IMG/VR virus record: IMGVR_UViG_3300028833_000071 | DNA: 64,000 bases | Direction: 5' to 3' (one strand) | From: a virus | Taxonomy: Duplodnaviria; Caudoviricetes | Shown: positions 1 to 64,000 of the stretch, one piece after another | Layout: each line of letters starts with the position of its first letter | How positions within the stretch are numbered: the first letter of the stretch is position 1 | Program-made: the position numbers and the translations under genes | The notes under the pieces: generated by a model | Told to the model about the DNA's origin: nothing | Database searches by the model: none | The model's input: only the letters and a program-made list of their open reading frames with translations

Positions 1-2
1 AA

Positions 3-350
3 ATTTACACATATACAACAGAAGAAGGAGAACTAAGGTCCATTAGATTTTTTGACAAGTCTCTTGTAACAGATGAAGAAATTGCCGATAAAGTAAAATC
101 TGCTAATGAAAAAGCAGGAAGAGAGGCTTATAAATTATTTGATGTTTCTGAAAACATGGAAGAAATTATTCTGTTCCTACTTGGGGAGAAACACTATAAA
201 AGATATGCTGATATTGATGACCTTGAAGAAACCATGGAAACCCTTGATAACAATATTTATGGTCTATCTTGTGATATCAGTGATATAGCCGACCAAATGG
301 AACGGATTAAAAGAACATTCAACGAAATTAAAGAAAATTTAAAATCATAA
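3..350 (+). CDS. hypothetical protein, 5'-truncated by window edge
   Basis: Frame open from nt 3 (IYTYTTEEGELRSIRFFDK...) continuous into the listed 156..350 ORF. Confidence 0.7.
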   Translation: MYTYTTEEGELRSIRFFDKSLVTDEEIADKVKSANEKAGREAYKLFDVSENMEEIILFLLGEKHYKRYADIDDLEETMETLDNNIYGLSCDISDIADQMERIKRTFNEIKENLKS

Positions 351-353
351 TTT

Positions 354-818
354 ATGGAAGCAATTATAAAACAAATGACTGTTTACAAATCTAATGACGG
401 TAAAGAATTCTTAAACAAAGAAGAATGTGAAAAATATGAAAAACTTTTAACCAACATTAAATATTTTGTCGTTAAAAGCAATCCTGACTTAACCGAAACT
501 GGTCTTATGCAATATAGTAGTGTGGTTGCTGTTTATTCAGGACATTATTGTCATGAGGCTATTGTTGAAAATTGGTGTGTCAAAGAAAAAGGTTTTTCAA
601 TTTTAATGCCATCTGTACAAGGTTATGATTTTCAAAGAGGATTTGAAATCTACGAAGATAAATTAAATCAATGGGGCCGTTTTAAAAAAGGGGAAAAAGT
701 AAACCCTAATTCAGGTTATACAATACCAATATATGATGAAAAGATATTTTTGTCGCCAATTGAGATAGAAGGTTTTCCTAAACCTTTTAATTATATGGAA
801 AAATGGGGCTTTAAATAA
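354..818 (+). CDS. hypothetical phage protein
   Basis: 154-aa ORF, N-terminal Y.S.DGKEF..KEEC..YE motif common in phage small proteins. Confidence 0.75.
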   Translation: MEAIIKQMTVYKSNDGKEFLNKEECEKYEKLLTNIKYFVVKSNPDLTETGLMQYSSVVAVYSGHYCHEAIVENWCVKEKGFSILMPSVQGYDFQRGFEIYEDKLNQWGRFKKGEKVNPNSGYTIPIYDEKIFLSPIEIEGFPKPFNYMEKWGFK

Positions 819-820
819 AC

Positions 821-838
821 TTTGGCACGGTTTTTGTA
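821..838 (+). promoter_or_regulatory. sigma54-like -24/-12 promoter
   Basis: TTTGGCACGGTTTTTGTA, GG-N10-GT, about 35 nt upstream of ATG 873; one of nine copies. Confidence 0.65.
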
Positions 839-872
839 TGGTATTAGGATGAACTTAAAATAATAAAATAAA

Positions 873-1349
873 ATGTTAGAAAAAAGTCGTAATTATTATC
901 TTAGTGCTTTTGCTTGTGCAATAGTAGGCATTGTTGCCGTTTTAATCGGGTGGTATTTTTGGTCCTTTGTTATCTTTTTCGGCGCTTTTTTATTGGCTTG
1001 TTGTGGTGGCGCAATAAAAGATATTGATAGAGAGCAAAAAGCGTTTAATGAATTTTTTGACATTTCTGTATTCAAACTTGGAATGTCAATAAGTGAAGTT
1101 GCACAATTAAATAAAAGGTATGGCCTTGTTGAAAGAAGTGATGAAAAAAACACGAATTCAGCTGAAATATGCCCATCATGTGGTGCTAATTTAATTAACG
1201 GCAAATGTGATTATTGTGGTTATGTACATACAAACACTACGAATATTACTCGTTTTATTTATGAATCCATTTATGGCTTGAGAATTTTTGAATTTAATGA
1301 ATATGGTAAACTAATTAATTTTAAAAGAATAGTTAAAAACAATAAATAA
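873..1349 (+). CDS. membrane protein with zinc ribbon
   Basis: Two N-terminal hydrophobic helices; CPSCG...CDYCG. Confidence 0.75.
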   Translation: MLEKSRNYYLSAFACAIVGIVAVLIGWYFWSFVIFFGAFLLACCGGAIKDIDREQKAFNEFFDISVFKLGMSISEVAQLNKRYGLVERSDEKNTNSAEICPSCGANLINGKCDYCGYVHTNTTNITRFIYESIYGLRIFEFNEYGKLINFKRIVKNNK

Positions 1350-1350
1350 A

Positions 1351-2574
1351 ATGACAATACAGGAACTTAATGACAATAAATTACTTGGCTACAAATATCT
1401 GCGAGGCAGTTGGAGTCATGGAATAGGTGTTGAAGGTAAATCAGATTATGATTATGGCGGTGTTTTTATTGCACCCATTGAAAATATAATCGGATTAAGG
1501 TCAAATTATATTGAACAGGTTTCAGATGAAAAAAATGATGAAACTTATTATGAATTTGGTAGATGGATTGAATTGTTATTGAAATCAAATCCAACGGCAC
1601 TTGAAAGTCTTTTTATTGATAAGAAGTTTATTATCGGCGATGTGCACCCTGCAATACAGCATATTATTGATAATAAAGAAATGTTTTTGTCTAAAGAATG
1701 CTTTAACCCATTACTAGGGTATTCGATTGCTCAAATACGCAAAGCTACGGGATATAATAAAAAGTGCCATATACCTGAAAATTTCCAAAGAAAAGGTGTA
1801 CTTGATTTTTGTTATACTTTTAAACATCAAGGTTCTCAACCTTTTAAAGATTGGCTTAAAGAAAATGGGCTTGACCAAAAATATTGTGGCCTTGTTAATG
1901 TACCTAACATGAAAGATGTGTATGGTGTCTATTATGATTTTGCCGCTTATTTTCATTTCGAAAATATAGAATGGGAAAAAGATTTTTGGCAAAGACGAAA
2001 TGATAGAACTTCAAAATATGCTAAATATTTCCTCACTATTGAGCAAATGCAAACAATAAAAGAAAGAATAAAGAATAAAGAATTTTTTGGTTATCCCGGT
2101 GTTGTTAACAGCAATAATGATACAGATTCAAATGATGTGAGACTTTGTTCAATACCCAAGGGGGAGACACCTATTTGTTATATGATGTTCAATAAAGACG
2201 GATATAGTGTTCATTGTCGTGAATATAAGGAATGGCGTGAATGGAAAGAAAAACGAAACCAAACTCGTTATTCTGACAATAAAGGTTATAACTTTGACGC
2301 TAAAAATATGTGTGAGACAATAAGATTAATACATACGGGAATTGAATTGGCTCGTGATGGAGAATTTAATGTTGAAAGAACATGGGATAGAAATTTCCTA
2401 TTAAGTGTCAAAAATCATGAGGTTAGTTATGACGAAATAACAAAATATGTAAATACCAAAAAAGAAGAATTTGATAAATTAGTATTGACTTCAACACTCC
2501 CTGATAAGCTTGATTATAACAAAATCAATCAAATTCTTATTGATTCAAGAAAAATGATTTATAATTTAAAATAA
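1351..2574 (+). CDS. Pol-beta superfamily nucleotidyltransferase (RlaP/YcgL-like)
   Basis: RGSWSHG...SDYDYGGVF motif, LLLKSNPTALE, C-terminal FDAKNMCETIRL. Confidence 0.85.
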   Translation: MTIQELNDNKLLGYKYLRGSWSHGIGVEGKSDYDYGGVFIAPIENIIGLRSNYIEQVSDEKNDETYYEFGRWIELLLKSNPTALESLFIDKKFIIGDVHPAIQHIIDNKEMFLSKECFNPLLGYSIAQIRKATGYNKKCHIPENFQRKGVLDFCYTFKHQGSQPFKDWLKENGLDQKYCGLVNVPNMKDVYGVYYDFAAYFHFENIEWEKDFWQRRNDRTSKYAKYFLTIEQMQTIKERIKNKEFFGYPGVVNSNNDTDSNDVRLCSIPKGETPICYMMFNKDGYSVHCREYKEWREWKEKRNQTRYSDNKGYNFDAKNMCETIRLIHTGIELARDGEFNVERTWDRNFLLSVKNHEVSYDEITKYVNTKKEEFDKLVLTSTLPDKLDYNKINQILIDSRKMIYNLK

Positions 2575-2608
2575 TTTTTGTATATTTTTAACAAAGAAAA
2601 TTTAAAAC

Positions 2609-3415
2609 ATGGAAAATATTGAACAAATTATTCCTGAAATTGAAGAGAAAAACACAGAAAATACTCTTAATAATGCCAACATAATCAAGAATTTTTCTTA
2701 TGACCAAACAGAAATTCTTCATAATATTGGATTGTTATATAATAACGGCTCGGACCAATTTGATTGTGATATAACTGCAAGTACGCTTGGTTTTTATAAT
2801 GGCAAACGCAATTGTATGTACAATATCCCTGAGCCTAAAATATTAATGGATGTATGCCCCACAAGAGAAGATATAATTAAAATTGAAAAATGGGGTGATT
2901 TGCCGTTGGAAGATGAGTCAATTAATTCAATTGTAATTGACTTGCCATTTGTTATTTCTCCACAAAATGCCCCATCAGCCGTATCAAATAAAGAGGGAGC
3001 AAGCCTCATATATAAAAGATTTTCAGCATATTACCCAGTTGATAACTTGTATTTATCATACTATCATTGGCTTGCTTCCGCATACAGAGTATTAAAAGAA
3101 AATGGTGTTTGTATCTTTAAATGCCAATCAATGATTTCAGGCGGCATTAGGCATAATGTTGAAGAGTTTAGTTTTATGGCGGCACAAAGACTTGGTTTTA
3201 AAATGGTTGATAAATTTACATTGCTTGCAAAGGCAAGGCTTATTTCCTCAGGTAGATATAAGTCAGGCCAAGTACATTCAAGAAGTTATACATCCATGTT
3301 CTTGGTATTTGTTAAATCTTCAAAACAAAAATCAAAAGATTTTAATTATGAAGAATTGCTTGACAGATGTGAGAGAGAGGAACAAGAACATTATATCAAT
3401 GTGGTGGAAAAATAA
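2609..3415 (+). CDS. putative DNA (adenine/N4-cytosine) methyltransferase
   Basis: CDITAS.LGFY SAM-binding-like motif, DLPLEDESINSIVIDLPF (DPPF-like), YRVLKENGVCIFKCQ. Confidence 0.7.
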   Translation: MENIEQIIPEIEEKNTENTLNNANIIKNFSYDQTEILHNIGLLYNNGSDQFDCDITASTLGFYNGKRNCMYNIPEPKILMDVCPTREDIIKIEKWGDLPLEDESINSIVIDLPFVISPQNAPSAVSNKEGASLIYKRFSAYYPVDNLYLSYYHWLASAYRVLKENGVCIFKCQSMISGGIRHNVEEFSFMAAQRLGFKMVDKFTLLAKARLISSGRYKSGQVHSRSYTSMFLVFVKSSKQKSKDFNYEELLDRCEREEQEHYINVVEK

Positions 3416-3441
3416 AAGGTGGCAAATAAGCCACCTTTTTT
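3414..3441. terminator. bidirectional intrinsic terminator
   Basis: AAAAGGTGGC-aaataa-GCCACCTTTTTT between convergent genes. Confidence 0.75.
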
Positions 3442-3487
3442 AATTAATCAAGTAAGAAGCCCCTCACTTTAGGGAGGGGTAGTCCAC
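3440..3487 (+). mobile_element. IS200/IS605-derived mini-element (PATE-like, ~48 bp)
   Basis: TTAATTAATCAAGTAAGAAGCCCCT matches the left end at 53545-53610 (reverse) and is fused to a right-end hairpin CCCTCACTTTAGGGAGGGGTAGTCCAC; second copy at 7209. Confidence 0.6.
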
Positions 3488-3490
3488 TTG

Positions 3491-6103
3491 TTAAGGTACT
3501 AAATCTGCTGGTGTCCATTTCTTTATTATACCATTTCTATCTTTGCCAACATGTGTCTCGTATTCTTGGTTGGTGTTAGTAATTAATATATTGGTATAAT
3601 TATTGTAATCACCTTTAACACTTTCTTCGATTATACAATTCTTAATGACATTATTTGAAGAGGTAACTTGTGATGATGTTAACTTTACACATTCAACGCC
3701 ATTTTTAAATTCACAATAATGTACATGGCCTATAAGATGTTCTGTATCGGAACCGAATATAATGTTTTTGGAATTAATGCCAAATATATTAGAACAACAA
3801 TCTTCACCTAAATTTATATCAGATGCATTAGTATTAAATATATTATAATTACAATCATTTTTTAAATTAATACCGTTAGAACCAATTTTTAATGTATTAC
3901 TATAACAATTGTAGCCAAAAGTATTAAAATGGCAATTATTTTCTAAAATATTAGAAAAACAATATCCATCAAATGTATTATTAATACAATCACAACCTAA
4001 GCAATTACTGGTAAAAACATCCTGTGTATTATTATCATGACAATAATCTCTAAATTTATTAGACGCACAATAAGCACCAAATACATTCGTATTACAATTA
4101 TTGACAAATTCATTAGAATAAAATTCAATATTTGCAACAATATTATAACAATTAATACCAAATATATTTGAAATACATCCAGGTAAAAATGTCATTGAGT
4201 GGCAATTAGAATTAAACATATTGGAATAACAATAATGTGTAATACCTTCATTTTCATCATATGACAAAACGATGTTGTTAAGTATTTGTTCACGATAATA
4301 ACTACCTACCTGATTATTTTTTCTTAATGGCAATATTATATTATCATAACAATATTTAGTAAATTGTCCGTTTGAATTATTATCAATATTATTTAATGAG
4401 CCATCTATTATATCTGTTTTTTTAATATATGTAAATGTATAATAATAAGCAGAAGCACCATTATAATGATAAACCTCACCACCCAGACCCTCATGCGGAA
4501 AATGCGCATTATCAATATCCGGATTTAAGAAACCCGCATATGTATCTTTTAAACTCATTACACCTGTGGTTCCACTAATTACATTATCTATATAATAACG
4601 TTTAAACATTATATTTTTAAAATCATAAGGGGCTTTGTTACCAAATTCATCCTCCATTTCATATATAACACCTTTACCGTTAACTTCATCGGCCCATTTA
4701 AACCTATTGATGTTATTATCTAAGCAATATTTTAATTTCCATACATTAAGATTATTATAACCAAAATAAGGAGGTTTATTTTTACTTTCACTATCTTCAT
4801 GCATAATAGCACCTGCATTTTCAGATAATGTTTTCTCGTCAATTGCAAAAACAATCACATCAAAATCGTGCCCTGCTGATTGTGTATCAGTTTGTGTCGT
4901 AGTACATGTATAGTCTGTAATACGATAAAAATGGCCTGGGTTAAGATGTTCAGCATCTCGTAAATCTTTTAACTCTGAATAGGTTAATGGTATCATGGCC
5001 GAAGGTAAATCAATAATAATATTACCAGCTGTCGGTTTTAAAACAGTGCCACGATTTACATCATTAACAATCACATCACCTGTTGGTATGTTTATATTGT
5101 TTTGTGATGGGGAATAAAAAGGTGTAGAAAGGTTAATTGCTGTTGGACCACCCACAGTCAAAAAACTTGTTTCACCATCAAATGAACCTGTAGGGCCTTG
5201 TGGTCCTGTAGGCCCGACATTTCCATCTAATCCGTCTCGGCCATCTTTTCCTGTAGGACCTTGAGGACCTTGTTCACCTTGAGCACCGGTAGGACCTTGT
5301 GCACCTGTTTCGCCTGTTGGACCTTTAGGGCCCTGTATAGGACCGACATTTGTCCATAGATTATTGTTAAAAACATATAAATCACCATTTATAAGATAAC
5401 CATCACCTGGATGTGGGTCTACAATATCCTCCAAATCACTTTCATCTTCTAATGTTCCTTGTATTACAACACTTGTTCCATCATTGCCCTGTGGACCTGT
5501 GGGACCTTGTGGACCGACTGAACCTGTGGGACCTTGTGGACCTGTTAAACCCATACCTTGTGGACCTGTGGGACCTATTGGGCCATTTAAACCTGTTGGA
5601 CCGACGGCACCTGTAGGACCTTCAGGACCGATTTCACCTGTGGGGCCGATTTCGCCTGTTTTACCTGTAGGACCTTGTGGGCCAATTAAACCTGTAGGAC
5701 CGATGGCACCTGTAGGACCCATAGGGCCATCTTCTCCTTGTGCACCATCATCACCTTTTAACCCTTTAGGACCTGTAGGACCTATTGGACCAATTAAACC
5801 TGTAGGGCCAATTTCACCTGTTGGGCCTTGTGCACCTGTAGGACCTTGAGGGCCTTGTTCACCTTGAGCACCTGTAGGACCGACCATACTTGAACCATCG
5901 GCACCATCTTTACCCTTTGGACCTGTTGGACCTGTTGGACCCACCTCACCTTTAGGACCTGATTTACCCATACATCCCTTTGGACCTTGTAAACCTTGCT
6001 CTCCTTGTGGACCTGTAGGACCAGTAGAACCATTTTTACCTGGAGCACCTTGGCATCCTCTTGGACCTGTTGGACCTATCATATAAATTACTTCGTTTTC
6101 CAT
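3491..6103 (-). CDS. collagen-like tail fibre protein with C-terminal Asn/Cys-rich beta-helix
   Basis: About 300 aa of G-P-T/G-P-Q triplets; [24 protein letters not shown] module; SNxFG repeats. Confidence 0.85.
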
Positions 6104-6125
6104 GTTCTAAAATTTTCAATAACAA

Positions 6126-6422
6126 TTATAATGCAATGCCTATAATACACCCAAATATTATACCAATTGCAGCACAAATCAAATCATGATATTCTTTTGT
6201 ATGACTGCTTTTTTTATCATAATAGCATTTTGCCAATGCAAATAAAAGTGAGATACAAACCGATAAAACTGTTGGTGCAAAAACCATGAAAACAATTGTA
6301 ATTAATGCAAAACTTTCCATGTTTAACAAACCGTCAAAACCAATCCATTTTTTGCCCGCTTCATCTAATTTATTAATTAGATTATTAACATAATTGAATA
6401 CTTTTTTAAAAAATTCTTTCAT
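6126..6422 (-). CDS. small membrane protein (possible holin-like); start probably 6422
   Basis: Three hydrophobic segments; late motif overlaps the listed 6443 start, so the next ATG is preferred. Confidence 0.6.
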   Translation of the reverse strand: MKEFFKKVFNYVNNLINKLDEAGKKWIGFDGLLNMESFALITIVFMVFAPTVLSVCISLLFALAKCYYDKKSSHTKEYHDLICAAIGIIFGCIIGIAL

Positions 6423-6461
6423 AATATTTATACCTTTATTCATAAATAGAAACTTATTTGC

Positions 6462-7115
6462 TTAAAATTTGTATAACAATGATACGCCATAGAAATTGTT
6501 TTTGGTTTTAAATGATTTGGCATATTGTAAATTAAGGCCATATCGTTCCTTAATGAAAAATCCAATATTGGCTGTCGGCATTATATTTTTATAGTCTTTA
6601 AAATCATTGTCAATTAAAATTCCTGCACCAATATATGGGCTAAACATCTTTGTTTTATAATTTGTTATTGTCACGGTCTTTTGTATAGGTGTAAATTGAT
6701 ACGATAATAATGACATTCTATTATATTGTACCGTAGCGTCAACAATACAGGTTCCTGTTGTGTCATTATTAAATAAGGTGTCACTATACATCCGTTTTGT
6801 AGCCCAATCCATCATTATTGCAGTTGTATCCTCTTTTGTTATCTCAATGTATTCGGTTATGATTTTTTCAGGAAATAATTCGCTATATATACTGTCCTTG
6901 ACACATTGTTTTATTATACTGAGGGTATCAGCTGGCTTTTCTATATAATAAGGCAGAGGATAAGGAATGGAGTCTCTTATTGTTTCTCCTTTAATGTATT
7001 TAACTATAACTTTTGGCTCAGTATTAATCGTGCTTCTACCAATAAAAAAGCCTGCAACGCCAAATATTAGCGCAATTATTATACTTATTACGATTATAAA
7101 CTGTTTATTATCCAT
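6462..7115 (-). CDS. N-terminally anchored protein, spanin/lysis-accessory-like
   Basis: N-terminal TM helix, Bacteroidota-type TIRDSIPYP / DT repeats, C-terminal beta-strands ending YKF; late motif at 7133-7141. Confidence 0.6.
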   Translation of the reverse strand: MDNKQFIIVISIIIALIFGVAGFFIGRSTINTEPKVIVKYIKGETIRDSIPYPLPYYIEKPADTLSIIKQCVKDSIYSELFPEKIITEYIEITKEDTTAIMMDWATKRMYSDTLFNNDTTGTCIVDATVQYNRMSLLSYQFTPIQKTVTITNYKTKMFSPYIGAGILIDNDFKDYKNIMPTANIGFFIKERYGLNLQYAKSFKTKNNFYGVSLLYKF

Positions 7116-7208
7116 AATTTTATTTATTTATAATAAATAGTTTTTTGTTAAAAACAAAAAAGCACGCCTTTTCAGATGTGCCTTACCTAACATTAGCTGA
7201 ATTTTTAT

Positions 7209-7247
7209 TTAATTAATCACTCCTCACTTTAGGGAGGGGTAGTTCAC
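7209..7247 (+). mobile_element. IS200/IS605-derived mini-element (PATE-like)
   Basis: TTAATTAATCACTCCTCACTTTAGGGAGGGGTAGTTCAC, near-identical to 3440-3487. Confidence 0.55.
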
Positions 7248-8396
7248 TTAATTGTTGTATGCAATTTTACTAATTTTAATCCATTGTGAATCTTTATATT
7301 CTTCAAGTGTTCTTGAATTGGTATAACTCATGGCAGATTTAAGATAATCAGTTTCATTTTCAACCCATCCTTTAAGGTCATATTCCACTTTTTGATATTT
7401 AATAAGGCCTTCGGATGTTTTTAATTTTGAATTGGAATTATTACCTTGATTAATCAATGATTGAGCTATTTTGGTACTTTGACCAAAAAATTGTTTCCAA
7501 ACGGTCAATTTTCCTTGTTTTATTAATTTAAATACCTCTTTAAATTTATTTTGTGGTATTTCTTTACCATAGTAAAATAAAGTTGTCAAAGGCCTCAAAA
7601 TCTTATTGCCACGAATATTCCAATAAAAACTACCATATGTGGTTTTACCGTTACTTTCAATGGTTTTATTGAACATACTTCCTATCATAACATAATCGGC
7701 ATAAATCAATGCTTTTTGGATATCCCTATATCCATGTATACCGCCGTCAGCGATTATTTTACACTTACCGCCAATTTCTTTTTTAGTTTTATAAATCTCT
7801 GATAGCAAAGAAAATACACCATAATGTAGTCCAAGATTACTCGAAGTTAAACAGGCATTTCCTGAACCTATACTGCATCTGAGAAAGTCTAAACCCGCTT
7901 CTTCATAATCTCGATAAGTTTCAGGATTGGCAATATTACCAGTCATAATTAAAATTTTATCACCATAGGCTTTTTTAATTTCCTTAACCAAATCAACAAG
8001 ACATTTCATATGGCCATTAGCCAAATCAATGCAAATTCTTAATGATTTGATTATACTTTCAGTATTTAATATTTCGTCAAAAACGCCATCATTAAAAAGT
8101 GCTTTTGTTTCATTTAATGAAAATGCAATAAAATTATATTTTCCAACAGTCTTTGCCTCGTCAATCATAAATTCCAAACGTTCTTCCAATGAATAGTTTC
8201 TTGGAATAACTGTATAAATTTTATTTTCGTTAAAACATTTTGCGTTTTCCATGGAAACAACCGAGGTCATGCAGCTTGCAAATATCGGCAAATATCCATT
8301 CTCATCATAAGGATTACATTCACTTCGAGATTCAATTGTTGTAATTCTTTCAGGGATAATTGTTACATCATCATAACCAAGTTTAAAATCTTCCAT
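7248..8396 (-). CDS. guaC: GMP reductase / IMPDH family protein
   Basis: LGYDDVTIIP, SRSECNP, IDLANGH, GSGNACLT catalytic Cys, IIADGGI, VMIGSMF, SAMSYT. Confidence 0.85.
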   Translation of the reverse strand: MEDFKLGYDDVTIIPERITTIESRSECNPYDENGYLPIFASCMTSVVSMENAKCFNENKIYTVIPRNYSLEERLEFMIDEAKTVGKYNFIAFSLNETKALFNDGVFDEILNTESIIKSLRICIDLANGHMKCLVDLVKEIKKAYGDKILIMTGNIANPETYRDYEEAGLDFLRCSIGSGNACLTSSNLGLHYGVFSLLSEIYKTKKEIGGKCKIIADGGIHGYRDIQKALIYADYVMIGSMFNKTIESNGKTTYGSFYWNIRGNKILRPLTTLFYYGKEIPQNKFKEVFKLIKQGKLTVWKQFFGQSTKIAQSLINQGNNSNSKLKTSEGLIKYQKVEYDLKGWVENETDYLKSAMSYTNSRTLEEYKDSQWIKISKIAYNN

Positions 8397-8405
8397 TTCT
8401 AATTT

Positions 8406-8903
8406 TTAATTTATTTCAACATATTCAATTTTATCAGTTGCTTTGCTATAGCCATATACAGAATAAAAAGTTTCCTCAGTATAATCACAATAATCAACTT
8501 CAACACCCTCTTGTATCCAACATTTATCAACTGCCTCTTTCCACAATTTATACATCTTCTTTACATCACGAATTTTCATATCATCTTCTTCATAAGGTGG
8601 AATATAATGAGTGCTTTTAAGCAATTCTTCGCTTATAAATTCTGTGAGATTGTCAAAACTTTTTGATTTTTTCAAATTGCTGTAATCATTATATTCATAC
8701 ACAAGTGGAATAAAATTACACTTTGGGCATAATTTAAAGATTTCATCAACAAATGGTTTAATGCATATAATACTATTTTCACTTGTTGAACACTCTTTAA
8801 TAATATCCTCCGTTAGAGATTTCATAACGCTTTCAACATTTTTTTTGGAAGTGTCTGTCCCGATAAAATCAATTAAATTCTTAATTATTTCTTCTCTATT
8901 CAT
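8406..8903 (-). CDS. hypothetical protein
   Basis: 165-aa ORF in minus-strand operon. Confidence 0.7.
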   Translation of the reverse strand: MNREEIIKNLIDFIGTDTSKKNVESVMKSLTEDIIKECSTSENSIICIKPFVDEIFKLCPKCNFIPLVYEYNDYSNLKKSKSFDNLTEFISEELLKSTHYIPPYEEDDMKIRDVKKMYKLWKEAVDKCWIQEGVEVDYCDYTEETFYSVYGYSKATDKIEYVEIN

Positions 8904-8924
8904 TTTATTTAAAAATTTTAATTA

Positions 8925-9425
8925 TTATTTTCTATTTAAAATTTCAATCGCAAATTTCACGTCAATATCATCAATACCATGCATTGAATTAACATGGACA
9001 AAGTTTAATTTTTGTTCCTCTGTGAAGTCTGTTCTATCATCAATTATTACAAATCTTTCACATTCAGGGTGTTGTGATAACCAATCATCAATTTCAGAGC
9101 CTCTTGAAGTAAATCCTGAAAGTTCATCACAACAAGACATAATCCACATATGTTCAGGCGTTTTATCAATGATAAGGCCTTTATTAATACCACCTTTTTC
9201 AATCCTGTCAATACGATGTGGCCAATTTATTCTCCAATCACTTGAAAGAACTATTTTGGCCCCTGTTTCTTGGCATATCTTATTAATTCTTTCGGCACAT
9301 AATGGGTCAATATCACCTTCTTGGCCATTAAGATTACCTGGATTTCTGTCTGACATAAACCAATCCTCACTATTGATAACCCCATCAATATCAAGAAAGA
9401 TAATCTTAATTTTATTTGTTTCCAT
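8925..9425 (-). CDS. HAD-family phosphatase (RNA-repair-associated HAD type)
   Basis: IIFLDIDGVIN, IVLSSDWR, RGSEIDDWL, FVIIDD. Confidence 0.85.
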   Translation of the reverse strand: METNKIKIIFLDIDGVINSEDWFMSDRNPGNLNGQEGDIDPLCAERINKICQETGAKIVLSSDWRINWPHRIDRIEKGGINKGLIIDKTPEHMWIMSCCDELSGFTSRGSEIDDWLSQHPECERFVIIDDRTDFTEEQKLNFVHVNSMHGIDDIDVKFAIEILNRK

Positions 9426-9439
9426 AATTAAAATTATAA

Positions 9440-10522
9440 TTATTTATTAAAATTTCTCAATAAATCTTTTTGTTCATCAGTTAAACTTTTTGGTAATTCA
9501 TAATTGATTACTACAGCGTAATCACCGATATTACCTCTGCCTGTTACATCAGGCATACCTTTACCTTTAAATATAAAGGCTTCACCTGGTTTGGTTAATT
9601 CATGGGCATTTAATGTAATATTAGTTCCATCAACACATTTTATCTCTTTTGTAAAGCCAAGTAATGCTTCGGTAAATGGAACACTTTCATAGTGTATGAC
9701 ATTAAATGGGTCGGGGCGTTCAAAATATCCATCGCCAACAACATTAACATGGATAATTAAGTCACCGTTAATTCCGCCACCTTCACAGGCATTTCCTTTA
9801 CCATCAATTCTAAATGCCATACCATCGACTATGCCTCTTGGTATTTTGATTTCTTCATTTATATATTCACTAATTAATCCCGTGCCACCGCATTCTTTAC
9901 AGGGTGCGACTGAATTATCTTTGCCACTACCATGGCATTTTCTACAAGGGTGTGTAGTGGTGAAAATCTGGTTAGGGCCAAATTGTTTTCTTTCAGTTTC
10001 CATGCCTGTTCCATGACAAACACTACATTTATGGTCTTTACCATCTTCGCTACCATGTCCATTACAATGTGGGCACTTTTTCTCTTTTTGGACCTGTATG
10101 GTCTTTTTGCCGCCCTTATATGCTTCTTCAATAGTTAAAGTAACTTCAGCGTGTGCATCACTTCCTTTTCTTACCTGTTGTTGTCTTCCCCTAAACATAC
10201 TTTTAAATGGATTTCCACCGCCCATACCATTCATTCGCATAAAAATATCCATTGGGTCAAAACCACCGAAATTAAAATCCATACCACCATTATCATATTG
10301 TGCTCTCTTTTGTGGGTCTGACAATACTTCATAAGCCTCTGCTACATCTTTAAATTGGTCCTCAGCCTTTTTTTGTTCACTTTCAGGTTCGTTTACCCAT
10401 CTATCTGGATGTAATTTCAAAGCAAGTGCATGATATTTTTTCTTGCACACGGCATTGAACTTTTCTTCATCAAGTTTCTTTTCCTCTTCGGTTATTCCGA
10501 GTATATTATAATAATCTTTCAT
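9440..10522 (-). CDS. dnaJ: chaperone DnaJ
   Basis: J domain with HPD, G/F region, four CxxCxGxG repeats, C-terminal domain. Confidence 0.95.
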
Positions 10523-10675
10523 GTTTTATTTTAAACCACATTTCTTGTTGAAGATACAAAAAAATTATAAAAAAAACAAAAAAAAGGACAATTATATACC
10601 AGTTAACACAAATACACAATTAGTCCTTAAATGTAAAAGTAATTTTTAAAATTGGAATTTGTTTTCAAGTCTCTA

Positions 10676-10684
10676 ACTATTTAT
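10676..10684 (+). promoter_or_regulatory. putative phage late promoter motif ACTATTTAT
   Basis: Recurs shortly upstream of structural/lysis genes at about 12 sites in the window. Confidence 0.6.
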
Positions 10685-10707
10685 TAGAGAGCAAATAAAA
10701 AAGTATA

Positions 10708-11541
10708 ATGAATAAAAACATGGCAAGAAACAACCAAAAACTTATCAACTTCCACACAAGCGGCAATACAGAAGTGCCGTTGGAATCATTGTTCTACGGC
10801 GAAATCGCCGTAAGACACTGTTCAGGCGATTCAGCCGCTGAACTTATTATCAAAAACTCGGAAAACACAAGCGCTGTTTTCGTTGAAACGGCAAAAATGT
10901 GCATCGACTGCGGAACTTGGGACGGCGGAGATTCACACGAATATGTTGACCTTGGATTACCATCTGGCACTCTTTGGGCAACCTGCAATATAGGTGCTAA
11001 CTTACCTGAAGAGTTTGGCTTGTATTTCCAATGGGGTGACACTCAAGGATATACCTCTGCACAGGTAGGTACTGACAAGGTATTTAGTTGGGCTAATTAC
11101 AAATACAGCAGCGCTGGTAGTAGTTCTGTGATGACCAAATACAACTCAAGTGACGGCAAAACTGTTCTTGACCTTGAGGATGATGCTGCTTATGTCAATT
11201 GGGGAGAAAATTGGAGGATGCCCACAGTTGACCAGATAAGTGAATTGATAGATTCAGAGAATACCAGTCATGAATTTACTTCAATGAATAATGTAGAGGG
11301 TATATTGTTTACATCATTGTCCAATGGTAATACGTTGTTTGTCCCTTCTGCTGGTCTCGCTTACGGTACTTCAGTCGATGGCATTGGTGAGGTCGGTGGC
11401 TGTTGGTCTTTACTGAATAGTGAGTATGTCGGCTATGCGCAGGAATTGTATTTCAATTGGATGGAGGATGATGTCTACGTCTACAACTACGAACGGTACT
11501 ACGGGTTCTCTGTGCGTCCTGTGCGTGTTCAGAACCAATAA
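10708..11541 (+). CDS. fibre/receptor-binding protein with DUF1566/Fib_succ_major-like C-type lectin domain; likely DGR target
   Basis: GEIAV..IDCGTW N-module, HEYVDLGLPSGTLWATCNIGA, WRMPT, C-terminal YGFSVRPV; NNC-rich 3' codons; paralogue at 51435. Confidence 0.8.
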   Translation: MNKNMARNNQKLINFHTSGNTEVPLESLFYGEIAVRHCSGDSAAELIIKNSENTSAVFVETAKMCIDCGTWDGGDSHEYVDLGLPSGTLWATCNIGANLPEEFGLYFQWGDTQGYTSAQVGTDKVFSWANYKYSSAGSSSVMTKYNSSDGKTVLDLEDDAAYVNWGENWRMPTVDQISELIDSENTSHEFTSMNNVEGILFTSLSNGNTLFVPSAGLAYGTSVDGIGEVGGCWSLLNSEYVGYAQELYFNWMEDDVYVYNYERYYGFSVRPVRVQNQ

Positions 11542-11558
11542 AAACAAACAAAAGAACA

Positions 11559-11600
11559 ACACATCCTGTTCTGTTCCACAAGAACAGGCAAACAGGATGT
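11559..11600 (+). other. hairpin downstream of putative DGR variable region
   Basis: CACATCCTGTT...AACAGGATGTG stem with inner CTGTTC/GAACAG stem. Confidence 0.55.
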
Positions 11601-11736
11601 GTTTTTCAAAAAGATAGAATGCTCAGTTTTTTTCACTAAAAATCAAAAAATTAGGCGATTTTCAGGGGAAAACCGCCAAAATTTTTGTGCTAACTAGTAT
11701 ATAATTGCCAAAAAAAGAACGCATTTTATGCGTTCC

Positions 11737-11761
11737 TTGTGCCATCAGGTATATAGTTCCC
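11737..11761 (-). repeat. orphan IS1595-type terminal inverted repeat
   Basis: TTGTGCCATCAGGTATATAGTTCCC, exact reverse complement of 15619-15643. Confidence 0.75.
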
Positions 11762-11788
11762 TTATTTTAACCATAGTAGCAGTTATGG

Positions 11789-12913
11789 TTAAGTTTTTAT
11801 AATTCTAAACCTATATGATTGACAATATTCATTTAAAGTCGGCCATTCGAGTTTGTCAATCATTTCGTTGAAGACATTTTCAGATATTTGCCCTTTTCTT
11901 CTTTCAATATTAACCAACAAACAGCTTGCCTCAACATAGTAATAAAACCATTCAACATTGTAATTTGAAAGTAATGTTTTATAACTATTACGATATTCCT
12001 TTTTAAGATTAAGATTATCAATGACAATTCTTTTACCTTGTTTAGCTGCTTGAAGAATTTTTTCCTCAAATACTTTTGTGACTTCGTTTTCTTTACCTTT
12101 ACTAAGAACAGTCTTTTCGTCTTTTTTACAATAGCCAAGTTCTTCACGAATTGTGTCACGACTAATAATTATATCAGCCTCATTATTATTGATTAGTTGT
12201 TGTGCTATTGTTGATTTACCTGAACCAGGAAGACCAATCATAACATAAACAGTAATTGTTTTTTTGTTTTGATAGTCAAGATAGTTTTTATAATCATGCA
12301 AATAATCATAAAATGGGAAATAACGACAACACATTTTATCAATAATATTTTCAAGACTTGTCATTTTAATTAAATCAGCATTTTTACCATTCTCATCTTC
12401 AGGCTTAGACCCTAATATATCACATCGCTTAAGAAGCATAAGAACATACATGGATGGTACTTCTCGTGAAATTTCAGCAATTTTCCCGAGCGGGTCTTTA
12501 GAATCAAAGAGTTGAAGGGCCATCATATGGTATTTTACAAGGGCACAAACACCTTCTCTGAAATCACAGTCCTCATCCCAAAGAAGTCGTCTTGTTATCT
12601 TTTCCCCCTCAAATTCATGACCATAAGAATGCCATCTACCATCTTTACCTTGATGTGTAGTTACCGATTTTCCAATATCATGGAAAAGTGCTGAAGTTAA
12701 AAAAAGTTTAGCAAAATAATCTTCCCATATCTGACAAGTACAGATTCGAATGGCTTCCTTACACACTAATTTTACATGTTCCCATGCATTACCTTCTCCG
12801 TGCCATTTAGGACTTTGTTCACACTTTTTTAACTTTTTGAATTCAGGGATTTTCTCGATTTCATCCCATTTATATTCTAAATTTTCAAAATCTATAAGTT
12901 TATCAATCTTCAT
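11789..12913 (-). CDS. HD phosphohydrolase fused to P-loop polynucleotide kinase (AAA_33)
   Basis: QSPKWHGEG..WEH, ALFHDIGK, GHE..G, MIGLPGSGKST, SRDTIR, IDNLNL. Confidence 0.9.
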   Translation of the reverse strand: MKIDKLIDFENLEYKWDEIEKIPEFKKLKKCEQSPKWHGEGNAWEHVKLVCKEAIRICTCQIWEDYFAKLFLTSALFHDIGKSVTTHQGKDGRWHSYGHEFEGEKITRRLLWDEDCDFREGVCALVKYHMMALQLFDSKDPLGKIAEISREVPSMYVLMLLKRCDILGSKPEDENGKNADLIKMTSLENIIDKMCCRYFPFYDYLHDYKNYLDYQNKKTITVYVMIGLPGSGKSTIAQQLINNNEADIIISRDTIREELGYCKKDEKTVLSKGKENEVTKVFEEKILQAAKQGKRIVIDNLNLKKEYRNSYKTLLSNYNVEWFYYYVEASCLLVNIERRKGQISENVFNEMIDKLEWPTLNEYCQSYRFRIIKT

Positions 12914-13352
12914 CGTTATTTTCTATTATTTTCCAATCAAAATTAACATAATCATTTAAAAAATCATTCATTTCTTCATTGGTATTAAAGTGTTTAACAT
13001 ATTGACTCCCATCTAAAAAATGAAATTTACAAAGAGGCCTATTATACCATTTTTGCTCAACAGTATCAAACATTATCGTATTGTTCCAATCATCTATTGC
13101 TTCCTCAATTGAAGAATATACAATATCAGCACAACGCCACCTATCTTCTTTAGCAATAAGTTTATAACCGCTTCTAAAACATTCAAAAAACCGATAAATT
13201 CTATCTTCTTTTGGAAATATACAAAGCAATAAACTGATGCCTACGCTATAGTCTTCACCTTTTTTAATAAGACTTAGACTATTATTCTCTTTCTTGTTAT
13301 AAACATCAATATGTGATAAATTTTTAAAAACTATTTTATCCATTTCACTCAT
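12903..13352 (-). CDS. hypothetical protein (start likely MSEMDK, overlapping upstream stop)
   Basis: 3' part of the listed 180-aa ORF; the extended start overlaps the neighbour. Confidence 0.65.
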   Translation of the reverse strand: MSEMDKIVFKNLSHIDVYNKKENNSLSLIKKGEDYSVGISLLLCIFPKEDRIYRFFECFRSGYKLIAKEDRWRCADIVYSSIEEAIDDWNNTIMFDTVEQKWYNRPLCKFHFLDGSQYVKHFNTNEEMNDFLNDYVNFDWKIIENNDED

Positions 13353-13737
13353 TCCATTCAATTTTAATTGTATCAATATAGTCGTCATTTGGTACATGGC
13401 TATTAAAAGCCTCTTCATAACTATGAAAAGGTTGTTGGCATCCAATCATTATACCATTGTGATATTTATATAAATTAATCCATGCTTCTTTCTTAATAGG
13501 AGCCATAATCAATTTATAATTTAAATTACCATTCATTGGCTCACCGTCTTCAGTATATGATATTATTTGCTCGTTGTCATTATCTTTACCCTGTACAAAC
13601 ACGACTAACGGATAATTAATACCATTTTTTTCCATCTTTCTATTATGGCAGATAATACGAGCATTATATCCACCAATTGTTTGTATTGAAAAACCTTCAA
13701 GTGTTTTTTCTAAATTAAACATTTTTATCATCTTCAA
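13345..13737 (-). CDS. hypothetical phage protein
   Basis: FNLE..L.G..I.T..G..ARIIC..R....YPLV motif common in Bacteroidota phages. Confidence 0.75.
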   Translation of the reverse strand: MKMIKMFNLEKTLEGFSIQTIGGYNARIICHNRKMEKNGINYPLVVFVQGKDNDNEQIISYTEDGEPMNGNLNYKLIMAPIKKEAWINLYKYHNGIMIGCQQPFHSYEEAFNSHVPNDDYIDTIKIEWNE

Positions 13738-14032
13738 ATATTTTTAATTCTTTTATCCAATATAAATCAACATAATCATAATATAACGCAGAATTCACTG
13801 CATCTTTGTGTTTTTTCTTTTGTAGTTTTTTTAACTCTTCATATGACATATCACCACGCCAATAAGATTGAACCTCTTTAACCAAATCGGAATTTCTTGC
13901 ATATTTGGGCGTTCCATATTTGTTCACAGCCCATTCATGGATGATTTCCTCACATTTTGAACGGTCTTTGAAACAATAATCGTCATAATCTCTATTTCCA
14001 TGCCTTGTTTCAATTACATAAACGGTTTCCAT
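13715..14032 (-). CDS. hypothetical protein
   Basis: 105-aa ORF, translationally coupled. Confidence 0.7.
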   Translation of the reverse strand: METVYVIETRHGNRDYDDYCFKDRSKCEEIIHEWAVNKYGTPKYARNSDLVKEVQSYWRGDMSYEELKKLQKKKHKDAVNSALYYDYVDLYWIKELKIFEDDKNV

Positions 14033-14220
14033 TACTCTTTAAATTTATAGTTTTTGATTCCCTCTCTTAATTGGTTTGCAGTAGTTTCAATAACACCACT
14101 GCCATAAATAAAACCTTCAAGCCAAATACTACCGAGTGAAATGGCCATTGCGTTTTTTTCCTTCATTGCATTAACGCCAAATTGTACTGCTCTTTCGATT
14201 AAATCTTCTATTGTTTTCAT
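14032..14220 (-). CDS. hypothetical protein
   Basis: 62-aa ORF directly downstream of sigma54-like site. Confidence 0.65.
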   Translation of the reverse strand: MKTIEDLIERAVQFGVNAMKEKNAMAISLGSIWLEGFIYGSGVIETTANQLREGIKNYKFKE

Positions 14221-14240
14221 TTTAATTTAAATTATTATCA

Positions 14241-14257
14241 TCAAAAACTATGCCAAA
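14241..14257 (-). promoter_or_regulatory. sigma54-like promoter
   Basis: minus strand TTTGGCATAGTTTTTGA. Confidence 0.6.
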
Positions 14258-14307
14258 CATGGTGACTGTAAGGAAAAAAATCACCATGTTCGTACTTTTA
14301 TGTTTGT

Positions 14308-15180
14308 TTAGACGTTTATTTCAGCCGGTATCAAACTAGTTGCAACAGTCCAAAGTTTCTGATTGAAATCAATATCCTTTTTGATTGAGGTTATTTTTCT
14401 TTGTTTACGAGGCTTGTTATTTGAACCAAGGTCTGAATATTCACCTTTAATCATTTTCTCTTGGCATATGTTAAACACAGTCCAAAGGTCATCACTCTTA
14501 TCCTCTTTTCTTTGAGGGTCAAGAATGTTCATAACAGTCTCTTCATCAATTTCAAACTTCTCGTTTTCTTCGACACCTTTTCTAATTTTAACTACCGATT
14601 TAGCAAGTTCAAACTTCTCTTCTTCCGTGAGGATAGTCTTTTTCATCGTGTTCATTTGACATACAATATTCGGTACTTGCTCGATTGCAGTTTTAACAAT
14701 ATCTCTAAGTGCTTCGAAGTCATAATTAATATGTTTAATTGACATATTAACCATTTCCAAATCACTGACAACCAAACCATTAGAACACACAAGTCTGAAA
14801 AGCCCAAGCATAAACTTAAATGAATTAAAACCATCATGGCTATTGGTAAGAATAATTCTTGGCCATGTATCAACGGTTTCATTACCCTCGGAATCTTCTT
14901 TAACAATCTTTACATCGGGGTTTTGAAAGGCAATCATATGGAATGAACGTATTCCTGAAGACTTTCTATTTGTACGGCATTGCTTTGCTTGAACAGGATA
15001 CCATCCAAGTTTTGCAAGGTCATCAACAACAGTTTCTGTATTTGCTTGTACATAACGGCCAGAAACCTTAGGATTAGTTGGCTCTGTCTTAAAAGCGGCA
15101 GGGCAAATTTGTTTGAGTTCTTCTTTCGTGAGGAAATGGTCAGCCAATTCATTGTTGGCAAATCTAAGCATTGTGTCCAT
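14308..15180 (-). CDS. DUF932/DUF945 family protein
   Basis: IILTNSHDG..SF.F.LGLFRLVCSNGLV, SIKH, DLWTVFNICQEK. Confidence 0.9.
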   Translation of the reverse strand: MDTMLRFANNELADHFLTKEELKQICPAAFKTEPTNPKVSGRYVQANTETVVDDLAKLGWYPVQAKQCRTNRKSSGIRSFHMIAFQNPDVKIVKEDSEGNETVDTWPRIILTNSHDGFNSFKFMLGLFRLVCSNGLVVSDLEMVNMSIKHINYDFEALRDIVKTAIEQVPNIVCQMNTMKKTILTEEEKFELAKSVVKIRKGVEENEKFEIDEETVMNILDPQRKEDKSDDLWTVFNICQEKMIKGEYSDLGSNNKPRKQRKITSIKKDIDFNQKLWTVATSLIPAEINV

Positions 15181-15228
15181 AATTTAAAGTTTTGAATTAA
15201 TATTAAAATTTAATTTGCATTTCTATTA

Positions 15229-15246
15229 TACAAAAACCGTGCCAAA
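15229..15246 (-). promoter_or_regulatory. sigma54-like promoter
   Basis: minus strand TTTGGCACGGTTTTTGTA, identical to 821-838. Confidence 0.65.
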
Positions 15247-15252
15247 CTTTTA

Positions 15253-15510
15253 TTATTGTATAAAAATTTCTCCATCTTTTTCGATTAAATACCGTTTCAT
15301 GGGGTCTATTTCAAAATTTGGAAACAATTCAGCTATAATATCGTTAGATATTGTTGGTTCAGTTTCATTTATACATTCATACAGAATTAAATCTTCTTTT
15401 CTGTAAACTTCAATAAGACTAACATCAATGTCTTCATTGGCCTCATTGATATCAAGGTCAAGGTCTTCAATCTCTTTAGTGAGTGAATTTAAATTATATT
15501 TTTCTAACAT
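15253..15510 (-). CDS. small acidic hypothetical protein
   Basis: 85 aa, D/E-rich. Confidence 0.7.
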   Translation of the reverse strand: MLEKYNLNSLTKEIEDLDLDINEANEDIDVSLIEVYRKEDLILYECINETEPTISNDIIAELFPNFEIDPMKRYLIEKDGEIFIQ

Positions 15511-15618
15511 ATTAATTTATTTTTACGATAAACGAGCAAGAAAGCCCACCACTTTAGTCGTGGGATGAATTGCTCTATCCTAAATATACAAATTTTTTAT
15601 TAAATAAATAAAATTTTT

Positions 15619-15643
15619 GGGAACTATATACCTGATGGCACAA
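15619..15643 (+). repeat. IS1595-type terminal inverted repeat
   Basis: GGGAACTATATACCTGATGGCACAA. Confidence 0.75.
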
Positions 15644-15672
15644 AGTCAGTCTGAACAAGGCTGACTTTTTTA

Positions 15673-16185
15673 TTATTGATTCATAAAATCGTTTGTAAAA
15701 TATGATAAAGCGGATATGGCTCCGCCAACTACGCCTCTATATATCGGATAGAAGCATAATTCTCCCTGTTTATTGTCATACCATAGAATGTGTTTCCTGT
15801 TGTAAGGAAAAGAATGAACAATACAATTAAGAATCGTATTAAGGTGTGATTTGCTTCTTAAAGCATTGTCAAATACCCAAGCTCTTATATGTACACAATC
15901 GGTTTTCATAATACGATTTGTTTCGTCAATTCCTAAGAAATGCTTAGTAGCATTCCTTAATGATTCATAGCATTTGGATGTTACCATGTTAGCGTCATCC
16001 AACACATAATACCCAAGAACAACTATTCCTTCTTCTGATGGGGAATATACGATTATTGCATCATCAGGAATATTTCTGAATGTCTGAACGCATTTTTCGT
16101 AAGTGTTATCATTTAAACGCAGGTTTTCAAATGGAACACACATTATTTCGTTTATAATTGGATTTGGATGTAATTCTACATACAT
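15673..16185 (-). CDS. hypothetical passenger protein
   Basis: 170 aa; upstream Bacteroidota -7 element TATCTTTG (about 16209-16216 minus); terminator hairpin 15643-15670. Confidence 0.7.
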   Translation of the reverse strand: MYVELHPNPIINEIMCVPFENLRLNDNTYEKCVQTFRNIPDDAIIVYSPSEEGIVVLGYYVLDDANMVTSKCYESLRNATKHFLGIDETNRIMKTDCVHIRAWVFDNALRSKSHLNTILNCIVHSFPYNRKHILWYDNKQGELCFYPIYRGVVGGAISALSYFTNDFMNQ

Positions 16186-16261
16186 AATTGTGAGAGTTTA
16201 AATTGACTGCAAAGATATGATTTTTTAAGATATTCGACTATTTATAAAGAAAATATAGTCA

Positions 16262-17401
16262 ATGATTGCAGCGAACATAATAAGTGGCATACTACAACGA
16301 TACAAACAAATATGCGCCAAATACCCGCAATCCCCTTCGTTTATACCCAATACCAATGGTGACTCGTTTTATCTTGTAAGAGAAAGAGATGGGAATCGCC
16401 CTGTTCAAGTTCGTATTTCCAATCATGGCACATATCTTAGCAAATGGTGTGATAGGGAAGAATTGGGGAATAGTGTTGAAAGACTTGACCCTGCATTATG
16501 TGACAACATATCAATTGCTTTTATTGACGATGGTAATGATATAACCAAGGATTGCAAGGGAAGACAAGATTGTGAAGACTGCAATATTCAACCTTGCATA
16601 CCACAAACATTCGATGGACAGAATGAGTTGGGAAAACCGTTTAAAGTTATACAATACACCTATAAAAGCAGTCAAATTTCACCAAGGTATATCAACGGGC
16701 TTACCAAAGCTATTGCAGAAGCAAGTGTAAGCGGAAAGTATAACGACCCGTTGGCTAATCTTGTGAAAGCTGCAAAGAAAAAACCACTTTCATCATCAGA
16801 AAATAACCAAGAAATAAAAGAGAATAAGAATAATAAATACAAGAAAATGAATAAGAAACAAGTAATTAGAATTAATGAAAATCAACTCAAACAGATAATA
16901 ATGGAATCTGTGAAAAATGTTATAAAAGAAACCAAGTTCCAAAGAGGATATTATAACATTACGGATGACATGTCTTTTAGAGACATACAAGACAGAATGC
17001 GCTATTTTGGTATAGAAGGTGGAAGAATGGCAGAACCTAATTATCTACCGAAACAATGGATTAAGAAACGTCTACGCCCTAAGGATACAGAATATGTATA
17101 TAATGTTGAAAATCTAATTGATAAGCCAAATATTGTGTCAGTTCTTGACACTGGTACTGATACTTTTTTTGGTGTTGATAAAGACGGTAATATTTATGGT
17201 AATGGGAATCCTGATGAATGTATTGGTAATTTGAACACTGATAAGATATATGGAACAGGATGTTTTGGTGATTATTGTTGGTTGATAGTGTATAAAGATG
17301 AAAAACAAGCTTTGTTTGATTACAGAGGAATTATATGTTACGGTAAAGTGATTCAATTAGATAACGGAACGTATTTCTTTGCAACTAAGCAGCGCACTTA
17401 A
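16262..17401 (+). CDS. putative internal virion protein with internal IRINENQL..ESV peptide
   Basis: Late motif at 16237; VRISNHG N-domain; MNKKQVIRINENQLKQIIMESVKNVIKE at 16847. Confidence 0.75.
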   Translation: MIAANIISGILQRYKQICAKYPQSPSFIPNTNGDSFYLVRERDGNRPVQVRISNHGTYLSKWCDREELGNSVERLDPALCDNISIAFIDDGNDITKDCKGRQDCEDCNIQPCIPQTFDGQNELGKPFKVIQYTYKSSQISPRYINGLTKAIAEASVSGKYNDPLANLVKAAKKKPLSSSENNQEIKENKNNKYKKMNKKQVIRINENQLKQIIMESVKNVIKETKFQRGYYNITDDMSFRDIQDRMRYFGIEGGRMAEPNYLPKQWIKKRLRPKDTEYVYNVENLIDKPNIVSVLDTGTDTFFGVDKDGNIYGNGNPDECIGNLNTDKIYGTGCFGDYCWLIVYKDEKQALFDYRGIICYGKVIQLDNGTYFFATKQRT

Positions 17402-17597
17402 CGGTTTTCACGTCCTCAAACGTCACCACATTAAGGGCTCGTTCCATAAGGACGGCAAATCTTTCACCACCCTTTAATCCACGGTTGTTGTACCTGAAGA
17501 CGGCTTCGTCAACATAACGCTGCATGTACTTGCGTGAAACGTAGTGGTATGTCCCGTACACCATACGCTTGAACTGTCCCCAAAAGCCTTCAATCGT
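17385..17597 (-). pseudogene. IS1595 (ISXO2-like) transposase C-terminal fragment
   Basis: Translates TIEGFWGQFKRMVYGTYHYVSRKYMQRYVDEAVFRYNNR..., the IS1595 C-terminal signature; no start. Confidence 0.85.
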
Positions 17598-17656
17598 GGG
17601 AGTATGTCAGAAAAAAAAAGTACAAAGAAACAACTATTTATAATAAAAATTAATAT

Positions 17657-19213
17657 ATGGGCAAATATAATTCATATTTAGATGTTGAGCCTCAAATAGA
17701 AAATACCAAGGACGGTACTAAGAAAAAGATTAATTTTTGGGGTATTAAAGATAGACAAGACGCAGAAAATATATTAGATGCAATTACTGAACCTGGCGAT
17801 AGTACATTTGCAAGAAAAGGTTTACCTGGTAAAAATATTTTAAGAGCATGGTATACGCCTTCAAGAACTAATATGGGCCTTTTTGTGGTTGTTGCAAATG
17901 AAGCAGTTGAAGATTTTATAAATACAGGCTTAAGAAGCATAATATTTTCATTGCTTAAAAGTAATAATTATGATAAAGAAAAAATAGCAAATCTTGAGCA
18001 TGAAGTTGCACATAAGTTGGAAACAAGTGATAGTTGGGCTGATAAAAGGAAAGCATTGGCAGACGCTGATGTTCATGTTGCTGACCTTTGGCAACGATAT
18101 TTAAATAACATAAATGACCCTGTTACAAGAGAAGCCCTTAAACTATATTCTCAAATTTATACAACAACATCATATGGCCATGCTTTAAGTTTGGCTAATG
18201 TTATGCGTATTAGGGCTATTAACCCCGATGCAACATTTGTACTTTCAGAAACAGTATGGAATTCGTGGGGCTATGGCATTAAAAGAGGTGCTAAAAAATA
18301 TCCTTTATGGGCTGTTCGTTTTACACAAGGAATATCAAAAAAGGATTTGGAAAATGCAAAAGCAAAACTTGGCCATGAACTTGAACAATTAGGTGATTTA
18401 GGCGTTGCTGTTCAAGAAGCAATCCGTATTGAAGCAGAAAAAGAGGCTAATAAAGGTTTGAAACCTATGTTTATACTATATTATGGTTATGATATTGCAG
18501 ATACATATCAATATAATTCCAAAGAGGTAAGTCCTTTGATGTCAAAACCGAATATTTCAAGTAATGTTGTATATAAGTTAAATGCTTTGGCACAAAAACT
18601 TGAAGATGAGAAGGAAAAAGGCTTAGGCGAAAAAGAAAAAGAAATAAGGGATACAACTGACATGAAATATAATGTTGCTTCTGAAACAATGATAAATTTA
18701 TGCGAAAAAAACGGTATTAAAACAGAAGATATAGTTAACAATAGTACCTCTAACCAAAAAAAATTAATAAATTTATTAGATGCCTATTATAATTATATAA
18801 TAAATGCATCTTCAAATAAAAAGAGCCCGAATAAAATCAATGTTTTAAAACCTGAAAATATTCAAAATTATATTCAAGATGCAATTCAATTAACATTATT
18901 AATGAATAGCATTCCATTTAACAAGAATGATTTTACACATTCGGAAATATATAATCAAAACGAAGCGGCAACACTCGGCCCAATTATTAGAACAGCAGCT
19001 GAAGCGATTGGTAAAGCATTGAACCCTAAACAAAAAGATAATGTTAATGAGGGTATTTTTGAAGAAGGTGCATTTGGTTTATCATTTGACGAAGCATTGA
19101 AAAAACTTGGTATTAAAGTAGTTTCCGACAATACGCCTGAAATGCAAATGGAGGCAATCAAAGAGAATTTCAATAAAATGTTAAATAGAATTAATAATCC
19201 TATAATTTATTGA
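17657..19213 (+). CDS. large protein with ArdC-like (DUF1738) ssDNA-binding domain, putative virion-delivered
   Basis: SLANVMRIRAINPDATFV....W..WG..IKRGAK; late motif at 17633. Confidence 0.65.
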   Translation: MGKYNSYLDVEPQIENTKDGTKKKINFWGIKDRQDAENILDAITEPGDSTFARKGLPGKNILRAWYTPSRTNMGLFVVVANEAVEDFINTGLRSIIFSLLKSNNYDKEKIANLEHEVAHKLETSDSWADKRKALADADVHVADLWQRYLNNINDPVTREALKLYSQIYTTTSYGHALSLANVMRIRAINPDATFVLSETVWNSWGYGIKRGAKKYPLWAVRFTQGISKKDLENAKAKLGHELEQLGDLGVAVQEAIRIEAEKEANKGLKPMFILYYGYDIADTYQYNSKEVSPLMSKPNISSNVVYKLNALAQKLEDEKEKGLGEKEKEIRDTTDMKYNVASETMINLCEKNGIKTEDIVNNSTSNQKKLINLLDAYYNYIINASSNKKSPNKINVLKPENIQNYIQDAIQLTLLMNSIPFNKNDFTHSEIYNQNEAATLGPIIRTAAEAIGKALNPKQKDNVNEGIFEEGAFGLSFDEALKKLGIKVVSDNTPEMQMEAIKENFNKMLNRINNPIIY

Positions 19214-19220
19214 AGATATT

Positions 19221-20276
19221 ATGATAACTGAAGAACGCATAAAAAAGATTATAAATGAGGTGATTAGTGAATATTGTGTCGATGAGAGCGGTGAAGATTT
19301 TGGCGTTAATGTTAAAGGTGATTTAACAATTGATGACATTAAACAAGGTGAAAAACTTTATCATAGGCCTAATGATTCTTCGGACAGCAATCCGCTTTCA
19401 GTTATTAATAGTTTAATGAAATACGGTTTTAGTAGAGAGTATACAGGTAGTAACGGAGGAAATATGTATGGGCCCGGTGTTTATAATGTCTATTCTCTTC
19501 GCTCTTCAAATGACAGGGCGACAGGATATGGTAGATACATAGTGCAATCATATTTATTAGGCGGTTATAAAGATTTTCTGATTTTTAATATTGATATGGC
19601 AAAAAGAATTTATGGAGAAGAATGGCCGATAATCAATCAGATAAAAATGTTAATGCCTGAAAAATTGACACAAAGGGTTTTAAATAACATTAGAGGCTTG
19701 GGCAGTTGTATGAATACCAATAAAACAAGTTATGATATAAAAACATCAGTAACAGCTAAAAAAATTGTTGATTTATTGGGCCCTGATATTGCTAAAACAA
19801 AAATTAGGGGGATTATTTATTCAGGCGGTCATGACGGTGATTGCTGTTTCGTTAGAAATTTTTCAGATGTTGTTCCATATAGTTATTCAAAAGATAACGG
19901 TAGAACATGGACTGTTGGTATAACAGATGAACTTATTTGGAGGGCGGGTCATAATACCGATGTAGAGGCCATAATAAAAAATCGTGTTGATGATAAAGGT
20001 AGAAAAATGTTTTCAGATACTGCGGAAAGAAGTATCAATGGTTTTGTAAGAGTTTATAAGAACAACAAAATGAACTACTTTGAAGTTGCGACAAATAAAC
20101 TAATATCTGATGTATGGTTTGATTTTGGTGAAGAGTTTGAAGACGATGATACAACGAAAGTAGTTTATAATGGGGCTAAATATACTTTAATGAAAAATGA
20201 AGACGGCAGATTTATAGTTTATGATGAAGATGATTGTCCTCTTTGTTATTTGGAAGATTTGCCTGAAAATATTTAA
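19221..20276 (+). CDS. putative ADP-ribosyltransferase-fold protein with N-terminal tag peptide
   Basis: LYHR...GFS....GGNMYGPGVY resembles PARP/ART motif; MITEERIKKIINEVISE leader. Confidence 0.55.
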   Translation: MITEERIKKIINEVISEYCVDESGEDFGVNVKGDLTIDDIKQGEKLYHRPNDSSDSNPLSVINSLMKYGFSREYTGSNGGNMYGPGVYNVYSLRSSNDRATGYGRYIVQSYLLGGYKDFLIFNIDMAKRIYGEEWPIINQIKMLMPEKLTQRVLNNIRGLGSCMNTNKTSYDIKTSVTAKKIVDLLGPDIAKTKIRGIIYSGGHDGDCCFVRNFSDVVPYSYSKDNGRTWTVGITDELIWRAGHNTDVEAIIKNRVDDKGRKMFSDTAERSINGFVRVYKNNKMNYFEVATNKLISDVWFDFGEEFEDDDTTKVVYNGAKYTLMKNEDGRFIVYDEDDCPLCYLEDLPENI

Positions 20277-20299
20277 ATAAAATTTTAAATTATTTTAAG

Positions 20300-21064
20300 A
20301 TGCAACTAACATACGATGATATACAATATTTAGTATTAGAATCAGTAAATAAAATCCTTTGTGAGAAAAAAAGCCTTATAGATAATTTTGATTTTGTTTC
20401 CAATATTCTTGATATTAATTCGCCTGATGACTTTCATTTTGTACAAATTATAAAAAGGTTCAAAGATAATCAAGGCGATGATAGAAGCAAGGGAAATTAT
20501 CATGGTGGTGCTTGGTATTTAGGTGGTTTTAGAGTTCACAATGCACAAGAGTTAATGGCTTTAAAACCTAAAATAATATCAATATGTGATAAAAATAATG
20601 CAAGGGCTTATATTACAATAAACAATCGTTCAGATAAAGAAACTGATAGTTATATAAAGGTCTATAGAAGACAATTTAAACCAACAGACGCAAGATATAT
20701 CCATGCAGACGAAATAGTACCAGGACAGGCAAAAGACGGCCCTAATTGGGTAGGAAAAAGAAAACGTCTTATCATCGACATAGATGTTCCAAAAGGCACA
20801 AAAACAAAAGAAGGTGATAATCTTTGGGATGAAGTGAAAGATATGATTGAAATGACAGGGATTAAACCATTAGGTGAATATGTAACACCAAGTGGAGGTC
20901 TTCATATTCTTTTACCTGATAAAGAAGATAAAAGATTTGTTTATCTTAAACAATTGTTCAAAAAATTTGATAATTGGAAAGATAAAGGAAGACTTGCTAC
21001 AGTTCATCCAAATGTTGATGCAAAGATAATTTTATATTCAAATGTTCAAACGGCAGGATATTAA
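20300..21064 (+). CDS. putative AEP/prim-pol-like protein with N-terminal tag peptide
   Basis: LIIDID and TPSGGLHI motifs; MQLTYDDIQYLVLESVNKILCE leader. Confidence 0.55.
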   Translation: MQLTYDDIQYLVLESVNKILCEKKSLIDNFDFVSNILDINSPDDFHFVQIIKRFKDNQGDDRSKGNYHGGAWYLGGFRVHNAQELMALKPKIISICDKNNARAYITINNRSDKETDSYIKVYRRQFKPTDARYIHADEIVPGQAKDGPNWVGKRKRLIIDIDVPKGTKTKEGDNLWDEVKDMIEMTGIKPLGEYVTPSGGLHILLPDKEDKRFVYLKQLFKKFDNWKDKGRLATVHPNVDAKIILYSNVQTAGY

Positions 21065-21101
21065 ATAAGATAAGGGTGACTATTTTCGCCACCCCATTTT
21101 T

Positions 21102-21464
21102 TTAACAATATTCTCCGACAAGTTTTCTTACCTTAATACCGTTTTCATCATCTTGAAAACCATATACCTCAATAAATGAATCTGTTGCAGAAGACCATTT
21201 CCCATGTTTTTTTGAAACTTGCAACATATCGGCTGTAAATTGTACTTCTTCAACATCATCAAGATTATTTGCATTCAAGTAGTCAATACATAATTGGACC
21301 ATTTGTTCCTGAAGTTCTTTTACATTTTCTTTTGTCGTTGTCGGATTTTCATAATTTTCACATGTCCAATCTGGCCAATGTGTCCTAACTCTTTTTACAA
21401 ATTCTTGTTTTTCATCATTTGAAAGATTAATAAAATCTTCAGCCAATTGTTTTACTTTTTCCAT
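21102..21464 (-). CDS. hypothetical protein
   Basis: 120-aa ORF at end of minus-strand operon. Confidence 0.7.
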   Translation of the reverse strand: MEKVKQLAEDFINLSNDEKQEFVKRVRTHWPDWTCENYENPTTTKENVKELQEQMVQLCIDYLNANNLDDVEEVQFTADMLQVSKKHGKWSSATDSFIEVYGFQDDENGIKVRKLVGEYC

Positions 21465-21467
21465 GAC

Positions 21468-22280
21468 TTATCGTTTTAAAATAGTTTCATTAAATTCGAT
21501 GATAGTTCTAAACATATCAGTTTCTTTTTGTGTCTTTAGTTTATTTTTGAATTGTTCCATAATAAAATGTGGTAATCCAAAATATGGTTCAGCAATACTA
21601 CAAGCCATTGCTGCTATCGTATCTGTATCTCCACCAATCCAAATTGATTTTCTGATACAATCAATAAAATCATTGCTATTTAAGAAACATATAATGGCCT
21701 CAGGTACAGTTATTTGACAAGTCGCATCAAATTTATGTACAAAAGTTCCAATTTCATTTAGAGGTAATGATAAATTATAATCAAAATCCTCTTCAATAAT
21801 GCGTTTTATGTCTGCTTTACCTGCGCCACTTCTTGCGAGGAATATTGCTTCAGCAATCGCTTGTGCACCTTTTATACCCTCTTCATGGTTATGTGTTACC
21901 TCGGCTGATTTTTTAGCCAAATCAAGACATTCTTCAAGTGTATTGGCAAAAAAAGCACAAGGTGATACTCTCATTCCTGACCCATTTCCGAAACTGTTTA
22001 TAGGCTCAGTGGAATCACTTAAAACCCATGTTTTAAATCTGCCACCATATCCAGCATCAGGATAGTTTGTTGCCCAATCTTTAAGAATGCCGGGCAATTC
22101 TTCAACTGATTTACCATTAGTCCTATTAAGCCACTCCATAATAGCAACGGTAAGCACAGAATCATCTGTGAACTTACCGTCTTTTAAAATTTCAATGCTG
22201 TCGGGACTATTTTCATGTGGATTACGCCACTCGTAAATTGAGCCGCAATAATCACCAATTAAAGCGCCTATATATTGCAT
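21468..22280 (-). CDS. ADP-ribosylglycohydrolase (DraG/ARH family)
   Basis: GALIGD..GS.YE, FTDDS, SFGNGSGMRVSP, THNH, GGDTDT. Confidence 0.93.
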   Translation of the reverse strand: MQYIGALIGDYCGSIYEWRNPHENSPDSIEILKDGKFTDDSVLTVAIMEWLNRTNGKSVEELPGILKDWATNYPDAGYGGRFKTWVLSDSTEPINSFGNGSGMRVSPCAFFANTLEECLDLAKKSAEVTHNHEEGIKGAQAIAEAIFLARSGAGKADIKRIIEEDFDYNLSLPLNEIGTFVHKFDATCQITVPEAIICFLNSNDFIDCIRKSIWIGGDTDTIAAMACSIAEPYFGLPHFIMEQFKNKLKTQKETDMFRTIIEFNETILKR

Positions 22281-22837
22281 TAGATACGATTGATTTTAAT
22301 CTTTATTACTTTATCACCACTTAGGGTAGTAGTATCATTAGCACATTTATGTGTACAAGGTTTACTTTCATTAGTATTTGATGGCTTACTCTTATTAGTA
22401 TTTGAAGTAAAACGGCCTTTATTATCTCTTGGCTGTGTCTTTGCCTTATTGACTGAAATAAAATTCTTTTCAATATAGTCTTCATTATGCTTACACACAT
22501 TTTTTGCTTTATTAATGAATCTATTAGCGCCTGTTATAAACTTCAAAGCATCATTTTTAGCTGCTATAACTTCAGTTCTTACTTTCCAATAAAGTTTGCT
22601 TTCAGCTCGTGCCAGTGCAATTTTCTTACCAATTTCAACATCAAATATGTCGTTCTTGTCGCACTTTGCATAACCAGTGGCAAACATTCTGAAATTATCC
22701 ATGAAACGGTTACCGCTAAGTCCATTAGGTGTAACAACATCACCTTGCAAATAACATTTTACTGTCTTTGTCTCGTTATCAACAAAAAAATAAGGCTTTT
22801 TTGTGAATCTAATCTTGAAATCATCTCTATACTTCAT
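22280..22837 (-). CDS. hypothetical phage protein
   Basis: GYAKC...D.FD.EIGKKIALARAE motif; C-terminal PRDNKGRF. Confidence 0.75.
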   Translation of the reverse strand: MKYRDDFKIRFTKKPYFFVDNETKTVKCYLQGDVVTPNGLSGNRFMDNFRMFATGYAKCDKNDIFDVEIGKKIALARAESKLYWKVRTEVIAAKNDALKFITGANRFINKAKNVCKHNEDYIEKNFISVNKAKTQPRDNKGRFTSNTNKSKPSNTNESKPCTHKCANDTTTLSGDKVIKIKINRI

Positions 22838-22903
22838 AGTAATTAAATTTTTAAATTAAACAATTATTTTTCTTTTCTAAAAAATATACAAATAAATTTT
22901 TAT

Positions 22904-23719
22904 TTAATCAAAAAAATTAAGTTCTTCTATCAATTTTTTTCTGTTTTCTTCGTTTGTAAGGTCACAGCCGTCAAATGCCTCGTAAAAATGCCTTGTATAT
23001 GATTCATTATTATATTCAAGGATAAATGTCTTATTGGTTTTTTTGATAAATCTTCCGTATTTTTTGCCTTCATCAAAATCATGCCAATCAATATTTTTTT
23101 CTTGTTTAAGAAGTTTGATTTGTTCATCGGTATTTAATGACATAAGCTTTCCGTGTGGAAGATATGTCTGAGCGGTTTGTTGTTTGCTATTTCTAACACA
23201 GTCAATATTTCTGAATAAAATCCATGCCATAGCATCATTTGCACTATCCACATTCCATACTTTACAATCAAATTCATAAAGTGGACCATTTTTAATAGAG
23301 TCAATGCACATATCAAGCACATTTTCTGCACTGGTATAATAAGGTGTAATTGATTTAAGCCTTTCAATATTTATTATTTGTGAAAACTTTGAAGTTGCAA
23401 GAGAGGCAATAATACTTTGCATTTTGCACATTCTACCACCGAAGAACACATCACCCTCAGGATTATTTTTCTTTATTATAAGTGAGATTTCATCACTTTG
23501 GGTATATCCAAAAATGCATCCTTGTACTTCTTTGCAAAGATATTTTGCCGTTTCATTCATTGCATTGATAAAAATTTCGGAAAACGGTTTTTCAAATTTG
23601 TTTTTAATTTTCTTTGAGAAAGACCTTCCATCAATATGTGCTATTATATACTTATCAGGGTCAAGGAAATGATTTGCCGCTTTCTGATAAGCATAACATT
23701 TTTCTTTAAGCGTCTCCAT
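22904..23719 (-). CDS. tRNA(His) guanylyltransferase Thg1-like
   Basis: HIDGRSFS, GYTQSDEISL, FFGGR..K..S, FDCK, RNIDCVRNS. Confidence 0.92.
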   Translation of the reverse strand: METLKEKCYAYQKAANHFLDPDKYIIAHIDGRSFSKKIKNKFEKPFSEIFINAMNETAKYLCKEVQGCIFGYTQSDEISLIIKKNNPEGDVFFGGRMCKMQSIIASLATSKFSQIINIERLKSITPYYTSAENVLDMCIDSIKNGPLYEFDCKVWNVDSANDAMAWILFRNIDCVRNSKQQTAQTYLPHGKLMSLNTDEQIKLLKQEKNIDWHDFDEGKKYGRFIKKTNKTFILEYNNESYTRHFYEAFDGCDLTNEENRKKLIEELNFFD

Positions 23720-24095
23720 TGTTATTTCTTTTTTCTTCAATTAAACTTTTAACATGACTCATTTGGTCAAGAGTATTTTTTATAGTGTTGTACTTTTCCA
23801 AATATTTAAATGCTTTTCCGATTAATCCGCTATAAAAATCAAGGTATTTTTCCAAAAAATAATCTTCAGCTTTGTCTAAATCTAAAAAATATATATCAAA
23901 AGAATTCTTCCCAAGAAGGAAAGGCTCTATATGAAAAGATTTTCTTTCGTTATCAATAAAAAATAACATTGAGCCATCACTATAAATATGAATATTTGTA
24001 ATACTAATAGTTTCAATCCTAAGTCCATATTCTTTATGCTCCGTAACAGCATAAACTTTATCGCCAATTTTTAAATCTTTAAAACACATAATCAT
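23706..24095 (-). CDS. hypothetical protein
   Basis: 129-aa ORF, FKDLKIGDKVY start. Confidence 0.7.
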   Translation of the reverse strand: MIMCFKDLKIGDKVYAVTEHKEYGLRIETISITNIHIYSDGSMLFFIDNERKSFHIEPFLLGKNSFDIYFLDLDKAEDYFLEKYLDFYSGLIGKAFKYLEKYNTIKNTLDQMSHVKSLIEEKRNNNGDA

Positions 24096-24143
24096 TTTTT
24101 TAAAAAAATATACAATTTTTATTTGTTAAAAACAAAAAACTTT

Positions 24144-24248
24144 TTTGAGTACTAGTGCACTAGATATACATTATTAAAAATAATATTTTAAATGATTTTT
24201 ATTTTAATTTTCTATTTAAATTAGATTCTAGTAGCACTAATACTCAAA
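24144..24248. repeat. imperfect inverted repeat flanking AT-rich spacer
   Basis: TTTGAGTACTAGTGCACTAGA (24144-24164) vs TCTAGTAGCACTAATACTCAAA (24227-24248). Confidence 0.7.
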
Positions 24249-24325
24249 TTTTAATTTCACCTTTTTATATATAAATTTGTTTTTAAATTTTAATTTTTAT
24301 ATATTTTAACAAAAAAGTTTAGAAT

Positions 24326-24892
24326 ATGAAGAAAAAGAAAATTCTAGTCATCATAGACTGTCAAAATGATTTTATCACAGGCAGTTTAAGGAATGAGGAA
24401 GCAATTAAAGTGGTTCCTAACATTGTTGAAAAGATAAATAATTTCAATGGTGATTATATTTTAGTTACCATGGATACGCACGATGAGAACTATCTTGAAA
24501 CAAAAGAAGGAAAAATGTTACCCGTTAAACATTGTATTAAAGGTACGGACGGTTGGAAGATTAATAAAGACATACAAGATGCAATTTGTCTTGCAGAAGG
24601 TAAAAATGATGGAAATCGTGTGATTTATTTTGAAAAGCCCACCTTTGGTTCAACGGTAATGGCTGAATTTCTTGAAATGGACAAAGATTTTGAAGGAAAT
24701 CTTGAAATAGAGTTTTTAGGATTCTGTACAGATATTTGTGTGATTTCTAATGTTTTAGCAGAAAAGGCTATACTATATGATAGGGCCGAAATTACGGTTG
24801 ATGCTACTTGTTGTGCCGGTGTTACACCTGAAAAGCATAAGTCAGCGTTGGAAGTAATGAAATCTTGTCAAATTAAAATAATTAATGATTAA
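24326..24892 (+). CDS. pncA: nicotinamidase / isochorismatase family cysteine hydrolase
   Basis: IDCQNDF, DTH, HC..GTDGW, EKPTFGS, GFCTDICV. Confidence 0.9.
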   Translation: MKKKKILVIIDCQNDFITGSLRNEEAIKVVPNIVEKINNFNGDYILVTMDTHDENYLETKEGKMLPVKHCIKGTDGWKINKDIQDAICLAEGKNDGNRVIYFEKPTFGSTVMAEFLEMDKDFEGNLEIEFLGFCTDICVISNVLAEKAILYDRAEITVDATCCAGVTPEKHKSALEVMKSCQIKIIND

Positions 24893-25517
24893 TAAAGTTT
24901 TAGATTTCTTTAACATTAAAGCCGATAAATCCCAAAAATTGGTGTTATTAAGTTTTTTTATTTCGGGTTTAATTTCATCATATACATATCCAATTATTCA
25001 AAAATCCATGATAACGGCATTACCGCCTGAATGGATTGCATTTGAAGCCTTATTTTCAGCAATAATGATTTTAATTTTTGGAATGGTATGGAAAGGCAAA
25101 TTCAGAGAGAAAATAATAAATAATTTTTTCTTTTTCTGTATTATTGAATCAATAGCGGGTTTTTTATGTGGAATGTATTTGTGCTTTATAGCCTATAATG
25201 CATGGATATTTGCCATTGCCACTTTGATATATGCCAGTTTTATAACCATCTTAGTTTCAAAATGTATTATGTATTTCAAATCAAAATTATGGCAGGAAAA
25301 AGAACGAGAACAATATGATAATAACATAAGCATTGTAGGTGGAATAACTTGTATAATCGGTTTTGGTATGGCATTATTAACTATGCCGTCATTAAAAGTG
25401 GCCTTGTTTTTGTGGGGAATTTCTTGTATAATAGATGATATAGGTTGGATAATAGTTTATTTGGATAATAATAATGTTTTAAAAAATAAAGAAGATGGAA
25501 ATAATTTGGAAATATGA
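24885..25517 (+). CDS. multi-pass membrane protein
   Basis: About six hydrophobic helices. Confidence 0.75.
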   Translation: MINKVLDFFNIKADKSQKLVLLSFFISGLISSYTYPIIQKSMITALPPEWIAFEALFSAIMILIFGMVWKGKFREKIINNFFFFCIIESIAGFLCGMYLCFIAYNAWIFAIATLIYASFITILVSKCIMYFKSKLWQEKEREQYDNNISIVGGITCIIGFGMALLTMPSLKVALFLWGISCIIDDIGWIIVYLDNNNVLKNKEDGNNLEI

Positions 25518-26031
25518 TGACGGTCCAGCTTTGATTTCTCCAAAAGTATTTGAAGACGAGCGTGGATATTTTTATGAATCTTTCAATGAAAAAGAGTTTA
25601 AGGAAAAGGTTGCTGATGTTGATTTTGTACAGGATAATCAATCAAAATCTTCTTATGGCGTTTTAAGAGGAATGCATAGTCAGACAGGGGAATATGCACA
25701 GGCCAAATTAGTTAGAGTGGTAAAAGGTGCTGTTGTTGATGTTATTGTTGACGCAAGAGAGGATTCACCTGAGTATGGTAAAGTCTATTATGCTTATTTG
25801 TCAGAAGAAAACCATAGACAATTGTATGTACCAAGAGGTTTTTTACATGGGTTCTTAACCCTTCGTGATGGAACAGTATTCCAATATAAATGTGACAATT
25901 ATTATAATAAAAAATCAGAATGTGCTTTTAATTATAAGTCCATAGATTTTGCTTGGAATGAATATATTGACCCGCAAATAATAAAAGTTTCCGATAAGGA
26001 TGCTAAAAATCCTGATTTTAATTACAATTAA
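25495..26031 (+). CDS. rfbC: dTDP-4-dehydrorhamnose 3,5-epimerase
   Basis: PKVFEDERGYFYESF, FVQDNQSKS..GVLRGMH, QAKLVRV, GFLHGF, YKCDNYY. Confidence 0.95.
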   Translation: MEIIWKYDDGPALISPKVFEDERGYFYESFNEKEFKEKVADVDFVQDNQSKSSYGVLRGMHSQTGEYAQAKLVRVVKGAVVDVIVDAREDSPEYGKVYYAYLSEENHRQLYVPRGFLHGFLTLRDGTVFQYKCDNYYNKKSECAFNYKSIDFAWNEYIDPQIIKVSDKDAKNPDFNYN

Positions 26032-26081
26032 TACTACAACTATGAAGAAAAGTAAACTATTTATAAAAAAATAGTTTGGCA

Positions 26082-26249
26082 ATGAAATTAATAGTTGAAA
26101 AACAAGAAAACAAATGGATAATAATGCTCTATGATATGCTTGGAAGAAGAAGATATAATAATATAGATTTTAATTCCAAAAATGAAGCAATTGATTTTTT
26201 ACATAAAGAGTTTAAGGACGATAATGATATTTTAAAAAACATTGAATAA
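26082..26249 (+). CDS. small hypothetical protein (55 aa, not in ORF track)
   Basis: MKLIVEKQENKWII...; ACTATTTAT at 26056. Confidence 0.55.
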   Translation: MKLIVEKQENKWIIMLYDMLGRRRYNNIDFNSKNEAIDFLHKEFKDDNDILKNIE

Positions 26250-26250
26250 A

Positions 26251-26508
26251 ATGGAAATTAAACCTATAGAAGATTGGACAAAAAGCGAGAATTTTGATGG
26301 CTCAATTTTTATTGATGATGCCAATATTACTTATGCTCAAACGGGTGATTGCGTTAATAATGACCCTCAAGCAATAACAATAAGTGCCATAAATAATGGC
26401 GTTGCTAGATTTTTAAACATTAAAACTGAAGAAAATGGATGGTCTTTTAATGATATAGAAGATTTGGAAAAATTAATTGATGATTTTAAAAATAGAGTTA
26501 AACTATGA
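26251..26508 (+). CDS. hypothetical protein
   Basis: ORF starting MEIKPIEDW just after the previous stop. Confidence 0.7.
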   Translation: MEIKPIEDWTKSENFDGSIFIDDANITYAQTGDCVNNDPQAITISAINNGVARFLNIKTEENGWSFNDIEDLEKLIDDFKNRVKL

Positions 26509-26864
26509 ATCTAAACATTTCTATCAAATTAGATACTCCAAATCAAAATGGAAGAATATATCCAAAAGACGAAATAATGAAATTTATAAAAAAAATTAAA
26601 ATGAACAAAAGAGATTTGTTAATTGAAATTGGTCATGAGGATTCTATTGTTTTTGAAAATCCTTCTTATGACAATGCCATTATTGGTACAGATGAAAGTG
26701 GCAGGGTTATTTATGATTATAATAAAATGGTTCAATGCTTGATTGACGAAGATGGCATGGAATATGAGGAAGCCTGTGAATTTATTGATTATAATACCAT
26801 TAGAGCATTGCCTTATGTCGAAAATGGCCCAATTGTTCTTATGAATAGTGACATTTTTAAATAA
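26505..26864 (+). CDS. hypothetical protein
   Basis: YDNAIIG...VIYDY.KM...EEA.EFIDYN..RALPY conserved phage domain. Confidence 0.75.
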   Translation: MNLNISIKLDTPNQNGRIYPKDEIMKFIKKIKMNKRDLLIEIGHEDSIVFENPSYDNAIIGTDESGRVIYDYNKMVQCLIDEDGMEYEEACEFIDYNTIRALPYVENGPIVLMNSDIFK

Positions 26865-26884
26865 AAATTGATTTTGATTAATAG

Positions 26885-26902
26885 TTTGGCACGATTATTG
26901 TA
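26885..26902 (+). promoter_or_regulatory. sigma54-like promoter
   Basis: TTTGGCACGATTATTGTA upstream of 26929. Confidence 0.6.
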
Positions 26903-26928
26903 TAACTAAAATTTAAATTTTCTTAATT

Positions 26929-27894
26929 ATGACACAAGAAGAAAAGGCAAAACGCTATGATGAAGCTCTTGAAAGAGCCAAGGGTTTCAGGACACCGGAA
27001 CTCAAAGATGCCGCTGAACACATCTTCCCCGAACTCAAAGAGAGCGAGGATGAGAAGATAAGAGAACAAGTAGTTTATGCAATAAACCAATTACATGTTT
27101 GTGAATGTACAAAAAATAAACTTATTGCTTGGCTCGAAAAACAAGACGAGCAGAAACCTACTGATAAAGTTGAACCAAAATTTAATGTTGGTGATTGGAT
27201 TGTTTATGAGGGATTAGGAACATATAAGGTTGTTGAAATACACGAAGGATGGTATAGTGTAATTGATAACAATGATAGACGTTGGTCTGTAAGGTTTTCT
27301 ACAGAAAATTTATGCCATATATGGACAATTCAAGAAGCAAAGAATGGCGATGTGCTTGCTTTTGATAATGATACTATTGTAATATTTAAAGACCTTTATA
27401 ATAGTTCTACATTTCATTCTTATTGCCATATTGAAGATGGATTATTTGATGTTAGTAAAGATGATATGCCTGATTGGTGGGAAGGTGAAGGTTTTCGTCC
27501 AGCCACCAAAGAACAACGTGATACTTTCTTTGTAAAAATGAAAGAGGCAGGTTATGAGTGGGATGATAATAAAAAAGAGTTGAATAAAATTAAGCAAGAA
27601 TCTACTTGGAATGAAAAGATTAAAGGTCTCGATGAACTTGAGACATATATTCTTTCATTAGTGCCTGATAGGTCATTAGATGCTATTAAAGTCGATGCTA
27701 AAAATATTAGACACATAATCAATAAAGAACAGAAGCCTGCTGAATGGAGTGATGACGATGAAAAGTTCTTTAAAACAGCATTATGGCATATAAGTTATTC
27801 TGTCAGCAATGGCAAAAGCACAGATATCCATTGCGATACAACTGACTGGCTCAAATCGCTCAAGCCTATTGGAAGCCGAGTGATGAACAATTAA
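26929..27894 (+). CDS. Bacteroidota-phage modular repeat protein
   Basis: EKAKRYDEALERAK, ESEDEKIR, EPKFNVGDW, WTIQEAK.GDVL, PATKEQRD, WSDDDE modules. Confidence 0.8.
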   Translation: MTQEEKAKRYDEALERAKGFRTPELKDAAEHIFPELKESEDEKIREQVVYAINQLHVCECTKNKLIAWLEKQDEQKPTDKVEPKFNVGDWIVYEGLGTYKVVEIHEGWYSVIDNNDRRWSVRFSTENLCHIWTIQEAKNGDVLAFDNDTIVIFKDLYNSSTFHSYCHIEDGLFDVSKDDMPDWWEGEGFRPATKEQRDTFFVKMKEAGYEWDDNKKELNKIKQESTWNEKIKGLDELETYILSLVPDRSLDAIKVDAKNIRHIINKEQKPAEWSDDDEKFFKTALWHISYSVSNGKSTDIHCDTTDWLKSLKPIGSRVMNN

Positions 27895-27933
27895 TGGGTC
27901 TTGCGTTAGAAGCACCTGAAGGAATGTATGAAA

Positions 27934-27958
27934 TTGTGCCATCAAGTATATAATTACT
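27934..27958 (-). repeat. orphan IS1595-type terminal inverted repeat
   Basis: TTGTGCCATCAAGTATATAATTACT. Confidence 0.7.
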
Positions 27959-27971
27959 AAAAATTATTGTA

Positions 27972-28166
27972 ATGTCTGAAAAAGATTTTTATTTAACAGC
28001 GGCGTTATATGCCATGCAAGGAATGCAGGAAATGGGTGGAAAATTAGGTGAAATTGCTGAATTATTACCAAAACAAGTCGCCGAGCATTCGTTTAAATTT
28101 GCTGATGCGATGCTTGAGGAAGCAAAAAAACATAAATATTTTGTGAAAGAAAAGTCCAATGGATAA
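27972..28166 (+). CDS. hypothetical protein
   Basis: A.YAMQG...A..S...ADAML motif of small phage proteins. Confidence 0.7.
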   Translation: MSEKDFYLTAALYAMQGMQEMGGKLGEIAELLPKQVAEHSFKFADAMLEEAKKHKYFVKEKSNG

Positions 28167-28183
28167 TTTGGCATAATTTTTGA
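28167..28183 (+). promoter_or_regulatory. sigma54-like promoter
   Basis: TTTGGCATAATTTTTGA upstream of 28214. Confidence 0.6.
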
Positions 28184-28213
28184 TATGGTTTAAATGTTTT
28201 AAACTTTAATGTT

Positions 28214-28813
28214 ATGTATAAATTTGTAAAAATAGTTGACAAGAATAGGGAAAATTCAGGTACATGGTATTTTGTTCCCAATTCAATTGAACAGGTTAAA
28301 GAACATTTTGAAAAGATTTTTAGCCAAGAAATTAAGGCTGGAGTACATGATGCTGTTGAAAGAAATCGTTACCATCCAACAACTGCTTGGAGAATTGCTG
28401 TTAACATTATGAATGATTTGTATAGGGAACCATGGGCTTTAGCAGCAGTAAGACTTGAAAATCAGGTTTTTCAAGATAGAATTAAATATTTTGAAAAATA
28501 TCAAACAATGTATCTTGCAAACGGTGTTATCCATTTTTGCCCAAATTGGGATATGCACGAAATTGTTGAAGAAGTCGAACTTGAAGAACTTGAATATCCA
28601 AGAGAAGCGCAATTCCATCTTGAAGAGGTAAGATACATGCAATGGAATATGCCTGGTATAACACAAGGGCAACATTGGTATGCTAAAATTGGAAACCGTG
28701 ATGTCAAAGATGAAGACGGTAATATGAAATGGAACACCAAAGAAGAGGCGGAAAAGGCTGCTGAATGGTTTTGTAATTATTTGAATTTTAAAACTTATTT
28801 TTATGGGCATTAA
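28214..28813 (+). CDS. hypothetical protein
   Basis: 199-aa ORF. Confidence 0.75.
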   Translation: MYKFVKIVDKNRENSGTWYFVPNSIEQVKEHFEKIFSQEIKAGVHDAVERNRYHPTTAWRIAVNIMNDLYREPWALAAVRLENQVFQDRIKYFEKYQTMYLANGVIHFCPNWDMHEIVEEVELEELEYPREAQFHLEEVRYMQWNMPGITQGQHWYAKIGNRDVKDEDGNMKWNTKEEAEKAAEWFCNYLNFKTYFYGH

Positions 28814-29186
28814 AGTATATAACAAAAAAGAAGAGGATTATTCAATGTACCCCAATGACTATTATATAGGTAGAGGGAGTATTTTGGGTAATCCGTTTAC
28901 ACATTTGCCTTTGGAAAAGACAATGGCCATGTATCATACAAGAAATCGTGAAGAGGCAATTGAACGATACAGTGGGTATTTTGATATTATGTATGAAAAT
29001 GATGCTGAGTTTAAATCTATTGTAGATGAGATATATGAAAAGTATAAACGAGGTGAAGATGTGTATTTAGCGTGCTTCTGTCATCCTTATAGTTGCCATG
29101 GTGATGTTATTGCACAAAAATTACAAAAAAGATTATTAAAAGAAAAAATAAAAGAGGCAAAAATCAGTCGGAACAAAGAAAATTAA
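28803..29186 (+). CDS. DUF4326 family protein
   Basis: YIGRGSILGNPF, REEAI..Y, LACFCHP..CHGDVI. Confidence 0.88.
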   Translation: MGIKVYNKKEEDYSMYPNDYYIGRGSILGNPFTHLPLEKTMAMYHTRNREEAIERYSGYFDIMYENDAEFKSIVDEIYEKYKRGEDVYLACFCHPYSCHGDVIAQKLQKRLLKEKIKEAKISRNKEN

Positions 29187-29190
29187 AAAC

Positions 29191-29616
29191 ATGAAAATAT
29201 ATCTTGCATCATCTTTAAACCTTGATAAAAGAGACAAAATGTTTGAGGCCCTTGGATATCTTAGAGGCATAGGCCATGATGTATATGCACCTGTTGAACA
29301 CAAGATTGCCAATGCATGGGATTATCCAAATGATGAATGGGGCCTTATGGTTTTTGAGGATGATATTAAAGCCATAAAAGAATCAGATATTGTTGTGGTA
29401 CTTTCATACGGCAGAGATTCAACAGCAGGAGCAAATTGGGAAAGTGGATATGCTTTCGGGATTGGCAAGAAGATAATTTTGGTTGAAATGACTGAAAACA
29501 TAATGTCTTTAATGGTTGCAAATGGAAGATATGCCACTGTTAAAGGACTCGATGGTTTAAAAGAATACGACTGGGATAAAATGCCTCCAACAAGAACAAA
29601 TACTTTACAGACATGA
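29191..29616 (+). CDS. nucleoside 2-deoxyribosyltransferase family protein
   Basis: IYLAS, D..AI..SDIVV, GANWESGYA..GK. Confidence 0.85.
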   Translation: MKIYLASSLNLDKRDKMFEALGYLRGIGHDVYAPVEHKIANAWDYPNDEWGLMVFEDDIKAIKESDIVVVLSYGRDSTAGANWESGYAFGIGKKIILVEMTENIMSLMVANGRYATVKGLDGLKEYDWDKMPPTRTNTLQT

Positions 29617-31484
29617 AATGGGAAAAATATTATAATTTACCTGAAATACAAAAGATTAGAGAAAAGATAATTGAAACATATACCAATAAATTAGTATTTG
29701 AAGAGGGGCCTCATAAATATTATTTAGATGGGGTTGAATATATATCGGTATCGGAAGTAACGCACAAATATAAGCCCATAGATAGTGAGCAAATGGCTGA
29801 AAATTGTGTAAATAAATGGAAAAGAGACCAAGACCCTTCATATAAGTATTATGGTATGTCCAAAGAAGAAATACTTGCACAGTGGAAAGTTAAATCAGAC
29901 CATGCTTGTGAATTCGGTACTAATGTCCATGCATTCGGCGAGAGTATGTTTTATTATATGACTGGTCATCCTGAAGAAATATTACCTGACTGTAAAACAC
30001 AGTTTGATGAAAATGGGCCTCATCCATCTAATCCACAGGAAGAAGCAATTGTAAAATTTTGGGATGATTTACCTGAGAATTTTGTCCCTGTGCTTGCTGA
30101 AACAAAGGTATTTAATCGGAATGGAACACAATATGCAGGTACTTTTGATATATTGTTTTATTATGTTGAGTATCCAGAATCGCCTAAAAACGGTTTGGTT
30201 ATATTTGATTATAAAGGGCTTGATATTAATACCCCAATATTAACAAAATATGGATGGAAAACAATGGAGAATATTAATATTGGTGATGTGGTTTATGATG
30301 GTGATGGTAATGAAACAAAGGTGATACATACTTCTGATATTCATCATAAAAAATGTTATAAATTATATTTTAACAATGGAGAAACTGTTATTTCTGATTA
30401 TGAACATAATTGGGAAATTTTTTTCTCGAATTGTAGAAAGACAACGAAAACAATTATGACAACAGAAGAAATTCTTGAATTTATGCAAAAAAATCCAAAT
30501 AGAAAAAATACAATTAAAATTCCCAAAATAAAACAATTCAATGGTATTGATGGAAATGATAATAATATAAATATAGACCCGTATGTTTTGGGCGTTTGGT
30601 TGGGTGATGGGCATTCATCCTGTGGCATGATTACAAATATGTATGATGAAATATTTAAAGAAATTGAAAAACGAGGTTATAAAATTGGGCCTGATGTTTC
30701 TCAGGGTGGTGCGGGCAAAGCAAAAAGTAGAACAATTTTTGGGCTTGCTACACAATTAAAACAATATAATTTACTAAATAACAAACACATACCATTTGAA
30801 TATTTAACATCATCTAAAAAAACCAAATTAGAGGTTTTAAGAGGATTAATGGATACAGATGGTTATTACAATAAAAAAAGAAAACGATTTGTTTTAGCAA
30901 CAACAAGAGAATATCAAATGAATTTTACTCTTGAACTTCTTTCTTCTTTAGGCATAAAGTGCAGTGTTATAAAATGTAAAAAATATTGTAATGATAAGAT
31001 TATTAATGGTTTTGATGTCACATTTTCATCAAAAGAATATCCATTTTTAATTAGAAAATTTGAAATAGGACATTCTAAAAAAAATCATGATACTTATATA
31101 AATATAACAAAAATAGAAGAGGTAGAAACAATACCGACAAAATGTATTCAAGTAGATAGTGATTTACATACATTTTTATTTGGTAAACACATGATGATTA
31201 CACATAACACAAATGAAGACCTATATAAAAATTATCGTGGTCAAACTTTATTGTGGCCATTTCAAGATATGTTAGACCAGAATGTCTCTTATTATACTTT
31301 ACAACTTGGGTGTTATCAAGTACCATTAGAAAATCTTGGCTATAATGTTATAGGGAGACGACTTATTTGGGTCAGACCTGATGGAACATATGAAAAAGTA
31401 AAAATAGAATCAATAGCAAATAGAATAAGGCAAGCATTAAATATCCCTTCTTCAAAGAAAATAATAGAAGAAGGACTTTTATAA
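29613..31484 (+). CDS. PD-(D/E)XK (Cas4-like) nuclease interrupted by an intein
   Basis: GTNVH, E, AGTFDIL, DYK/TN, Y.LQL..Y; intein at residues 202-532. Confidence 0.85.
   Translation: MKWEKYYNLPEIQKIREKIIETYTNKLVFEEGPHKYYLDGVEYISVSEVTHKYKPIDSEQMAENCVNKWKRDQDPSYKYYGMSKEEILAQWKVKSDHACEFGTNVHAFGESMFYYMTGHPEEILPDCKTQFDENGPHPSNPQEEAIVKFWDDLPENFVPVLAETKVFNRNGTQYAGTFDILFYYVEYPESPKNGLVIFDYKGLDINTPILTKYGWKTMENINIGDVVYDGDGNETKVIHTSDIHHKKCYKLYFNNGETVISDYEHNWEIFFSNCRKTTKTIMTTEEILEFMQKNPNRKNTIKIPKIKQFNGIDGNDNNINIDPYVLGVWLGDGHSSCGMITNMYDEIFKEIEKRGYKIGPDVSQGGAGKAKSRTIFGLATQLKQYNLLNNKHIPFEYLTSSKKTKLEVLRGLMDTDGYYNKKRKRFVLATTREYQMNFTLELLSSLGIKCSVIKCKKYCNDKIINGFDVTFSSKEYPFLIRKFEIGHSKKNHDTYINITKIEEVETIPTKCIQVDSDLHTFLFGKHMMITHNTNEDLYKNYRGQTLLWPFQDMLDQNVSYYTLQLGCYQVPLENLGYNVIGRRLIWVRPDGTYEKVKIESIANRIRQALNIPSSKKIIEEGLL
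30216..31208 (+). other. class 3 intein with LAGLIDADG homing endonuclease
   Basis: DYK|GLDINTPILT ... EHNW ... YVLGVWLGDG ... LRGLMDTDG ... TKCIQVDS ... ITHN|T. Confidence 0.88.
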
Positions 31485-31521
31485 TACAAACTTTTTTTGT
31501 ATATTTAATAAAAATTAGAAC

Positions 31522-31770
31522 ATGATAGAATCAGAGGAAAAATTACATAAGTTTTTGACAGAAAATCTTATTGAATATGAGGAATGTTTATTGTGCAAAT
31601 CGCAAAAACAAAATTCCAATGATGTTTTAATTTCATCATACTATTGTATTGTCAAACATAAAGGAGCATCAGGACCAATATATGTTATAAATGACAGATT
31701 TTGGTATGATTATGCCTTTTTGTGGGAAGAAAATAACGAACCATGGGAAATTATTTTTAAAACAAAATAA
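31522..31770 (+). CDS. hypothetical protein
   Basis: 82-aa ORF after TTGTATATTT motif. Confidence 0.65.
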   Translation: MIESEEKLHKFLTENLIEYEECLLCKSQKQNSNDVLISSYYCIVKHKGASGPIYVINDRFWYDYAFLWEENNEPWEIIFKTK

Positions 31771-31775
31771 ATTTT

Positions 31776-32453
31776 ATGAAACATTACGATAGTATACCAA
31801 GAATTCAAGATGATGGTGCACTTAAAGGTGACACTGTTTGGGGTTACAATAAATTAGATGGGCAAAATTTTTGTGTTGTATATAAGCCAAAAACAGATAA
31901 ATTTGGTCCATTCGGAAGCAGAACTGTTACAGTAGATGAACGTAGTGAACAACTTGGCGATGCTGTAAGATATTTTCTTAATAAAGGTTATGAAGACATT
32001 CTTTCTATCAAAGTTGCACAGAATTCTAAAAAAGGCGATGTTTTTAATGGAATAGAAGAAATAGTTTTTTTCTTTGAATGGTATGGAGAAAATTCATTTG
32101 CGGGTAAACATCAAGAAGGCGATGAGATGCATCTTGCATTGATTGATGTTTTTCTTAAAAAGAAAGGATATATTGAGCCAAAAGAATATGAAAAGATATT
32201 TAGAGATACTTCAATAGAAATACCTGAACTTATATATAAAGGCCCACTTGATAACAATATAATTTTAGATATACAAAATAATGACTGGACTAAGGAAGAT
32301 TGCAAATATCCTAATGTCAAAGAAGGTGTTGTGTTTAAACGCAGTACACTTCTTAAAGGCCAAAGAAGGCCCTCAGTTAAAGTTAAAACAAAATGGTGGA
32401 TAAATAAACTTCATTCCATGTATAGTGAGGAAGAATGTAAACAATTAGAATGA
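31776..32453 (+). CDS. ATP-dependent RNA ligase (Rnl2-like nucleotidyltransferase)
   Basis: Motif I YNKLDGQN, FGSR, FEWYG, EGVVFK, VKVKT. Confidence 0.8.
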   Translation: MKHYDSIPRIQDDGALKGDTVWGYNKLDGQNFCVVYKPKTDKFGPFGSRTVTVDERSEQLGDAVRYFLNKGYEDILSIKVAQNSKKGDVFNGIEEIVFFFEWYGENSFAGKHQEGDEMHLALIDVFLKKKGYIEPKEYEKIFRDTSIEIPELIYKGPLDNNIILDIQNNDWTKEDCKYPNVKEGVVFKRSTLLKGQRRPSVKVKTKWWINKLHSMYSEEECKQLE

Positions 32454-32839
32454 AATTTCAAATTATTATGTGTTTATACAGTTGCCAAAGTAGGAAAAAA
32501 GCCACAAAGGATATTGTGTGCTACAAGATATTGAATTGTATTAACGGTGATTTGTATTCAATTTATGGAAAACATAAATGGGAAGTTGGTACATTATATG
32601 AAGCAGAAAGAGCCAAACCTAGTTATTATGATGATGAAATAAAATTTGGATATTTTCACAGTTATGATAAAGAAATTGAAATTAATAAATATTCGCTTAA
32701 TTCAATGCAAAGAGTTGTTAGGTGTATTATACCAAAAGGGACTTATTACTATCACGGTATTCATTCTGATGGCCGTGAAGGTTATGCTTCTAAAAAATTA
32801 AAAGTTGTTCATGTTTTTGAAAATAATGAAGACGATTAA
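32450..32839 (+). CDS. hypothetical phage protein
   Basis: KA.KDIVCYK, GYFHSY, CIIPKGT.YY.G, YASKKL. Confidence 0.75.
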   Translation: MKFQIIMCLYSCQSRKKATKDIVCYKILNCINGDLYSIYGKHKWEVGTLYEAERAKPSYYDDEIKFGYFHSYDKEIEINKYSLNSMQRVVRCIIPKGTYYYHGIHSDGREGYASKKLKVVHVFENNEDD

Positions 32840-33359
32840 GAAAATAAAAATAATAAATTATAAGGTTATGCATTATAATAGTGGAACAGGAAGTTATATA
32901 AATGATACATTAGAACAAATTTTGGATACGGATTTTTATTTTGATGTACCATATCAAATAAATAAACAAAAATACAACATTGTCCTTGAAAAGTATGGGG
33001 AAAAATCTAGAATGACGGATGCTACAATAGTTGAATTCAGTATGGATGTGGATAAAGAAGAAGATGAAGATATGAATACTTGTGGCTATACATTATTTGT
33101 TTTTCCTAAAAACAGCCCTTCAGAAAGTGATGATTTTTATGATTGCATACAATTCCGTGATTATAAATATGATAATACAAAAGAAAGTTTTGAGACCTTT
33201 GTAAAAGAAATATTAACTTCTATTGTTACTCCAAATATAGAATATATTAATAAAGCTAAGGCTCAAATATATGCGAACATGACTGAAGAAATTAGACAAC
33301 TATCCGTATTAGATAAAATAATTCAAAAAAAAATAGAACATGAAACACTTTCAAACTGA
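32826..33359 (+). CDS. hypothetical protein
   Basis: ORF; ATG at MKTIKK preferred. Confidence 0.7.
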   Translation: MKTIKKIKIINYKVMHYNSGTGSYINDTLEQILDTDFYFDVPYQINKQKYNIVLEKYGEKSRMTDATIVEFSMDVDKEEDEDMNTCGYTLFVFPKNSPSESDDFYDCIQFRDYKYDNTKESFETFVKEILTSIVTPNIEYINKAKAQIYANMTEEIRQLSVLDKIIQKKIEHETLSN

Positions 33360-33519
33360 AGATTATGATTCGATGAAAGATTATGAATTTAGTCTAATGC
33401 ATCATAGTGATGACATAAACGATGAAGATTATGGTCCGATAGTAAAACACTTTAAAGACATTGAAGATACTGATGATGATGACTATGGTCCGATAATAAA
33501 ACATTTTAAAGATTATTGA
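33340..33519 (+). CDS. 59-aa acidic peptide with internal tandem repeat (not in ORF track)
   Basis: MKHFQTEDYDS...DEDYGPIVKHFKDIEDTDDDDYGPIIKHFKDY; fills the gap between coupled genes. Confidence 0.55.
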   Translation: MKHFQTEDYDSMKDYEFSLMHHSDDINDEDYGPIVKHFKDIEDTDDDDYGPIIKHFKDY

Positions 33520-33521
33520 TT

Positions 33522-34592
33522 ATGAAATGGTTTAAAGAAACAATAACAAAAGAAGATGGGATAAATGTAGAAGCACAGGCCCCAATGATTATATCAGCAA
33601 GCAGAAGTACTGATATTCCTGCATTTTATTCTGATTGGTTTTTCCATAGGTTAAAAGTTGGATATTCAGCATGGATTAATCCATTTACCAAGGAGAAATC
33701 TTATATTTCATATAACAAATGTAAGTTTATCGTATTTTGGTCGAAGAATCCAAAACCATTGATTAAGCATATTGATGAGTTAAAGGAACATGGTATTGGC
33801 TGTTATATTCAATATACTTTGAATGATTATGAAAACGAAGGTCTTGAAAAAGGTGTTCCGCCATTGAGTGAAAGAATTGAAACATTTAAGGCACTTGTTG
33901 ATAAATTAGGCAAAGGCAGTGTGATATGGCGTTTTGACCCATTGATACTTACTGATAAAATTTCAATTGATGATTTAATCAATAAAATAAAGAACATCGG
34001 CAACCAATTATATGGCTATACCAAGAAACTTGTGTTTAGTTTTGCCGATATTGCAGCTTATAAAAAGGTTAAGGCAAATCTTGAGAGTAATAGGATAAAT
34101 TATCAAGAGTGGACAGAGGAACAAATGGATGAGTTCGCCCAAAAGTTAGCCAAATTAAATAAAAAATGGAATTATGAGATAGCAACTTGTGGCGAGAAGA
34201 TTGATTTAGAAAAATATGATATTCAACATAATCATTGTGTTGATGATAGACTGATTACTCAAATATCATATAATGATAAGGAATTGATGGATTTTCTTGG
34301 TGTTGAAATAAAAGAAACTGACGATACCTTATTTGGAAAAGAAGATGTACCTGAAGGCTCTCTTATACTTAATGATACACTGTATGCAGTATTTAATAAG
34401 AATAACAAGGATAAAGGGCAGCGTATTTTGTGCGGCTGTATTGTAAGTAAAGATATCGGCCAATATAACACTTGTCCCCATGGATGTGAATACTGTTATG
34501 CAAATTCAAGCAAATGGCTTGCAAATAAAAATTATAATGAACATAAAAATAATCCGTTAGGAGAAACAATAATACAAGAATATGGAAACTAA
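33522..34592 (+). CDS. DUF1848 family radical-SAM-like protein
   Basis: ISASRSTDIPAFY, VFWSKNP, WRFDP, SKDIGQYNTCPHGCEYCYAN. Confidence 0.92.
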   Translation: MKWFKETITKEDGINVEAQAPMIISASRSTDIPAFYSDWFFHRLKVGYSAWINPFTKEKSYISYNKCKFIVFWSKNPKPLIKHIDELKEHGIGCYIQYTLNDYENEGLEKGVPPLSERIETFKALVDKLGKGSVIWRFDPLILTDKISIDDLINKIKNIGNQLYGYTKKLVFSFADIAAYKKVKANLESNRINYQEWTEEQMDEFAQKLAKLNKKWNYEIATCGEKIDLEKYDIQHNHCVDDRLITQISYNDKELMDFLGVEIKETDDTLFGKEDVPEGSLILNDTLYAVFNKNNKDKGQRILCGCIVSKDIGQYNTCPHGCEYCYANSSKWLANKNYNEHKNNPLGETIIQEYGN

Positions 34593-35004
34593 TTTTGGCC
34601 AATGGTTAGATAGTGTCGTGAATGATAATTCACTTATTAAAGAGTTTGACACATTAAAAGAAAAGTACTCATTGCTTTTTGTTAAAAAGTATTTTGGAGA
34701 AGAGGCTTCTTCAACATTTTGGCAAGGAAATGTATTTTACATAAATGATTATTATTTTGGTTTTATGGATATTGTTTATGCCATAAATAATAATGTCGGC
34801 GAAAATAATCTGTTTGAATGGTATGACTATAGCCTATTAGCATATGAATATGATTTGAGTAATATCACATTGGAACATTATATGTGTGGTTATAGGCCAT
34901 TTTTAAAGGATGACCTTGAAAAATTATCAAAACTTCAAAGCCAAATCATCCAATGTCAAGAGGAATATGATACATTGTTAGAAAAATTGAAAGCACAAAA
35001 ATAA
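34582..35004 (+). CDS. hypothetical protein
   Basis: 140-aa ORF. Confidence 0.7.
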   Translation: METNFGQWLDSVVNDNSLIKEFDTLKEKYSLLFVKKYFGEEASSTFWQGNVFYINDYYFGFMDIVYAINNNVGENNLFEWYDYSLLAYEYDLSNITLEHYMCGYRPFLKDDLEKLSKLQSQIIQCQEEYDTLLEKLKAQK

Positions 35005-35023
35005 TTATTTAAAAATAAAAATT

Positions 35024-35260
35024 ATGTATACAGAAATTTATGAAATAATAAAAGACATACCGTTGCAAGGTGGCGGTACTATCAAGAAAGGAAGACAAGT
35101 CCAAAAGACAAATGGCGTTTATTATTTGGACGGTGGTATGTTACCGCCTGATTATCAGAAAGATTTTGATGAATTGGTTAATGCCGAAAGAGTTACAGGA
35201 TGGAAATATTTAGTTCCATTAAAGACAAAAACACTTTGGAGTAATAATAAAGAAGGATAA
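35024..35260 (+). CDS. hypothetical protein
   Basis: 78-aa ORF with AT-rich leader. Confidence 0.7.
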   Translation: MYTEIYEIIKDIPLQGGGTIKKGRQVQKTNGVYYLDGGMLPPDYQKDFDELVNAERVTGWKYLVPLKTKTLWSNNKEG

Positions 35261-35341
35261 AATATTGCAAAATATTTGCTTATAAAAAAATATAATTGTA
35301 TATTTATTTTAAATTTGGTAATTAATTAAAATTTATAAAAC

Positions 35342-35815
35342 ATGAAACTTATTATTTTTGATGGCCGCATTGGTGCTAAAGGTGCGGAGGTAATGTCAAC
35401 TAAGGGTGGTAAGCCTTTTGTGAGATTTAGTGTTGCTAACAATTCATTTGTGAATGGACAAGAAAAAACCGAGTGGTTTGATGTGACAAGTTATGACCCG
35501 TTTATTATCGAGAACAAAGTTAATTCTTTGAAAAAGGGTACACCGGTTCAAATCGTAGGTACATTGAATACCGAGGTTAAGGTTAAAGACGGTAAGGTAT
35601 GGGTTAACCAATATGTTACAGCAGATAAGATTGAGTTTATGTTCCTTGGCAAGAGTGAAGAGCAAACCCAAAACACCTCAACAGTAAGCACTGAATCAAT
35701 TGAAACAGTTTCAACAATAACAGGTGGGACAAAATCAGAAGCATTGATGAGTCAAGCATCGCCTGTAGTTGAGGAAACACTTCCGACAGATAGCGAGGAT
35801 GAACTTCCATTTTAA
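35342..35815 (+). CDS. ssb: single-stranded DNA-binding protein
   Basis: OB fold (FSVA..., KTEWFDV, LKKG..V.IVG.L) with acidic tail ending DELPF. Confidence 0.92.
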   Translation: MKLIIFDGRIGAKGAEVMSTKGGKPFVRFSVANNSFVNGQEKTEWFDVTSYDPFIIENKVNSLKKGTPVQIVGTLNTEVKVKDGKVWVNQYVTADKIEFMFLGKSEEQTQNTSTVSTESIETVSTITGGTKSEALMSQASPVVEETLPTDSEDELPF

Positions 35816-35896
35816 AATGGAAAAATATTGAATTCAAGCATAAAGGCCATTAACATGGCCTTTTTTTTATAAATAATTAAATTAAAATAAATTATT

Positions 35897-36232
35897 ATGT
35901 TTAGTATTAGGAAAATTAGTAGTATTGAAGAATTTAATAAATTTCTCACAGAGAATGAAAATGTTTGTGTGAAATTTTCAGCCGATTGGTGTCAGCCGTG
36001 TAAACTATTAGGCCAACGTTTGCAAAATCTTGATAACGAGAAGATTGGTAATGTGCTGTTTGGTGAGGTTGAAATCAGTGAAAATGAAGATTGTGAACAA
36101 TTGGCTGAAATGTATGGCGTATCAAATATTCCATGTATGGCTTATTTCAAGAACAAAGAAATCGTTGATGTCAGTACAGGTCTTGTGTCATTGGATGATG
36201 TATATAATCGTGTTAATAAATTGATTGGATAA
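35897..36232 (+). CDS. trxA: thioredoxin
   Basis: FSADWCQPCK, YGVSNIP. Confidence 0.9.
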   Translation: MFSIRKISSIEEFNKFLTENENVCVKFSADWCQPCKLLGQRLQNLDNEKIGNVLFGEVEISENEDCEQLAEMYGVSNIPCMAYFKNKEIVDVSTGLVSLDDVYNRVNKLIG

Positions 36233-36438
36233 TGGTCTGGGTAATTGGAATTATTAAATTTTTATGCTCTGCAATCGCTTTATTTTGCACATGTGCATTT
36301 ATATTAAGTTGTATAACAAGCGTAATAAACCCCAATTTTAAAATCGAAAAAGACAAGGTTGTTGATGGTAGTGATAATGTAAGATATATTTTGGTTATCA
36401 TATTATCAATAATGTGGGGTGTTGTAATTGCATTGTAA
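36232..36438 (+). CDS. small membrane protein
   Basis: Two TM helices. Confidence 0.7.
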   Translation: MVWVIGIIKFLCSAIALFCTCAFILSCITSVINPNFKIEKDKVVDGSDNVRYILVIILSIMWGVVIAL

Positions 36439-36439
36439 C

Positions 36440-36721
36440 ATGGAAAATGATAAAGAAAATGTTGAGTGGATGGATGAAAAAGTAACCAAAATAAAGGGGC
36501 ATAATTTCTTTTATAAGGTTGTATGCTTTTTCTTGGGCCGATGGTGGAAAAAATTAACATATAAAGATTTATTCCTATTATACTATGGCGTAAATAGAAA
36601 ATCCATGGGTGAACATAACTCAAGAAAAAAAGCATTGCAATCAATACTTAAAATATATAAGCAAAATAATGGTGATTACCCCCAAATGGTTTCGGAAAAT
36701 AATAATGAGGAAAATGTTTAG
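36440..36721 (+). CDS. hypothetical protein
   Basis: ORF from MENDKEN, ends in TAG. Confidence 0.65.
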   Translation: MENDKENVEWMDEKVTKIKGHNFFYKVVCFFLGRWWKKLTYKDLFLLYYGVNRKSMGEHNSRKKALQSILKIYKQNNGDYPQMVSENNNEENV

Positions 36722-36724
36722 ACT

Positions 36725-37480
36725 ATGATGAACGGTGATGATTACAGGCATTTTGTCTGTATAGCAGCAGGTGATAATTCATCAGAATTAATGGAATATT
36801 ATAACAAAAACAGAAAAGTTGAGCCCTATGTGGTTTATAGGTATGCAGACGCTGAAAAATTAAGGCAGGAATATATTGCAAATTATCAAGCCATGTTAGA
36901 AAAAACAGATAATGAAACTGAGAAAGAATATATTAATAATAGCATTCTGGATTTAAAGGAAATGTCAAACGATGATTTCTATTATGATATAACAGAAGAT
37001 ATGACAATTGACCCAAAAACAGGAAATGCAATATCTGATGTAAACAAAGACGGCAAATTTACATATTGCAATATCGGTAAAATTTTTAGCGTACCTTTTT
37101 TAACAAAAGACGGTAGGGAAATATTTTCAGCCAAAAAAGGTGATATTGATTGGGAAAAAATTCATTTGGCAAACGGATACATTTATGAAAGAGCATGGGA
37201 TATGGTGATGAATGATTCAAAACCCCAAAATGAAGAAGAACAGAAAATTTTTGATAATATGGCTGACAAAAAAGCCTATTTCAAAAAATTTGAAACAAAA
37301 GAAAACTATGTAACGAGTAATACGGCTTTTTGGGGCTATGCTTTTGTGTCAGATAAAACAGGATGGGTTGAAGCAAGTGAGTGCGAGGACCAATTTTCAT
37401 GGATGGCAAATTATTATGATGTTTTTATTCGTAATTTAAGTGATGATACATTACTAACAATATATGAATGTGTTAGATAA
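36725..37480 (+). CDS. hypothetical protein
   Basis: 251-aa ORF, C-terminal DTLLTIYEC. Confidence 0.75.
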   Translation: MMNGDDYRHFVCIAAGDNSSELMEYYNKNRKVEPYVVYRYADAEKLRQEYIANYQAMLEKTDNETEKEYINNSILDLKEMSNDDFYYDITEDMTIDPKTGNAISDVNKDGKFTYCNIGKIFSVPFLTKDGREIFSAKKGDIDWEKIHLANGYIYERAWDMVMNDSKPQNEEEQKIFDNMADKKAYFKKFETKENYVTSNTAFWGYAFVSDKTGWVEASECEDQFSWMANYYDVFIRNLSDDTLLTIYECVR

Positions 37481-37505
37481 GAAAAGGGAGTATTTAACTC
37501 CCTTT

Positions 37506-38969
37506 TTAAATATCCCATGTTCCACAATTAATATATAAGTCTTCGAAATCAAGTTGATTTTCAATAATTTTAACGCCACTTTCATTACCTTCAACGATAC
37601 CATTAATTGCTTTTTTAGAAATTGAGCATAATTCATTATTCTTAATTGTCCATAATATATAGTAATCTTCAATACCTTGATTGTAATTTCTTATAATTAT
37701 TGAATCACCATCAACAAGTTCTTTTCTAATCCATTCATTGCCGTCCCATTCATTTATATAGAATTTAATTTCTTTTTCAGGACTTTCTTCAAATGGTTCA
37801 GAAATTGTATAATTTTTACGTCTACTGGAAGTATCCTCTTTACGTAAGCCTGGTATTACATCTTCGCCTACGGCTAAATTAGTTAACATCCAAACTTTAT
37901 TACCGAATATTTTTGTCGTATAATCAGTTCCTAAAATGTTTTCAATAGGATTAAAATTATCATTATAATCTTTTACTAATCTTATTGAATAAAATTGATT
38001 TGATTCTTGTAATTTTTGTGCAACGCCATTTTTATTGTATGAAAAGTATTTTATATATTGAGAATCAGGTGTTTTTTCAGTAGAAGTCCAAAAATAAGCC
38101 TCTTCATTTCGTCTACGTATAAAGTAACTATTGCCACTTCTTAAATAATAGCCACATGGAAGTACATTAAAATCGACTTCATCAAAACCGCAAGTGCCGT
38201 CTTCTGTTATTGCATTATCATTATAAAGCCAATATTGTTCTGATTTTAATATTTGGCCGGCAGAATATCCTAAAAATTCATTAAGTTCGTCAGAATCATG
38301 GTTTTTATGTTCTTCAGTTTCAAAACTATTTAACAAGGTATCCCATTCTTCTTTTGTTGGAATGTGCCATTCGCTTTCAATCTCAGACAAATAAGTCTTT
38401 ATTGGTTTAATTGCGGCGAATTGGTATAAATTACCAGTAAATTCGCCAATAGGAGGCGGCAATGTTTCTTCTACTTTAGTTAAAGCTCTATATCCAATTT
38501 GAGGATTAATAGGGAGTTCACCACCTTCTGTCAAATCCAAATAATCATCCGCAGGGGCATAAACGCCTGTTTTTTCTGTATTATTCAAGCCCAAAGGATT
38601 ATTTATTGTGCCATCACCTTTAAGCGTATTATCAGTATATAAAGATGTTGTAAATCCTGAAACAGTTGTTTGTTCTCCATCGGGATATGTAATTGTGATT
38701 TCACCATTTGAAGGGTCATATTCAAATTTTAATGTATCGGGATTTGTTAAATTTAAATTTATAATAAAATCTTCACCATTTAAGCGTTTTAAAATCAATT
38801 TATTGCCTTCCAAGTCAAAAGAAAGAATATCATAGCCTCTAAGTGTATTAAAGTTTAAATCAATTTCTTTGGCTTTTAAAGCACAATTTTTATTTATATC
38901 ACCTGGATATATTATACTTTCAGGCAAATCATAATAAGTTACACCGCTTGTTAATATTGTTGTATTCAT
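37506..38969 (-). CDS. virion structural protein with Fib_succ_major (FISUMP) domain
   Basis: EIDLNF, TDNTLKGDGT..NPL, WHIPTKEEW, FNVLPCG, YFWTST, SIRLVKD, C-terminal INCGTW. Confidence 0.75.
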   Translation of the reverse strand: MNTTILTSGVTYYDLPESIIYPGDINKNCALKAKEIDLNFNTLRGYDILSFDLEGNKLILKRLNGEDFIINLNLTNPDTLKFEYDPSNGEITITYPDGEQTTVSGFTTSLYTDNTLKGDGTINNPLGLNNTEKTGVYAPADDYLDLTEGGELPINPQIGYRALTKVEETLPPPIGEFTGNLYQFAAIKPIKTYLSEIESEWHIPTKEEWDTLLNSFETEEHKNHDSDELNEFLGYSAGQILKSEQYWLYNDNAITEDGTCGFDEVDFNVLPCGYYLRSGNSYFIRRRNEEAYFWTSTEKTPDSQYIKYFSYNKNGVAQKLQESNQFYSIRLVKDYNDNFNPIENILGTDYTTKIFGNKVWMLTNLAVGEDVIPGLRKEDTSSRRKNYTISEPFEESPEKEIKFYINEWDGNEWIRKELVDGDSIIIRNYNQGIEDYYILWTIKNNELCSISKKAINGIVEGNESGVKIIENQLDFEDLYINCGTWDI

Positions 38970-38985
38970 GTTTGTTATTCTTTAT

Positions 38986-40560
38986 TTATGATAAATAGTT
39001 TTTTATTGCACAATAATTAATAACTCCTGAGTATATTTTAAATGATTTAATATCACCGATAAATGTTCCACAAAAATCTTGTTCAATAGGCCATGGATTT
39101 CTTACTTCAGGTCCTTCAAGTGAGAATAAATACTCTAATAAGCCGATAGAACCACCGCCGAGAGATATGTTATATGGAACACCTTCTTGCTTTTGACTGA
39201 TTTCATCAAGTTCTTTAAATGAAAGCGCATTGAGTTCTCTGCTTATGAATTTCAAAAAGCCGTTGACATATATCATTATTCTCATTTTTCTTGTTCTGTT
39301 GTCGCATTTGTTATCGGTTGGGTTTATAATTAAGAATCTAACATTGATTGAATTCCATTCATTGTCTTTTATCATTCCTGGTTTGGAATACTCTTCAATT
39401 ACACTATAATGGTTTTCGGCATCACAGTCCAATACGCCATATTTATATCCTATGGCACCTTCAGGTGTTACCCTTAAAGCAAAAACATTGTTTTTAACAT
39501 CTTTCAATATGTTATTAACGATTTCTTCCATGATTTCTTCTTCGGTTTTACCCTCCAGTTCATCTATGTTTTCAATTAATTCGTCAATATTATTAATTGT
39601 AAAACCTGTTTCGGTCCTGTTAAGCCATGGAAAATAATTAATATTTTTTCTCTTTTTCCCCTTAACTCGTATTCTTGTACCTTCAATCCAATTATTAACA
39701 GTAAAGCCTGTTTTGGTACGGTTAAACATTAGAAACTTATTATCTGAATCATTGATAATATATTCCGTTTGCTCATCTATTGGATTACCATCAGAGTCGG
39801 TATATGGCGGGGTTATTGTAGAACAACTTTCAGCATCATTGTTGTAATAGCCATCGTCAAAATAATTTTCATCTTTAGGCGGTAATGGTAAAGTTTCTTC
39901 GCCTGAGTATAACTTCCAAAATTTATTTTCAGCTCTTGTACCGAGATAGAAGAAAATACCTGAGTTATCTGTATGTGTATTGTTTACCGAGTTTTCAGCA
40001 ATTTCATAATCACTTCTTGGCCTTAAATCAAAATGCAAAACAATATCATTGACAATCTTATCAGGAAATACTTGATAATCATATCCATGAAGTTTGAAAA
40101 AGCCTTGATAAAAGCCACCTTTAAATGACATATATTTCTTATCACCATCAGTAACTAATTCAGTATCATAAGAATATAGCTTAGTATTGCTTTCAATCGG
40201 CGATAAAAACATTCTTGTATCACCTGATTCAATTTTATATGTTGATTTAAGAAATATATTGAGAAAATCATCATCTGTTATGCGGTCCTTGTCAAAATGA
40301 ATAAAACCATTATCAATGCCCGTCATACCAATATTATTCATTTCAACACCATTGTTTGTTGAACCACTCCACTCTATAGATGAATACCATTTACCATCAT
40401 CAAATGAAAAGTCGGAAAAATCGGCAATTACCATGTCATTTAAATCCCCACTACACCCACAAAATGTCTCACCTTTGTAAATCATAAAATCATAATAATG
40501 CTGATTGTATAACTTAGAGTCTAATTGCTTGTCATATTTATTTTTAATGTTTTGATGCAT
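38986..40560 (-). CDS. putative virion structural protein (ConA/LamG-like)
   Basis: GGFYQGFFK, GIFFYLGTRAENKF, MIYVNG, QEGVPYNISLGGG, FIGDI; late motif at 40592. Confidence 0.7.
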   Translation of the reverse strand: MHQNIKNKYDKQLDSKLYNQHYYDFMIYKGETFCGCSGDLNDMVIADFSDFSFDDGKWYSSIEWSGSTNNGVEMNNIGMTGIDNGFIHFDKDRITDDDFLNIFLKSTYKIESGDTRMFLSPIESNTKLYSYDTELVTDGDKKYMSFKGGFYQGFFKLHGYDYQVFPDKIVNDIVLHFDLRPRSDYEIAENSVNNTHTDNSGIFFYLGTRAENKFWKLYSGEETLPLPPKDENYFDDGYYNNDAESCSTITPPYTDSDGNPIDEQTEYIINDSDNKFLMFNRTKTGFTVNNWIEGTRIRVKGKKRKNINYFPWLNRTETGFTINNIDELIENIDELEGKTEEEIMEEIVNNILKDVKNNVFALRVTPEGAIGYKYGVLDCDAENHYSVIEEYSKPGMIKDNEWNSINVRFLIINPTDNKCDNRTRKMRIMIYVNGFLKFISRELNALSFKELDEISQKQEGVPYNISLGGGSIGLLEYLFSLEGPEVRNPWPIEQDFCGTFIGDIKSFKIYSGVINYCAIKNYLS

Positions 40561-40620
40561 TACCGTATTTAAATTAAAAATTATTCCATTTATAAATAGT
40601 TTGGCTAATGCTTTTGTTTG

Positions 40621-40645
40621 AGCAATTCTATATCACTTAACATAA
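40621..40645 (+). repeat. degenerate IS1595-type TIR
   Basis: AGCAATTCTATATCACTTAACATAA resembles GACAATTATATACCAGTTAACACAA. Confidence 0.45.
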
Positions 40646-40744
40646 AAAAAGAAAAGCGTCCCAATCGGAACGCTTTCAGCGTATGTTTGAAACTTCAATC
40701 GGCTTGGTCAAACCGAATAGGGTGTTTGTGTTGTGCAGAGCGGC

Positions 40745-41275
40745 TTAAATACCCATATCCATAAGCTCACGGTTTGCACTTCCTTTACGATGTAAAAGAC
40801 GAGAATCTGCTTGCTTTCCGTATTTTGCAGCCTCTTTTTGGCGTTTCCATTGTTTATCAAATTTCTGTTTTAGTAATGTGAATGGGTCGTCTACATCAAC
40901 ATCCTGTACATATTGTTTTGCTTTTTTACGATAATCTTGAGTAAAATCAACGGAACTATCTTTAGGATGTCTAATTTCATATTCTTTTTCGAGAATCGAA
41001 AATCTATTAGATATGGCGTTGTAAATTTTAGTCCACGCATATTTGTCATAACCATATGAAGCTTCTAAGTCAGAAAACCAACCCATACCACTGTCGCCAA
41101 ATTCACATATTTCTGCATCGTAATCGCCATTTATAATTTGAGAGCAAAAATTATCTATGTGATTGTATTTGTTTTCTCTCAGCACTTTTTTCACAGATTC
41201 ATTGACGATTTGGTGTAATTGGCTTTCTGTAAGTCTAATAACTTGTTTTCTATTCATATTTTGAATTTTATTCAT
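40745..41275 (-). CDS. putative internal virion protein with N-terminal IRLTESQL peptide
   Basis: MNRKQVIRLTESQLHQIVNESVKKVLRE; late motif at 41288-41296 places the start at 41257-41287, not 41560. Confidence 0.75.
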   Translation of the reverse strand: MNKIQNMNRKQVIRLTESQLHQIVNESVKKVLRENKYNHIDNFCSQIINGDYDAEICEFGDSGMGWFSDLEASYGYDKYAWTKIYNAISNRFSILEKEYEIRHPKDSSVDFTQDYRKKAKQYVQDVDVDDPFTLLKQKFDKQWKRQKEAAKYGKQADSRLLHRKGSANRELMDMGI

Positions 41276-41359
41276 CTTATTTTTCATATAAATAGTATGA
41301 AGTTTTGAATTTTTCAGATTTTTTTCGTATATTAAAAAAGGACATTTAAAAATTAAGCG

Positions 41360-41953
41360 ATGTTTAAAAATTTGACTATTGGTATTGATGTTGACGGAGT
41401 TTTGAGGGATAATCTTCAAATCATGGTTGACTTGTATAACAAGGAGTTTAATAGTTCTATGACTGTTGACGATATAAAAGATTATCGGACAGAGGTAACA
41501 TTTCCATCCATAGAAACAACCACAGGAAAAACAGCAAGCGAATGGTTTTTTCAGGACCATTCCAAAGAAATATTCTTAAATGCAAGCCCATTTCCAAATG
41601 TAGCTGATGATATTAAGAAACTTAGAGAATATGCAAATGTTATTATTATAACATATCAAAAATCGTTTAAAAACAAGATGGAAACTCTATGTTGGCTTGA
41701 AAACAACGGGATAGAATATGACGGGATTATGTTTATAAAAGATAAAACAAGACTGTTGTGTGATTATTTGATTGACGACAATGATTGGAATTTTATTGAT
41801 TCCAATGCTACACACGCTATTTTAATTAATGCGCCATATAATAAAAACAAAACCGTTATAAATATGCTTAAAAATAGCGGTTGTGACGATATGAAAAGAT
41901 ATGATAGTTTTCACGAATTTGTTAATGATTTCTGCGAAGCACAAAAAATTTAA
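41360..41953 (+). CDS. 5'(3')-deoxyribonucleotidase, HAD/NT5C family
   Basis: IGIDVDGVL, IIT, WL, DK......LIDD, N.PYN. Confidence 0.88.
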   Translation: MFKNLTIGIDVDGVLRDNLQIMVDLYNKEFNSSMTVDDIKDYRTEVTFPSIETTTGKTASEWFFQDHSKEIFLNASPFPNVADDIKKLREYANVIIITYQKSFKNKMETLCWLENNGIEYDGIMFIKDKTRLLCDYLIDDNDWNFIDSNATHAILINAPYNKNKTVINMLKNSGCDDMKRYDSFHEFVNDFCEAQKI

Positions 41954-41958
41954 AAACA

Positions 41959-42918
41959 ATGGAAAACAATAAGTTAAGACAAAGATTCGTTAAGGATTAT
42001 AATCTACCCATCAATGTATTTGATGAAAAAATTTTCAATTATTATTCAAATCTTTATGATTTTTTCCCAAAAGATAAATGGGAGAATTTAAAAACAATGA
42101 TTGACGAGAAATATGATGGCAATGTTGAGAAGTGGCTTGAATATTGCGCTTCAGTAAGAGATAATGCCATTTATGGGGTTATTGAAACAGATAAGTATAA
42201 GGAGTTTAATAATTGTGATTTATCTCAATATAAAGTATCTTCTGTTGTTGGTGAGCATAGTTGTTATACCAATGAGACTGATGGTTGTCTTTTTGTTTCA
42301 ATTGATTTAAAGAAAGCAAATTTTCAGGCATTGAAGTATGTTGGTGTGCTTGATGATGAAGATTATGACCATTTTATTGAAAAGTATGATGGTGATGATT
42401 ATATAAAGGGAAGCAAATACCTAAGACAGGTTATATTTGGCAAGATGAATCCTGGCCGAACTATAACAGTTGAAAAATATATAATGGGAAAGATAATGCC
42501 AATTGCTGATGAAATATTACCATTTGACTTTAAATTATATTTATATTCCCAAAATAGTGATGAACTTGTATATAAGCAGTCTGATACATGGATATATCCC
42601 GATAAACTAAAAGAATTTTGTGAAAAAATTGAGGAAAGAGTTTTAAATGAACTTAACATTGAAGTTCGTGCTGAATACATTAAGGTTACAAAATTACCAA
42701 TAGTTAATATAAATGGTAATAATGTTGATGCATTTGTCCGTGAGAATTTAATTACCAATGAGAAAGTTCTCAAAAAGGCTTCAACAACATTTTATCCACA
42801 GATATATAAATTATGGAAAAATCTTGCAATTGAGGATAATGACCTTATATTTTACTTTGAAGACCAATTAGCACATTTTAATAATAAATTAATAAAAATC
42901 AATAATGGAAACAAATAA
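41959..42918 (+). CDS. conserved jumbo-phage hypothetical protein
   Basis: RFVKDYNLPI, SIDLKKANF, SKYLRQVIFG, SDE motifs (polymerase-palm-like acidic residues). Confidence 0.75.
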   Translation: MENNKLRQRFVKDYNLPINVFDEKIFNYYSNLYDFFPKDKWENLKTMIDEKYDGNVEKWLEYCASVRDNAIYGVIETDKYKEFNNCDLSQYKVSSVVGEHSCYTNETDGCLFVSIDLKKANFQALKYVGVLDDEDYDHFIEKYDGDDYIKGSKYLRQVIFGKMNPGRTITVEKYIMGKIMPIADEILPFDFKLYLYSQNSDELVYKQSDTWIYPDKLKEFCEKIEERVLNELNIEVRAEYIKVTKLPIVNINGNNVDAFVRENLITNEKVLKKASTTFYPQIYKLWKNLAIEDNDLIFYFEDQLAHFNNKLIKINNGNK

Positions 42919-43193
42919 TGACATAATAAAAAACGATGAAGGAAATAGGATTACTTGACGATTTATTTTTTGTTTATGGTGAAAAAGGTTTTAAATATAA
43001 GCATTGTCGTACACCAAGAATGTATACTTATATTGAAGTTAATTTTATAAAACAGCAAAATTTTTTTTCTAAATTTCAAAATCCATGTAGACGCGACAAG
43101 ACAAAAGTTAATTTGGTGATTGCAAAACAAAAAATTTAAAAAAATTGTATATTTAAGAAAAAAAATGTATATTAGTATAAAAAATAATTATTT

Positions 43194-44309
43194 ATGTTTA
43201 ACGAATTCAAAATTTTTAAAAACATTAATCTACCATTTGACAAATCAAGCACATATGGTGATGTCGATGGTATCTCATTACAAAATTTGTTTTATGCAAG
43301 GAATGGATGTTTTCCTGGGTGCTATCTGTTTGATTATGATTCAAGAACCAATGGTGATTATAAATTTAACACCAAGGAAATAGCGAAATATCTCTTGGAA
43401 AATACACCAAAAGATGAGGACATGGAATTTATTCCTTATTTTACTAATATTCTTGGCAGTAAAGATGATAAGACAAATTTCGGTTTTTGCATTATACTTA
43501 ACAAAAGTAATTTGTATGCAAGATTTGAAACTTCGGTGACTGAATCTTATATTTTGTTTGATAACAAGCATATTGACGAGCTAAATAGTTTTGTTGAACA
43601 CATTTTGCAGTTTTATATTGCTCCTGAGGAAGAGGAAAATAACATTTGGCGTTTGTGTCAAAGTTCTTCCGGATTTTATCTTGACAAGGGAAAAGTTAAG
43701 GTATATCAGAACTTCGATATACATAAGTTATATAATGACGGTTTTGAGACCGAAGATGAAAAAATCAGCAAGTTTATTGCAGAAGACGATAAATCGGGCC
43801 TTGTTATTCTTCATGGAGAAAAGGGTACGGGCAAAACCTCTTATATTAAACATCTTGTCAACTCTTATCCTAATAGGAAGTTCGTCTATGTACCTGCACA
43901 TATGATTAATATTTTGAGTGAACCTGCATTTGGCTCATTCCTTATAACATTAAATAACCATGTTATTGTGCTTGAGGATTGTGAAAACGCCATAAGAGAT
44001 AGACGTGCAAGTGGTTCAGCATCAGCAGTTTCCTTGCTGCTTAATATGACAGATGGATTGCTTTCTGATGACCTTGGAATTAAATTTATATGCACTTTCA
44101 ATGAAGATATGAAAAATATAGACCCAGCACTTTTAAGAAAGGGTAGATTGATGGCTAAATATGAGTTTAAGGAATTGGCTATTGATAAATCAGAAGCACT
44201 TCTTAGAGAGCGTGGTATCGAAACCAAACTTAATAAGCCCATTACACTTGCGGAAATATTCCATTATGGTGAGACTGATTATGAAACTTCTAAAAAACCA
44301 CTTATTTAA
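43194..44309 (+). CDS. AAA+ ATPase
   Basis: Walker A GEKGTGKT, Walker B VIVLEDCE, LLNMTDG, IDPALLRKGR. Confidence 0.92.
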   Translation: MFNEFKIFKNINLPFDKSSTYGDVDGISLQNLFYARNGCFPGCYLFDYDSRTNGDYKFNTKEIAKYLLENTPKDEDMEFIPYFTNILGSKDDKTNFGFCIILNKSNLYARFETSVTESYILFDNKHIDELNSFVEHILQFYIAPEEEENNIWRLCQSSSGFYLDKGKVKVYQNFDIHKLYNDGFETEDEKISKFIAEDDKSGLVILHGEKGTGKTSYIKHLVNSYPNRKFVYVPAHMINILSEPAFGSFLITLNNHVIVLEDCENAIRDRRASGSASAVSLLLNMTDGLLSDDLGIKFICTFNEDMKNIDPALLRKGRLMAKYEFKELAIDKSEALLRERGIETKLNKPITLAEIFHYGETDYETSKKPLI

Positions 44310-44312
44310 TAT

Positions 44313-44531
44313 ATGGCAAAGAAAGATTTAATTGTAGAAGAAGGTGTTGTCGTACAGGCACTTCCAAATGCAATGTTTAAAGTTGAACTCGACAGTGCTG
44401 AAATAACACTTTTATGTGTTATCAGTGGAAAAATTAGACAAAATTATATCCGAATATTGGAAGGTGATAGGGTCCGTGTTGAAATTTCTCCTTATGACCT
44501 TACAAGAGGACGTATAGTAGCAAGATTATAA
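44313..44531 (+). CDS. infA: translation initiation factor IF-1
   Basis: [16 protein letters not shown]...[31 protein letters not shown]. Confidence 0.97.
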
Positions 44532-44551
44532 TTTTAAAAAAAGTATAAAAT

Positions 44552-44938
44552 ATGTTAGAAAGTTTATTGAAATTATTTGAAAGGCACCAAAGTATGCCTG
44601 ATGGTTACGATGAGCAATTTGAAGATGATTTGGCTTCCGTATTTGGATTAAAGCCAATCCAGTTCTATATGCCATCAACAATTGGAGATTATAGTTTTAA
44701 AACTAAAGATGATGGCTATGAATTCTCAATGGCTGTCGGTTTAAAGGCTACCTCTGATAATGTCAAGATTGACCTTGATAAGAATAACAATCTTAGTGTT
44801 AAATATTCATTCAAGGATGACAATTCAGAACATATCACAAGTATAAAAAGAACGCTTCCGAAGGATGCTGACCTTGATACTCTTGATGCGGAAATTAGGC
44901 ACGGACAGTTGATTATTACAGTTAAACGCAATGCTTAA
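44552..44938 (+). CDS. small heat-shock protein (Hsp20)
   Basis: Alpha-crystallin C-terminus TLPKDAD...A....GQLIITV. Confidence 0.75.
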   Translation: MLESLLKLFERHQSMPDGYDEQFEDDLASVFGLKPIQFYMPSTIGDYSFKTKDDGYEFSMAVGLKATSDNVKIDLDKNNNLSVKYSFKDDNSEHITSIKRTLPKDADLDTLDAEIRHGQLIITVKRNA

Positions 44939-44944
44939 AAATGA

Positions 44945-44972
44945 AAAAGGGTGGCGAAATCGTCACCCTTTA
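44945..44972. terminator. intrinsic terminator
   Basis: AAAGGGTGGCG-aaat-CGTCACCCTTT between convergent operons. Confidence 0.7.
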
Positions 44973-44996
44973 TTTTTGACAATCTATTAGGTTTTA

Positions 44997-45785
44997 TTAA
45001 TAAAGTTCTATAACGACACTTCCATTACTTGTGTCGGCTTCTATAAATGTTCGTTCACTTTCAAGCGCTTGGGCTAACATTCTAACATTGATATAATTTT
45101 CAATTGTTTCTTTTGGCGCATTTTCAATATCACCATACATTTGGTTAATTATTTCTTCACCAAGGGCTTCGTCATCATCTTCATCAACGCCAAATTCTTG
45201 ATAAATACTTTCAGAGTCTTCATTATATGGGCCATCCCATGAACATTCACGCCCAAATCTTTCATAATCAAAATAGTATTCAAGATTACTAAAGCTTTCA
45301 GGCCCTGATTCGTCAAGATATTGATATACAACATCTTCAACACTATCACAATTATAATGGACGGTATAATCTTGATTATTTAATATATTCATTGCTTCAT
45401 TTGCATCGTCACAATAATCCGCAATGGCTTCTTTTATAGAATAATCTTCATCTATATTGATAAAATCCCAAAGTTCGTCTGAAATATAACTTTCACTAAT
45501 AAATCCTTCAGGGATATTTTCCCAGTCTTGGAACATTAATTCGGCATCTCTTTCATCTGCATGAAGCGTTTCTCTACAATATTCAAGAAATTCTTCTCTT
45601 GAGTCAAAATTATCAAGATTAACCCATTCGCCTTTTAATGAACCTGAATTATACTTTCCATAAGTACCCACATATACAGCAGGACTATCATTTGAAGCCC
45701 TATATTGTTCTTTCAATATTTTAACGGCACGTTTTACCATGTACCTTATGTCTTGCTCTGTGATTTGCATTTTATTGTTTTTCAT
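44997..45785 (-). CDS. ardA: antirestriction protein ArdA with N-terminal tag peptide
   Basis: VYVGTYGKYNSGSLKGEWVNL, ELMFQDWE.IP, YFDYE.FGR, very acidic; leader MQITEQDIRYMVKRAVKILKE. Confidence 0.88.
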   Translation of the reverse strand: MKNNKMQITEQDIRYMVKRAVKILKEQYRASNDSPAVYVGTYGKYNSGSLKGEWVNLDNFDSREEFLEYCRETLHADERDAELMFQDWENIPEGFISESYISDELWDFINIDEDYSIKEAIADYCDDANEAMNILNNQDYTVHYNCDSVEDVVYQYLDESGPESFSNLEYYFDYERFGRECSWDGPYNEDSESIYQEFGVDEDDDEALGEEIINQMYGDIENAPKETIENYINVRMLAQALESERTFIEADTSNGSVVIELY

Positions 45786-45786
45786 T

Positions 45787-46485
45787 TTATATTGCATTTA
45801 AATAATTTATTATTCCATCGACATGGGTCTTGATTACCATTTTACGGCCCTCATCCGAAAGTATGTATTTTAAATCTTCAATATTGTCATAGAAGAAATT
45901 TTCTGTTAATACAGCGGGGCAATTTGTGTTCTTTAAAATATAAAAATCGCTTTCCCAATCTTTATCACCATCGGATTTGTCGGTCCTTATTTTTAACCCC
46001 TTAAAGTTCTTTTCGGCTTCAGCATATAAATATTCAGCCAATTTATCGCTTTTTGTTGTGCCTTTTGTTGTATATGCAGACCATCCTCTTGCGTCTTTCC
46101 ATTCGCTTCCACTACCAGCAGCATTGGAATGTACTGAAACTAAGATAACCTTATCTTTACCGACTTGGGAACACATTTTGTTTACACGGTTCACACGTTC
46201 TTTTAATGAGATATCGTTATCTTCAGTTACAAGTAATCTGACATCATAACCCATTCCTTTTAGGCTATTATAAATCTCATTGGCTATTTCTCTATTCCAT
46301 TTGTATTCATAAAAATCCAATTCAGGTTTTATTCCTTTTGATGAATAAGGACTTCTTTTACCTGGGGTATCATTTCCATGACCATTGTCTATATATATAA
46401 CAGTTTCAGGTATATTGTTTGTGCTTTCAGGCATAATTTCATTGTTATTATCATTATTTTCTAAAGTGTTATCTTCTTCTTGCAT
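45787..46485 (-). CDS. N-acetylmuramoyl-L-alanine amidase (Amidase_3), endolysin-like
   Basis: IDNGHG.DTPGKRSP, EY.WNRE, LVSVHSNA, PAVLTENFF. Confidence 0.93.
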   Translation of the reverse strand: MQEEDNTLENNDNNNEIMPESTNNIPETVIYIDNGHGNDTPGKRSPYSSKGIKPELDFYEYKWNREIANEIYNSLKGMGYDVRLLVTEDNDISLKERVNRVNKMCSQVGKDKVILVSVHSNAAGSGSEWKDARGWSAYTTKGTTKSDKLAEYLYAEAEKNFKGLKIRTDKSDGDKDWESDFYILKNTNCPAVLTENFFYDNIEDLKYILSDEGRKMVIKTHVDGIINYLNAI

Positions 46486-46569
46486 ATTGTCAACATTTTC
46501 CTTTTGAATTTTTTTTTTAAAAAGATTAATTATATTTTCAAGTATTTTTTTTATTTTTAATTTTAATTA

Positions 46570-47115
46570 TCATTTTATCTTTCTTGAATTTTCTTTAATT
46601 AGTCTAACAGCCTTTTTAACCATATCATAAATATCATTTTCAGTTAAATGAATTTTTTTATTTTCATATAAGTCATCATCATCACGGTCATAAGGGTCAA
46701 AATCATAGTCACTATTATACTCATCACGTTCACCAGCAAGAAATTCCAAGTCAAAATCCATTAAATCTGCTATTTCACCATAAGTCTTACCATCAATTTT
46801 ATTTATTATGTCTTCATATATTATGTCTTCATAAGGGCCATCCTCATTTACAACAGAAATCTTTGTTATTTCGAAATCAAAATCACTATCATCCAACTCA
46901 AATTCAGCCGGATAAGCGTAATCATTTGAACTATAATTGCCTCGTCTTGTACAATACCAACTTGGACATTCAGTTACCTTATATTCAACATAATATGTAT
47001 GCAATTTACCTTGAGCTTCTATGCAACCTTCAGTATTACTAATACCGCGATTCTCTTTGGAATTTCTTAATGCTTCCTTTAAATCTTGTATTATATTTTC
47101 AAGTGTTTCTTTCAT
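46570..47115 (-). CDS. acidic putative internal virion protein with C-terminal tag peptide
   Basis: KKIHLTENDIYDMVKKAVRLIKE at C-terminus. Confidence 0.7.
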   Translation of the reverse strand: MKETLENIIQDLKEALRNSKENRGISNTEGCIEAQGKLHTYYVEYKVTECPSWYCTRRGNYSSNDYAYPAEFELDDSDFDFEITKISVVNEDGPYEDIIYEDIINKIDGKTYGEIADLMDFDLEFLAGERDEYNSDYDFDPYDRDDDDLYENKKIHLTENDIYDMVKKAVRLIKENSRKIK

Positions 47116-47134
47116 TGTTTTTTATTTTAATTTG

Positions 47135-48553
47135 TTATTTTATTGGTGAAGTCATATAATATTGATAATGATACCATCCGTTAAGTAAGTTTATTGCGTC
47201 CTGTTGAACCATACTATTTGTTGACACTTTTAATGTTAAAGTACCGGTGTAGTTCATAGTAAAAATTACAGTTGTATCTGCTGAAGAATTGGCTGGTACA
47301 CTAACAGTTTTAATAAGAGTATTATTACCATATATATTAACATCTACATCAGAATTTTGGCTATTTGTAAGAGTTGGTAGATGAAGCCCATATGTATTGA
47401 CACTTTTAAAATTGTCTATACTAGCGAAATCTTTGGTGGATGAATTAATACTTACAGCAGAACAGTAGTAAGTTGGTTCTTGTATTTTTCCAATTTCAGG
47501 GTCATTAAATTCATATTTATATCCTGGCCTTATTGCTTTTGTGTTGTTAAATGTTAATATTTTATATTTTTTTTCAGTTAAAAAGCCACCTGAATCGTTA
47601 ATTATACAAGGTGCCATTTGTCTTGTATTACCACTTAAGAGCAAATAAGGATTTAAATTTGTATAATAATCACTATTTACTGCCGGAATCATACTGGAAG
47701 TTAAAGAATGGTTTATACTGTTATAAGTTCTTGCTGCAACTGTTTCAGCATCAGTTTCGCCTGTTGTAGCATTTACAACTAGTGGGGTATTAAAAGTTGC
47801 AGTAAAGCCCTGTGTTGCTCCGTTAAAAAAACCTTTTCTCTGTAAGGTTCCTGTGACAGTAGTTGAAGTATTAGAACTTGTAGAAAGGCAAATAAATCCG
47901 TCAGTGCCGGTATATAAGGTTTTTGGTTTACTTCCTTCTAATTGTGGAAAAATTGTTGTTTGATTATCTATTGCAACTTTTACGCCTTGTATTGGTTGAC
48001 CATCATATACAACTTTTACACTTATTTCATTTTCTCGCACAAAATTATTGGTGTTAGTAATACCTATTCCTGAGCATACTTGGTTATAATCCTTAACACA
48101 TGCAGATTCACTTGTATATGATTGGCCCCAAAGAGTAATCCAAGTCTCAAGGGAAGTATGTGTTGTTGTAGATAAGACAATTGGAATATAGCCCACAATA
48201 CTTTGGCTTGAAAGATTACCGACTTGTGGCGTTGATGCAGTATAACGTGCTTTATAATATAAATTAATTTTAGAAGCGCCACTAAGATTACGTAATTTAA
48301 TTACATTATCTGCTACACTTTGAAATACGCTTGCATAACTATCAGCCATATTTCCCGAAAAACTACGATTCCTATCAAAGTAACCATGTAATGAATTTAA
48401 TGCATATGTATATCCGCCACCAGACCATCCCCAATTTACATTATTTATGTCAGACGGGTCAAATGTCCCTTCGGTAGTTGTGTTTGAATATGCATTGCTA
48501 TAATATCCATAATTACGTAATTCAGCCGCTAACCAATAATAATAAGTAGCCAT
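47135..48553 (-). CDS. putative virion structural protein (Ser/Thr/Asn-rich, beta-sandwich)
   Basis: Start MATYYYW at 48553 after late motif 48581-48589. Confidence 0.7.
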   Translation of the reverse strand: MATYYYWLAAELRNYGYYSNAYSNTTTEGTFDPSDINNVNWGWSGGGYTYALNSLHGYFDRNRSFSGNMADSYASVFQSVADNVIKLRNLSGASKINLYYKARYTASTPQVGNLSSQSIVGYIPIVLSTTTHTSLETWITLWGQSYTSESACVKDYNQVCSGIGITNTNNFVRENEISVKVVYDGQPIQGVKVAIDNQTTIFPQLEGSKPKTLYTGTDGFICLSTSSNTSTTVTGTLQRKGFFNGATQGFTATFNTPLVVNATTGETDAETVAARTYNSINHSLTSSMIPAVNSDYYTNLNPYLLLSGNTRQMAPCIINDSGGFLTEKKYKILTFNNTKAIRPGYKYEFNDPEIGKIQEPTYYCSAVSINSSTKDFASIDNFKSVNTYGLHLPTLTNSQNSDVDVNIYGNNTLIKTVSVPANSSADTTVIFTMNYTGTLTLKVSTNSMVQQDAINLLNGWYHYQYYMTSPIK

Positions 48554-48633
48554 ATTAAAATCTTTTATCTTTATTTCTTTATAAATAGTTACGACATTGA
48601 AAATTAACAATAAAATAAGTGTTTTCTTTTTTC

Positions 48634-48651
48634 TTTGGCATAATTTTTGTA
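48634..48651 (+). promoter_or_regulatory. sigma54-like promoter
   Basis: TTTGGCATAATTTTTGTA upstream of 48686. Confidence 0.6.
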
Positions 48652-48685
48652 TATTAAGTTCATGGAAATTTAAAAACTTGGAAAA

Positions 48686-50002
48686 ATGGAAATTAAGACT
48701 TATTACGACATTTTAACTTATTTAAAAGAAGTTATCAAAGGTACTGAATATGAGGGCCATGTATTTTCTGTTGGAGGCTGTGAGCGAGATAAGCATCTTG
48801 GTTCAGATACCATCAAGGATATTGATATTGTTGTTGACCTTATGGATGGTGGAATTCGTTTCGCAAAGTGGCTTGAATCTAACGGACACACTAAAGGTTC
48901 CGTAGTTGTGTACGAGAACTTTGGCACAGCCATGTTCAAACTCAAGGAATTTCCTGACGAGGAAATTGAAACCGTACACACAAGAAAGGAAACCTACAGG
49001 GACAAGAACAGCCGTAACCCTGAGACTGCATTCGGAACAATCAATGACGATTGTTTCCGTAGGGACTTTACCATCAACTCATTATACCACAACATTTCAA
49101 AGGATGAAGACCTTGACTTGACTGGTAGAGGCTTTGATGACCTTGAAAAAGGACTTATCTACACTTGCTCTTCTCCTGATTTAATCTTCACCGAGGACCC
49201 ATTAAGGCAATTAAGAGCCGCAAGGTTTTCTGCAAAACTTGGTTTCCTTATTGATAATGATGTTTTTGAATCAATGAAAAGGAACATTGAACGCCTTAAA
49301 ATCATTTCTCAGGAACGAATCACCGATGAATTCAATAAGATTCTGATGTCTGGCCATCCATATATTGGATTGAGCTATCTTAATGACATTGGCTTTTTCG
49401 ATACTATTACCCCGTACCTGTTCACTTATGAAAACGGAGAAAGAAATGAGGCCGCAAAGGAAGGTGCATTTGAATCTGTATTGGAGATTGTTGAAAAATA
49501 CAACTACGACCTTGAAACCGTTCTTGGTGCATTTGTCCAGAATTGGTATTGTGAAAGTAAGCAGAGAAATAAGTTCCTAAAGGAATTCAAGTACTCAAAC
49601 GATACTATTAACAAAGTAAACTTCTATGCAATGAAAGCATTTCCTCTTGAACTTGCTTGTAAGTGGAAACTTGGAAGCAAAATCCGTGAGATTGCTTATG
49701 AATGCAACACGATTGAAGATTTCAGCCACATTGTTGCAATTGCAAAATCATTCCCAAGACTAAAAGACGGAATCTGTGTATTTAATTTTCTCAAAACAAT
49801 TGATATTGATGAAATGATTGGGTATAAACTCCCCGTCAATGGTGACGATATTATGGAAATTCGTGGCATAGGCCCATGTAAAGAAGTAAAAACAATAATT
49901 GACCATTTGCTCGAATGCGCATTCATGAATCCAAAAATCACAAGAGACGAATGCGTTGAAATAATAAAAAATGTTAAACTAAAAAATATTGTAGTAAAAT
50001 GA
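48686..50002 (+). CDS. cca: tRNA nucleotidyltransferase (CCA-adding/poly(A) polymerase family)
   Basis: VGGCERD..LG...KDIDI, FGT, D..RRDFTINS, EDPLR.LRA.RF, ISQERI..E. Confidence 0.92.
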   Translation: MEIKTYYDILTYLKEVIKGTEYEGHVFSVGGCERDKHLGSDTIKDIDIVVDLMDGGIRFAKWLESNGHTKGSVVVYENFGTAMFKLKEFPDEEIETVHTRKETYRDKNSRNPETAFGTINDDCFRRDFTINSLYHNISKDEDLDLTGRGFDDLEKGLIYTCSSPDLIFTEDPLRQLRAARFSAKLGFLIDNDVFESMKRNIERLKIISQERITDEFNKILMSGHPYIGLSYLNDIGFFDTITPYLFTYENGERNEAAKEGAFESVLEIVEKYNYDLETVLGAFVQNWYCESKQRNKFLKEFKYSNDTINKVNFYAMKAFPLELACKWKLGSKIREIAYECNTIEDFSHIVAIAKSFPRLKDGICVFNFLKTIDIDEMIGYKLPVNGDDIMEIRGIGPCKEVKTIIDHLLECAFMNPKITRDECVEIIKNVKLKNIVVK

Positions 50003-50574
50003 GCGGAAAAGATGTTTTGACCCTTTTATTGTGTTCATTCGGGTATGATAGAAACATAAAAATCGAAGTGACAAATGTTGGCTATAGCGAGCCAATGTAT
50101 GATGTATATGCTGAAAATAAAGATGGTGATGTATATGAGCAAATTGATAGTGAGGGGCTTATGTTTCATATATACGAAATCATTTCATATATGACAGAAT
50201 ATAATAAGTACATAAACGGTCCGTCAGAAAAAACTAAAAATTTTGATTTAAACAATTTGCATTTTGAAAGCAAATGGTGGGGTGTTGCGCCAAAGCACAT
50301 ACTTAATGCGGAGACAAGAGAAAAAATAATAAAGGAAAATGACGAAAGGGATGAAAGAATAAAGCAAGAAATCGAAAGAATGAAACCATTTGATAAATGG
50401 GTCGAAGAGCATAATCCATGCAATTCTTGCACAGAAAAAGTTCCTTTGACATCACTTCCTTCAGGATGGCATCACGATTGTGAAATATGTTATAATGGAA
50501 GATGCCCAAAAATGAGACATTTTTTGGATGTGGAGTATAAAGAAGAACTTAAAAAATATAGAGATGGAAAATAA
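49999..50574 (+). CDS. hypothetical protein with C-terminal Cys/His cluster
   Basis: CNSC...CEIC...C. Confidence 0.7.
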   Translation: MSGKDVLTLLLCSFGYDRNIKIEVTNVGYSEPMYDVYAENKDGDVYEQIDSEGLMFHIYEIISYMTEYNKYINGPSEKTKNFDLNNLHFESKWWGVAPKHILNAETREKIIKENDERDERIKQEIERMKPFDKWVEEHNPCNSCTEKVPLTSLPSGWHHDCEICYNGRCPKMRHFLDVEYKEELKKYRDGK

Positions 50575-51388
50575 TTTTAAGTTCACGGAAGAGTATATCC
50601 AAAAGAAACTTGACGGATTCTTTGCTGATAGCACAAAGAAATATGTCATCGAAAATCTTTATGTTTTTAGTTGGGAATCCGACAAGCTGATTGAAACAAG
50701 GTCTGGACTTATATATGAATTTGAGATTAAGATAAGCAGGTCAGATTTCAAGAATGACTTCAAGAAAAAGGACAGACATATCATACTTGAGGGCGGACAA
50801 ACACATTTGCCAATATTTGAAACTTTAAATCCGATATACCAGAAAATGTACGAAAAGAATTATTTGGTCAGTAATTTCAAAAAGCCTAATTACTTTTATT
50901 ATGCGGTTCCTGAGGGCCTTATCACAGTAGATGAAGTACCTGAATACGCTGGCTTGATATATATTATTCCTGATGACGGAGAATACCACTTTACATGGTT
51001 TCGGATTGCCAAGCAAGCGCCTAAATTGCACAATGTAAAATATTCAGACGATGACCTTAATCTTGGAGAAAAGTTCTATTACAATATGCTGTCATGGAAA
51101 GATAAGTTCCGTCAGGAAAGGGAAAAACAACTTCTTGCCGAAGGTGCTGACCAAAAAATGACATATGCTGAATTGCTTGACAAATACAACAAATCAAAAA
51201 GAGAAATAAATGGCTACAAGGCCCTTATTAATCAATTAGACGAGCAAAAGAAACTCCATTTCGAGAATGAATTGAATGATAGGGAAATCATAAAAGCCTA
51301 TAGAAAAAAAGTTAATGATTTTGACAAAAGTTTTAATCCCTTTGATTTTGAAAATAAAATAATTGAAGAATATGAAAATTTGGCATAA
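50564..51388 (+). CDS. MmcB-like PD-(D/E)XK nuclease-fold protein
   Basis: WESD, EFEIKISRSDFKND..K, PNYFYYAVP, PEYAGL. Confidence 0.75.
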   Translation: MENNFKFTEEYIQKKLDGFFADSTKKYVIENLYVFSWESDKLIETRSGLIYEFEIKISRSDFKNDFKKKDRHIILEGGQTHLPIFETLNPIYQKMYEKNYLVSNFKKPNYFYYAVPEGLITVDEVPEYAGLIYIIPDDGEYHFTWFRIAKQAPKLHNVKYSDDDLNLGEKFYYNMLSWKDKFRQEREKQLLAEGADQKMTYAELLDKYNKSKREINGYKALINQLDEQKKLHFENELNDREIIKAYRKKVNDFDKSFNPFDFENKIIEEYENLA

Positions 51389-51396
51389 TTTTTGTA
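51379..51396 (+). promoter_or_regulatory. sigma54-like promoter
   Basis: TTTGGCATAATTTTTGTA upstream of 51435. Confidence 0.6.
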
Positions 51397-51434
51397 TATT
51401 ATAAAATAGAAATAAATTAAAAAAAAATTAAATT

Positions 51435-52259
51435 ATGGATTATCATTATACAGATATTTTTGAAATTGATGGGCAACTGATTGTTGCTGAAACGATTGAA
51501 GAGGCAATAAAATTGGCTTATGCTTTTAATGTATTGAATGATGGTTATGAGGTTACAAATATCAGACGTATAACGGCTGATTATCCACATACATATTATG
51601 CAATTGAAGAAGAAAAGGAAAATTGTCCGGGTTTAGGAATAGGAATCTCATCTCATGAATATGTTGACCTTGGATTGCCAAGTGGTACACTGTGGGCTAC
51701 TTGCAATATAGGTGCTGAAAACCCCGAAGATGCTGGCTTGTACTTCCAATGGGGTGACACTCAAGGATATACCGCTGCACAAGTAGGTACTGACAAGGTA
51801 TTTGATTGTGTACACTACAAATACAGCAACGCTGATGGCTCTGAAATGACCAAATACAATTCAACTGATGGCAAGACAGTCCTTGATAACGAGGATGACG
51901 CAGCCTATGTTAATTGGGGTAGTGATTGGAAGATGCCTACATTGGCTGATATAGAGGAATTGACTGCCAATACCACTCACGAAGTCGTTACTGTCAACGG
52001 TGTATCTGGTATGAGTTTCACTAGTAAAAACGGTAATGGTAATAGTATTTTTGTTCCTTTTGCTGGCTGTGCTGGTGAGAATGATGTTCTTTATGTTGAA
52101 AAGATAAGAGTATGCTATTATTGGTCAAGTTCACTCAATAGTGAGTATAATAGTTTTGCTCATAAACTTTATGTTAAAAATAATGGGAACGTCTATATCC
52201 GCAGCGAGAATCGTTGTGTCGGCTTCCCTGTGCGTCCTGTGCGTGTTCAGAACCAATAA
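51435..52259 (+). CDS. DUF1566/Fib_succ_major-like lectin-fold protein; second likely DGR target
   Basis: HEYVDLGLPSGTLWATCNIGA...YWSSS...GFPVRPVRVQNQ; last 32 nt identical to gene at 10708. Confidence 0.8.
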   Translation: MDYHYTDIFEIDGQLIVAETIEEAIKLAYAFNVLNDGYEVTNIRRITADYPHTYYAIEEEKENCPGLGIGISSHEYVDLGLPSGTLWATCNIGAENPEDAGLYFQWGDTQGYTAAQVGTDKVFDCVHYKYSNADGSEMTKYNSTDGKTVLDNEDDAAYVNWGSDWKMPTLADIEELTANTTHEVVTVNGVSGMSFTSKNGNGNSIFVPFAGCAGENDVLYVEKIRVCYYWSSSLNSEYNSFAHKLYVKNNGNVYIRSENRCVGFPVRPVRVQNQ

Positions 52260-52302
52260 TAATCAAAAACAAAATTAAAACTATATATAAAAAATTATCG
52301 TT

Positions 52303-52578
52303 ATGAAAAAAGAGTATAGTGTAAAAAGTGACCGTTATGGGCACACACATCATTTTGTTTTAACAACAAAGCCTAATTACATATTCAAACCAGCAGAATC
52401 ATGGATGCCAATCTATATAACTACCGACTCTGCAACAAAAAAAATATTAGCCGTAGATACTGAAGGTGGCCCATATTTGACTGTTGGATGGAGTAATGAT
52501 GAAATTGAAATCAAAGAAATATACGAAGTTGGCACAAAGATATTTTTCATATTAGAAGAGAAAAAAGATGAAGAATAG
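52303..52578 (+). CDS. hypothetical protein
   Basis: VDTEGGP motif; 91 aa. Confidence 0.7.
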   Translation: MKKEYSVKSDRYGHTHHFVLTTKPNYIFKPAESWMPIYITTDSATKKILAVDTEGGPYLTVGWSNDEIEIKEIYEVGTKIFFILEEKKDEE

Positions 52579-53068
52579 TTTTATTGTTTATGATAAGCAT
52601 GTGGCTTTTTGGGGTTCTGAGTTTTCAAATTTTTACCCATGCAAATTCACTTATTTGGGTAAAGAGTTTAAATCTTCTGAGCAGGCTTTTATGTATGAGA
52701 AAGCATTGTTTTTCAAGGATAATAAAACAGCCGAATTAATACTTAATGCCAATACACCAAAAGAAGCCAAAGCACTTGGAAGACAAGTTGCAAATTATGA
52801 TGATGAAATATGGGCTGAAGCCCGTGAAGACATTATGTATAATGTGGTTTTGGCAAAATTTACACAAAATTCAGAATTGGGAAAATTAATAACAAAAGCA
52901 GATTTATCAGATAAGACTTTTGTTGAAGGAAGCTATTATGATGGTATATGGGGTGTTAAAATGGATTATAGGAATCCTGATATTGATAATGAAGAAAATT
53001 GGAAAGGCCAAAATCTTTTGGGCAAAGTACTTAACAGAGTTAGAGAATTCATAATCAGATGCTTATAG
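52568..53068 (+). CDS. NADAR (YbiA/DUF1768) family hydrolase
   Basis: FSNFYP, SSEQAFM..KA..F.D, AKALGRQV, KFTQN, D.IWG, G.NLLG..L..VR. Confidence 0.92.
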   Translation: MKNSFIVYDKHVAFWGSEFSNFYPCKFTYLGKEFKSSEQAFMYEKALFFKDNKTAELILNANTPKEAKALGRQVANYDDEIWAEAREDIMYNVVLAKFTQNSELGKLITKADLSDKTFVEGSYYDGIWGVKMDYRNPDIDNEENWKGQNLLGKVLNRVREFIIRCL

Positions 53069-53088
53069 GAATAAATTTATAAAATATA

Positions 53089-53523
53089 ATGGATAAAACA
53101 AAAAACATAATGAAGTACGACGAATACATGGACAAAGAGTGCATTCCGATTTGCGATGCATTGAACGAGTTGCCTGGTGTGACCACATTCGAATCATGTT
53201 GTGGTCATCTTCAAAGACGATATGTTGTGTATCTTTATACCGACAACCCATATTCGATGGCTGTAATCGCAAGAGCATTGGACAGAAGATACCTTCCCGC
53301 AAAATCTACATGGAAAGTGACAATCGAAACAATTGATGTTGAAAGGATTCCACAGTTCTGCATCGGTATATATTCTGAAGAACCATTCAAAGATTATGAT
53401 ACAATGATGCATGATGTAAACGAGGTTGTTGAATCAATAAATTATTGGAGACAACCTGAATTTTATGACTATTTCAAGTTCACTAAATACAATAAAGATG
53501 TAAGTGAATCTTTGTGCCAATAA
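53089..53523 (+). CDS. hypothetical protein
   Basis: D..CIPICDALN.LPGV.T.ESCCGH motif; stop lies inside the TIR at 53512. Confidence 0.7.
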   Translation: MDKTKNIMKYDEYMDKECIPICDALNELPGVTTFESCCGHLQRRYVVYLYTDNPYSMAVIARALDRRYLPAKSTWKVTIETIDVERIPQFCIGIYSEEPFKDYDTMMHDVNEVVESINYWRQPEFYDYFKFTKYNKDVSESLCQ

Positions 53524-53536
53524 GTATATAATTACC
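53512..53536 (-). repeat. IS1595-type terminal inverted repeat
   Basis: TTGTGCCAATAAGTATATAATTACC. Confidence 0.7.
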
Positions 53537-53610
53537 AAAAAAAATTGTATATTTAGAATAGAGCAATTCATCCCCACCTGAAGGAAGGGGACTTCTTGCT
53601 TGATTAATTA
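53537..53610 (-). mobile_element. orphan IS200/IS605 left end (second variant)
   Basis: TATTTAGAATAGAGCAATTCATCCCCACCTGAAGGAAGGGGACTTCTTGCT parallels 60981-61032. Confidence 0.7.
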
Positions 53611-53640
53611 AAACAAATATAATTTTAAAAAATTAAATAA

Positions 53641-54375
53641 ATGAATGAAAAACAAAAAAATATGGAGGAATTTTGTCAGAGGGAAAAAGGTACTAAGATA
53701 AAGACTTTTTTCACCTCTGACCTGTAGCTACATTTCAGTCATTCTTCCATCTTATATTTCCATCCAGAAAGAAGAGAAGCCTGTGGTATTACATTAGAAG
53801 AGTTGCGACAGGATAAAGATGCAGCAATTGAAAAACACGATGAATGGTTAATTCAATTATGGAATAATACTGTTAAAAAATGTGACAACATCTATATTCT
53901 TGGTGATTTTTGCCTTGGTAACAAAGAGCGTACCGAACAAATTCTTAAAAGATTAAAGGGTAATAAATACCTTATCAGAGGAAACCATGACAAAAGTTGT
54001 AATGGTCTTGAAAATTATTTCAAATGGGTCGGTGATATTAAAGAGGTTAAATTTACCAATAATCAATATAAATTTATTGACCCAAATGAGACCTTCTGTG
54101 TTGAAATATGCCATTATCCATTATTAACTTGGAATAGAAGACCACATGGTACTGTACACCTCCATGGGCATTGCCATGGTACTATCGAAGATTTTAATAC
54201 AAATTCAAAGGAATTAAGGCTTGATGTTGGCCTTGATACCAAAATTGCCAATTATAATTTAATTGATTTGGAAACAATTTATAAATATTTTATCGAAATT
54301 CGCAATAAATCAGGCGTTTCAACATTCAATGATTATAACGAATGGCTTATGAAAGAACAAGGCTTTAGAATGTGA
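53641..54375 (+). CDS. calcineurin-like metallophosphoesterase with in-frame TAG at 53725-53727 (recoded or pseudogene)
   Basis: FFTSDL*LHFSH, WN..V, YILGDF, RGNHD, CHYP, HLHGHCHG, DVG.D all in one frame. Confidence 0.8.
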
Positions 54376-54428
54376 TTTTTTGAAAAATTAAAATTATTTT
54401 TGTATATTTAAATTATAATTTTAATAAA

Positions 54429-54809
54429 ATGAAAAGAGGCAAGGCATATTATTTAATAAAAGAGTGCTTCGATGAGGTAAAAAAACAAATACCGAATATC
54501 GAACTTGACCAATATAGGGATGGTGGTTCTCTTGCGATAACAATACCCACTGACACATATGATAACATTGTTATGCTTGCACCAATTAGAAATGTGAAAT
54601 TTAATGATAGAAACGAACATTTTATTGAATATGTGGTCACATTAAAAGAAGGGTGTACAAAGTTCGAAGACTTTTATAATAAAGAAAATACATTGGAAAG
54701 TGTTATGCTTGAAGATAGGCCTTATATGTTACCAAATCATAAATTTGACCAAAATAAATTAAAATCTGAAATCATAAAAATTTTAAAAAATAGATTAAAA
54801 ATAAATTAA
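54429..54809 (+). CDS. hypothetical protein
   Basis: 126-aa ORF after TTGTATATTT motif. Confidence 0.7.
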   Translation: MKRGKAYYLIKECFDEVKKQIPNIELDQYRDGGSLAITIPTDTYDNIVMLAPIRNVKFNDRNEHFIEYVVTLKEGCTKFEDFYNKENTLESVMLEDRPYMLPNHKFDQNKLKSEIIKILKNRLKIN

Positions 54810-54951
54810 AATTATGACACTTGATGAATTAATAACACATTTAACAAATCTTAGCCAAGCAGATTATGATAATTATGAAGTTAATATCACTGAGATAAAT
54901 ATTGATGTTAATAATGAGAAAATAATAATCAGTTAAAAAAAAAAATAGTAT

Positions 54952-55323
54952 ATGAACATTTATTATTTGGGATTTAAGTTTAAGGCTGATGTAATCGTAT
55001 TAAAGGTCACAGCCAATCAATTGGCCAATGAATTGTTGGGCAATGCCGATAATATAATGGATTTGAAATGGAACCATGAACACAAAGATACTGAATTTGG
55101 AATAAGTGAACAAGGGTATACCAATCATTTTTATATTGATGGAGAACGATATGTCGTTGAATTTTCAGATGACCCACATTTCTTGAATTTGTATGAATAT
55201 CATAAGGAAGACGATGGAACATGGTATGGTGAAAATAGAGTTGCTGAAAATATTCCATGGATTTGCCTCAAAATAGAAGACGAAAACGGTAATGAAATTT
55301 ATAATTTAAATAATGAAATATAA
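54952..55323 (+). CDS. hypothetical protein, paralogue of 55875
   Basis: Shared KVTANQL.NELLGN, EFGIS.QG.T, DDPHF, NIPW.C.KIEDE.GNEIYNLNNEI. Confidence 0.8.
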   Translation: MNIYYLGFKFKADVIVLKVTANQLANELLGNADNIMDLKWNHEHKDTEFGISEQGYTNHFYIDGERYVVEFSDDPHFLNLYEYHKEDDGTWYGENRVAENIPWICLKIEDENGNEIYNLNNEI

Positions 55324-55325
55324 TT

Positions 55326-55610
55326 ATGATATATCCATTAACAAAAGAACATCTTACTAAAGACGATATTAAGGTTGTTAAACACCTAAATGCTATTAAT
55401 AATCTTTTTAAAAAGGGTGACTTAACCGTATCATCTTTATTTGCTGATACTGGTTCATTAAAATTGTTAAAAACTATAGATGGTATTGATTATGAAGTTG
55501 AATCTTATTGTCATATTATTTGTGATGGTGGTGACCCTGATTCGTCTGGATTTTTTGGTATACATTCTCAAGAAGAATTGGAAAATTTATACGAAGAAGA
55601 AAATGTTTAA
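55326..55610 (+). CDS. hypothetical protein
   Basis: ICDGGDPD motif. Confidence 0.7.
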   Translation: MIYPLTKEHLTKDDIKVVKHLNAINNLFKKGDLTVSSLFADTGSLKLLKTIDGIDYEVESYCHIICDGGDPDSSGFFGIHSQEELENLYEEENV

Positions 55611-55644
55611 AATAAAAAAAAAAGAAAAATGTTTGTAATTTAAT

Positions 55645-55854
55645 ATGGATACAGTAAAGGTTTATATTCAGCATTACCAATGTGGTCTTAGCGGCGAACT
55701 TATAGATTGCAGACATTATAAAGGAGAATGCAGGGAATGTTCAAACCATCATAAGAGTTTTGTCGAAGAAAAAAATGTGACAAAAGATGAACTTTTAGAA
55801 TTAATAAATAACGCATCAGATTGGTATGATGTTTTAGAAAAATATGAAAAATAA
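55645..55854 (+). CDS. small Cys-containing hypothetical protein
   Basis: 69-aa ORF. Confidence 0.65.
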   Translation: MDTVKVYIQHYQCGLSGELIDCRHYKGECRECSNHHKSFVEEKNVTKDELLELINNASDWYDVLEKYEK

Positions 55855-55874
55855 AAAGGTATTATTATAAATTA

Positions 55875-56252
55875 ATGAATGTTTATTATTTAGCGTTTAG
55901 ATATGAAAAAGACGTAAATGTTGTAAAAGTTACTGCAAATCAATTGGGTAATGAATTATTAGGCAATACTGATGATATTTTTGCCTTAAAATGGGATAAA
56001 GAACGTGAAGAAGACGAATTTGGTATTAGTGACCAAGGATTTACAAAACATTTATGGTTTGATGGTAAAGATTATGTAATAGAGTTTGCTGATGACCCTC
56101 ATTTCTTCAATATTTATGAATACGCTAAAGACGAAGAAGAGCCAAATAAATGGTATGGCGAACATATAGTAGCAAGAAACATTCCTTGGGTCTGTATTAA
56201 AATTGAAGATGAGGACGGAAATGAAATTTATAATTTGAATAATGAAATTTAA
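55875..56252 (+). CDS. hypothetical protein, paralogue of 54952
   Basis: High similarity to 54952..55323. Confidence 0.8.
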   Translation: MNVYYLAFRYEKDVNVVKVTANQLGNELLGNTDDIFALKWDKEREEDEFGISDQGFTKHLWFDGKDYVIEFADDPHFFNIYEYAKDEEEPNKWYGEHIVARNIPWVCIKIEDEDGNEIYNLNNEI

Positions 56253-57018
56253 AATGGAAAAAAGCATAAAAGTATTAATCATTCCTGATGTTCACGGAAG
56301 GGAATTTTGGCGTGAGCCGGTAAAAGAGATTTTAGAAAATACAGATGCGAGAATCGTTTTCTTAGGCGATTACCTTGACCCTTATCCGTGGGACTTTGAC
56401 CATAATCATTACCAACAACAAGCAATTGATGTTTTTAATGAAATAATCAATTTGAAAAAAGAAAACAAAGACAGAATTACTTTATTGCTTGGTAATCATG
56501 ATATGGGATATAGATTCGGCCTTGATATATGTGATTGCCGTACTGACTATTATAATTTTGAAAAGATTAGGAATACATTTATTGAGAATAAGGATTTGTT
56601 CCAACTTGCAGATGAAGAATACATTGAAGATAAGCACTATATTTTTAGTCATGCAGGAATACACAAAGGATATGTGAAATATGCATTTCCCGATGAGTTT
56701 GATTCCATAACCGAAGAAAATGTTGTTGATTATTTTAATAATGCCTATTTTACTGAAGACCCTAAAGTCATTAATTCACTTGGAATGTATGATGCTTATA
56801 GAGGATATGGAGCATATGATTATGGCTCTCTTGTATGGGCTGATATTCATAGCTGGCTTCATAGACTTTCAGACGAAGAGGAATATGATGTATATCAAAT
56901 ATTTGGGCATACTCAAATGGAACACGGAAGTGGTGGTTTTTTTGCAAATACATTTGCTTGTTTAGATAGTGCTGAAGCATTTATAATTAATGATTTAGGA
57001 AAAATTGAACAATTTTAA
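56242..57018 (+). CDS. calcineurin-like metallophosphoesterase
   Basis: IPDVHGR, FLGDYLD, LGNHD, SHAG, QIFGHT. Confidence 0.92.
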   Translation: MKFKMEKSIKVLIIPDVHGREFWREPVKEILENTDARIVFLGDYLDPYPWDFDHNHYQQQAIDVFNEIINLKKENKDRITLLLGNHDMGYRFGLDICDCRTDYYNFEKIRNTFIENKDLFQLADEEYIEDKHYIFSHAGIHKGYVKYAFPDEFDSITEENVVDYFNNAYFTEDPKVINSLGMYDAYRGYGAYDYGSLVWADIHSWLHRLSDEEEYDVYQIFGHTQMEHGSGGFFANTFACLDSAEAFIINDLGKIEQF

Positions 57019-57091
57019 AAATAAAATTTGTATATTTTAATTGAAGATAATTTTAAAAAAGAAAGATAAAACATTAAATAAAGATTAGAAT

Positions 57092-57370
57092 ATGATTTGG
57101 ATTAGACTTATTTTAACACTTGTCATCATGTTAATGGCAATTTACTATGTAATGCTTTTATTTCAATGTGTAACAGATTGGTTCAAATTCACCAATAGGA
57201 AAATAACATTTAAGAGATGTTTGATACCTTTTTATTATTGGATTGCACCAATTAATGAAGGAAAAAAGAACAAACCTGTTTCGGACTATGCTGATGAAGA
57301 AAGTCATGAAACTGAAACACGTGAAAAGAATATTAAAGAAAAAACTTCGTTTAAAAAAACTAAAAAATAA
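57092..57370 (+). CDS. small membrane protein
   Basis: N-terminal TM helix, LIPFYYW. Confidence 0.7.
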   Translation: MIWIRLILTLVIMLMAIYYVMLLFQCVTDWFKFTNRKITFKRCLIPFYYWIAPINEGKKNKPVSDYADEESHETETREKNIKEKTSFKKTKK

Positions 57371-57399
57371 ATTTATTATTAATTAAAAATTAAAAAAAC

Positions 57400-59008
57400 A
57401 TGTTTAAAAATTCAAAAGAAGATGGCCCAATGACCATCAGTAAAAAAGTTATCATTGGTATTGTTAGTGTTGCAATCGCAATAATTATGATTTGTATTTG
57501 CGGTTCGCTTTTTGAAGATGCCGACAAATCAAAGAACTATGTATGCCAAATGCCTATTACAGGTGAGTACCATGTATGGACCGAAGGCGGTTTGCAAATG
57601 CAAATGTTTGGTAATGTAGAGTCCTATAGCAAGACTTCTCAAGTTGAGTTTACAGGTATTGAGAAAAATGAATTTGGCTATGTTGCTGTAGGAAAGAACC
57701 CAGCTGCTTCAGTCACGTTTAATGATAAAAAATTCTAAAATATTTTCCGTGTCATATTGATTTTTTGTTAATGTCGTGCTATTTATAAATAAAGATTCAA
57801 CAATTTTTTTACAAAGAAAATATGACAAATATTTAGAATATTGTCGTCTTTACGAGAAATCATAAAGATTATCACAGGGCAATATCGGTGAAGTTAGAAA
57901 TGATAATACCGAGATAAACAACAAGATTGCGAAAGGCTTGTTGTCATCGTAACGAGTAGGAACTGAATAAATATAATGTTCCCAAGAGTGTCCTGCCCTT
58001 AACACATAATGGTGAAGGTGAAAATGTACTCTGGACTATGCTAAAGAATAATCGGATAAAAAAGGCATAGATTTATGGGATAAAGAGCCCATAAGGTAAC
58101 AAACGAATGGACGTGGTATGATAGTTGGCTCATTCCGTGTAGTTTTGCCGACAGACAAACAAAACATGGAAAAGATTCAGAGAGATTTCGGTTCAGAAGA
58201 GGCTTTGATTAACAACATCGTTAGACCTACACTTTATAAAGTTGTAACAGCGTGTGGCCCTCTTATGTCATCACTGCAATCAGTATCTGAAACTCGTACA
58301 GACCTTATTGATTATATTACAGACCAATTGAATAACGGTGTGTACAAGACAAAGGCCGTTAAGACAGAGGTGCTTAACGAGATTACAGGTGAAAAGGAAA
58401 TGAGAACCACTGCTCAAATTATAGAGGATAGTTTGGCACCTCGTGGTTATAAGAGACAAGAGGTTTCACCCTTTAGCCAATATGGTATTACTTGTGGTTT
58501 GGTGTCAATTACTGATATTAAGTATGATGCTGCAACACAAGACCAAATTGATGCTCAAAAGCAAGCTAATTTGGCTGTTATAACTTCAAAAACAAGGTCA
58601 ATAGAAGCAATGCAAAAGACCATCCAAATTGCTGAGGAAGGTAAGGCAGCAACAGAAAAGGCTAAGTGGGAACAAGAGCGTATAAAGATTGTCGAAGTCA
58701 CTAAGGCTGAACAGGAACGAGAGGTTTCACGACTTGCAGCAGAAAAGGCCGAGTTCGATAAGAAACGAGTTATTGCTGAAGGTGAGGCTAAGGCCGCAGC
58801 AAATAGAGCACTTGTTGCAGCAGGTCTTACTCCTATTGAAAAGGCAACAATTGAAAAGGAAACCAAGATTGGTGTTGCACAGGCTTTGAAAGATATTAGA
58901 CTTCCAAAGATTGTTATGACAGGCAATAATGGCGGTGGTGGAAATACAGCATTTGATGCCATGGGCCTGAAAGCAATGACAGAACTTGTGGATAAAATGT
59001 CGGAGTAA
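57400..59008 (+). CDS. SPFH/band-7 domain membrane protein split by group I intron (exons 57400-57726, 58106-59008)
   Basis: Exon join gives ...VTFND|NGRGMIVGSFRV...; TM anchor, SPFH core, AE-rich coiled coil. Confidence 0.8.
57727..58105 (+). ncRNA. group I self-splicing intron (no intact ORF)
   Basis: 5' exon ends U, intron ends G, in-frame join; P7 GAGUA (57954-58)/UACUC (58027-31); IGS AUUGUCGU (57840-47) pairs with both exons. Confidence 0.8.
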
Positions 59009-59108
59009 ATAAAATTACTTTAATCAAAAATATGTGGGGCAATTATTAAAATTGTCCCTTTTTTGTTTTTAAAAAATAATTTTGTATATTTGTAATAAAA
59101 AACAGAAC

Positions 59109-59603
59109 ATGGAACCAAACATTAGTGAAGACATGATAAACGAGTTGCATCAGTTGACTGGCGCAGGCATGATGCGGTGCAAGGAGTCACTATCTGCACT
59201 TGTAGAAGCGTTAAAGGCAAACATAAATAGACCGAGAAAAACGGACGTAGGATATAAAATTAAAATTGATTTTGAAGAATATCCTTTAAGGAAACCGCCA
59301 ATAACACAGGCAGCGCCCAGCTTTATTAGATTTATTGGGGTGTGTGGTGATGAATTGCAACCATCATGCAAACGAGAATGCACTTATTTTTCGTGCGATT
59401 ACGAGTTTGGAGAACTTCCAGAGACTCTTAATAAAGTATATAATGCGTATCAAAAAGAAAATTTTAAGACATTTTCTGAACGAAATGATGATGTACTTAC
59501 AGAATTAACAAGACAAATGTTTAAAGAGTTTGATGATTTCCTTAAGAAAGAATTTGGCAAAAAATTCGTTCATACGGAATATTTTACGACAACTTTTTCA
59601 TAA
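59109..59603 (+). CDS. hypothetical protein with EF-Ts-like N-terminal helical motif
   Basis: ISEDMINELHQLTGAGMMRCKESL resembles EF-Ts I.A..VKELR..TGAGMMDCKKAL. Confidence 0.7.
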   Translation: MEPNISEDMINELHQLTGAGMMRCKESLSALVEALKANINRPRKTDVGYKIKIDFEEYPLRKPPITQAAPSFIRFIGVCGDELQPSCKRECTYFSCDYEFGELPETLNKVYNAYQKENFKTFSERNDDVLTELTRQMFKEFDDFLKKEFGKKFVHTEYFTTTFS

Positions 59604-59613
59604 AAAAGTAAAG

Positions 59614-59631
59614 TTTGGCACAGTTTTTGTA
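59614..59631 (+). promoter_or_regulatory. sigma54-like promoter separated from gene 61077 by the IS insertion
   Basis: TTTGGCACAGTTTTTGTA immediately before the IS right end. Confidence 0.6.
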
Positions 59632-59634
59632 TAA

Positions 59635-61040
59635 CTGACATACTCCCACGATTGAAATCGTGGGGTTCTTAATTTCTTAAGAACCTGTATTTATCAACAA
59701 GTTATTCTTGTTGACCACGCTTGACACATCAAGTGGCGCTGTCAGCAGCGCAAGGTGATTTTGTTCATATCGCTTCAATATGTTAATCGCAGCGTTTAAA
59801 TCACGGTCTATTACTATGGAATCGGAAATCTGTACCGTCCTGTCGGACAGTCCAACCCTTTCCTCAAACAATTTGCCGGTCAGACAGTTTTGTTGTGTTG
59901 TCCATTTCTCGTTAATGGAAATAAGTTCAGTATTGCTGTTCTGACATTTGTATGACAAATATTCCATAAATGTGGCTATTGATGATTCACTGAAGTTGCG
60001 AGAATTCTTCGTTAACTTGTTGCTTCTCTTCTCCATCAGTGTCTTCACACTCAAGTCACCAACTACAATTGTCTTGTAGTTCATATTCACCAATTTCTTG
60101 CTCTGAATATGCAGAGTCTGTTTTATCTGTGCATTTTTCCTTTTATACAGTTTGTTCTTCACCTTCTTTAACTTGCAGTGACGGCTGCTGCCCTTTGTGC
60201 ATTTATCCATTTTGGACTGAACTGACGATATCTGCTTGCGGAAATACTTGTTTATCCTTCTTGCTTTGTTCGGTATCGTGACAACATTGCCCAAATTATC
60301 GACACAGTTGCACAGGTTTTTAATGCCAAGGTCAATCGCAAGTACCTTGTTTTCAGTTGTCAACACCTCTTCTTCGTCAACATGGTTTGCTACACCTAAG
60401 TCAAGCAGATATTTTCCGTTGACCATCTTCAGTTTGACTTCCTTGACAGTTAAAGACTTGTAGTCAATATTCGGGATACCTTTATAAGTTACGGCAATAC
60501 CATTTACTTTCAATGTGGTGTTATTTATGAATTTCCATCCCGATTGGTTGTACACAACAGTGTGAAATTTGTCAACATCGTTGATTTTATGGGGCGGTTT
60601 CGCTGTATGGTCTTTTTTAACCAAAGTGAAAAAAGACTTGTATGAGGAATAGATTTCCTTGGCAACCCTTTGGCTTGCCTTGGAGTTAAGGCAAGTTAAA
60701 AAGGGATTTTCTTTTCTGAGGAAGGTTATATCTCTGTCAAGGTCAAATTCGGTTTTTATCTTTCCTGTTGTTTCATAGGTTTGGTTTTCGATGTCGATAA
60801 GCAGGTTATACAAAAGGTTCCTTGCAAGGGACAGGTTTTTCAGTTCCTGCTCCTGCTGACCATTCGGGAAAAGTCTTAATGTATATGTCCTGTACTGTAT
60901 CATCACTTATAAATAGTATAATTATTAAAAAAAGTCAAGAAATTAATAAAAAATTTTATTTATTTAATAAAAAAATTGTATATTTAGGATAGAGCAATTC
61001 ATCCCACGACTAAAGTGGTGGGCTTTCTTGCTCGTTTATC
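59635..61040 (-). mobile_element. IS200/IS605-family element (tnpB only, IS1341-like)
   Basis: Subterminal hairpins CCCACGATTGAAATCGTGGG and CCCACGACTAAAGTGGTGGG; both ends recur at 15527 and 17610; TTAC precedes the left end in both copies. Confidence 0.85.
59677..60903 (-). CDS. tnpB: RNA-guided endonuclease TnpB
   Basis: RTYTLRLFP, LAIDLG (RuvC-I), IVVGDL, NEKWTTQ, DRDLNAAINI (RuvC-III). Confidence 0.92.
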   Translation of the reverse strand: MIQYRTYTLRLFPNGQQEQELKNLSLARNLLYNLLIDIENQTYETTGKIKTEFDLDRDITFLRKENPFLTCLNSKASQRVAKEIYSSYKSFFTLVKKDHTAKPPHKINDVDKFHTVVYNQSGWKFINNTTLKVNGIAVTYKGIPNIDYKSLTVKEVKLKMVNGKYLLDLGVANHVDEEEVLTTENKVLAIDLGIKNLCNCVDNLGNVVTIPNKARRINKYFRKQISSVQSKMDKCTKGSSRHCKLKKVKNKLYKRKNAQIKQTLHIQSKKLVNMNYKTIVVGDLSVKTLMEKRSNKLTKNSRNFSESSIATFMEYLSYKCQNSNTELISINEKWTTQQNCLTGKLFEERVGLSDRTVQISDSIVIDRDLNAAINILKRYEQNHLALLTAPLDVSSVVNKNNLLINTGS

Positions 61041-61076
61041 GTAAAAGAAATAGAAATTAATTAAAATTTAAAAAAC

Positions 61077-62585
61077 ATGAATAAAAGATTCGTATTAAGC
61101 AAAGAAAGTAACCCAAACTACCTTTGCAGTATTTGTAGACTTGGTGAAACATTCCCAATTGAGGGCGCTGATAAACTTGTTAAGACCGTGGTAAACGGTT
61201 ATGATATTGTTATTGGCAAGGATTACAAGGAGGGGGATATTGTAGTTTATTTCCCCGTTGAAACCGCTATTAGCGAGATGTATCTTTCAGCAAACAATTT
61301 GTTTGAGCGTTCAGAATTTGAGCGTAATGCAAATGCTGACTCTGTAAAGGAATACCTTATTGAATTGGAGAATGCTGATAATGAGAATGACACACAAAAG
61401 GCTGAAGAGTTGTCAGCTAAGATTAAATCAATGTGTGGATTTTTCAATAAACATGGACGTGTTCGTATTTTGAAACTTCGTGGACAATATTCCATGGGAT
61501 TTATTGCAGGTGTTGATTCACTTGTTAACTATGACCCGACATTGAAAGATACTGATTGGGAGAGTCTTGTGGGAACACAATTTGACTATATTGATGACAA
61601 GGAGTTCTGCCATAAGTATATACCAATGATTAATGGAAGACGAGGACAAAATCAAAACCATGATTCAAAGGGCAAATCAATATGGAAGTGGAGAATGAGA
61701 AAATTGAAGAAATTCAATAGACTTGTTGATGGACAATTTGAATTTCATTATTCTACTAAAATGCTTCCAGAGCATATTAATGAGTTCAAGCCTGATGATA
61801 TTGTTGCCATAAGCACTAAAATTCATGGAACGAGTGTGATATTGTCTAACATCCTTGTTAATAGGAAACTTTCAATTTGGGAGAAAATCAAAAAGTTCTT
61901 TGGTTTTAAAGTACCTATGACTGAATATGGTAACATATATTCTTCAAGAAGTGTTATCAAGAATCAATACTTGGATAAAGATAGACGTGGTTTCTATGGC
62001 GTTGATATATGGGGTTGTGTAAACAGAGATTTTTCACCTTATCTATCTGAAGGTATGACCGTATATGGCGAAATTGCAGGTTATCTTGAGAATTCAACTA
62101 AAATGATTCAAAAGCAGCACGATTATGGCTGCAAACCTGGCCATTGGAAATTTATGCCATATCGAATTACCGAGACTGATGTTGATGGTAATAAGAAAGA
62201 GTGGGAACTTGCAGAAGTTGATGCATGGACACATAAACTTGTCGAAGAGCACCCTGAACTTGCCGATAAGACCCTTTTCTTGGATATTATCTATCAAGGC
62301 CGTTTCGGTGATATGTACCCTGATGTTCCAGAAGATGAAAATTGGAACAAGAATATTCTTGCAAGAATGAAGGGTGATAGGGAACTTATCCTTATGGAGG
62401 AAGATGAACCTATGTGCAAAAACAAAGTTCCTCGTGAGGGTGTTGTTGTCAGACTTGTAAATGACCAATTTGCAAGGGCATGGAAATTAAAGAGTGCAAG
62501 ACATTATTCACTAGAAGCTAAACAGCACGATAATGGTGAGGTTGATATGGAAGAGGCTGATTCCTCACAAGAAGAGAATGCTTAA
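61077..62585 (+). CDS. RNA ligase (DRB0094/Rnl2-like) with N-terminal OB-fold
   Basis: PIEGAD.L, KLRGQYSMG, motif I STKIHGTS, SSRSV, YGEI.G, EGVVVR, WKLKS. Confidence 0.85.
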   Translation: MNKRFVLSKESNPNYLCSICRLGETFPIEGADKLVKTVVNGYDIVIGKDYKEGDIVVYFPVETAISEMYLSANNLFERSEFERNANADSVKEYLIELENADNENDTQKAEELSAKIKSMCGFFNKHGRVRILKLRGQYSMGFIAGVDSLVNYDPTLKDTDWESLVGTQFDYIDDKEFCHKYIPMINGRRGQNQNHDSKGKSIWKWRMRKLKKFNRLVDGQFEFHYSTKMLPEHINEFKPDDIVAISTKIHGTSVILSNILVNRKLSIWEKIKKFFGFKVPMTEYGNIYSSRSVIKNQYLDKDRRGFYGVDIWGCVNRDFSPYLSEGMTVYGEIAGYLENSTKMIQKQHDYGCKPGHWKFMPYRITETDVDGNKKEWELAEVDAWTHKLVEEHPELADKTLFLDIIYQGRFGDMYPDVPEDENWNKNILARMKGDRELILMEEDEPMCKNKVPREGVVVRLVNDQFARAWKLKSARHYSLEAKQHDNGEVDMEEADSSQEENA

Positions 62586-62594
62586 AAGGCATAA

Positions 62595-62625
62595 AAAAAG
62601 GCTCTGAGTAACTCAGGGCCTTTTC
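62595..62625. terminator. bidirectional intrinsic terminator
   Basis: AAAAAGGCTCTGAG-taa-CTCAGGGCCTTTT. Confidence 0.75.
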
Positions 62626-62630
62626 TGTTT

Positions 62631-63386
62631 TCATAATGGTTTATATTCAAAATTTCGAACCTTAAATGGTGTATAAAGTTCATTTGGCACTTTAGATGGG
62701 TCAGCCACATAAATATCAATTATAGCATCCATTAAATATCCGTGTTCAGGCGTTCTAAGATTTTCCGTTAACATATGGGCATATTTTTTACCCACAGTAC
62801 GATTTACTTTTCCATTGGCCTTGAATGTAATCTTATCAGGCTCCCAAATGCACTCATATTTAATCCAATTTTCAGTGGGGTCTAGTTTTTGTTTACAATA
62901 AGGAATATTTTTTGATTTAATATTCCTATGTATTAAATCCTCATCATTATAATGGACATTTGATGTTGTCAGCCATGATGGATTTATCCATGGGAATTCT
63001 TTTGTGAATATTTCCCAATAGTCTTTATTCTTTGACCATGCTTCACATATATCAATTTCAGGTGGCCAATTGCCATCGCCGCTTAACCAAAATGAAGCGC
63101 CTACATTTAATCCTTTAGGCATTAATGCTTCTACAGAGAAAGTGCCATAATCAAATGAGGTTAATGACCTTATAAGACCTCTTTCTAATGAAGGATGATA
63201 AATTTTTCCATCCCAATATTTAACATCTTTGGGATTTGGCCTATAATACATTGAAATTTCATTGTTTTCGTTTATTTTAACGACATCAGGTGTGTCACTA
63301 AGCCAATAATAAGGCTCGTCAGGATGTATTATCCTACCACCTTCCATTTTGCAGTCCCAATCATAACCGCACCAATTTATTACCAT
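62631..63386 (-). CDS. glycoside hydrolase family 16-like protein
   Basis: FDYGTF, SFWL, WPPEIDICE catalytic ExDxxE, Y..IW.PD.I.F; late motif at 63403. Confidence 0.85.
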   Translation of the reverse strand: MVINWCGYDWDCKMEGGRIIHPDEPYYWLSDTPDVVKINENNEISMYYRPNPKDVKYWDGKIYHPSLERGLIRSLTSFDYGTFSVEALMPKGLNVGASFWLSGDGNWPPEIDICEAWSKNKDYWEIFTKEFPWINPSWLTTSNVHYNDEDLIHRNIKSKNIPYCKQKLDPTENWIKYECIWEPDKITFKANGKVNRTVGKKYAHMLTENLRTPEHGYLMDAIIDIYVADPSKVPNELYTPFKVRNFEYKPL

Positions 63387-63444
63387 AACATTTAATTTTA
63401 TAATAAATAGTTTTTAAAAAAACTTTTTTGTATATTTGAATTAG

Positions 63445-63462
63445 TTTGGCATAGAATTTGAT
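63445..63462 (+). promoter_or_regulatory. sigma54-like promoter
   Basis: TTTGGCATAGAATTTGAT upstream of 63489. Confidence 0.5.
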
Positions 63463-63488
63463 GAAGAAAATATATAAATAATTAAAAC

Positions 63489-63659
63489 ATGAAAATCACG
63501 AAAGAAGAGTATAACTATTTTTGGACATGGATGGAAATACCATTGAAGGATGTACCTAATGATGCATTACTTTGGTGTTATAAACAGGATAAGCAAAATT
63601 CAATAATGTCAAAGTCCATTTGGAAAAGTGAAATAGATAGAAGAGGTTTAACAGTTTAA
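63489..63659 (+). CDS. small hypothetical protein (56 aa, not in ORF track)
   Basis: MKITKEEYNYFWTWME... with AT-rich leader. Confidence 0.55.
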   Translation: MKITKEEYNYFWTWMEIPLKDVPNDALLWCYKQDKQNSIMSKSIWKSEIDRRGLTV

Positions 63660-63670
63660 AATAATAAAAT

Positions 63671-64000
63671 ATGGCACAAAATATTAATAGACTAGAAGTT
63701 TTTAAAGCGATACAAACAATTTCCAATTACATTAAAAATGACGGAAAAAAATCAAAAAAAGTTAAAGAAGCATTTCAATTGCTGTCTGATTTTTTTAATA
63801 TAAATAATGAAAAAGAGATAAGTATATTGTCGGTAATTTATTATGATTTTATGAGCACTGATTTTGGGCGATATTGCTCAAAGGACTATATATCTTTCCA
63901 TTCACTATTAGAAGGTTTCGGTAAAAAGGACATTATTGGCTTATTTGAAATGCAGGCTGAAATTGATGATTTATGTGCAAGACGGCTTATTTTTATTTAT
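63671..64000 (+). CDS. hypothetical protein, 3'-truncated by window edge
   Basis: Open frame from ATG 63671 to window end. Confidence 0.6.
   Translation, partial: MAQNINRLEVFKAIQTISNYIKNDGKKSKKVKEAFQLLSDFFNINNEKEISILSVIYYDFMSTDFGRYCSKDYISFHSLLEGFGKKDIIGLFEMQAEIDDLCARRLIFIY

Follow-up and report, generated by a model that had tools for sequence, protein, structure and literature searches.

Does a large phage use the sigma-54 (RpoN) RNA polymerase of its host to transcribe a class of its own genes? Sigma-54 transcription is unique among the bacterial routes in needing an ATP-driven activator before it can start. The question is raised by a window of 64,000 nt, the whole stretch of DNA that was analysed, in which a sequence-only reading had recognized nine RpoN-type promoters. 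The window is part of a 147-kb fragment of a T4-like phage (contig ~41% complete, 91% coding) that carries terminase, portal, and major head protein genes. The nine sites, together with the others among the 19 in the contig, are −24/−12 promoters most likely read by host RNA polymerase carrying host RpoN, a reading to which the sequence evidence lends a probability of about 0.68.

The phage is probably a large, uncultured, T4-like virus of the order Bacteroidales. We infer this host because Shine-Dalgarno use is absent in the phage and because contigs assigned to a Bacteroidales metagenome-assembled genome (MAG) encode ClpB and CCA-enzyme proteins 80–83% identical to those of the phage. The ClpB query matched solely a phage-like contig from the bin of a Bacteroidales MAG and a distant ClpB from Christensenellaceae, a TnpB query against genome_contigs found no relative, and a search for near-identical DNA among annotated phages returned none. 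The rpoN gene is present in all of the 41 sampled Bacteroidales genomes.

A scan of the window with TTTGGCAYNNNWTTTGW, allowing at most one mismatch, gave exactly nine matches, against a chance expectation of 1.15 and a maximum of 4 in 100 shuffles. The earlier observation is thereby confirmed as a whole: all nine sites are present, eight exactly where they had been placed and one a single nucleotide away (15230 rather than 15229). Eight had been described as lying about 20–50 nt before a sense start codon, and the measured distance from the G of TTG to the same-strand ATG is 22–51 nt. At 821–837 on the plus strand, TTTGGCACGGTTTTTGT stands 37 nt before its ATG and heads a 158-aa zinc-ribbon-like ORF (873–1349) and a nucleotidyltransferase gene (1351–2574). 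Two sites lie on the minus strand: TTTGGCATAGTTTTTGA at 14241–14257 (22 nt), ahead of small ORFs of 62 aa (14220–14032) and 105 aa (14032–13715), and another copy of TTTGGCACGGTTTTTGT at 15230–15246 (51 nt), ahead of a DUF932 gene (15180–14308; DUF932 match 87 bits). The other six are on the plus strand. TTTGGCACGATTATTGT at 26885–26901 (29 nt) precedes a 321-aa gene to which no function is assigned (26929–27894); this copy was said to read TATTG, which proves to be its single mismatch to TTTGGCAYNNNWTTTGW, and its GATTATTG form is the most frequent variant in the relatives G004 and G001. TTTGGCATAATTTTTGA at 28167–28183 (32 nt) heads an operon (28214–31484) encoding a 199-aa ORF, a DUF4326 protein, a nucleoside 2-deoxyribosyltransferase, and a 623-aa primase/helicase-like protein. 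TTTGGCATAATTTTTGT occurs twice, at 48634–48650 (37 nt) before a gene of the CCA-adding/poly(A) polymerase family (48686–50002), and at 51379–51395 (41 nt) before a 274-aa gene (51435–52259). TTTGGCATAGAATTTGA at 63445–63461 (29 nt) heads a 56-aa ORF (63489–63659) and a 567-aa gene that starts at 63671. The last site, TTTGGCACAGTTTTTGT at 59614–59630, lies upstream of an RNA ligase gene (61077–62585; phrog_968) and had been taken to be cut off from it by an insertion sequence. The intervening DNA is indeed an IS605-family TnpB element on the minus strand (~59636–61040, boundaries approximate; TnpB ORF 59677–60903), with Pfam matches to OrfB_IS605, the Cas12f1-like TNB domain, and HTH_OrfB_IS605, inserted a few bases 3′ of the promoter. 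A tenth, weak and doubtful site, TGGCATCACGATTG at 50467–50480 on the plus strand, falls within coding sequence 48 nt before an ATG at 50528 and scores below 10 bits with the host-trained matrix described below; the same 14-mer recurs in G004 at 300561–300574.

A genome-wide motif scan extends the set to 19 good sites in the 147-kb contig, all intergenic and all facing their gene. TGGCAY and TTG are invariant at the sites, and the GG and G of the two boxes are ten bases apart, as in sigma-54 promoters. This spacing had been reported for the nine sites and is constant throughout the genome, where TTG follows TGGCA at N6 28 times and at other offsets 4–10 times; the corresponding counts in two relatives are 45 versus 1–10 and 40 versus 1–5. 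The distance from the G to the ATG is equally regular, with a median of 36–37 nt and a mode of 35–38 nt in this genome, G004, and G001.

The closest counterparts of these sites are found in the Bacteroidota themselves. In Flavobacterium psychrophilum, promoters of motif SM4, which is assigned to sigma-54, were mapped by 5′-end sequencing; members with mapped starts precede groES (TTGGCATAATTTCTGA), remF (TTGGCACGATTTTAGT), and clpB (TTGGAATAACAATTGA), and in Flavobacterium these promoters serve chaperone, protein-quality-control, and envelope genes (PMC9723704). Sigma-54 promoters of such genes are enriched across the phylum (PMC12316311). A single nucleotide separates the phage site at 28167 from the mapped groES promoter, and the phage sites carry the core box TTGGCAY-N6-TG of the Bacteroidota chaperone-gene set. 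Among sampled Bacteroidales genomes, 28 of 29 have TGGCAY-N6-(T/C/G)G upstream of groES. A scoring matrix was trained solely on these host groES sites and then run over the phage contig, where phage sites fill all 15 of the top 15 places and 17 matches reach 16 bits or more, compared with 0.44 in shuffles. Scores of the sites range from 14.6 to 23.5 bits, apart from a single outlier of 12.6, and the training set has a median of 19.7; in the window, the sites at 821, 14241, 15230, and 63445 score 18.7, 18.6, 18.4, and 19.9. The −12 C of the canonical promoter is replaced by T or A in this genome, and often at host groES promoters as well. The mapped promoters, the groES regions, and the host-trained matrix together support the RpoN-type interpretation, the sites matching sigma-54 promoters in sequence and geometry in their Bacteroidota version.

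Two further motif classes stand upstream of genes in this phage. One, the late motif ACTATTTAT, belongs to the head and tail genes; it stands before the portal, major head protein, and other virion genes and does not overlap the sigma-54-type sites. A third class uses TTGTATAT (class 2), which precedes 25 genes at a G-to-ATG distance of ~25 nt. The sigma-54-type class serves many non-structural genes, namely small ORFs with no assigned function, genes for RNA repair (those of the CCA-adding enzyme, the RNA ligase, and the nucleotidyltransferase), the DUF932 gene, and a replication-type operon, and in the relatives it also includes tRNA genes and a phage sigma-70-family gene. The sites are supported as a class distinct from the two other upstream motifs. 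Some of them may be hybrid promoters, as about half (9 of 19 in this genome) continue as TTGTAT and so overlap the class-2 core; the 3′ part of the site at 48634 is one that overlaps TTGTATAT. This overlap, and the fact that the −7 box of the Bacteroidota primary sigma factor ends in TTTG (PMC9723704), would suit a composite promoter read by the host primary sigma factor, with TTTTTG serving as the −7 box TTTG or the TTGTATAT core and TTTGGCAY as an upstream box for an activator encoded by the phage, in the manner of T4 MotA-type middle promoters. Such an arrangement is improbable, however, as the sites do not conserve the TA of TAnnTTTG, the relatives do not conserve TTGTAT after theirs, and the distance to the ATG (~36 nt rather than ~25 nt) suggests a different start offset from that of class 2. 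On this view, chance would have to explain why TGGCAY-N5-TTG fully matches the host sigma-54-type sites.

Related phages carry the same sites as well. TGGCAY-N5-TTG occurs 56 times in G004, a relative whose record is 82% complete (control 2), 37 times in G001 (control 3), and 18 times in G002 (control 3), and 63% of the G002 sites have the canonical C directly after TTG. In dense gene blocks, sigma-54-type sites are the sole recurring motif ahead of genes. Copies in G001 lie 19–30 nt before tRNA-Asn, tRNA-Pro, and tRNA-Arg genes, which indicates that the motif acts on transcription. A downstream box, TATATTGTAGTG, was considered as a separate promoter of the relatives and rejected; it accompanies a sigma-54-type box in 13 of 14 cases and, being almost never found alone, is treated as part of the sigma-54-type promoter. 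Conservation of a site at the orthologous CCA-enzyme gene was also rejected, as in both G004 and the relative from the MAG this gene is intra-operonic and has no site immediately before it. The motif is missing from G003, a complete and more distant relative, and from Flavobacterium phage immuto. By its terminase (25% identity) immuto is the closest phage in culture, and it was rejected as a cultured model for its lack of any sigma-54-type site. Tandem canonical TGGCACGGTTTTTGCT sites are present in the terminal repeats of unrelated phi29-like phages of ~11.7 kb, and the identified ORFs of these phages (DNA polymerase, packaging, connector, and head genes) point to a host-encoded reader.

Which protein reads the sites in the T4-like phage was addressed by domain searches. 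The sequence-only reading had allowed for a phage-encoded sigma-54, an option that gains no support: neither Sigma54_DBD nor Sigma54_CBD was found in the contig or in any of five relatives, and the host would thus have to supply the factor. The lone candidate, a match of 13.5 bits full of stop codons, was rejected. A phage-encoded specificity factor of another kind, a sigma-70-family protein or a divergent RNA polymerase whose promoters are merely sigma-54-like, has little chance of being the reader. G001, G002, G004, and G005 do encode sigma-70-family proteins of 235–239 aa containing regions 2 and 4, joined in G004 by another of 295 aa. Pfam can miss phage polymerases that are divergent, and the sigma-54 reading calls for an activator and an activator site, neither of which was found. 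The boxes are one helical turn apart, however, whereas a sigma factor with regions 2 and 4 needs a spacer of ~17 bp, and the gene for the 295-aa protein itself lies behind two sigma-54-type sites. The identity of the motif with host groES promoters, the rank that a host-only matrix gives to the phage sites, and the presence of such sites in the unrelated phi29-like phages likewise argue for host sigma-54. RNA polymerase families PF00562 and PF00623 have no match in the six phage records; PF00940 has none there either, but it matched nothing in its control too, and this negative therefore carries no information.

The other hallmark of sigma-54 promoters, an AAA+ activator with an upstream binding site, was sought and not found. 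The earlier proposal to look for rpoN and bacterial enhancer-binding protein (bEBP) homologues in the phage yielded none, and the GAFTGA motif of activators is in no ORF. Two candidates with matches to PF00158 were rejected as activators: one at contig positions 27767–30361 is a ClpB-like disaggregase (AAA_2, ClpB_D2-small), and a 381-aa AAA protein is a generic ATPase (phrog_2376). TGTCA/TGACA occurs within ~60 nt upstream of the core in 15 of 28 host groES regions, and in phage regions at 3/24, 3/43, 1/34, and 2/11, which is at or below the background of 12–15%. Enrichment of 6-mers over 110 nt upstream revealed nothing shared among the sites of this genome. With neither a sigma-54 gene nor an activator gene found in it, the phage seems to borrow a route that its likely hosts employ for heat-shock genes.

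Closed complexes of sigma-54 polymerase are stable without an activator, and the sites might accordingly bind host sigma-54 polymerase less as productive promoters than as roadblocks or as decoys that divert it from the host stress regulon. The many high-scoring sites per relative genome (up to 56) and the activator and activator site not found would fit such a role. It is nevertheless very improbable: every good site in this genome either is oriented to a gene, with the interval to the ATG tightly fixed, or lies 19–30 nt from a tRNA gene, placement that a decoy would not need, and in dense gene blocks no other motif recurs ahead of the genes.

Under the favoured reading, host RNA polymerase with host sigma-54 would read a separate class of phage promoters, with transcription predicted to start ~12–14 nt after the G of TTG and to leave a leader of ~23 nt. 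The class would be expressed early. Opening of the closed complex, a question raised by promoters with neither enhancer nor activator gene, might depend on a host activator without a nearby binding site or on an unrecognised phage factor. A broader proposal, tentative and rather doubtful, is that host sigma-54 polymerase carries out the first programme of gene expression in a clade of huge T4-like Bacteroidales phages, working from dozens of enhancerless promoters of the heat-shock type. If true, either the activator of the host chaperone regulon has been captured and acts from solution, or the phages encode a new means of opening sigma-54 closed complexes that dispenses with a canonical AAA+ activator. 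In at least one relative the class would also switch on a phage sigma-70-family factor, which could in turn drive the later classes. Conserved as it is in a clade of very large phages of rumen or gut, the promoter class would represent a new mode of phage takeover of host expression, copied from the promoters of host chaperone genes and tying phage start-up to a host stress circuit. It would also be a source of compact, strong sigma-54 promoters for use in Bacteroidota.

Enhancer-dependent sigma-54 promoters such as glnAp2, pspA, and nifH follow the Barrios consensus, TGGCACG-N4-TTGCW. The phage sites share with them the GG and G ten bases apart, the TGGCAC(G) box, and the T-rich run before TTG, but have T or A in place of the −12 C, and no activator site or gene or IHF-type site was found. 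With the SM4 promoters of Bacteroidota they share core and spacing (TTGGCAY, five bases, (T)TG, then T, A, or C). In contrast to SM4, they are phage-borne and numerous, with at least 19 per contig and as many as 56 in one relative; the TGTCA/TGACA element that often accompanies host groES promoters is missing, and the interval to the ATG is ~36 nt, the host TGGCA box starting ~72–92 nt before groES. As in the three-class programme of T4-like phages, there are three distinct upstream motifs, including a short AT-rich late motif before virion genes. T4 early promoters are of the sigma-70 type, whereas the class before small and accessory genes here is of the sigma-54 type, and the relatives of this phage, unlike T4, carry sigma-70-family genes of their own. 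Transcription of this type had been called rarely described for phages, and the literature searched agrees, yielding a single instance, the sigma-54-like promoter P015 of Pseudomonas phage YuA (Ceyssens 2008, as cited in PMC10914365). P015 is likewise a phage promoter attributed to host sigma-54; in YuA it is one such promoter among sigma-70-type and phage-specific ones, whereas here a whole class is conserved across a phage clade.

Nine sites of the type TTTGGCAY-N3-(T/A)TTTG(T/A) occur in the window, at 821(+), 14241(-), 15230(-), 26885(+), 28167(+), 48634(+), 51379(+), 59614(+) and 63445(+). The sequence-only reading had listed the same sites, and its pattern, with at most one mismatch, returns exactly those nine; eight coordinates stand as listed and one, given as 15229, should be 15230. 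Dinucleotide-preserving shuffles yield 1.15 sites on average, with a maximum of 4 among 100 shuffles. As had been described for eight of them, the sites face genes: all are intergenic and oriented toward the next gene, with 22 to 51 nt from the G of TTG to the ATG. The inserted element said to cut off the 59614 site from its RNA ligase gene is borne out by domains and layout, its 408-aa ORF carrying OrfB_IS605, Cas12f1-like TNB and HTH_OrfB_IS605 domains. Within window positions 59614-61076, this TnpB element lies a few bases past the promoter TTG, and the 3′ end of TnpB adjoins the promoter.

The window spans bases 50118-114117 of a 147,462-bp IMG/VR virus record (G+C 31.7%, CheckV completeness ~41%) with genes for a portal protein, a major head protein and a large terminase of T4 type. 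TGGCAY-N5-TTG occurs 24 times in this contig, and 19 of these occurrences form one homogeneous family, (T)TTGGCAY-RR-T(T/A)TTTG-(T/A)-AT. All 19 are intergenic and gene-facing in a contig that is 91% coding; 12 lie past the downstream end of the window, in gene blocks on the plus strand, mostly at 124-140 kb of the contig. The spacing, whose variation would have spoken against the sigma-54 reading, is constant: in the contig the TGGCA-to-TTG offset is 6 in 28 cases, against 4-10 cases at other offsets, and two relatives give 45 against 1-10 and 40 against 1-5. In the contig and in relatives G004 and G001, the median distance from G to ATG is 36-37 nt, and the mode is tight, at 35-38 nt.

The geometry is that of a sigma-54 promoter, with a pair of short boxes separated by one helical turn and ten bases from GG to G. 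This part of the proposed sigma-54 match stands, and the T or A in place of the -12 C, a misfit to the canonical form, vanishes when the comparison is made with promoters of Bacteroidota. In the 5′-end map of Flavobacterium psychrophilum, motif SM4 is attributed to sigma-54 and precedes groES, dnaK, grpE-dnaJ, htpG, lon, clpB and gliding/envelope genes (PMC9723704). The supplement to that map gives the SM4 promoters of groES (TTGGCATAATTTCTGA), remF (TTGGCACGATTTTAGT) and clpB (TTGGAATAACAATTGA), and two RNAs with -12 boxes TTTTGT and TTTGT (PMC9723704). Window site 28167 is one base apart from the groES promoter. A 2025 survey reports sigma-54-driven chaperone genes to be enriched in Bacteroidota (PMC12316311).

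The host of the phage is inferred to be of Bacteroidales type. A Shine-Dalgarno-like 4-mer precedes 3.4% of phage genes, against a random rate of 7%, and Bacteroidota are described in the F. psychrophilum study as not depending on Shine-Dalgarno sequences (PMC9723704). An uncultured Bacteroidales MAG, G006, includes contigs with a ClpB 80% and a CCA enzyme 83% identical to those of the phage; because of these near homologues, the bin is taken to hold a related huge phage, whose contigs are both a host hint and a contamination of the MAG. At least two G006 contigs (L111, L147) encode phage-like proteins at 80-83% identity. The MAG also has its own rpoN and groES, the latter with a sigma-54-type box upstream. 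The phage's ClpB-like disaggregase (864 aa; Clp_N, two AAA domains, ClpB_D2-small) is encoded outside the window at contig 27767-30361(+) (763-3357 of locus L002); its gene is kept in relatives, with a class-2-like box, TTTTTGTATGTT, upstream.

Among 41 genomes sampled from the order of this MAG, groES upstream regions were read in 29, and 28 of these carry a TGGCAY-N6-(T/C/G)G box starting ~72-92 nt before the gene; the base that follows is A in 15, C in 7 and T in 5. A 22-column matrix trained on these host groES sites alone was scanned over the phage contig. Its top 15 matches are all phage family sites (15/15), with scores of 16.8-23.5 bits (median of the training sites, 19.7). The contig has 17 matches at ≥16 bits, versus 0.44 in shuffles, and 13 at ≥18 bits, versus 0.13.

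By terminase comparison, the nearest cultured phage is Flavobacterium phage immuto, with an identity of only 25%. Closer relatives in IMG/VR (148-355 kb) share 65-80% terminase identity. Measured against a reversed pattern as control, the motif occurs 56 times in G004 (303 kb, 82% complete; control 2), 37 times in G001 (208 kb; control 3), 18 times in G002 (222 kb; control 3), 10 times in G005 (195 kb; control 3) and 5 times in the more distant G003 (355 kb, complete with terminal repeats; control 5). In G004 and G001 there is one copy per 200-700 bp across blocks of small single genes, and in G002 the canonical C lies directly 3′ of TTG in 63% of sites. Three G001 copies precede tRNA genes (tRNA-Asn, tRNA-Pro and tRNA-Arg, each 19-30 nt away), which means that the element works on transcription rather than translation. 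Locus L105 of G001 (165001-185000) holds 34 tRNA genes and one tmRNA-like gene by ARAGORN, including a tRNA with anticodon CTA, expected to read TAG. Some sites in relatives are trailed by a variable downstream box (TATATTGTAGTG and variants). Strict copies of it almost never stand alone, 13 of 14 lying behind a sigma-54-type site, and the box is taken to belong to that promoter, as the stretch that is melted and transcribed first.

Sigma-54 transcription requires an activator, and none was found: the phage's PF00158 matches are the ClpB-like disaggregase and AAA proteins of generic type, and a GAFTGA loop occurs in no ORF. In host genomes, TGTCA/TGACA repeats lie just upstream of the groES box in 15 of 28 cases, forming a candidate binding site for a chaperone-regulon regulator. 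These words fall within 60 nt upstream of the box, often inverted as TGTCA-N7-TGACA (loci L116-L145). Upstream of the phage sites they were not found as a shared element, nor was any other shared word among this contig's sites. In relatives, the word TATACG precedes 9 of 72 sites and is part of a palindrome, TACGCA-N0-3-TGCGTA, which at five of these sites lies 3-6 nt ahead of the box. The palindrome occurs six times in 40 kb of G004, three times in 43 kb of G001 (regions 15.7-31.5 kb and 195-207 kb, respectively; L100, L101, L106, L107), and nowhere in this contig; a regulator of the sigma-54-type promoters might use it as its operator.

About half of the contig's sites continue into the core of a second promoter class, TTGTAT, and in some cases may be dual promoters. 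Such overlap, the missing activator gene and shared activator site, and the orthologous CCA-enzyme gene of G004, upstream of which the sigma-54-type site is not retained, leave room for a composite promoter of the primary sigma factor, supplemented by an activator box. This is nonetheless improbable, as the precise agreement with host sigma-54-type promoters would then be a coincidence. The same observations would fit decoy sites, a slightly weaker candidate still, which would leave the fixed orientation and distance to the gene ignored.

A phage-encoded factor reading the motif can appeal to those observations too and faces the same coincidence; it is about as doubtful as the composite promoter. 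The suggestion of a phage-encoded sigma-54 finds no support, searches for Sigma54_DBD and Sigma54_CBD having found neither in the contig or five relatives. Single- and multi-subunit RNA polymerase families had no match in the six phage records; a single-subunit control likewise matched nowhere, so the single-subunit result carries little weight. Relatives do encode sigma-70-family proteins with regions 2 and 4, one or two each (L094-L097 in G001, G002, G004 and G005), and none was found in the 41%-complete contig. Sigma-70-family factors require boxes ~17 bp apart. The 295-aa sigma-70-family gene of G004 (16665-17552(-), L098) is immediately preceded by two sigma-54-type sites in tandem and looks like a product of the class rather than its reader.

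By comparison, rpoN is present in 41/41 sampled genomes of the probable host order. The exact 16-mer TTTGGCACGGTTTTTG recurs in >100 other IMG/VR contigs, many of them linear phages of ~11.7 kb and 44% G+C (e.g., L172, L211 and L219; many from sample 3300045988). Their inverted terminal repeats of ~330 bp carry inward-facing canonical TGGCACGGTTTTTGCT in 2-6 tandem copies 48 bp apart. One annotated member encodes a DNA polymerase, packaging ATPase, upper collar connector and major head protein, and is therefore phi29-like and unrelated to the contig's phage. As neither a sigma factor nor a polymerase (DNA polymerase aside) is among the ORFs identified in it, the simplest assumption is that one host factor reads the sites in both kinds of phage. 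The sites are thus most likely sigma-54-type promoters, presumably read with host RpoN and forming a separate class. This main point of the regulon reading stands; temporal class, activator and host are parts that we infer.

Enrichment of 8-mers upstream of genes separates three families. ACTATTTAT precedes 24 genes by 14-49 nt, and 24 of its 27 occurrences stand in front of a gene. The genes behind it include those for the portal, the major head protein and the majority of the remaining virion proteins on the minus strand, and the motif looks like a late promoter class; window examples precede genes 7115(-), 10708, 16262, 17657, 38969(-), 40560(-) and 48553(-). Class 2, TTGTATAT(T), also given as (T)TTTTGTATAT(T), lies with its G ~25 nt before the ATG of 25 genes, among them operons with replication-type genes (window examples are 2578, 31497, 35296, 54400, 57028 and 59082), and a variant precedes ClpB. 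Short hairpin-containing sequences, similar to one another, come after the class-2 copies at 15591(-), 53545 and 60976. The sigma-54 type, TTTGGCAY-N3-WTTTGW, precedes 16-19 genes. It heads small unknown genes, DUF932, a zinc-ribbon ORF followed by a nucleotidyltransferase, the CCA-adding enzyme and RNA ligase; an operon of DUF4326, nucleoside deoxyribosyltransferase and a primase/helicase-like protein; and a DUF2828/DUF7788 protein, RNA-binding per PHROGs. Judged by gene content (small single genes in dense arrays, functions in RNA repair, a sigma factor gene), this class may be early.

Sigma-54 promoters had been called rarely described for phages, and full-text literature searches agree: they returned no phage promoter class of this type and a sole phage precedent, in Pseudomonas phage YuA, for which a single sigma-54-like promoter is described (PMC10914365). 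Whereas YuA has one such promoter, the phage studied here has a whole sigma-54-type class.

Follow-up and report, generated by a model that had tools for sequence, protein, structure and literature searches.

We report that the 1123-bp segment at positions 10587–11709 of the window is probably a non-autonomous IS1595 element, namely a mobile insertion cassette that has lost its transposase and carries a lectin-fold passenger gene marked by DGR mutagenesis. The window is the whole 64,000-nucleotide stretch of DNA that was analysed, which corresponds to positions 50118–114117 of a 147,462-bp IMG/VR virus contig. Coordinates termed 'genome' refer to that contig, whose completeness is roughly 41% as estimated by CheckV. 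The genome hosting the segment is that of a large rumen-type phage. The features considered here are as follows (window coordinates).

10579–10586: left copy of AAAAAAAG, a putative target-site duplication
10587–10611, plus strand: left terminal inverted repeat, the passenger-side end (IRR position), which starts with GA where the family has GG
10676–10684, plus strand: ACTATTTAT, a recurrent, gene-proximal and promoter-like upstream motif
10708–11541, plus strand: cargo gene, 277 aa (273 aa if the start is the ATG at 10720, as in L092 and in protein collections)
11344–11523, plus strand: DGR-style variable region (VR), delimited by comparison with the paralogue at genome 48171–48950
11554–11607, plus strand: compound hairpin and T-run, intrinsic-terminator-like, ending the cargo gene
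11620–11684, minus strand: remnant (roughly 65 nt) of the transposase-proximal (IRL) subterminal region, with no transposase after it
11685–11709, minus strand: right terminal inverted repeat (IRL)
11710–11717: right copy of AAAAAAAG, which doubles as a T-run (minus strand) and the first stem base of the adjoining hairpin
11718–11761, minus strand: hairpin (11718–11736) and solo IS end (11737–11761), outside the cassette
15619–17564: decayed IS1595 copy, with an end and hairpin at 15619–15643 (plus strand), a pair of cargo ORFs and, at 17385–17564 (minus strand), a fragment of the transposase C-terminus
51435–52259, plus strand: cargo-gene paralogue, 274 aa, which lacks IS ends and differs at its N-terminus

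The motif that forms the cassette ends also brackets, in inverted orientation, IS1595-family transposase genes in other phage contigs (L007/L136, L008, L009 and L120), whose products are 98%, 55%, 51% and 39% identical to the transposase resident in the genome; it also flanks one such gene in L197. The complete IS in L007/L136 spans 2160 bp, and the transposase-bearing elements of L008 and L120 carry 8-bp duplications (TTTTAATT and TTTACAAT, respectively). A Bacteroidales MAG encodes a 90%-identical transposase between ends of the same motif, which is frequent in ruminant-gut Bacteroidales assemblies. Because the motif brackets IS1595 transposase genes in other contigs, the repeats in the window are IS1595-family terminal inverted repeats, as an initial annotation of this DNA had proposed. 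The ends seen here may also fit the form GGnnATTAT of the ISNwi1 subgroup.

An intact IS1595-family transposase, which the initial annotation had suggested seeking, is present elsewhere in the genome. For this 311-aa protein (genome 91–1026), the bit scores are 203.7 with the NCBIfam model NF033547, for which the cut-off is 75, and 154.6 with Pfam DDE_Tnp_IS1595. The contig starts roughly 50 nt inside this resident intact IS, the other end of which is the motif copy at genome 1647–1671. The ends of the resident IS belong to another subtype, being 17/25 and 20/25 identical to those of the cassette. An exact end-motif search of IMG/VR returned no autonomous IS with the end subtype of the cassette, the sole match being the L092 contig. 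Solo IS ends are common in the genome.

Inverted repeats that surround a single gene opposite in strand to its neighbours could also be sites at which an invertible segment recombines, or form a regulatory palindrome, rather than being transposon ends. However, in many contigs the motif lies on both sides of transposase genes and is accompanied by 8-bp duplications, and the cassette has one and the same orientation in three assemblies. Moreover, inversion would alter little, since the gene is served by an upstream motif and a terminator of its own. This alternative is extremely improbable, and inversion was rejected on the basis of the duplications, the bracketing of transposase genes and the single orientation. 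A plain promoter motif was likewise rejected as the nature of the repeats, given the duplications and the association with transposases.

The left and right IS1595 ends of the cassette are identical at 22/25 positions, or alternatively can be aligned over 24 nt at 92% complementarity. A 23-nt core of the end, when searched with up to 3 mismatches, occurs at just two sites in the window, which are the two cassette ends, and has 0 occurrences across 100 dinucleotide shuffles. The whole genome holds 2 further near-exact copies of the end motif and roughly 8 looser ones. The end subtype of the cassette is therefore rare, with 4 copies in 147 kb and a presence in one other IMG/VR contig (L092), where the end upstream of a homologous gene is the same as the left end of the cassette except at base 2.

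The 8-mer AAAAAAAG lies directly outside both ends with an 8/8 match, and thus the inverted ends and identical flanks that first drew attention to this locus are indeed present. The 8-mer is of low complexity because nearly all copies of the end motif in the genome adjoin A or T runs, which indicates that the IS family prefers such runs and weakens the duplication as evidence. As a null for the flanks, 30 non-partner end combinations in the genome were compared, among which 2 match at 8/8 positions, both being A8. The AAAAAAAG match itself is reproduced by 0/7 non-partner ends. The duplication is thus modest evidence for insertion and is not decisive.

The interior of the cassette can be compared with that of an intact IS, which is laid out as IRL, roughly 125 nt, the transposase gene and then a convergent small passenger read inward from IRR, with a hairpin and T-run just internal to IRR. 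The window element has the same IRL and IRR polarity. Between its ends there is no match to DDE_Tnp_IS1595 and a single real ORF of 277 aa, in agreement with the initial description of the element as transposase-less. That description had listed as its only contents a late motif, one gene and a downstream hairpin. All three are present, but the word 'only' fails because it overlooked the roughly 65 nt of IS subterminal sequence at 11620–11684. This remnant contains an inward hairpin and T-run at 11677–11654. The right end and its interior (11630–11713) are 90.6% identical over 85 nt to an IRL-type end at genome 11667–11751, and the subterminal sequence aligns with the IRL side of the complete IS of L007, after which the likeness ends. 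The presence of IS ends and an IRL subterminal remnant without a transposase therefore defines a passenger-carrying IS minus its transposase, for which the authors of ISfinder use the term 'mobile insertion cassette' (PMC3129680).

The motif ACTATTTAT upstream of the cargo gene occurs 27 times in the genome, compared with roughly 8.6 occurrences expected, and an ORF of 50 aa or longer follows within 50 nt of 26 of the 27 copies. It is also retained upstream of the gene in L092. Its earlier designation as a late motif holds in so far as the element is real and gene-proximal, but late timing is not borne out. The hairpin following the gene starts 13 nt past the stop codon and has a predicted free energy of −27.9 kcal/mol (z of −7.3). 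This structure looks like an ordinary terminator.

The solo IS end adjoining the cassette (11737–11761) is 25/25 identical to the passenger-side end (IRR) of the L007 complete IS. If the cassette and one copy of AAAAAAAG are removed, the site reads as an A-run, a hairpin and IRR, which is how the IRR side is usually arranged. A hairpin and T-run likewise directly precede the other IRL-type copy (genome 11671). The loci surrounding the cassette encode DnaJ-like, HAD_SAK_2 and HD/kinase proteins, and the cargo gene is the sole plus-strand gene amid minus-strand neighbours.

Empty sites with a single AAAAAAAG, which had been proposed as a check on mobility, were not encountered: no empty site, excision product or second cassette copy was found among the contigs examined, and all contigs with an identical HD/kinase protein have the cassette. 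Relatives whose HD/kinase protein is 67–74% identical have different downstream genes and are therefore unusable as empty sites. An exact search of JGI metagenomes with the left flank gave 0 matches, a distant blastn search of GenBank phages gave no match to positions 8400–14000, and no relatives were recovered from IMG/VR via the HD/kinase protein.

Sister elements were recovered by a search of IMG/VR for a degenerate form of the end motif, followed by pairing of the ends. These elements are as follows.

L099: 1028 bp, perfect duplication ATAAAATA, carrying a homologue (245 aa) of the cargo gene
L119/L130: 2045 bp, perfect duplication TTTATTTT, three ORFs without a Pfam match
L123: 502 bp, perfect duplication TAAAGTTA, a 95-aa ORF with a Cas12f1-like TNB domain
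L118/L152: 355 bp, perfect duplication TTTTTTAA, a 90-aa ORF without a Pfam match
L139: 494 bp, duplication A8, a 144-aa ORF without a Pfam match
Genome 122317–123602: 1286 bp, duplication A8, a 291-aa ORF without a Pfam match
L124: 1590 bp, no clear duplication, a BspA-type LRR protein
L151: 1592 bp, no clear duplication, a BspA-type LRR protein
L126: 1862 bp, no clear duplication, an HATPase_c_3 protein and transposase remnants

The duplications of L099, L119/L130, L123 and L118/L152 are non-repetitive. Together with L008 and L120, these elements bear out the earlier statement that members of this family make 8-bp duplications and can carry passengers.

The association between the cargo gene family and IS1595 ends is also found in other genomes. 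In L092, which has an unrelated phage context, the left end found in the window precedes the same upstream region and a gene that is 67% identical. The two loci are homologous from the end motif up to a point 19 nt past the stop codon, and the right end is absent from L092. Three homologues in the 401-kb phage G006 retain a right end, and an IS end lies within roughly 300 bp at 4 of the 16 IMG/VR loci that encode homologues. The gene family thus recurs together with IS1595 ends, and the ends concerned are of at least three subtypes.

These observations bear on the possibility that there is no unit at all, and that two independent solo IS1595 ends, resulting from separate insertions and deletions, happen to flank a resident gene, with the A-rich flanks reflecting a preference for A/T runs. 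The abundance of solo ends, the low complexity of the flanks, the solitary left end of the L092 gene and an end-motif pair that is 24/25 identical, 10.2 kb apart and without a duplication are all compatible with such an origin. However, both ends are of the same rare subtype and face inward with the polarity of an intact IS, the 8/8 flank match takes in a non-A base that no non-partner end reproduces, the enclosed gene is alone on its strand, and sister elements of like build have unambiguous duplications. We consider an origin from two solo ends to be distinctly improbable, and favour the reading of 10587–11709 as one mobile insertion cassette.

The cargo protein gives a weak, sub-threshold Lcl_C match alone in Pfam, and the whole protein has no match in NCBIfam or PHROG. 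Its N-terminal 81 aa have no Pfam match even at E ≤ 1. An AlphaFold model built from a 12-sequence alignment is mediocre (pLDDT of 59.9), with a better C-terminal half. Foldseek found nothing in the PDB at E ≤ 0.001 with this model, and a PDB sequence profile gave nothing meaningful. In an exhaustive structural alignment (VIA-align) covering residues 71–277 or thereabouts, the top matches are C-type-lectin folds alone: the Legionella Lcl C-terminal domain (Z of 6.0), Mtd (Z of 5.7), TaqVP (Z of 5.5) and TvpA (Z of 4.9), along with formylglycine-enzyme (FGE)-type domains and animal lectins. The Atlas neighbours of the protein are DUF8237/Lcl_C clusters from Bacteroidota and their viruses. The coherent list of structural matches and the agreement of these neighbours thus support a predicted C-type-lectin fold, Lcl_C/DUF8237-like, for residues 71–277 or so, with modest Z values. 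Because the structural searches cover this region, no claim of a new fold is made for the N-terminus.

The family to which the cargo protein belongs is very large, with more than 4,800 proteins at E ≤ 1e-30, many of which occur as fusions with Big_2, dockerin or BACON domains. The 90% protein cluster of the window copy consists of one sequence. The gene had initially been described as a fibre-type gene for receptor binding with a lectin-fold variable C-terminus. The latter part agrees with the structural matches and with the codon bias described below. In contrast, 'fibre' and 'receptor-binding' are guesses, because the N-terminal 75–80 residues or so match nothing and the neighbouring genes are not tail genes.

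The 3′ portion of the cargo gene exhibits a pattern of variation characteristic of DGR targets. Relative to the paralogue at genome 48171–48950, a stretch of roughly 190 nt (about 60 codons) is near-identical, after which 24 of the 61 final codons differ. Differences within this VR are distributed over the three codon positions as 17/11/7, whereas third positions dominate upstream (Fisher p = 7e-4). Furthermore, adenine makes up 15% of invariant VR sites versus 29% of the gene as a whole. The window VR is less clean than that of a sister subfamily, as 7 of its changes are at third positions, one codon is inserted or deleted, and adenines are conserved in blocks.

The sister subfamily, represented by L097, L098 and L099, has VR differences distributed as 22/21/4 over the codon positions (p = 1e-5), with variable codons of the form NNC or NNT and adenine at 11% of invariant sites. 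The pattern of invariant VR positions was used to scan JGI metagenomes for a corresponding TR. This search uncovered L287, a related large-phage fragment (in places 79% identical to G007 and 71% to G006), which carries a 191-nt TR in which each codon that varies in the VR reads AAC or AAT; a DGR-type RT follows immediately downstream. Adenine constitutes 30% of this TR. Of the 31 differences between the L098 VR and the TR, 29 fall at TR adenines; the corresponding values are 27 of 32 for L099 and 26 of 30 for L290. Since its VR differs from the TR almost exclusively at TR adenines, L099 is a cassette with ends and a clean duplication that carries a gene with a DGR-descended VR. Thus, the C-terminal 60 or so codons of the cargo gene appear from these comparisons to bear the mark of DGR mutagenesis, and in the sister subfamily this mark is tied to a real TR and RT.

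The window copy presents a different picture. Searches of the 147-kb contig (roughly 41% of the genome) with RVT_1 and with two DGR RT proteins as queries found no RT, and no TR-like repeat for the window VR was found in the same sequence. Two patterns used to search IMG/VR for a TR matching the window VR gave 0 matches each. The VR is also identical in three assemblies, comprising its own and contigs from two other samples. RTs are present in G009, G010 and L287. The DGRs of G009 and G010 were rejected as mutators of the local homologues, as their TRs match neighbouring genes, and an RT near a homologue in L286 was rejected as its DGR, as no TR matches that gene. The complete phages G006 and G007 (401 kb and 412 kb) encode homologues and have no RT.

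The window gene could nonetheless be part of an active, portable DGR target, in which a VR, a homing signal and a hairpin travel in cis, and a DGR in the unsequenced part of the genome, in a co-infecting relative or in the host keeps diversifying the gene wherever it is inserted. The DGR-style signature, the strong hairpin shortly after the stop codon, the match between the VR of the sister cassette L099 and a real TR adjoining an RT, and the incompleteness of the genome are in keeping with this possibility, and remote DGR targets are known (PMC8144416). The lack of an RT or TR-like repeat in 147 kb and of a matching TR in IMG/VR, the invariance of the VR among samples, the single-sequence protein cluster, the existence of complete RT-less phages with homologues and the terminator-like character of the hairpin all argue against it, and we regard ongoing diversification of this gene as unlikely. 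The original proposal that a DGR-type gene rides on an IS1595 cassette is thus upheld through L099, but not for the window copy, for which the claimed DGR mutagenesis finds no counterpart in the contig or in the independent assemblies. The window copy looks like a fixed, currently stable allele.

We therefore return to a mobile insertion cassette with a DGR-marked passenger, for which the following history can be proposed. The ancestor would have been a passenger-carrying IS1595 element with the order IRL, transposase, convergent passenger and IRR. An internal deletion would then have removed the transposase, leaving both 25-bp ends, roughly 65 nt of IRL subterminal sequence that includes an inward terminator, and a passenger still equipped with a phage-type upstream motif and a terminator of its own. 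Between the DnaJ-like gene and the HD/kinase gene, the resulting unit may then have entered an A/T run next to the hairpin belonging to an earlier solo IS end, duplicating 8 bp. Its movement would depend solely on a family transposase supplied in trans; the resident 311-aa enzyme is intact, but its own ends are of the other subtype. A DGR located in the portion of this genome that is not sequenced, or one present in an ancestor, might have written the window VR. The passenger would be a small C-type-lectin-fold protein of a very large family from Bacteroidales and their phages.

Several components of this system have precedents, in that mobile insertion cassettes (MICs), passenger-carrying IS1595 elements, viral MITEs and remote DGR targets are already known (PMC3129680, PMC11602168, PMC8144416). 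MICs are a class defined in PMC3129680, which cites De Palmenaer et al. 2004; an example is MIC231, an IS231 derivative of Bacillus cereus. They share with the window element a passenger enclosed by IS ends without a transposase, and they move only when a cognate transposase is provided in trans by an intact IS in the cell (PMC3129680). MIC231 differs in belonging to the IS4/IS231 family rather than IS1595. The window element resides in a large phage genome, its mobilization in trans is putative, and it carries a hypervariable gene of lectin type that is preceded by a phage-type motif of its own. Transporter ISs of the IS1595 family with passenger genes are attributed in PMC3129680 to Siguier, Gagnevin and Chandler 2009. 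Features in common with these elements are the transposase family (NF033547), ends of roughly 25 bp starting with GG, 8-bp duplications and passengers inside the ends. Unlike them, the window element has had its transposase deleted, and the elements described here are in phage genomes, in which ISs are reported to be rare (PMC11602168).

The MITEs of prokaryotic viruses (PMC11602168) are also non-autonomous inverted-repeat elements common to phages and their Bacteroidota hosts, and the sister elements of 355–502 bp (L118, L123 and L139) resemble them in this respect. However, MITEs are non-coding, whereas the window element has a complete, expressed-looking gene. DGR proteins with a C-type-lectin fold, including Mtd of Bordetella phage, TvpA of Treponema and TaqVP of Thermus, match the cargo protein in fold class and in the location of the VR at the extreme C-terminus. 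Variation at codon positions 1 and 2 and the use of NNC/NNT codons are further shared features of DGR variable proteins, and the related subfamily has a TR and RT. The window copy differs from these proteins in that no TR or RT was found for it in the searches described above, its gene lies inside a transposable cassette, and its homologues occur in complete phages that lack an RT. In the literature searched, neither the diversification of an IS1595 lineage within the genomes of large phages nor the carriage of DGR-type variable genes by transposase-less cassettes is reported.

A single IS1595 lineage has thus left many traces in large rumen-type phages. One copy is intact and one truncated, and these are accompanied by solo ends, derivatives of MITE size and several gene-carrying cassettes. 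The cargo of these cassettes includes lectin-fold proteins and BspA-type leucine-rich-repeat proteins, which resemble binding modules. The occurrence of homologues in RT-less phages raises the questions of whether DGRs can act on targets located on another replicon, and whether transposition 'freezes' and exports diversified alleles. It is conceivable, if rather doubtful, that IS1595 cassettes serve as vehicles that spread DGR-type lectin genes among large Bacteroidales phages, and that the copies might even be rewritten in trans if an L287-type relative that bears a DGR is present in the same cell, which would couple transposition to hypermutation across replicons. In that case, since a cassette carries both the VR and its 3′ signals, an RT-less phage could receive binding modules that are already diversified. 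On balance, such cassettes most probably act to spread binding modules that are ready-made and self-expressing among large phage genomes. If the cassettes do move, large phages could swap self-expressing binding genes without homologous recombination.

Beyond the cassette, the phage genome carries two further pairs of IS1595 ends outside the window and a decayed copy inside it, and another end pair lies in a separate contig (L123).

Genome 11671-21913 (loci L001 and L004; roughly 38.4 to 28.2 kb to the left of where the window begins): inward-facing pair of cassette-subtype ends
Genome 122317-123602 (L154; 8.2 kb past the window end): second transposase-less end pair
Window 15619-17564: decayed IS1595 copy, comprising an end with hairpin, a 170-aa ORF, a 379-aa ORF and a transposase remnant
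L123:8073-8574: end pair of 502 bp with a perfect TAAAGTTA duplication

The ends of the first pair, spaced 10.2 kb apart, share 24/25 identity, and the left end retains the IRL (transposase-side) subterminal sequence while the right end carries an IRR-type (passenger-side) hairpin; comparison of the flanks found no matching 8-bp sequence. The second pair spans 1286 bp, with ends that are 19/25 identical and flanked by A-runs, and encloses a copy of the ACTATTTAT motif and a 291-aa ORF lacking a Pfam match. Only the last roughly 59 codons of the transposase survive in the decayed copy, the rest having been replaced by the next gene (17657-19213). The cargo of the L123 pair is a 95-aa ORF that matches the Cas12f1/TnpB TNB domain (E = 4.5e-25).

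The genes around the cassette (window 7248-12913) encode an IMPDH/GMP-reductase-like protein, HAD_SAK_2, a full DnaJ and an HD plus AAA_33 kinase protein, and together resemble a block devoted to RNA repair and chaperone functions; downstream in relatives there are instead a CCA-adding/poly(A) polymerase and RlaP. The spacer 3′ of the HD/kinase gene in two relatives (L111:6125-6200 and L112:6122-6215) contains TGGCAC-N5-TTGA, which in a third (L114:7261-7350) lies one gene further on, after the gene that follows HD/kinase. This sequence resembles a sigma-54 −24/−12 promoter and is followed in all three spacers by a hairpin and T-run. TGGCAC also occurs in the IS end, in its inner half. Separately, a single base differs between the window and the genome record (window 46552, T versus C).

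Contigs L109, L110 and three others with the identical HD/kinase protein are independent assemblies of this phage, and every one of them breaks off within the cargo gene, close to window 11262-11292. This zone coincides with the stretch of the cargo that is near-identical to its paralogue at genome ~48530-48720. The pattern looks like a repeat-induced assembly break rather than heterogeneity of the variable region.

Two phage contigs that also encode cargo homologues carry canonical diversity-generating retroelements (DGRs).

L283:329-470 and 1113-1254: canonical DGR
L096:6430-6524 and 6683-6777: canonical DGR

Adenine-to-N differences number 32 in one and 5/5 in the other, and each has a different neighbouring gene as its target. 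In the related fragment L287, the reverse transcriptase at 10080-10979, which adjoins the newly identified template repeat, aligns over 289 aa versus an open frame of only 251 aa; a truncation or frameshift in this contig may account for the difference.

The ACTATTTAT motif occurs 27 times in the whole genome, about threefold above expectation.

Window 7133, 10676, 16237, 17633 and 26056: examples of ACTATTTAT

Because nearly all copies lie 0-50 nt 5′ of a same-strand ORF, the motif is a candidate for a promoter or leader element of the phage.

What the first reader, a model, noticed from the sequence alone, without database searches (positions are those of the whole stretch)
16847..46660. Shared ~25-aa peptide tags unrelated late proteins: candidate capsid-loading and protease-release signal for injected anti-defence cargo
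Seen: KQVIRINENQLKQIIMESVKNVIKE (internal, 16262 gene), MITEERIKKIINEVISE (19221), MQLTYDDIQYLVLESVNKILCE (20300), KQVIRLTESQLHQIVNESVKKVLRE (40745), MQITEQDIRYMVKRAVKILKE (ArdA) and KKIHLTENDIYDMVKKAVRLIKE (C-terminal, 46570). All lie in ACTATTTAT-driven units. Cargo includes ArdA (a type I RM inhibitor), an ART-like and a prim-pol-like domain, with an ArdC-like gene in the same operon. Known: T4 internal proteins carry a capsid-targeting sequence cut after (I/L)-x-E by the prohead protease, and ArdA is useful only at DNA entry. Inference: a modular, position-independent packaging tag that lets the phage pre-load and inject counter-defence proteins.
Basis: partly seen in the sequence, partly recalled or inferred. 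Interest (0 to 1): 0.8.

Follow-up and report, generated by a model that had tools for sequence, protein, structure and literature searches.

The report
Shared head-loading tag on phage proteins
A large uncultured T4-like gut or rumen phage puts the same 20-27-residue helical tag on a dozen otherwise unrelated late proteins, including the anti-restriction protein ArdA; the tag most likely loads them into the phage head for injection and is then cut off, as phage T4 does with its internal proteins, but nothing has been measured.

Summary
All six peptides lie at the stated coordinates. Five of the six match one profile strongly; the 19221 leader is a weak, short form. The 147-kb genome holds at least 13 long-form tags. 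Related 200-355-kb phages hold 2-35 each, by threshold, and about 5,350 protein clusters in public data carry it. No Pfam family, searched paper or GenBank phage has it.

The consensus is (M)NKKx-I-R-L-T-E-S-D-L-H-R-I-V-K-E-S-V-N-K-I-L-K-E. It is kept at amino-acid level, not DNA level, and ends in (L/I)-x-E in about 95% of copies. It occurs at N-termini, between domains and at C-termini.

The genome encodes a T4 gp21-type prohead protease. Its capsid protein keeps L-x-E|A at the propeptide boundary. Tagged genes share a promoter-like motif with head genes. Phage ArdA and ART-like orthologues carry interchangeable leaders that end in (L/I/M)-x-E just before the conserved domain; plasmid and bacterial ArdA have none.

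Best reading (about 0.55): a long, position-independent analogue of the T4 capsid-targeting sequence. Packaging and cleavage are untested.

Caveats: one tag-bearing 317-kb phage has no detectable T4-type head genes; no (L/I)-x-E is enriched upstream of internal tags; the ArdC call is weak.

The scan has noted comparable tag systems in other jumbo phages. This is a new variant of a known kind.

The parts
16237..16245 (+). Promoter-like motif ACTATTTAT(A), 15 nt before the 16262 gene
   Evidence: The same motif precedes the portal, capsid and scaffold genes of this genome.
16262..17401 (+). 379-aa protein: conserved ~190-aa N-terminal domain of unknown fold, a linker, an internal MNKK tag, and a hypervariable C-terminal part
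   Evidence: At least 45 homologous clusters keep the N-domain and tag but have unrelated C-terminal parts after (L/I)-x-E.
16847..16930 (+). Internal long-form tag, MNKKQVIRINENQLKQIIMESVKNVIKE
   Evidence: E 1e-11 with the independent profile
17633..17641 (+). Promoter-like motif before the 17657 gene
17657..19213 (+). Untagged 518-aa protein, possibly ArdC-N-like (weak)
   Evidence: No Pfam or PHROG hit. Atlas leads to ArdcN clusters are below the trust thresholds.
19221..20276 (+). 351-aa protein: short leader MITEERIKKIINEVISE, a disordered linker, an ART-like domain (residues ~27-230) and a beta domain
   Evidence: AF2 pLDDT 89, helix 4-18, pLDDT below 50 for residues 15-24. VIA Z 5.0-5.6 to many PARP and toxin ART folds. 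Orthologues have varied or absent leaders.
20300..21064 (+). 254-aa protein: tag MQLTYDDIQYLVLESVNKILCE followed by an AEP (prim-pol)-like domain
   Evidence: AF2 pLDDT 89, helix 5-20. The RepB' primase is the only full-length fold match (Z 7.6 and 7.0). The DIDVP and SGGLH motifs are invariant. Most relatives have this domain fused to the 19221-type domain.
41288..41296 (-). Promoter-like motif before the tagged gene that starts at 41257
40745..41257 (-). ~170-aa protein of unknown function with an N-terminal long-form tag (41174-41248); the true start is MNRKQV
   Evidence: E 1e-15
44997..45797 (-). ArdA anti-restriction protein with an N-terminal tag MQITEQDIRYMVKRAVKILKE (45708-45770)
   Evidence: Pfam PF07275, E 1.4e-24. 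41 of its 120 best homologues carry a tag (profile E<=0.02), all among the 43 closest; canonical 160-180-aa ArdA have none.
45787..46485 (-). N-acetylmuramoyl-L-alanine amidase in the same operon, untagged
   Evidence: Pfam PF01520, E 4.8e-27
46570..47115 (-). Very acidic 181-aa protein (pI 4.3) with a C-terminal tag KKIHLTENDIYDMVKKAVRLIKE (46591-46659), preceded by LYE-NKK
47135..48553 (-). First gene of the ArdA operon, 472 aa, function unknown
48581..48589 (-). Promoter-like motif that heads the 48553 to 44997 operon

Best explanation
The peptide is a capsid-targeting tag. It is a long (about 20-27 residue) amphipathic helix that works like the 10-20 residue capsid-targeting sequence (CTS) of phage T4 internal proteins.

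Proposed mechanism:
1. Tagged proteins are made late, together with the head proteins.
2. The helix docks them onto the scaffolding core inside the assembling prohead.
3. The gp21-type, Glu-specific prohead protease cuts after the (L/I)-x-E that ends the tag, and probably also after the L-T-E at its start. This frees the cargo domain inside the head.
4. The cargo is injected with the DNA. Cargo here includes ArdA, an InPase domain, an ART-like enzyme, an AEP primase-like enzyme and many small proteins of unknown function.

Shown: the tag, its modularity, protein-level selection on it, its conserved Glu sites, the protease gene, and the shared promoter-like motif.
Inferred: docking, cleavage, packaging and injection.
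For: 1. The tag is real and widespread.
- 5,350 clusters at E<=1e-3.
- 10-32 copies in each of five jumbo phages at E<=0.01.
- 2-8 copies at E<=1e-4 in five further large contigs with a related protease.

2. Selection acts on the protein, not the DNA. More than half of the identical residues between tags of one genome use different codons.

3. The ends match the protease motif. The tag ends in Glu in 203 of 211 copies, with L or I at P3 in 202. It starts with (L/I)-x-E in 200 of 211. T4 gp21 cuts Alt at ITE-6 and LTE-619 and removes 10-20-residue CTS leaders (PMC5694885).

4. The head machinery is T4-type.
- PF03420 protease, 100 bits; gp23-type capsid protein; portal and TerL.
- The capsid protein keeps L-[LIM]-x-E|AT near residue 60 in five phages.

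5. Orthologous cargo carries swappable leaders.
- Phage ArdA and the ART-like protein have several leader types, all ending in (L/I/M)-x-E a few residues before the conserved domain. Plasmid and bacterial ArdA and some fused orthologues have no leader.
- In AF2 models the tag is a separate helix followed by a linker: pLDDT below 50 in the 19221 model, lower confidence (block mean 63) in the 20300 model.

6. Tagged genes share the motif [ACGT]TATTTAT[AT] with capsid, scaffold, protease and portal genes.
- 12 of 17 tagged against 55 of 444 other genes in G002 (p=1e-7).
- 13 of 30 against 50 of 404 in G003 (p=6.5e-5).

7. Tagged genes sit inside head modules, for example directly after the protease gene in G002. 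The scaffold N-termini of G000 and G002 carry a half-tag ending in L-x-E.

8. The cargo types match virion-delivered polyvalent proteins (PMC5512222): InPase PF18823 at E 2e-47 and ArdA.
Against: - There is no virion proteomics, no cleavage data and no cultured relative. GenBank phages have no such tag.
- One tag-bearing 317-kb phage (G005) has no detectable gp21-type protease, portal or TerL related to this clade.
- About half of all tags are internal or C-terminal, and many proteins carry two or three. Natural T4 CTSs are N-terminal.
- (L/I)-x-E is not enriched upstream of internal tags (15% against 26% background). E-[SN]-[KR] is enriched there instead.
- The tag has no sequence similarity to the T4 CTS.
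- The likeness to the scaffold is a post-hoc 9-residue regex match. The profile does not hit the scaffold, and the G003 scaffold does not match the regex.
- In G000 the promoter-motif enrichment is not significant on its own (p=0.07).
Confidence: 0.55

Rival explanations
1. The helix is a general docking or address tag read by another phage-encoded hub, not the prohead core. Candidates are a chaperone, a replication or membrane compartment, or the tail or baseplate. The conserved Glu residues would then be contact residues and not cleavage sites.
For: - The tag is position-independent and often present in several copies.
- It occurs in G005, which lacks detectable T4-type head genes.
- Tag consensus is partly genome-specific, as expected for co-evolution with any receptor.
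Against: - No candidate hub was identified.
- Tagged genes share the head-gene promoter motif and sit in head modules.
- The match of both tag ends to the gp21-type motif would be a coincidence.
- The ArdA and InPase cargo fit delivery with the DNA (PMC5512222).
Confidence: 0.2
2. The helix is a self-associating coiled-coil module. It oligomerises or cross-links small proteins, for example into an inner body or condensate, and has no targeting or cleavage role.
For: - It is an amphipathic helix with a hydrophobic stripe at L6, I9, V10, V14, V17 and L18.
- Proteins with two or three tags could cross-link.
Against: - It does not explain why monomeric enzymes and ArdA acquire it only in phages.
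- It does not explain why the tag always stops at (L/I)-x-E before a flexible linker.
- It does not explain why alternative leader types on the same cargo also end in L-x-E.
Confidence: 0.1
3. The shared sequence is mainly a recombination or expression cassette (promoter, 5'UTR and first codons) that spreads between genes. The peptide would have no function of its own, or would be the recognition leader of a modifying enzyme.
For: - Free-standing tagged genes share promoter and 5'UTR (z 3.4-7.5).
- Tagged cassettes ride on IS1595 elements in this genome, according to earlier notes of this scan that were not rechecked here.
Against: - More than 50% of conserved residues use different codons.
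- The tag is kept at internal and C-terminal positions that have no promoter.
- It is conserved across phages whose capsid proteins are only 68% identical.
- The neighbourhoods read here showed no recurrent neighbouring enzyme, but this was not tested systematically.
Confidence: 0.07

Closest known systems
Capsid-targeting sequence (CTS) of phage T4 internal proteins IPI, IPII and IPIII, Alt and gp24, removed by the gp21 prohead protease (Mullaney and Black 1996; reviewed in PMC3012670, PMC5694885, PMC12373910)
   Same: - A short leader is shared by otherwise unrelated, hypervariable, non-essential late proteins of a T4-type phage.
- The leader ends in (L/I)-x-E.
- A gp21-family protease gene is present.
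- The cargo includes anti-restriction and ART-type proteins.
- T4 Alt also loses a C-terminal propeptide at LTE-619.
   Different: - The tag is two to three times longer and has no sequence similarity to MKTYQEFIAE.
- It has three conserved Glu residues.
- It occurs internally, C-terminally and in two or three copies per protein.
- There are 10-35 tagged genes per genome, against 3-10 in T-even phages.
- The hosts are probably Bacteroidales.
- Function is untested.
Polyvalent proteins of phages and conjugative elements (Iyer, Burroughs, Anand, de Souza, Aravind 2017; PMC5512222)
   Same: The domain repertoire overlaps: ArdA, InPase, SprT/MPTase-like zincin, ART-like, prim-pol-like and possibly ArdC-N. 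These are thought to be delivered together with the DNA.
   Different: Here most domains are separate small proteins, each with its own tag, and not one giant polypeptide processed by its own metallopeptidase. In relatives the ART-like and AEP-like domains are fused, with linkers that carry L-x-E.
Long propeptides of ejection proteins in phiKZ/SPN3US-type giant phages, cut by a gp21-related protease at (S/A/G)-x-E (PMC5694885)
   Same: A Glu-P1 prohead protease, many processed internal head proteins, multiple cleavage sites within one propeptide, and jumbo genomes.
   Different: Those propeptides are over 100 residues long and are paralogue-specific. They are not one short tag shared across unrelated proteins.
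Other CTS-like tag systems noted by this scan in uncultured jumbo phages (e1-5340821, e1-5949540, e1-5688131)
   Same: Dozens of unrelated late proteins share a short leader that ends in the head-protease motif.
   Different: Those tags have other sequences and are shorter (7-14 residues). They were reported as N-terminal only. None was checked here.

Membership tests
T4-type CTS / internal-protein system | One leader shared by otherwise unrelated proteins of the phage | tested here: met
   13 long-form tags in G000, and 19 and 35 profile hits in G002 and G003. The tagged bodies are unrelated: 53 of 54 have no Pfam domain.
T4-type CTS / internal-protein system | The leader ends in the prohead-protease motif (L/I)-x-E | tested here: met
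   Glu at the last position in 203 of 211 copies; L or I at P3 in 202 of 211.
T4-type CTS / internal-protein system | The phage encodes a gp21-family (Peptidase_S77) prohead protease and a gp23-type capsid protein | tested here: met
   PF03420 at 100.5 bits and PF07068 at 205.8 bits in G000. The protease is also present in G001-G004 and G006-G010. It was not found in tag-bearing G005.
T4-type CTS / internal-protein system | The leader is N-terminal | tested here: not met
   110 copies are N-terminal against 101 internal or C-terminal in the top 149 proteins.
T4-type CTS / internal-protein system | Sequence homology to the T4 CTS | tested here: not met
   No resemblance beyond the terminal (L/I)-x-E. 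tblastn with the tag consensus found nothing in 50,697 GenBank phage records, T-even phages included.
T4-type CTS / internal-protein system | The proteins are packaged in the head, cleaved by the protease and injected | not testable with these tools
T4-type CTS / internal-protein system | Expressed together with head genes (late) | tested here: inconclusive
   The shared promoter-like motif is enriched on tagged genes in G002 and G003 (p=1e-7 and 6.5e-5) but not significantly in G000 (p=0.07). The timing of expression is inferred only.
ArdA (PF07275) | Match to the ArdA profile above the curated cut-off | tested here: met
   E 1.4e-24, 87.9 bits against a cut-off of 27, residues 41-191.
Polyvalent proteins (Iyer et al. 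2017) | Several conflict domains in one polypeptide | tested here: not met
   The ArdA, InPase, ART-like and AEP-like domains are on separate proteins in this genome. The ART-like and AEP-like domains are fused in relatives.
Polyvalent proteins (Iyer et al. 2017) | Characteristic domain repertoire (InPase, ArdA, MPTase/SprT, ART, Primpol, ArdC-N) | tested here: met
   InPase PF18823 at E 2e-47, SprT-like at E 9e-9 and ArdA. ART, Primpol and ArdC-N have fold-level or lead-level support only.
ADP-ribosyltransferase fold | Structural match of the catalytic domain | tested here: inconclusive
   More than 20 ART, PARP and toxin chains at Z 4.7-5.6, rmsd 3.4-5.7 over 113-135 residues covering residues 25-231. 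No Pfam or PDB sequence hit.
Archaeo-eukaryotic primase (prim-pol) superfamily | AEP fold with the DxD and sGxH motifs | tested here: inconclusive
   RepB' primase at Z 7.6 and 7.0 over 132-135 residues is the only full-length match. LigD polymerase domain by Foldseek at E 0.03-0.06. D160, D162, G199, G200 and H202 are at least 90% conserved. Assigning them to the AEP motifs rests on my own knowledge.
ArdC N-terminal domain (PF08401) | Profile or fold match | tested here: inconclusive
   No Pfam hit at E<=1. Atlas feature scores are 0.83-0.87 and TM 0.27-0.31 to ArdcN clusters, below the trust thresholds.

The most novel reading that the evidence does not exclude
A large clade of uncultured gut and rumen jumbo phages uses one cleavable, position-independent helical tag to load 10-35 different effectors per genome into the head. 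This works as a 'split polyvalent protein' system.
- Multi-tag precursors are cut at Glu sites into several injected effectors.
- Cargo is swapped behind the tag. Examples are the conserved N-domain + tag + hypervariable C-terminus family, the ART-like/AEP-like fusion and split forms, and the IS1595-borne cassettes.
- The tag would mark thousands of unknown proteins as candidate injected counter-defence factors.
Probability: 0.35. Interest if true: 0.8.

Novelty: new variant of a known kind. Interest (0 to 1): 0.62.

Why it matters
If the tag really directs head loading, a simple profile search would list the injected proteins of uncultured jumbo phages of Bacteroidales-rich gut and rumen communities. 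That is thousands of small proteins with no annotation, and a rich place to look for new anti-defence factors.

ArdA delivered as protein rather than expressed early would be, to my knowledge, a new delivery route for a classic type I restriction inhibitor.

A longer tag that works at either end or in the middle could also serve as a packaging signal for engineered phage particles.

The idea that a phage spreads the domains of a polyvalent protein over separately tagged modules would link the T4 internal-protein concept with the polyvalent-protein concept.

Tried and rejected
- **Upstream (L/I)-x-E as a general release site.** All four internal or C-terminal tags in this genome have one upstream. 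Across 101 such tags it is not enriched (15% against 26% background); E-[SN]-[KRH] is (53% against 5%).
- **Internal linkers as former 5'UTRs.** They are not significantly similar (z<=1.3).
- **Scaffold protein as a significant profile match to the tag.** It is not hit. Only a 9-residue half-tag regex matches, in G000 and G002.
- **Pfam, PHROGs and PDB-sequence searches of the cargo.** Nothing was found for 16262, 17657, 19221, 20300, 40745 or 46570, except phrog_14949 (unknown function) for 20300.
- **Foldseek against PDB.** No clear match for either model.
- **Atlas search of the 16262 N-domain.** Uninformative.
- **Literature search for motif strings.** No paper holds them.
- **Megablast of 20 kb of the window against GenBank phages.** No match.
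- **Classifying G005.** phmmer, tblastn and a PHROG scan of 128 ORFs did not reveal its head genes.
- **First related-loci run with the 11-sequence alignment.** It failed because no stretch was conserved enough. A 5-sequence alignment worked.

Full report
**1. Where the window lies.** The window is bases 50118-114117 of a 147,462-bp IMG/VR virus record that CheckV rates 41% complete. G+C is about 31%. No GenBank phage resembles it at the DNA level.

Outside the window the record holds a T4-type head module:
- a gp21-family prohead protease (PF03420, 100.5 bits, genome 19311-20027, minus strand);
- a gp23-type major capsid protein (PF07068, 205.8 bits);
- portal and large terminase genes;
- an acidic scaffold-like protein between the protease and capsid genes.

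Relatives in IMG/VR are 200-355-kb contigs, mostly from rumen-type samples, and two have terminal repeats. Their capsid proteins are 68-83% identical to this one. The phage is therefore an uncultured T4-like jumbo phage of about 350 kb.

**2. The observation.** All six quoted peptides translate at the stated coordinates. A profile built from them finds seven further ORFs in the same genome at E 1e-5 to 1e-7, plus weaker short forms. A loose regex gives 16 hits against 0.26 in shuffled proteomes.

Searching a profile of 11 tags against 1.84 billion cluster representatives gave 5,350 proteins at E<=1e-3 and 106 at E<=1e-10. Among the best 149 (excluding one 4,271-residue protein with 17 matched stretches), 43 have one tag, 100 have two and 6 have three. 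A regex count gives 110 N-terminal and 101 internal or C-terminal copies.

With an independent profile built from 253 of those foreign tags:
- the 16262, 40745, 46570 and ArdA tags remain significant;
- the 20300 tag is marginal;
- the 19221 leader is not significant and belongs to a shorter form, (V/I)ILTExQ(L/I)xxxI(S/x)E. That form also heads an InPase protein, a glucosaminidase and two head-module proteins.

Only 11 Pfam families were hit among the 149 proteins, the commonest in 4 of them, and none covers the tag itself. No searched paper contains the motif strings. GenBank phages gave one weak hit only.

**3. Anatomy of the tag.** The consensus is (M)NKKx-I-R-L-T-E-S-D-L-H-R-I-V-K-E-S-V-N-K-I-L-K-E.
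- Near-invariant positions are E3, L6, E12, S13, V14, L18 and E20.
- The first three residues form (L/I)-x-E in 200 of 211 copies and the last three in 195 of 211. Glu is the last residue in 203 of 211.
- Conservation stops right after the last Glu.
- In AF2 models of two tagged proteins (pLDDT 89 each) the tag is a separate helix. In the 19221 model a linker with pLDDT below 50 follows it; in the 20300 model the segment after the helix has lower confidence (block mean 63).
- Between tags of one genome, 52-60% of identical residues use different codons. Selection therefore acts on the peptide, not on a DNA repeat.
- Each genome has its own flavour of tag. Within-genome similarity exceeds between-genome similarity (permutation 0 of 2000), mainly because of G003.

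**4. Link to the head.** Tagged genes carry the motif [ACGT]TATTTAT[AT] about 15-55 nt upstream far more often than other genes in G002 and G003 (p=1e-7 and 6.5e-5). In G000 the difference is not significant (p=0.07), partly because several tagged genes lie inside operons.

The same motif precedes the capsid, scaffold, protease or portal genes.

Tagged genes are interspersed in head modules; in G002 one follows the protease gene directly. The capsid protein keeps L-[LIM]-x-E|AT about 17 residues before the conserved FPI(V/I)RRVF block in five phages. As I recall it, this corresponds to the gp23 propeptide boundary of T4.

A 9-residue half-tag pattern occurs 11-13 times per genome against 0.3-0.6 expected. 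Its few non-tag hits include the scaffold N-terminus of G000 and G002, each followed by an acidic run. This is post hoc, and the full profile does not hit the scaffold.

**5. Comparative evidence for a removable leader.** Among the 120 best ArdA homologues, 41 carry a tag by profile (E<=0.02), and all 41 are among the 43 closest. The tags come in several flavours, and each ends in (L/I/M)-x-E five to twelve residues before the conserved VYVGTYGKYN. A further group has quite different leaders that also end in L-x-E. Canonical 160-180-aa bacterial and plasmid ArdA start at the domain itself.

Orthologues of the 19221 protein likewise have varied, short or absent leaders before the conserved DFGxNVKG. 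Most are fused to a 20300-type domain through linkers that carry L-x-E sites or partial tags. In this genome the two halves are separate genes, and the 20300 tag sits exactly at the split.

The 16262 protein belongs to a family with a conserved ~190-aa N-domain, a linker, an MNKK tag and an unrelated C-terminal part in each member.

**6. The cargo.**
- ArdA is certain.
- The protein at genome 30737-31354 is an InPase domain (E 2e-47). In PHROGs it matches pieces of DarB-like and virion proteins. [quoted passage not shown]
- 20300 is AEP (prim-pol)-like. The RepB' primase is the only full-length fold match (Z 7.6). The conserved residues DIDVP and SGGLH fit AEP motifs I and II, by my own knowledge.
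- 19221 has weak but consistent ART-fold matches (Z about 5-5.6).
- 17657 is untagged, and its ArdC likeness is only a sub-threshold lead.
- Of 54 other long-form tagged proteins in three genomes, one has a Pfam domain.

'Anti-defence cargo' is therefore documented for ArdA and plausible for the rest.

**7. What is known.** In T4, all internal head proteins join the scaffolding core through a 10-20-residue CTS. gp21 removes it from the IPs, Alt and gp24. Alt is cut at ITE-6 and also loses a C-terminal piece at LTE-619 (PMC5694885). T-even internal proteins are a diverse set of anti-restriction proteins that share only the CTS (PMC3012670; PMC12373910).

The present system has the same logic and the same protease family. 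It differs in several ways:
- tag length and sequence;
- three conserved Glu residues;
- positional freedom and several copies per protein;
- the number of tagged genes;
- the host group.

**8. Caveats.**
- Nothing shows packaging or cleavage.
- G005 (317 kb, 95% complete) has 11-12 canonical tags. It has no detectable gp21-type protease, portal or terminase related to this clade, and only scattered capsid-like fragments.
- Upstream of internal tags the enriched motif is E-[SN]-[KR], not (L/I)-x-E.
- All nine large contigs with a related protease do carry tags. Smaller or more distant contigs were too fragmentary to judge.

**9. Verdict.** It is a new variant of a known kind. Earlier notes of this scan describe comparable tag systems in other jumbo phages, and in other windows of this genome. 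I did not rely on them as evidence.

Noticed in passing
window 16262-17401 and homologues P0252-P0299: This is a family with a conserved ~190-aa N-terminal domain of unknown fold, a linker that keeps an in-frame MNKK, the tag, and then a completely different C-terminal part in each member. The layout resembles polymorphic-toxin or effector proteins. One member comes from a Muribaculaceae MAG.
   Followed up: partly
window 19221-21064; P0163-P0243: The ART-like and AEP primase-like proteins are one fused 575-610-aa protein in most relatives. In this genome they are split into two genes, and a fresh tag sits at the split point.
   Followed up: partly
G005 (L082-L097): This 317-kb, ~95% complete phage has 11-12 canonical tags. 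It has no detectable T4-type protease, portal, terminase or scaffold. Three capsid-like fragments lie at about 174.7, 211.5 and 284.1 kb.
   Followed up: partly
genome-wide, e.g. window 16237-16245: The promoter-like core TATTTATA on the coding strand is the exact reverse complement of the T4 late-promoter consensus TATAAATA (consensus from my own knowledge). The free-standing tagged genes also share about 30 nt of 5'UTR after it.
   Followed up: partly
L012:91-1583 (genome coordinates, outside the window): A transposase-like ORF lies back to back with a tagged ORF whose upstream reading frame matches the truncated N-domain of a family seen in P0068. Earlier notes of the scan call this an IS1595 cargo transposon.
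   Followed up: no
window 45787-46485 (-): An Amidase_3 peptidoglycan hydrolase sits in the ArdA operon. It has a low-complexity N-terminal stretch that ends in NIPE, which could be another processed leader.
   Followed up: no
window 46570-47115 (-): The C-terminally tagged protein is extremely acidic (45 D+E, pI 4.3), like the DNA mimics ArdA and Ocr. It may be a second DNA-mimic inhibitor.
   Followed up: no
L013:4899-6488:- and L013:11356-12366:- (genome 24899-26488 and 31356-32366): One head-module protein has a short-form leader, an HExxH zincin-like motif and a weak nucleotidyltransferase match. A SprT-like zincin gene lies next to the InPase gene. Both domain types are typical of polyvalent proteins.
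   Followed up: partly
G001 and G002 protease genes (L036, L037; G002 265809-267632): In two relatives the prohead protease is the N-terminal part of a ~607-622-aa ORF with a long C-terminal extension. In G000 and G004 it is a 236-238-aa protein.
   Followed up: no
window 59677-60903 (-) (genome 109794-111020): A 408-aa ORF with a TnpB/OrfB-like N-terminus (judged by eye, not tested) is preceded by the same promoter-like motif.
   Followed up: no
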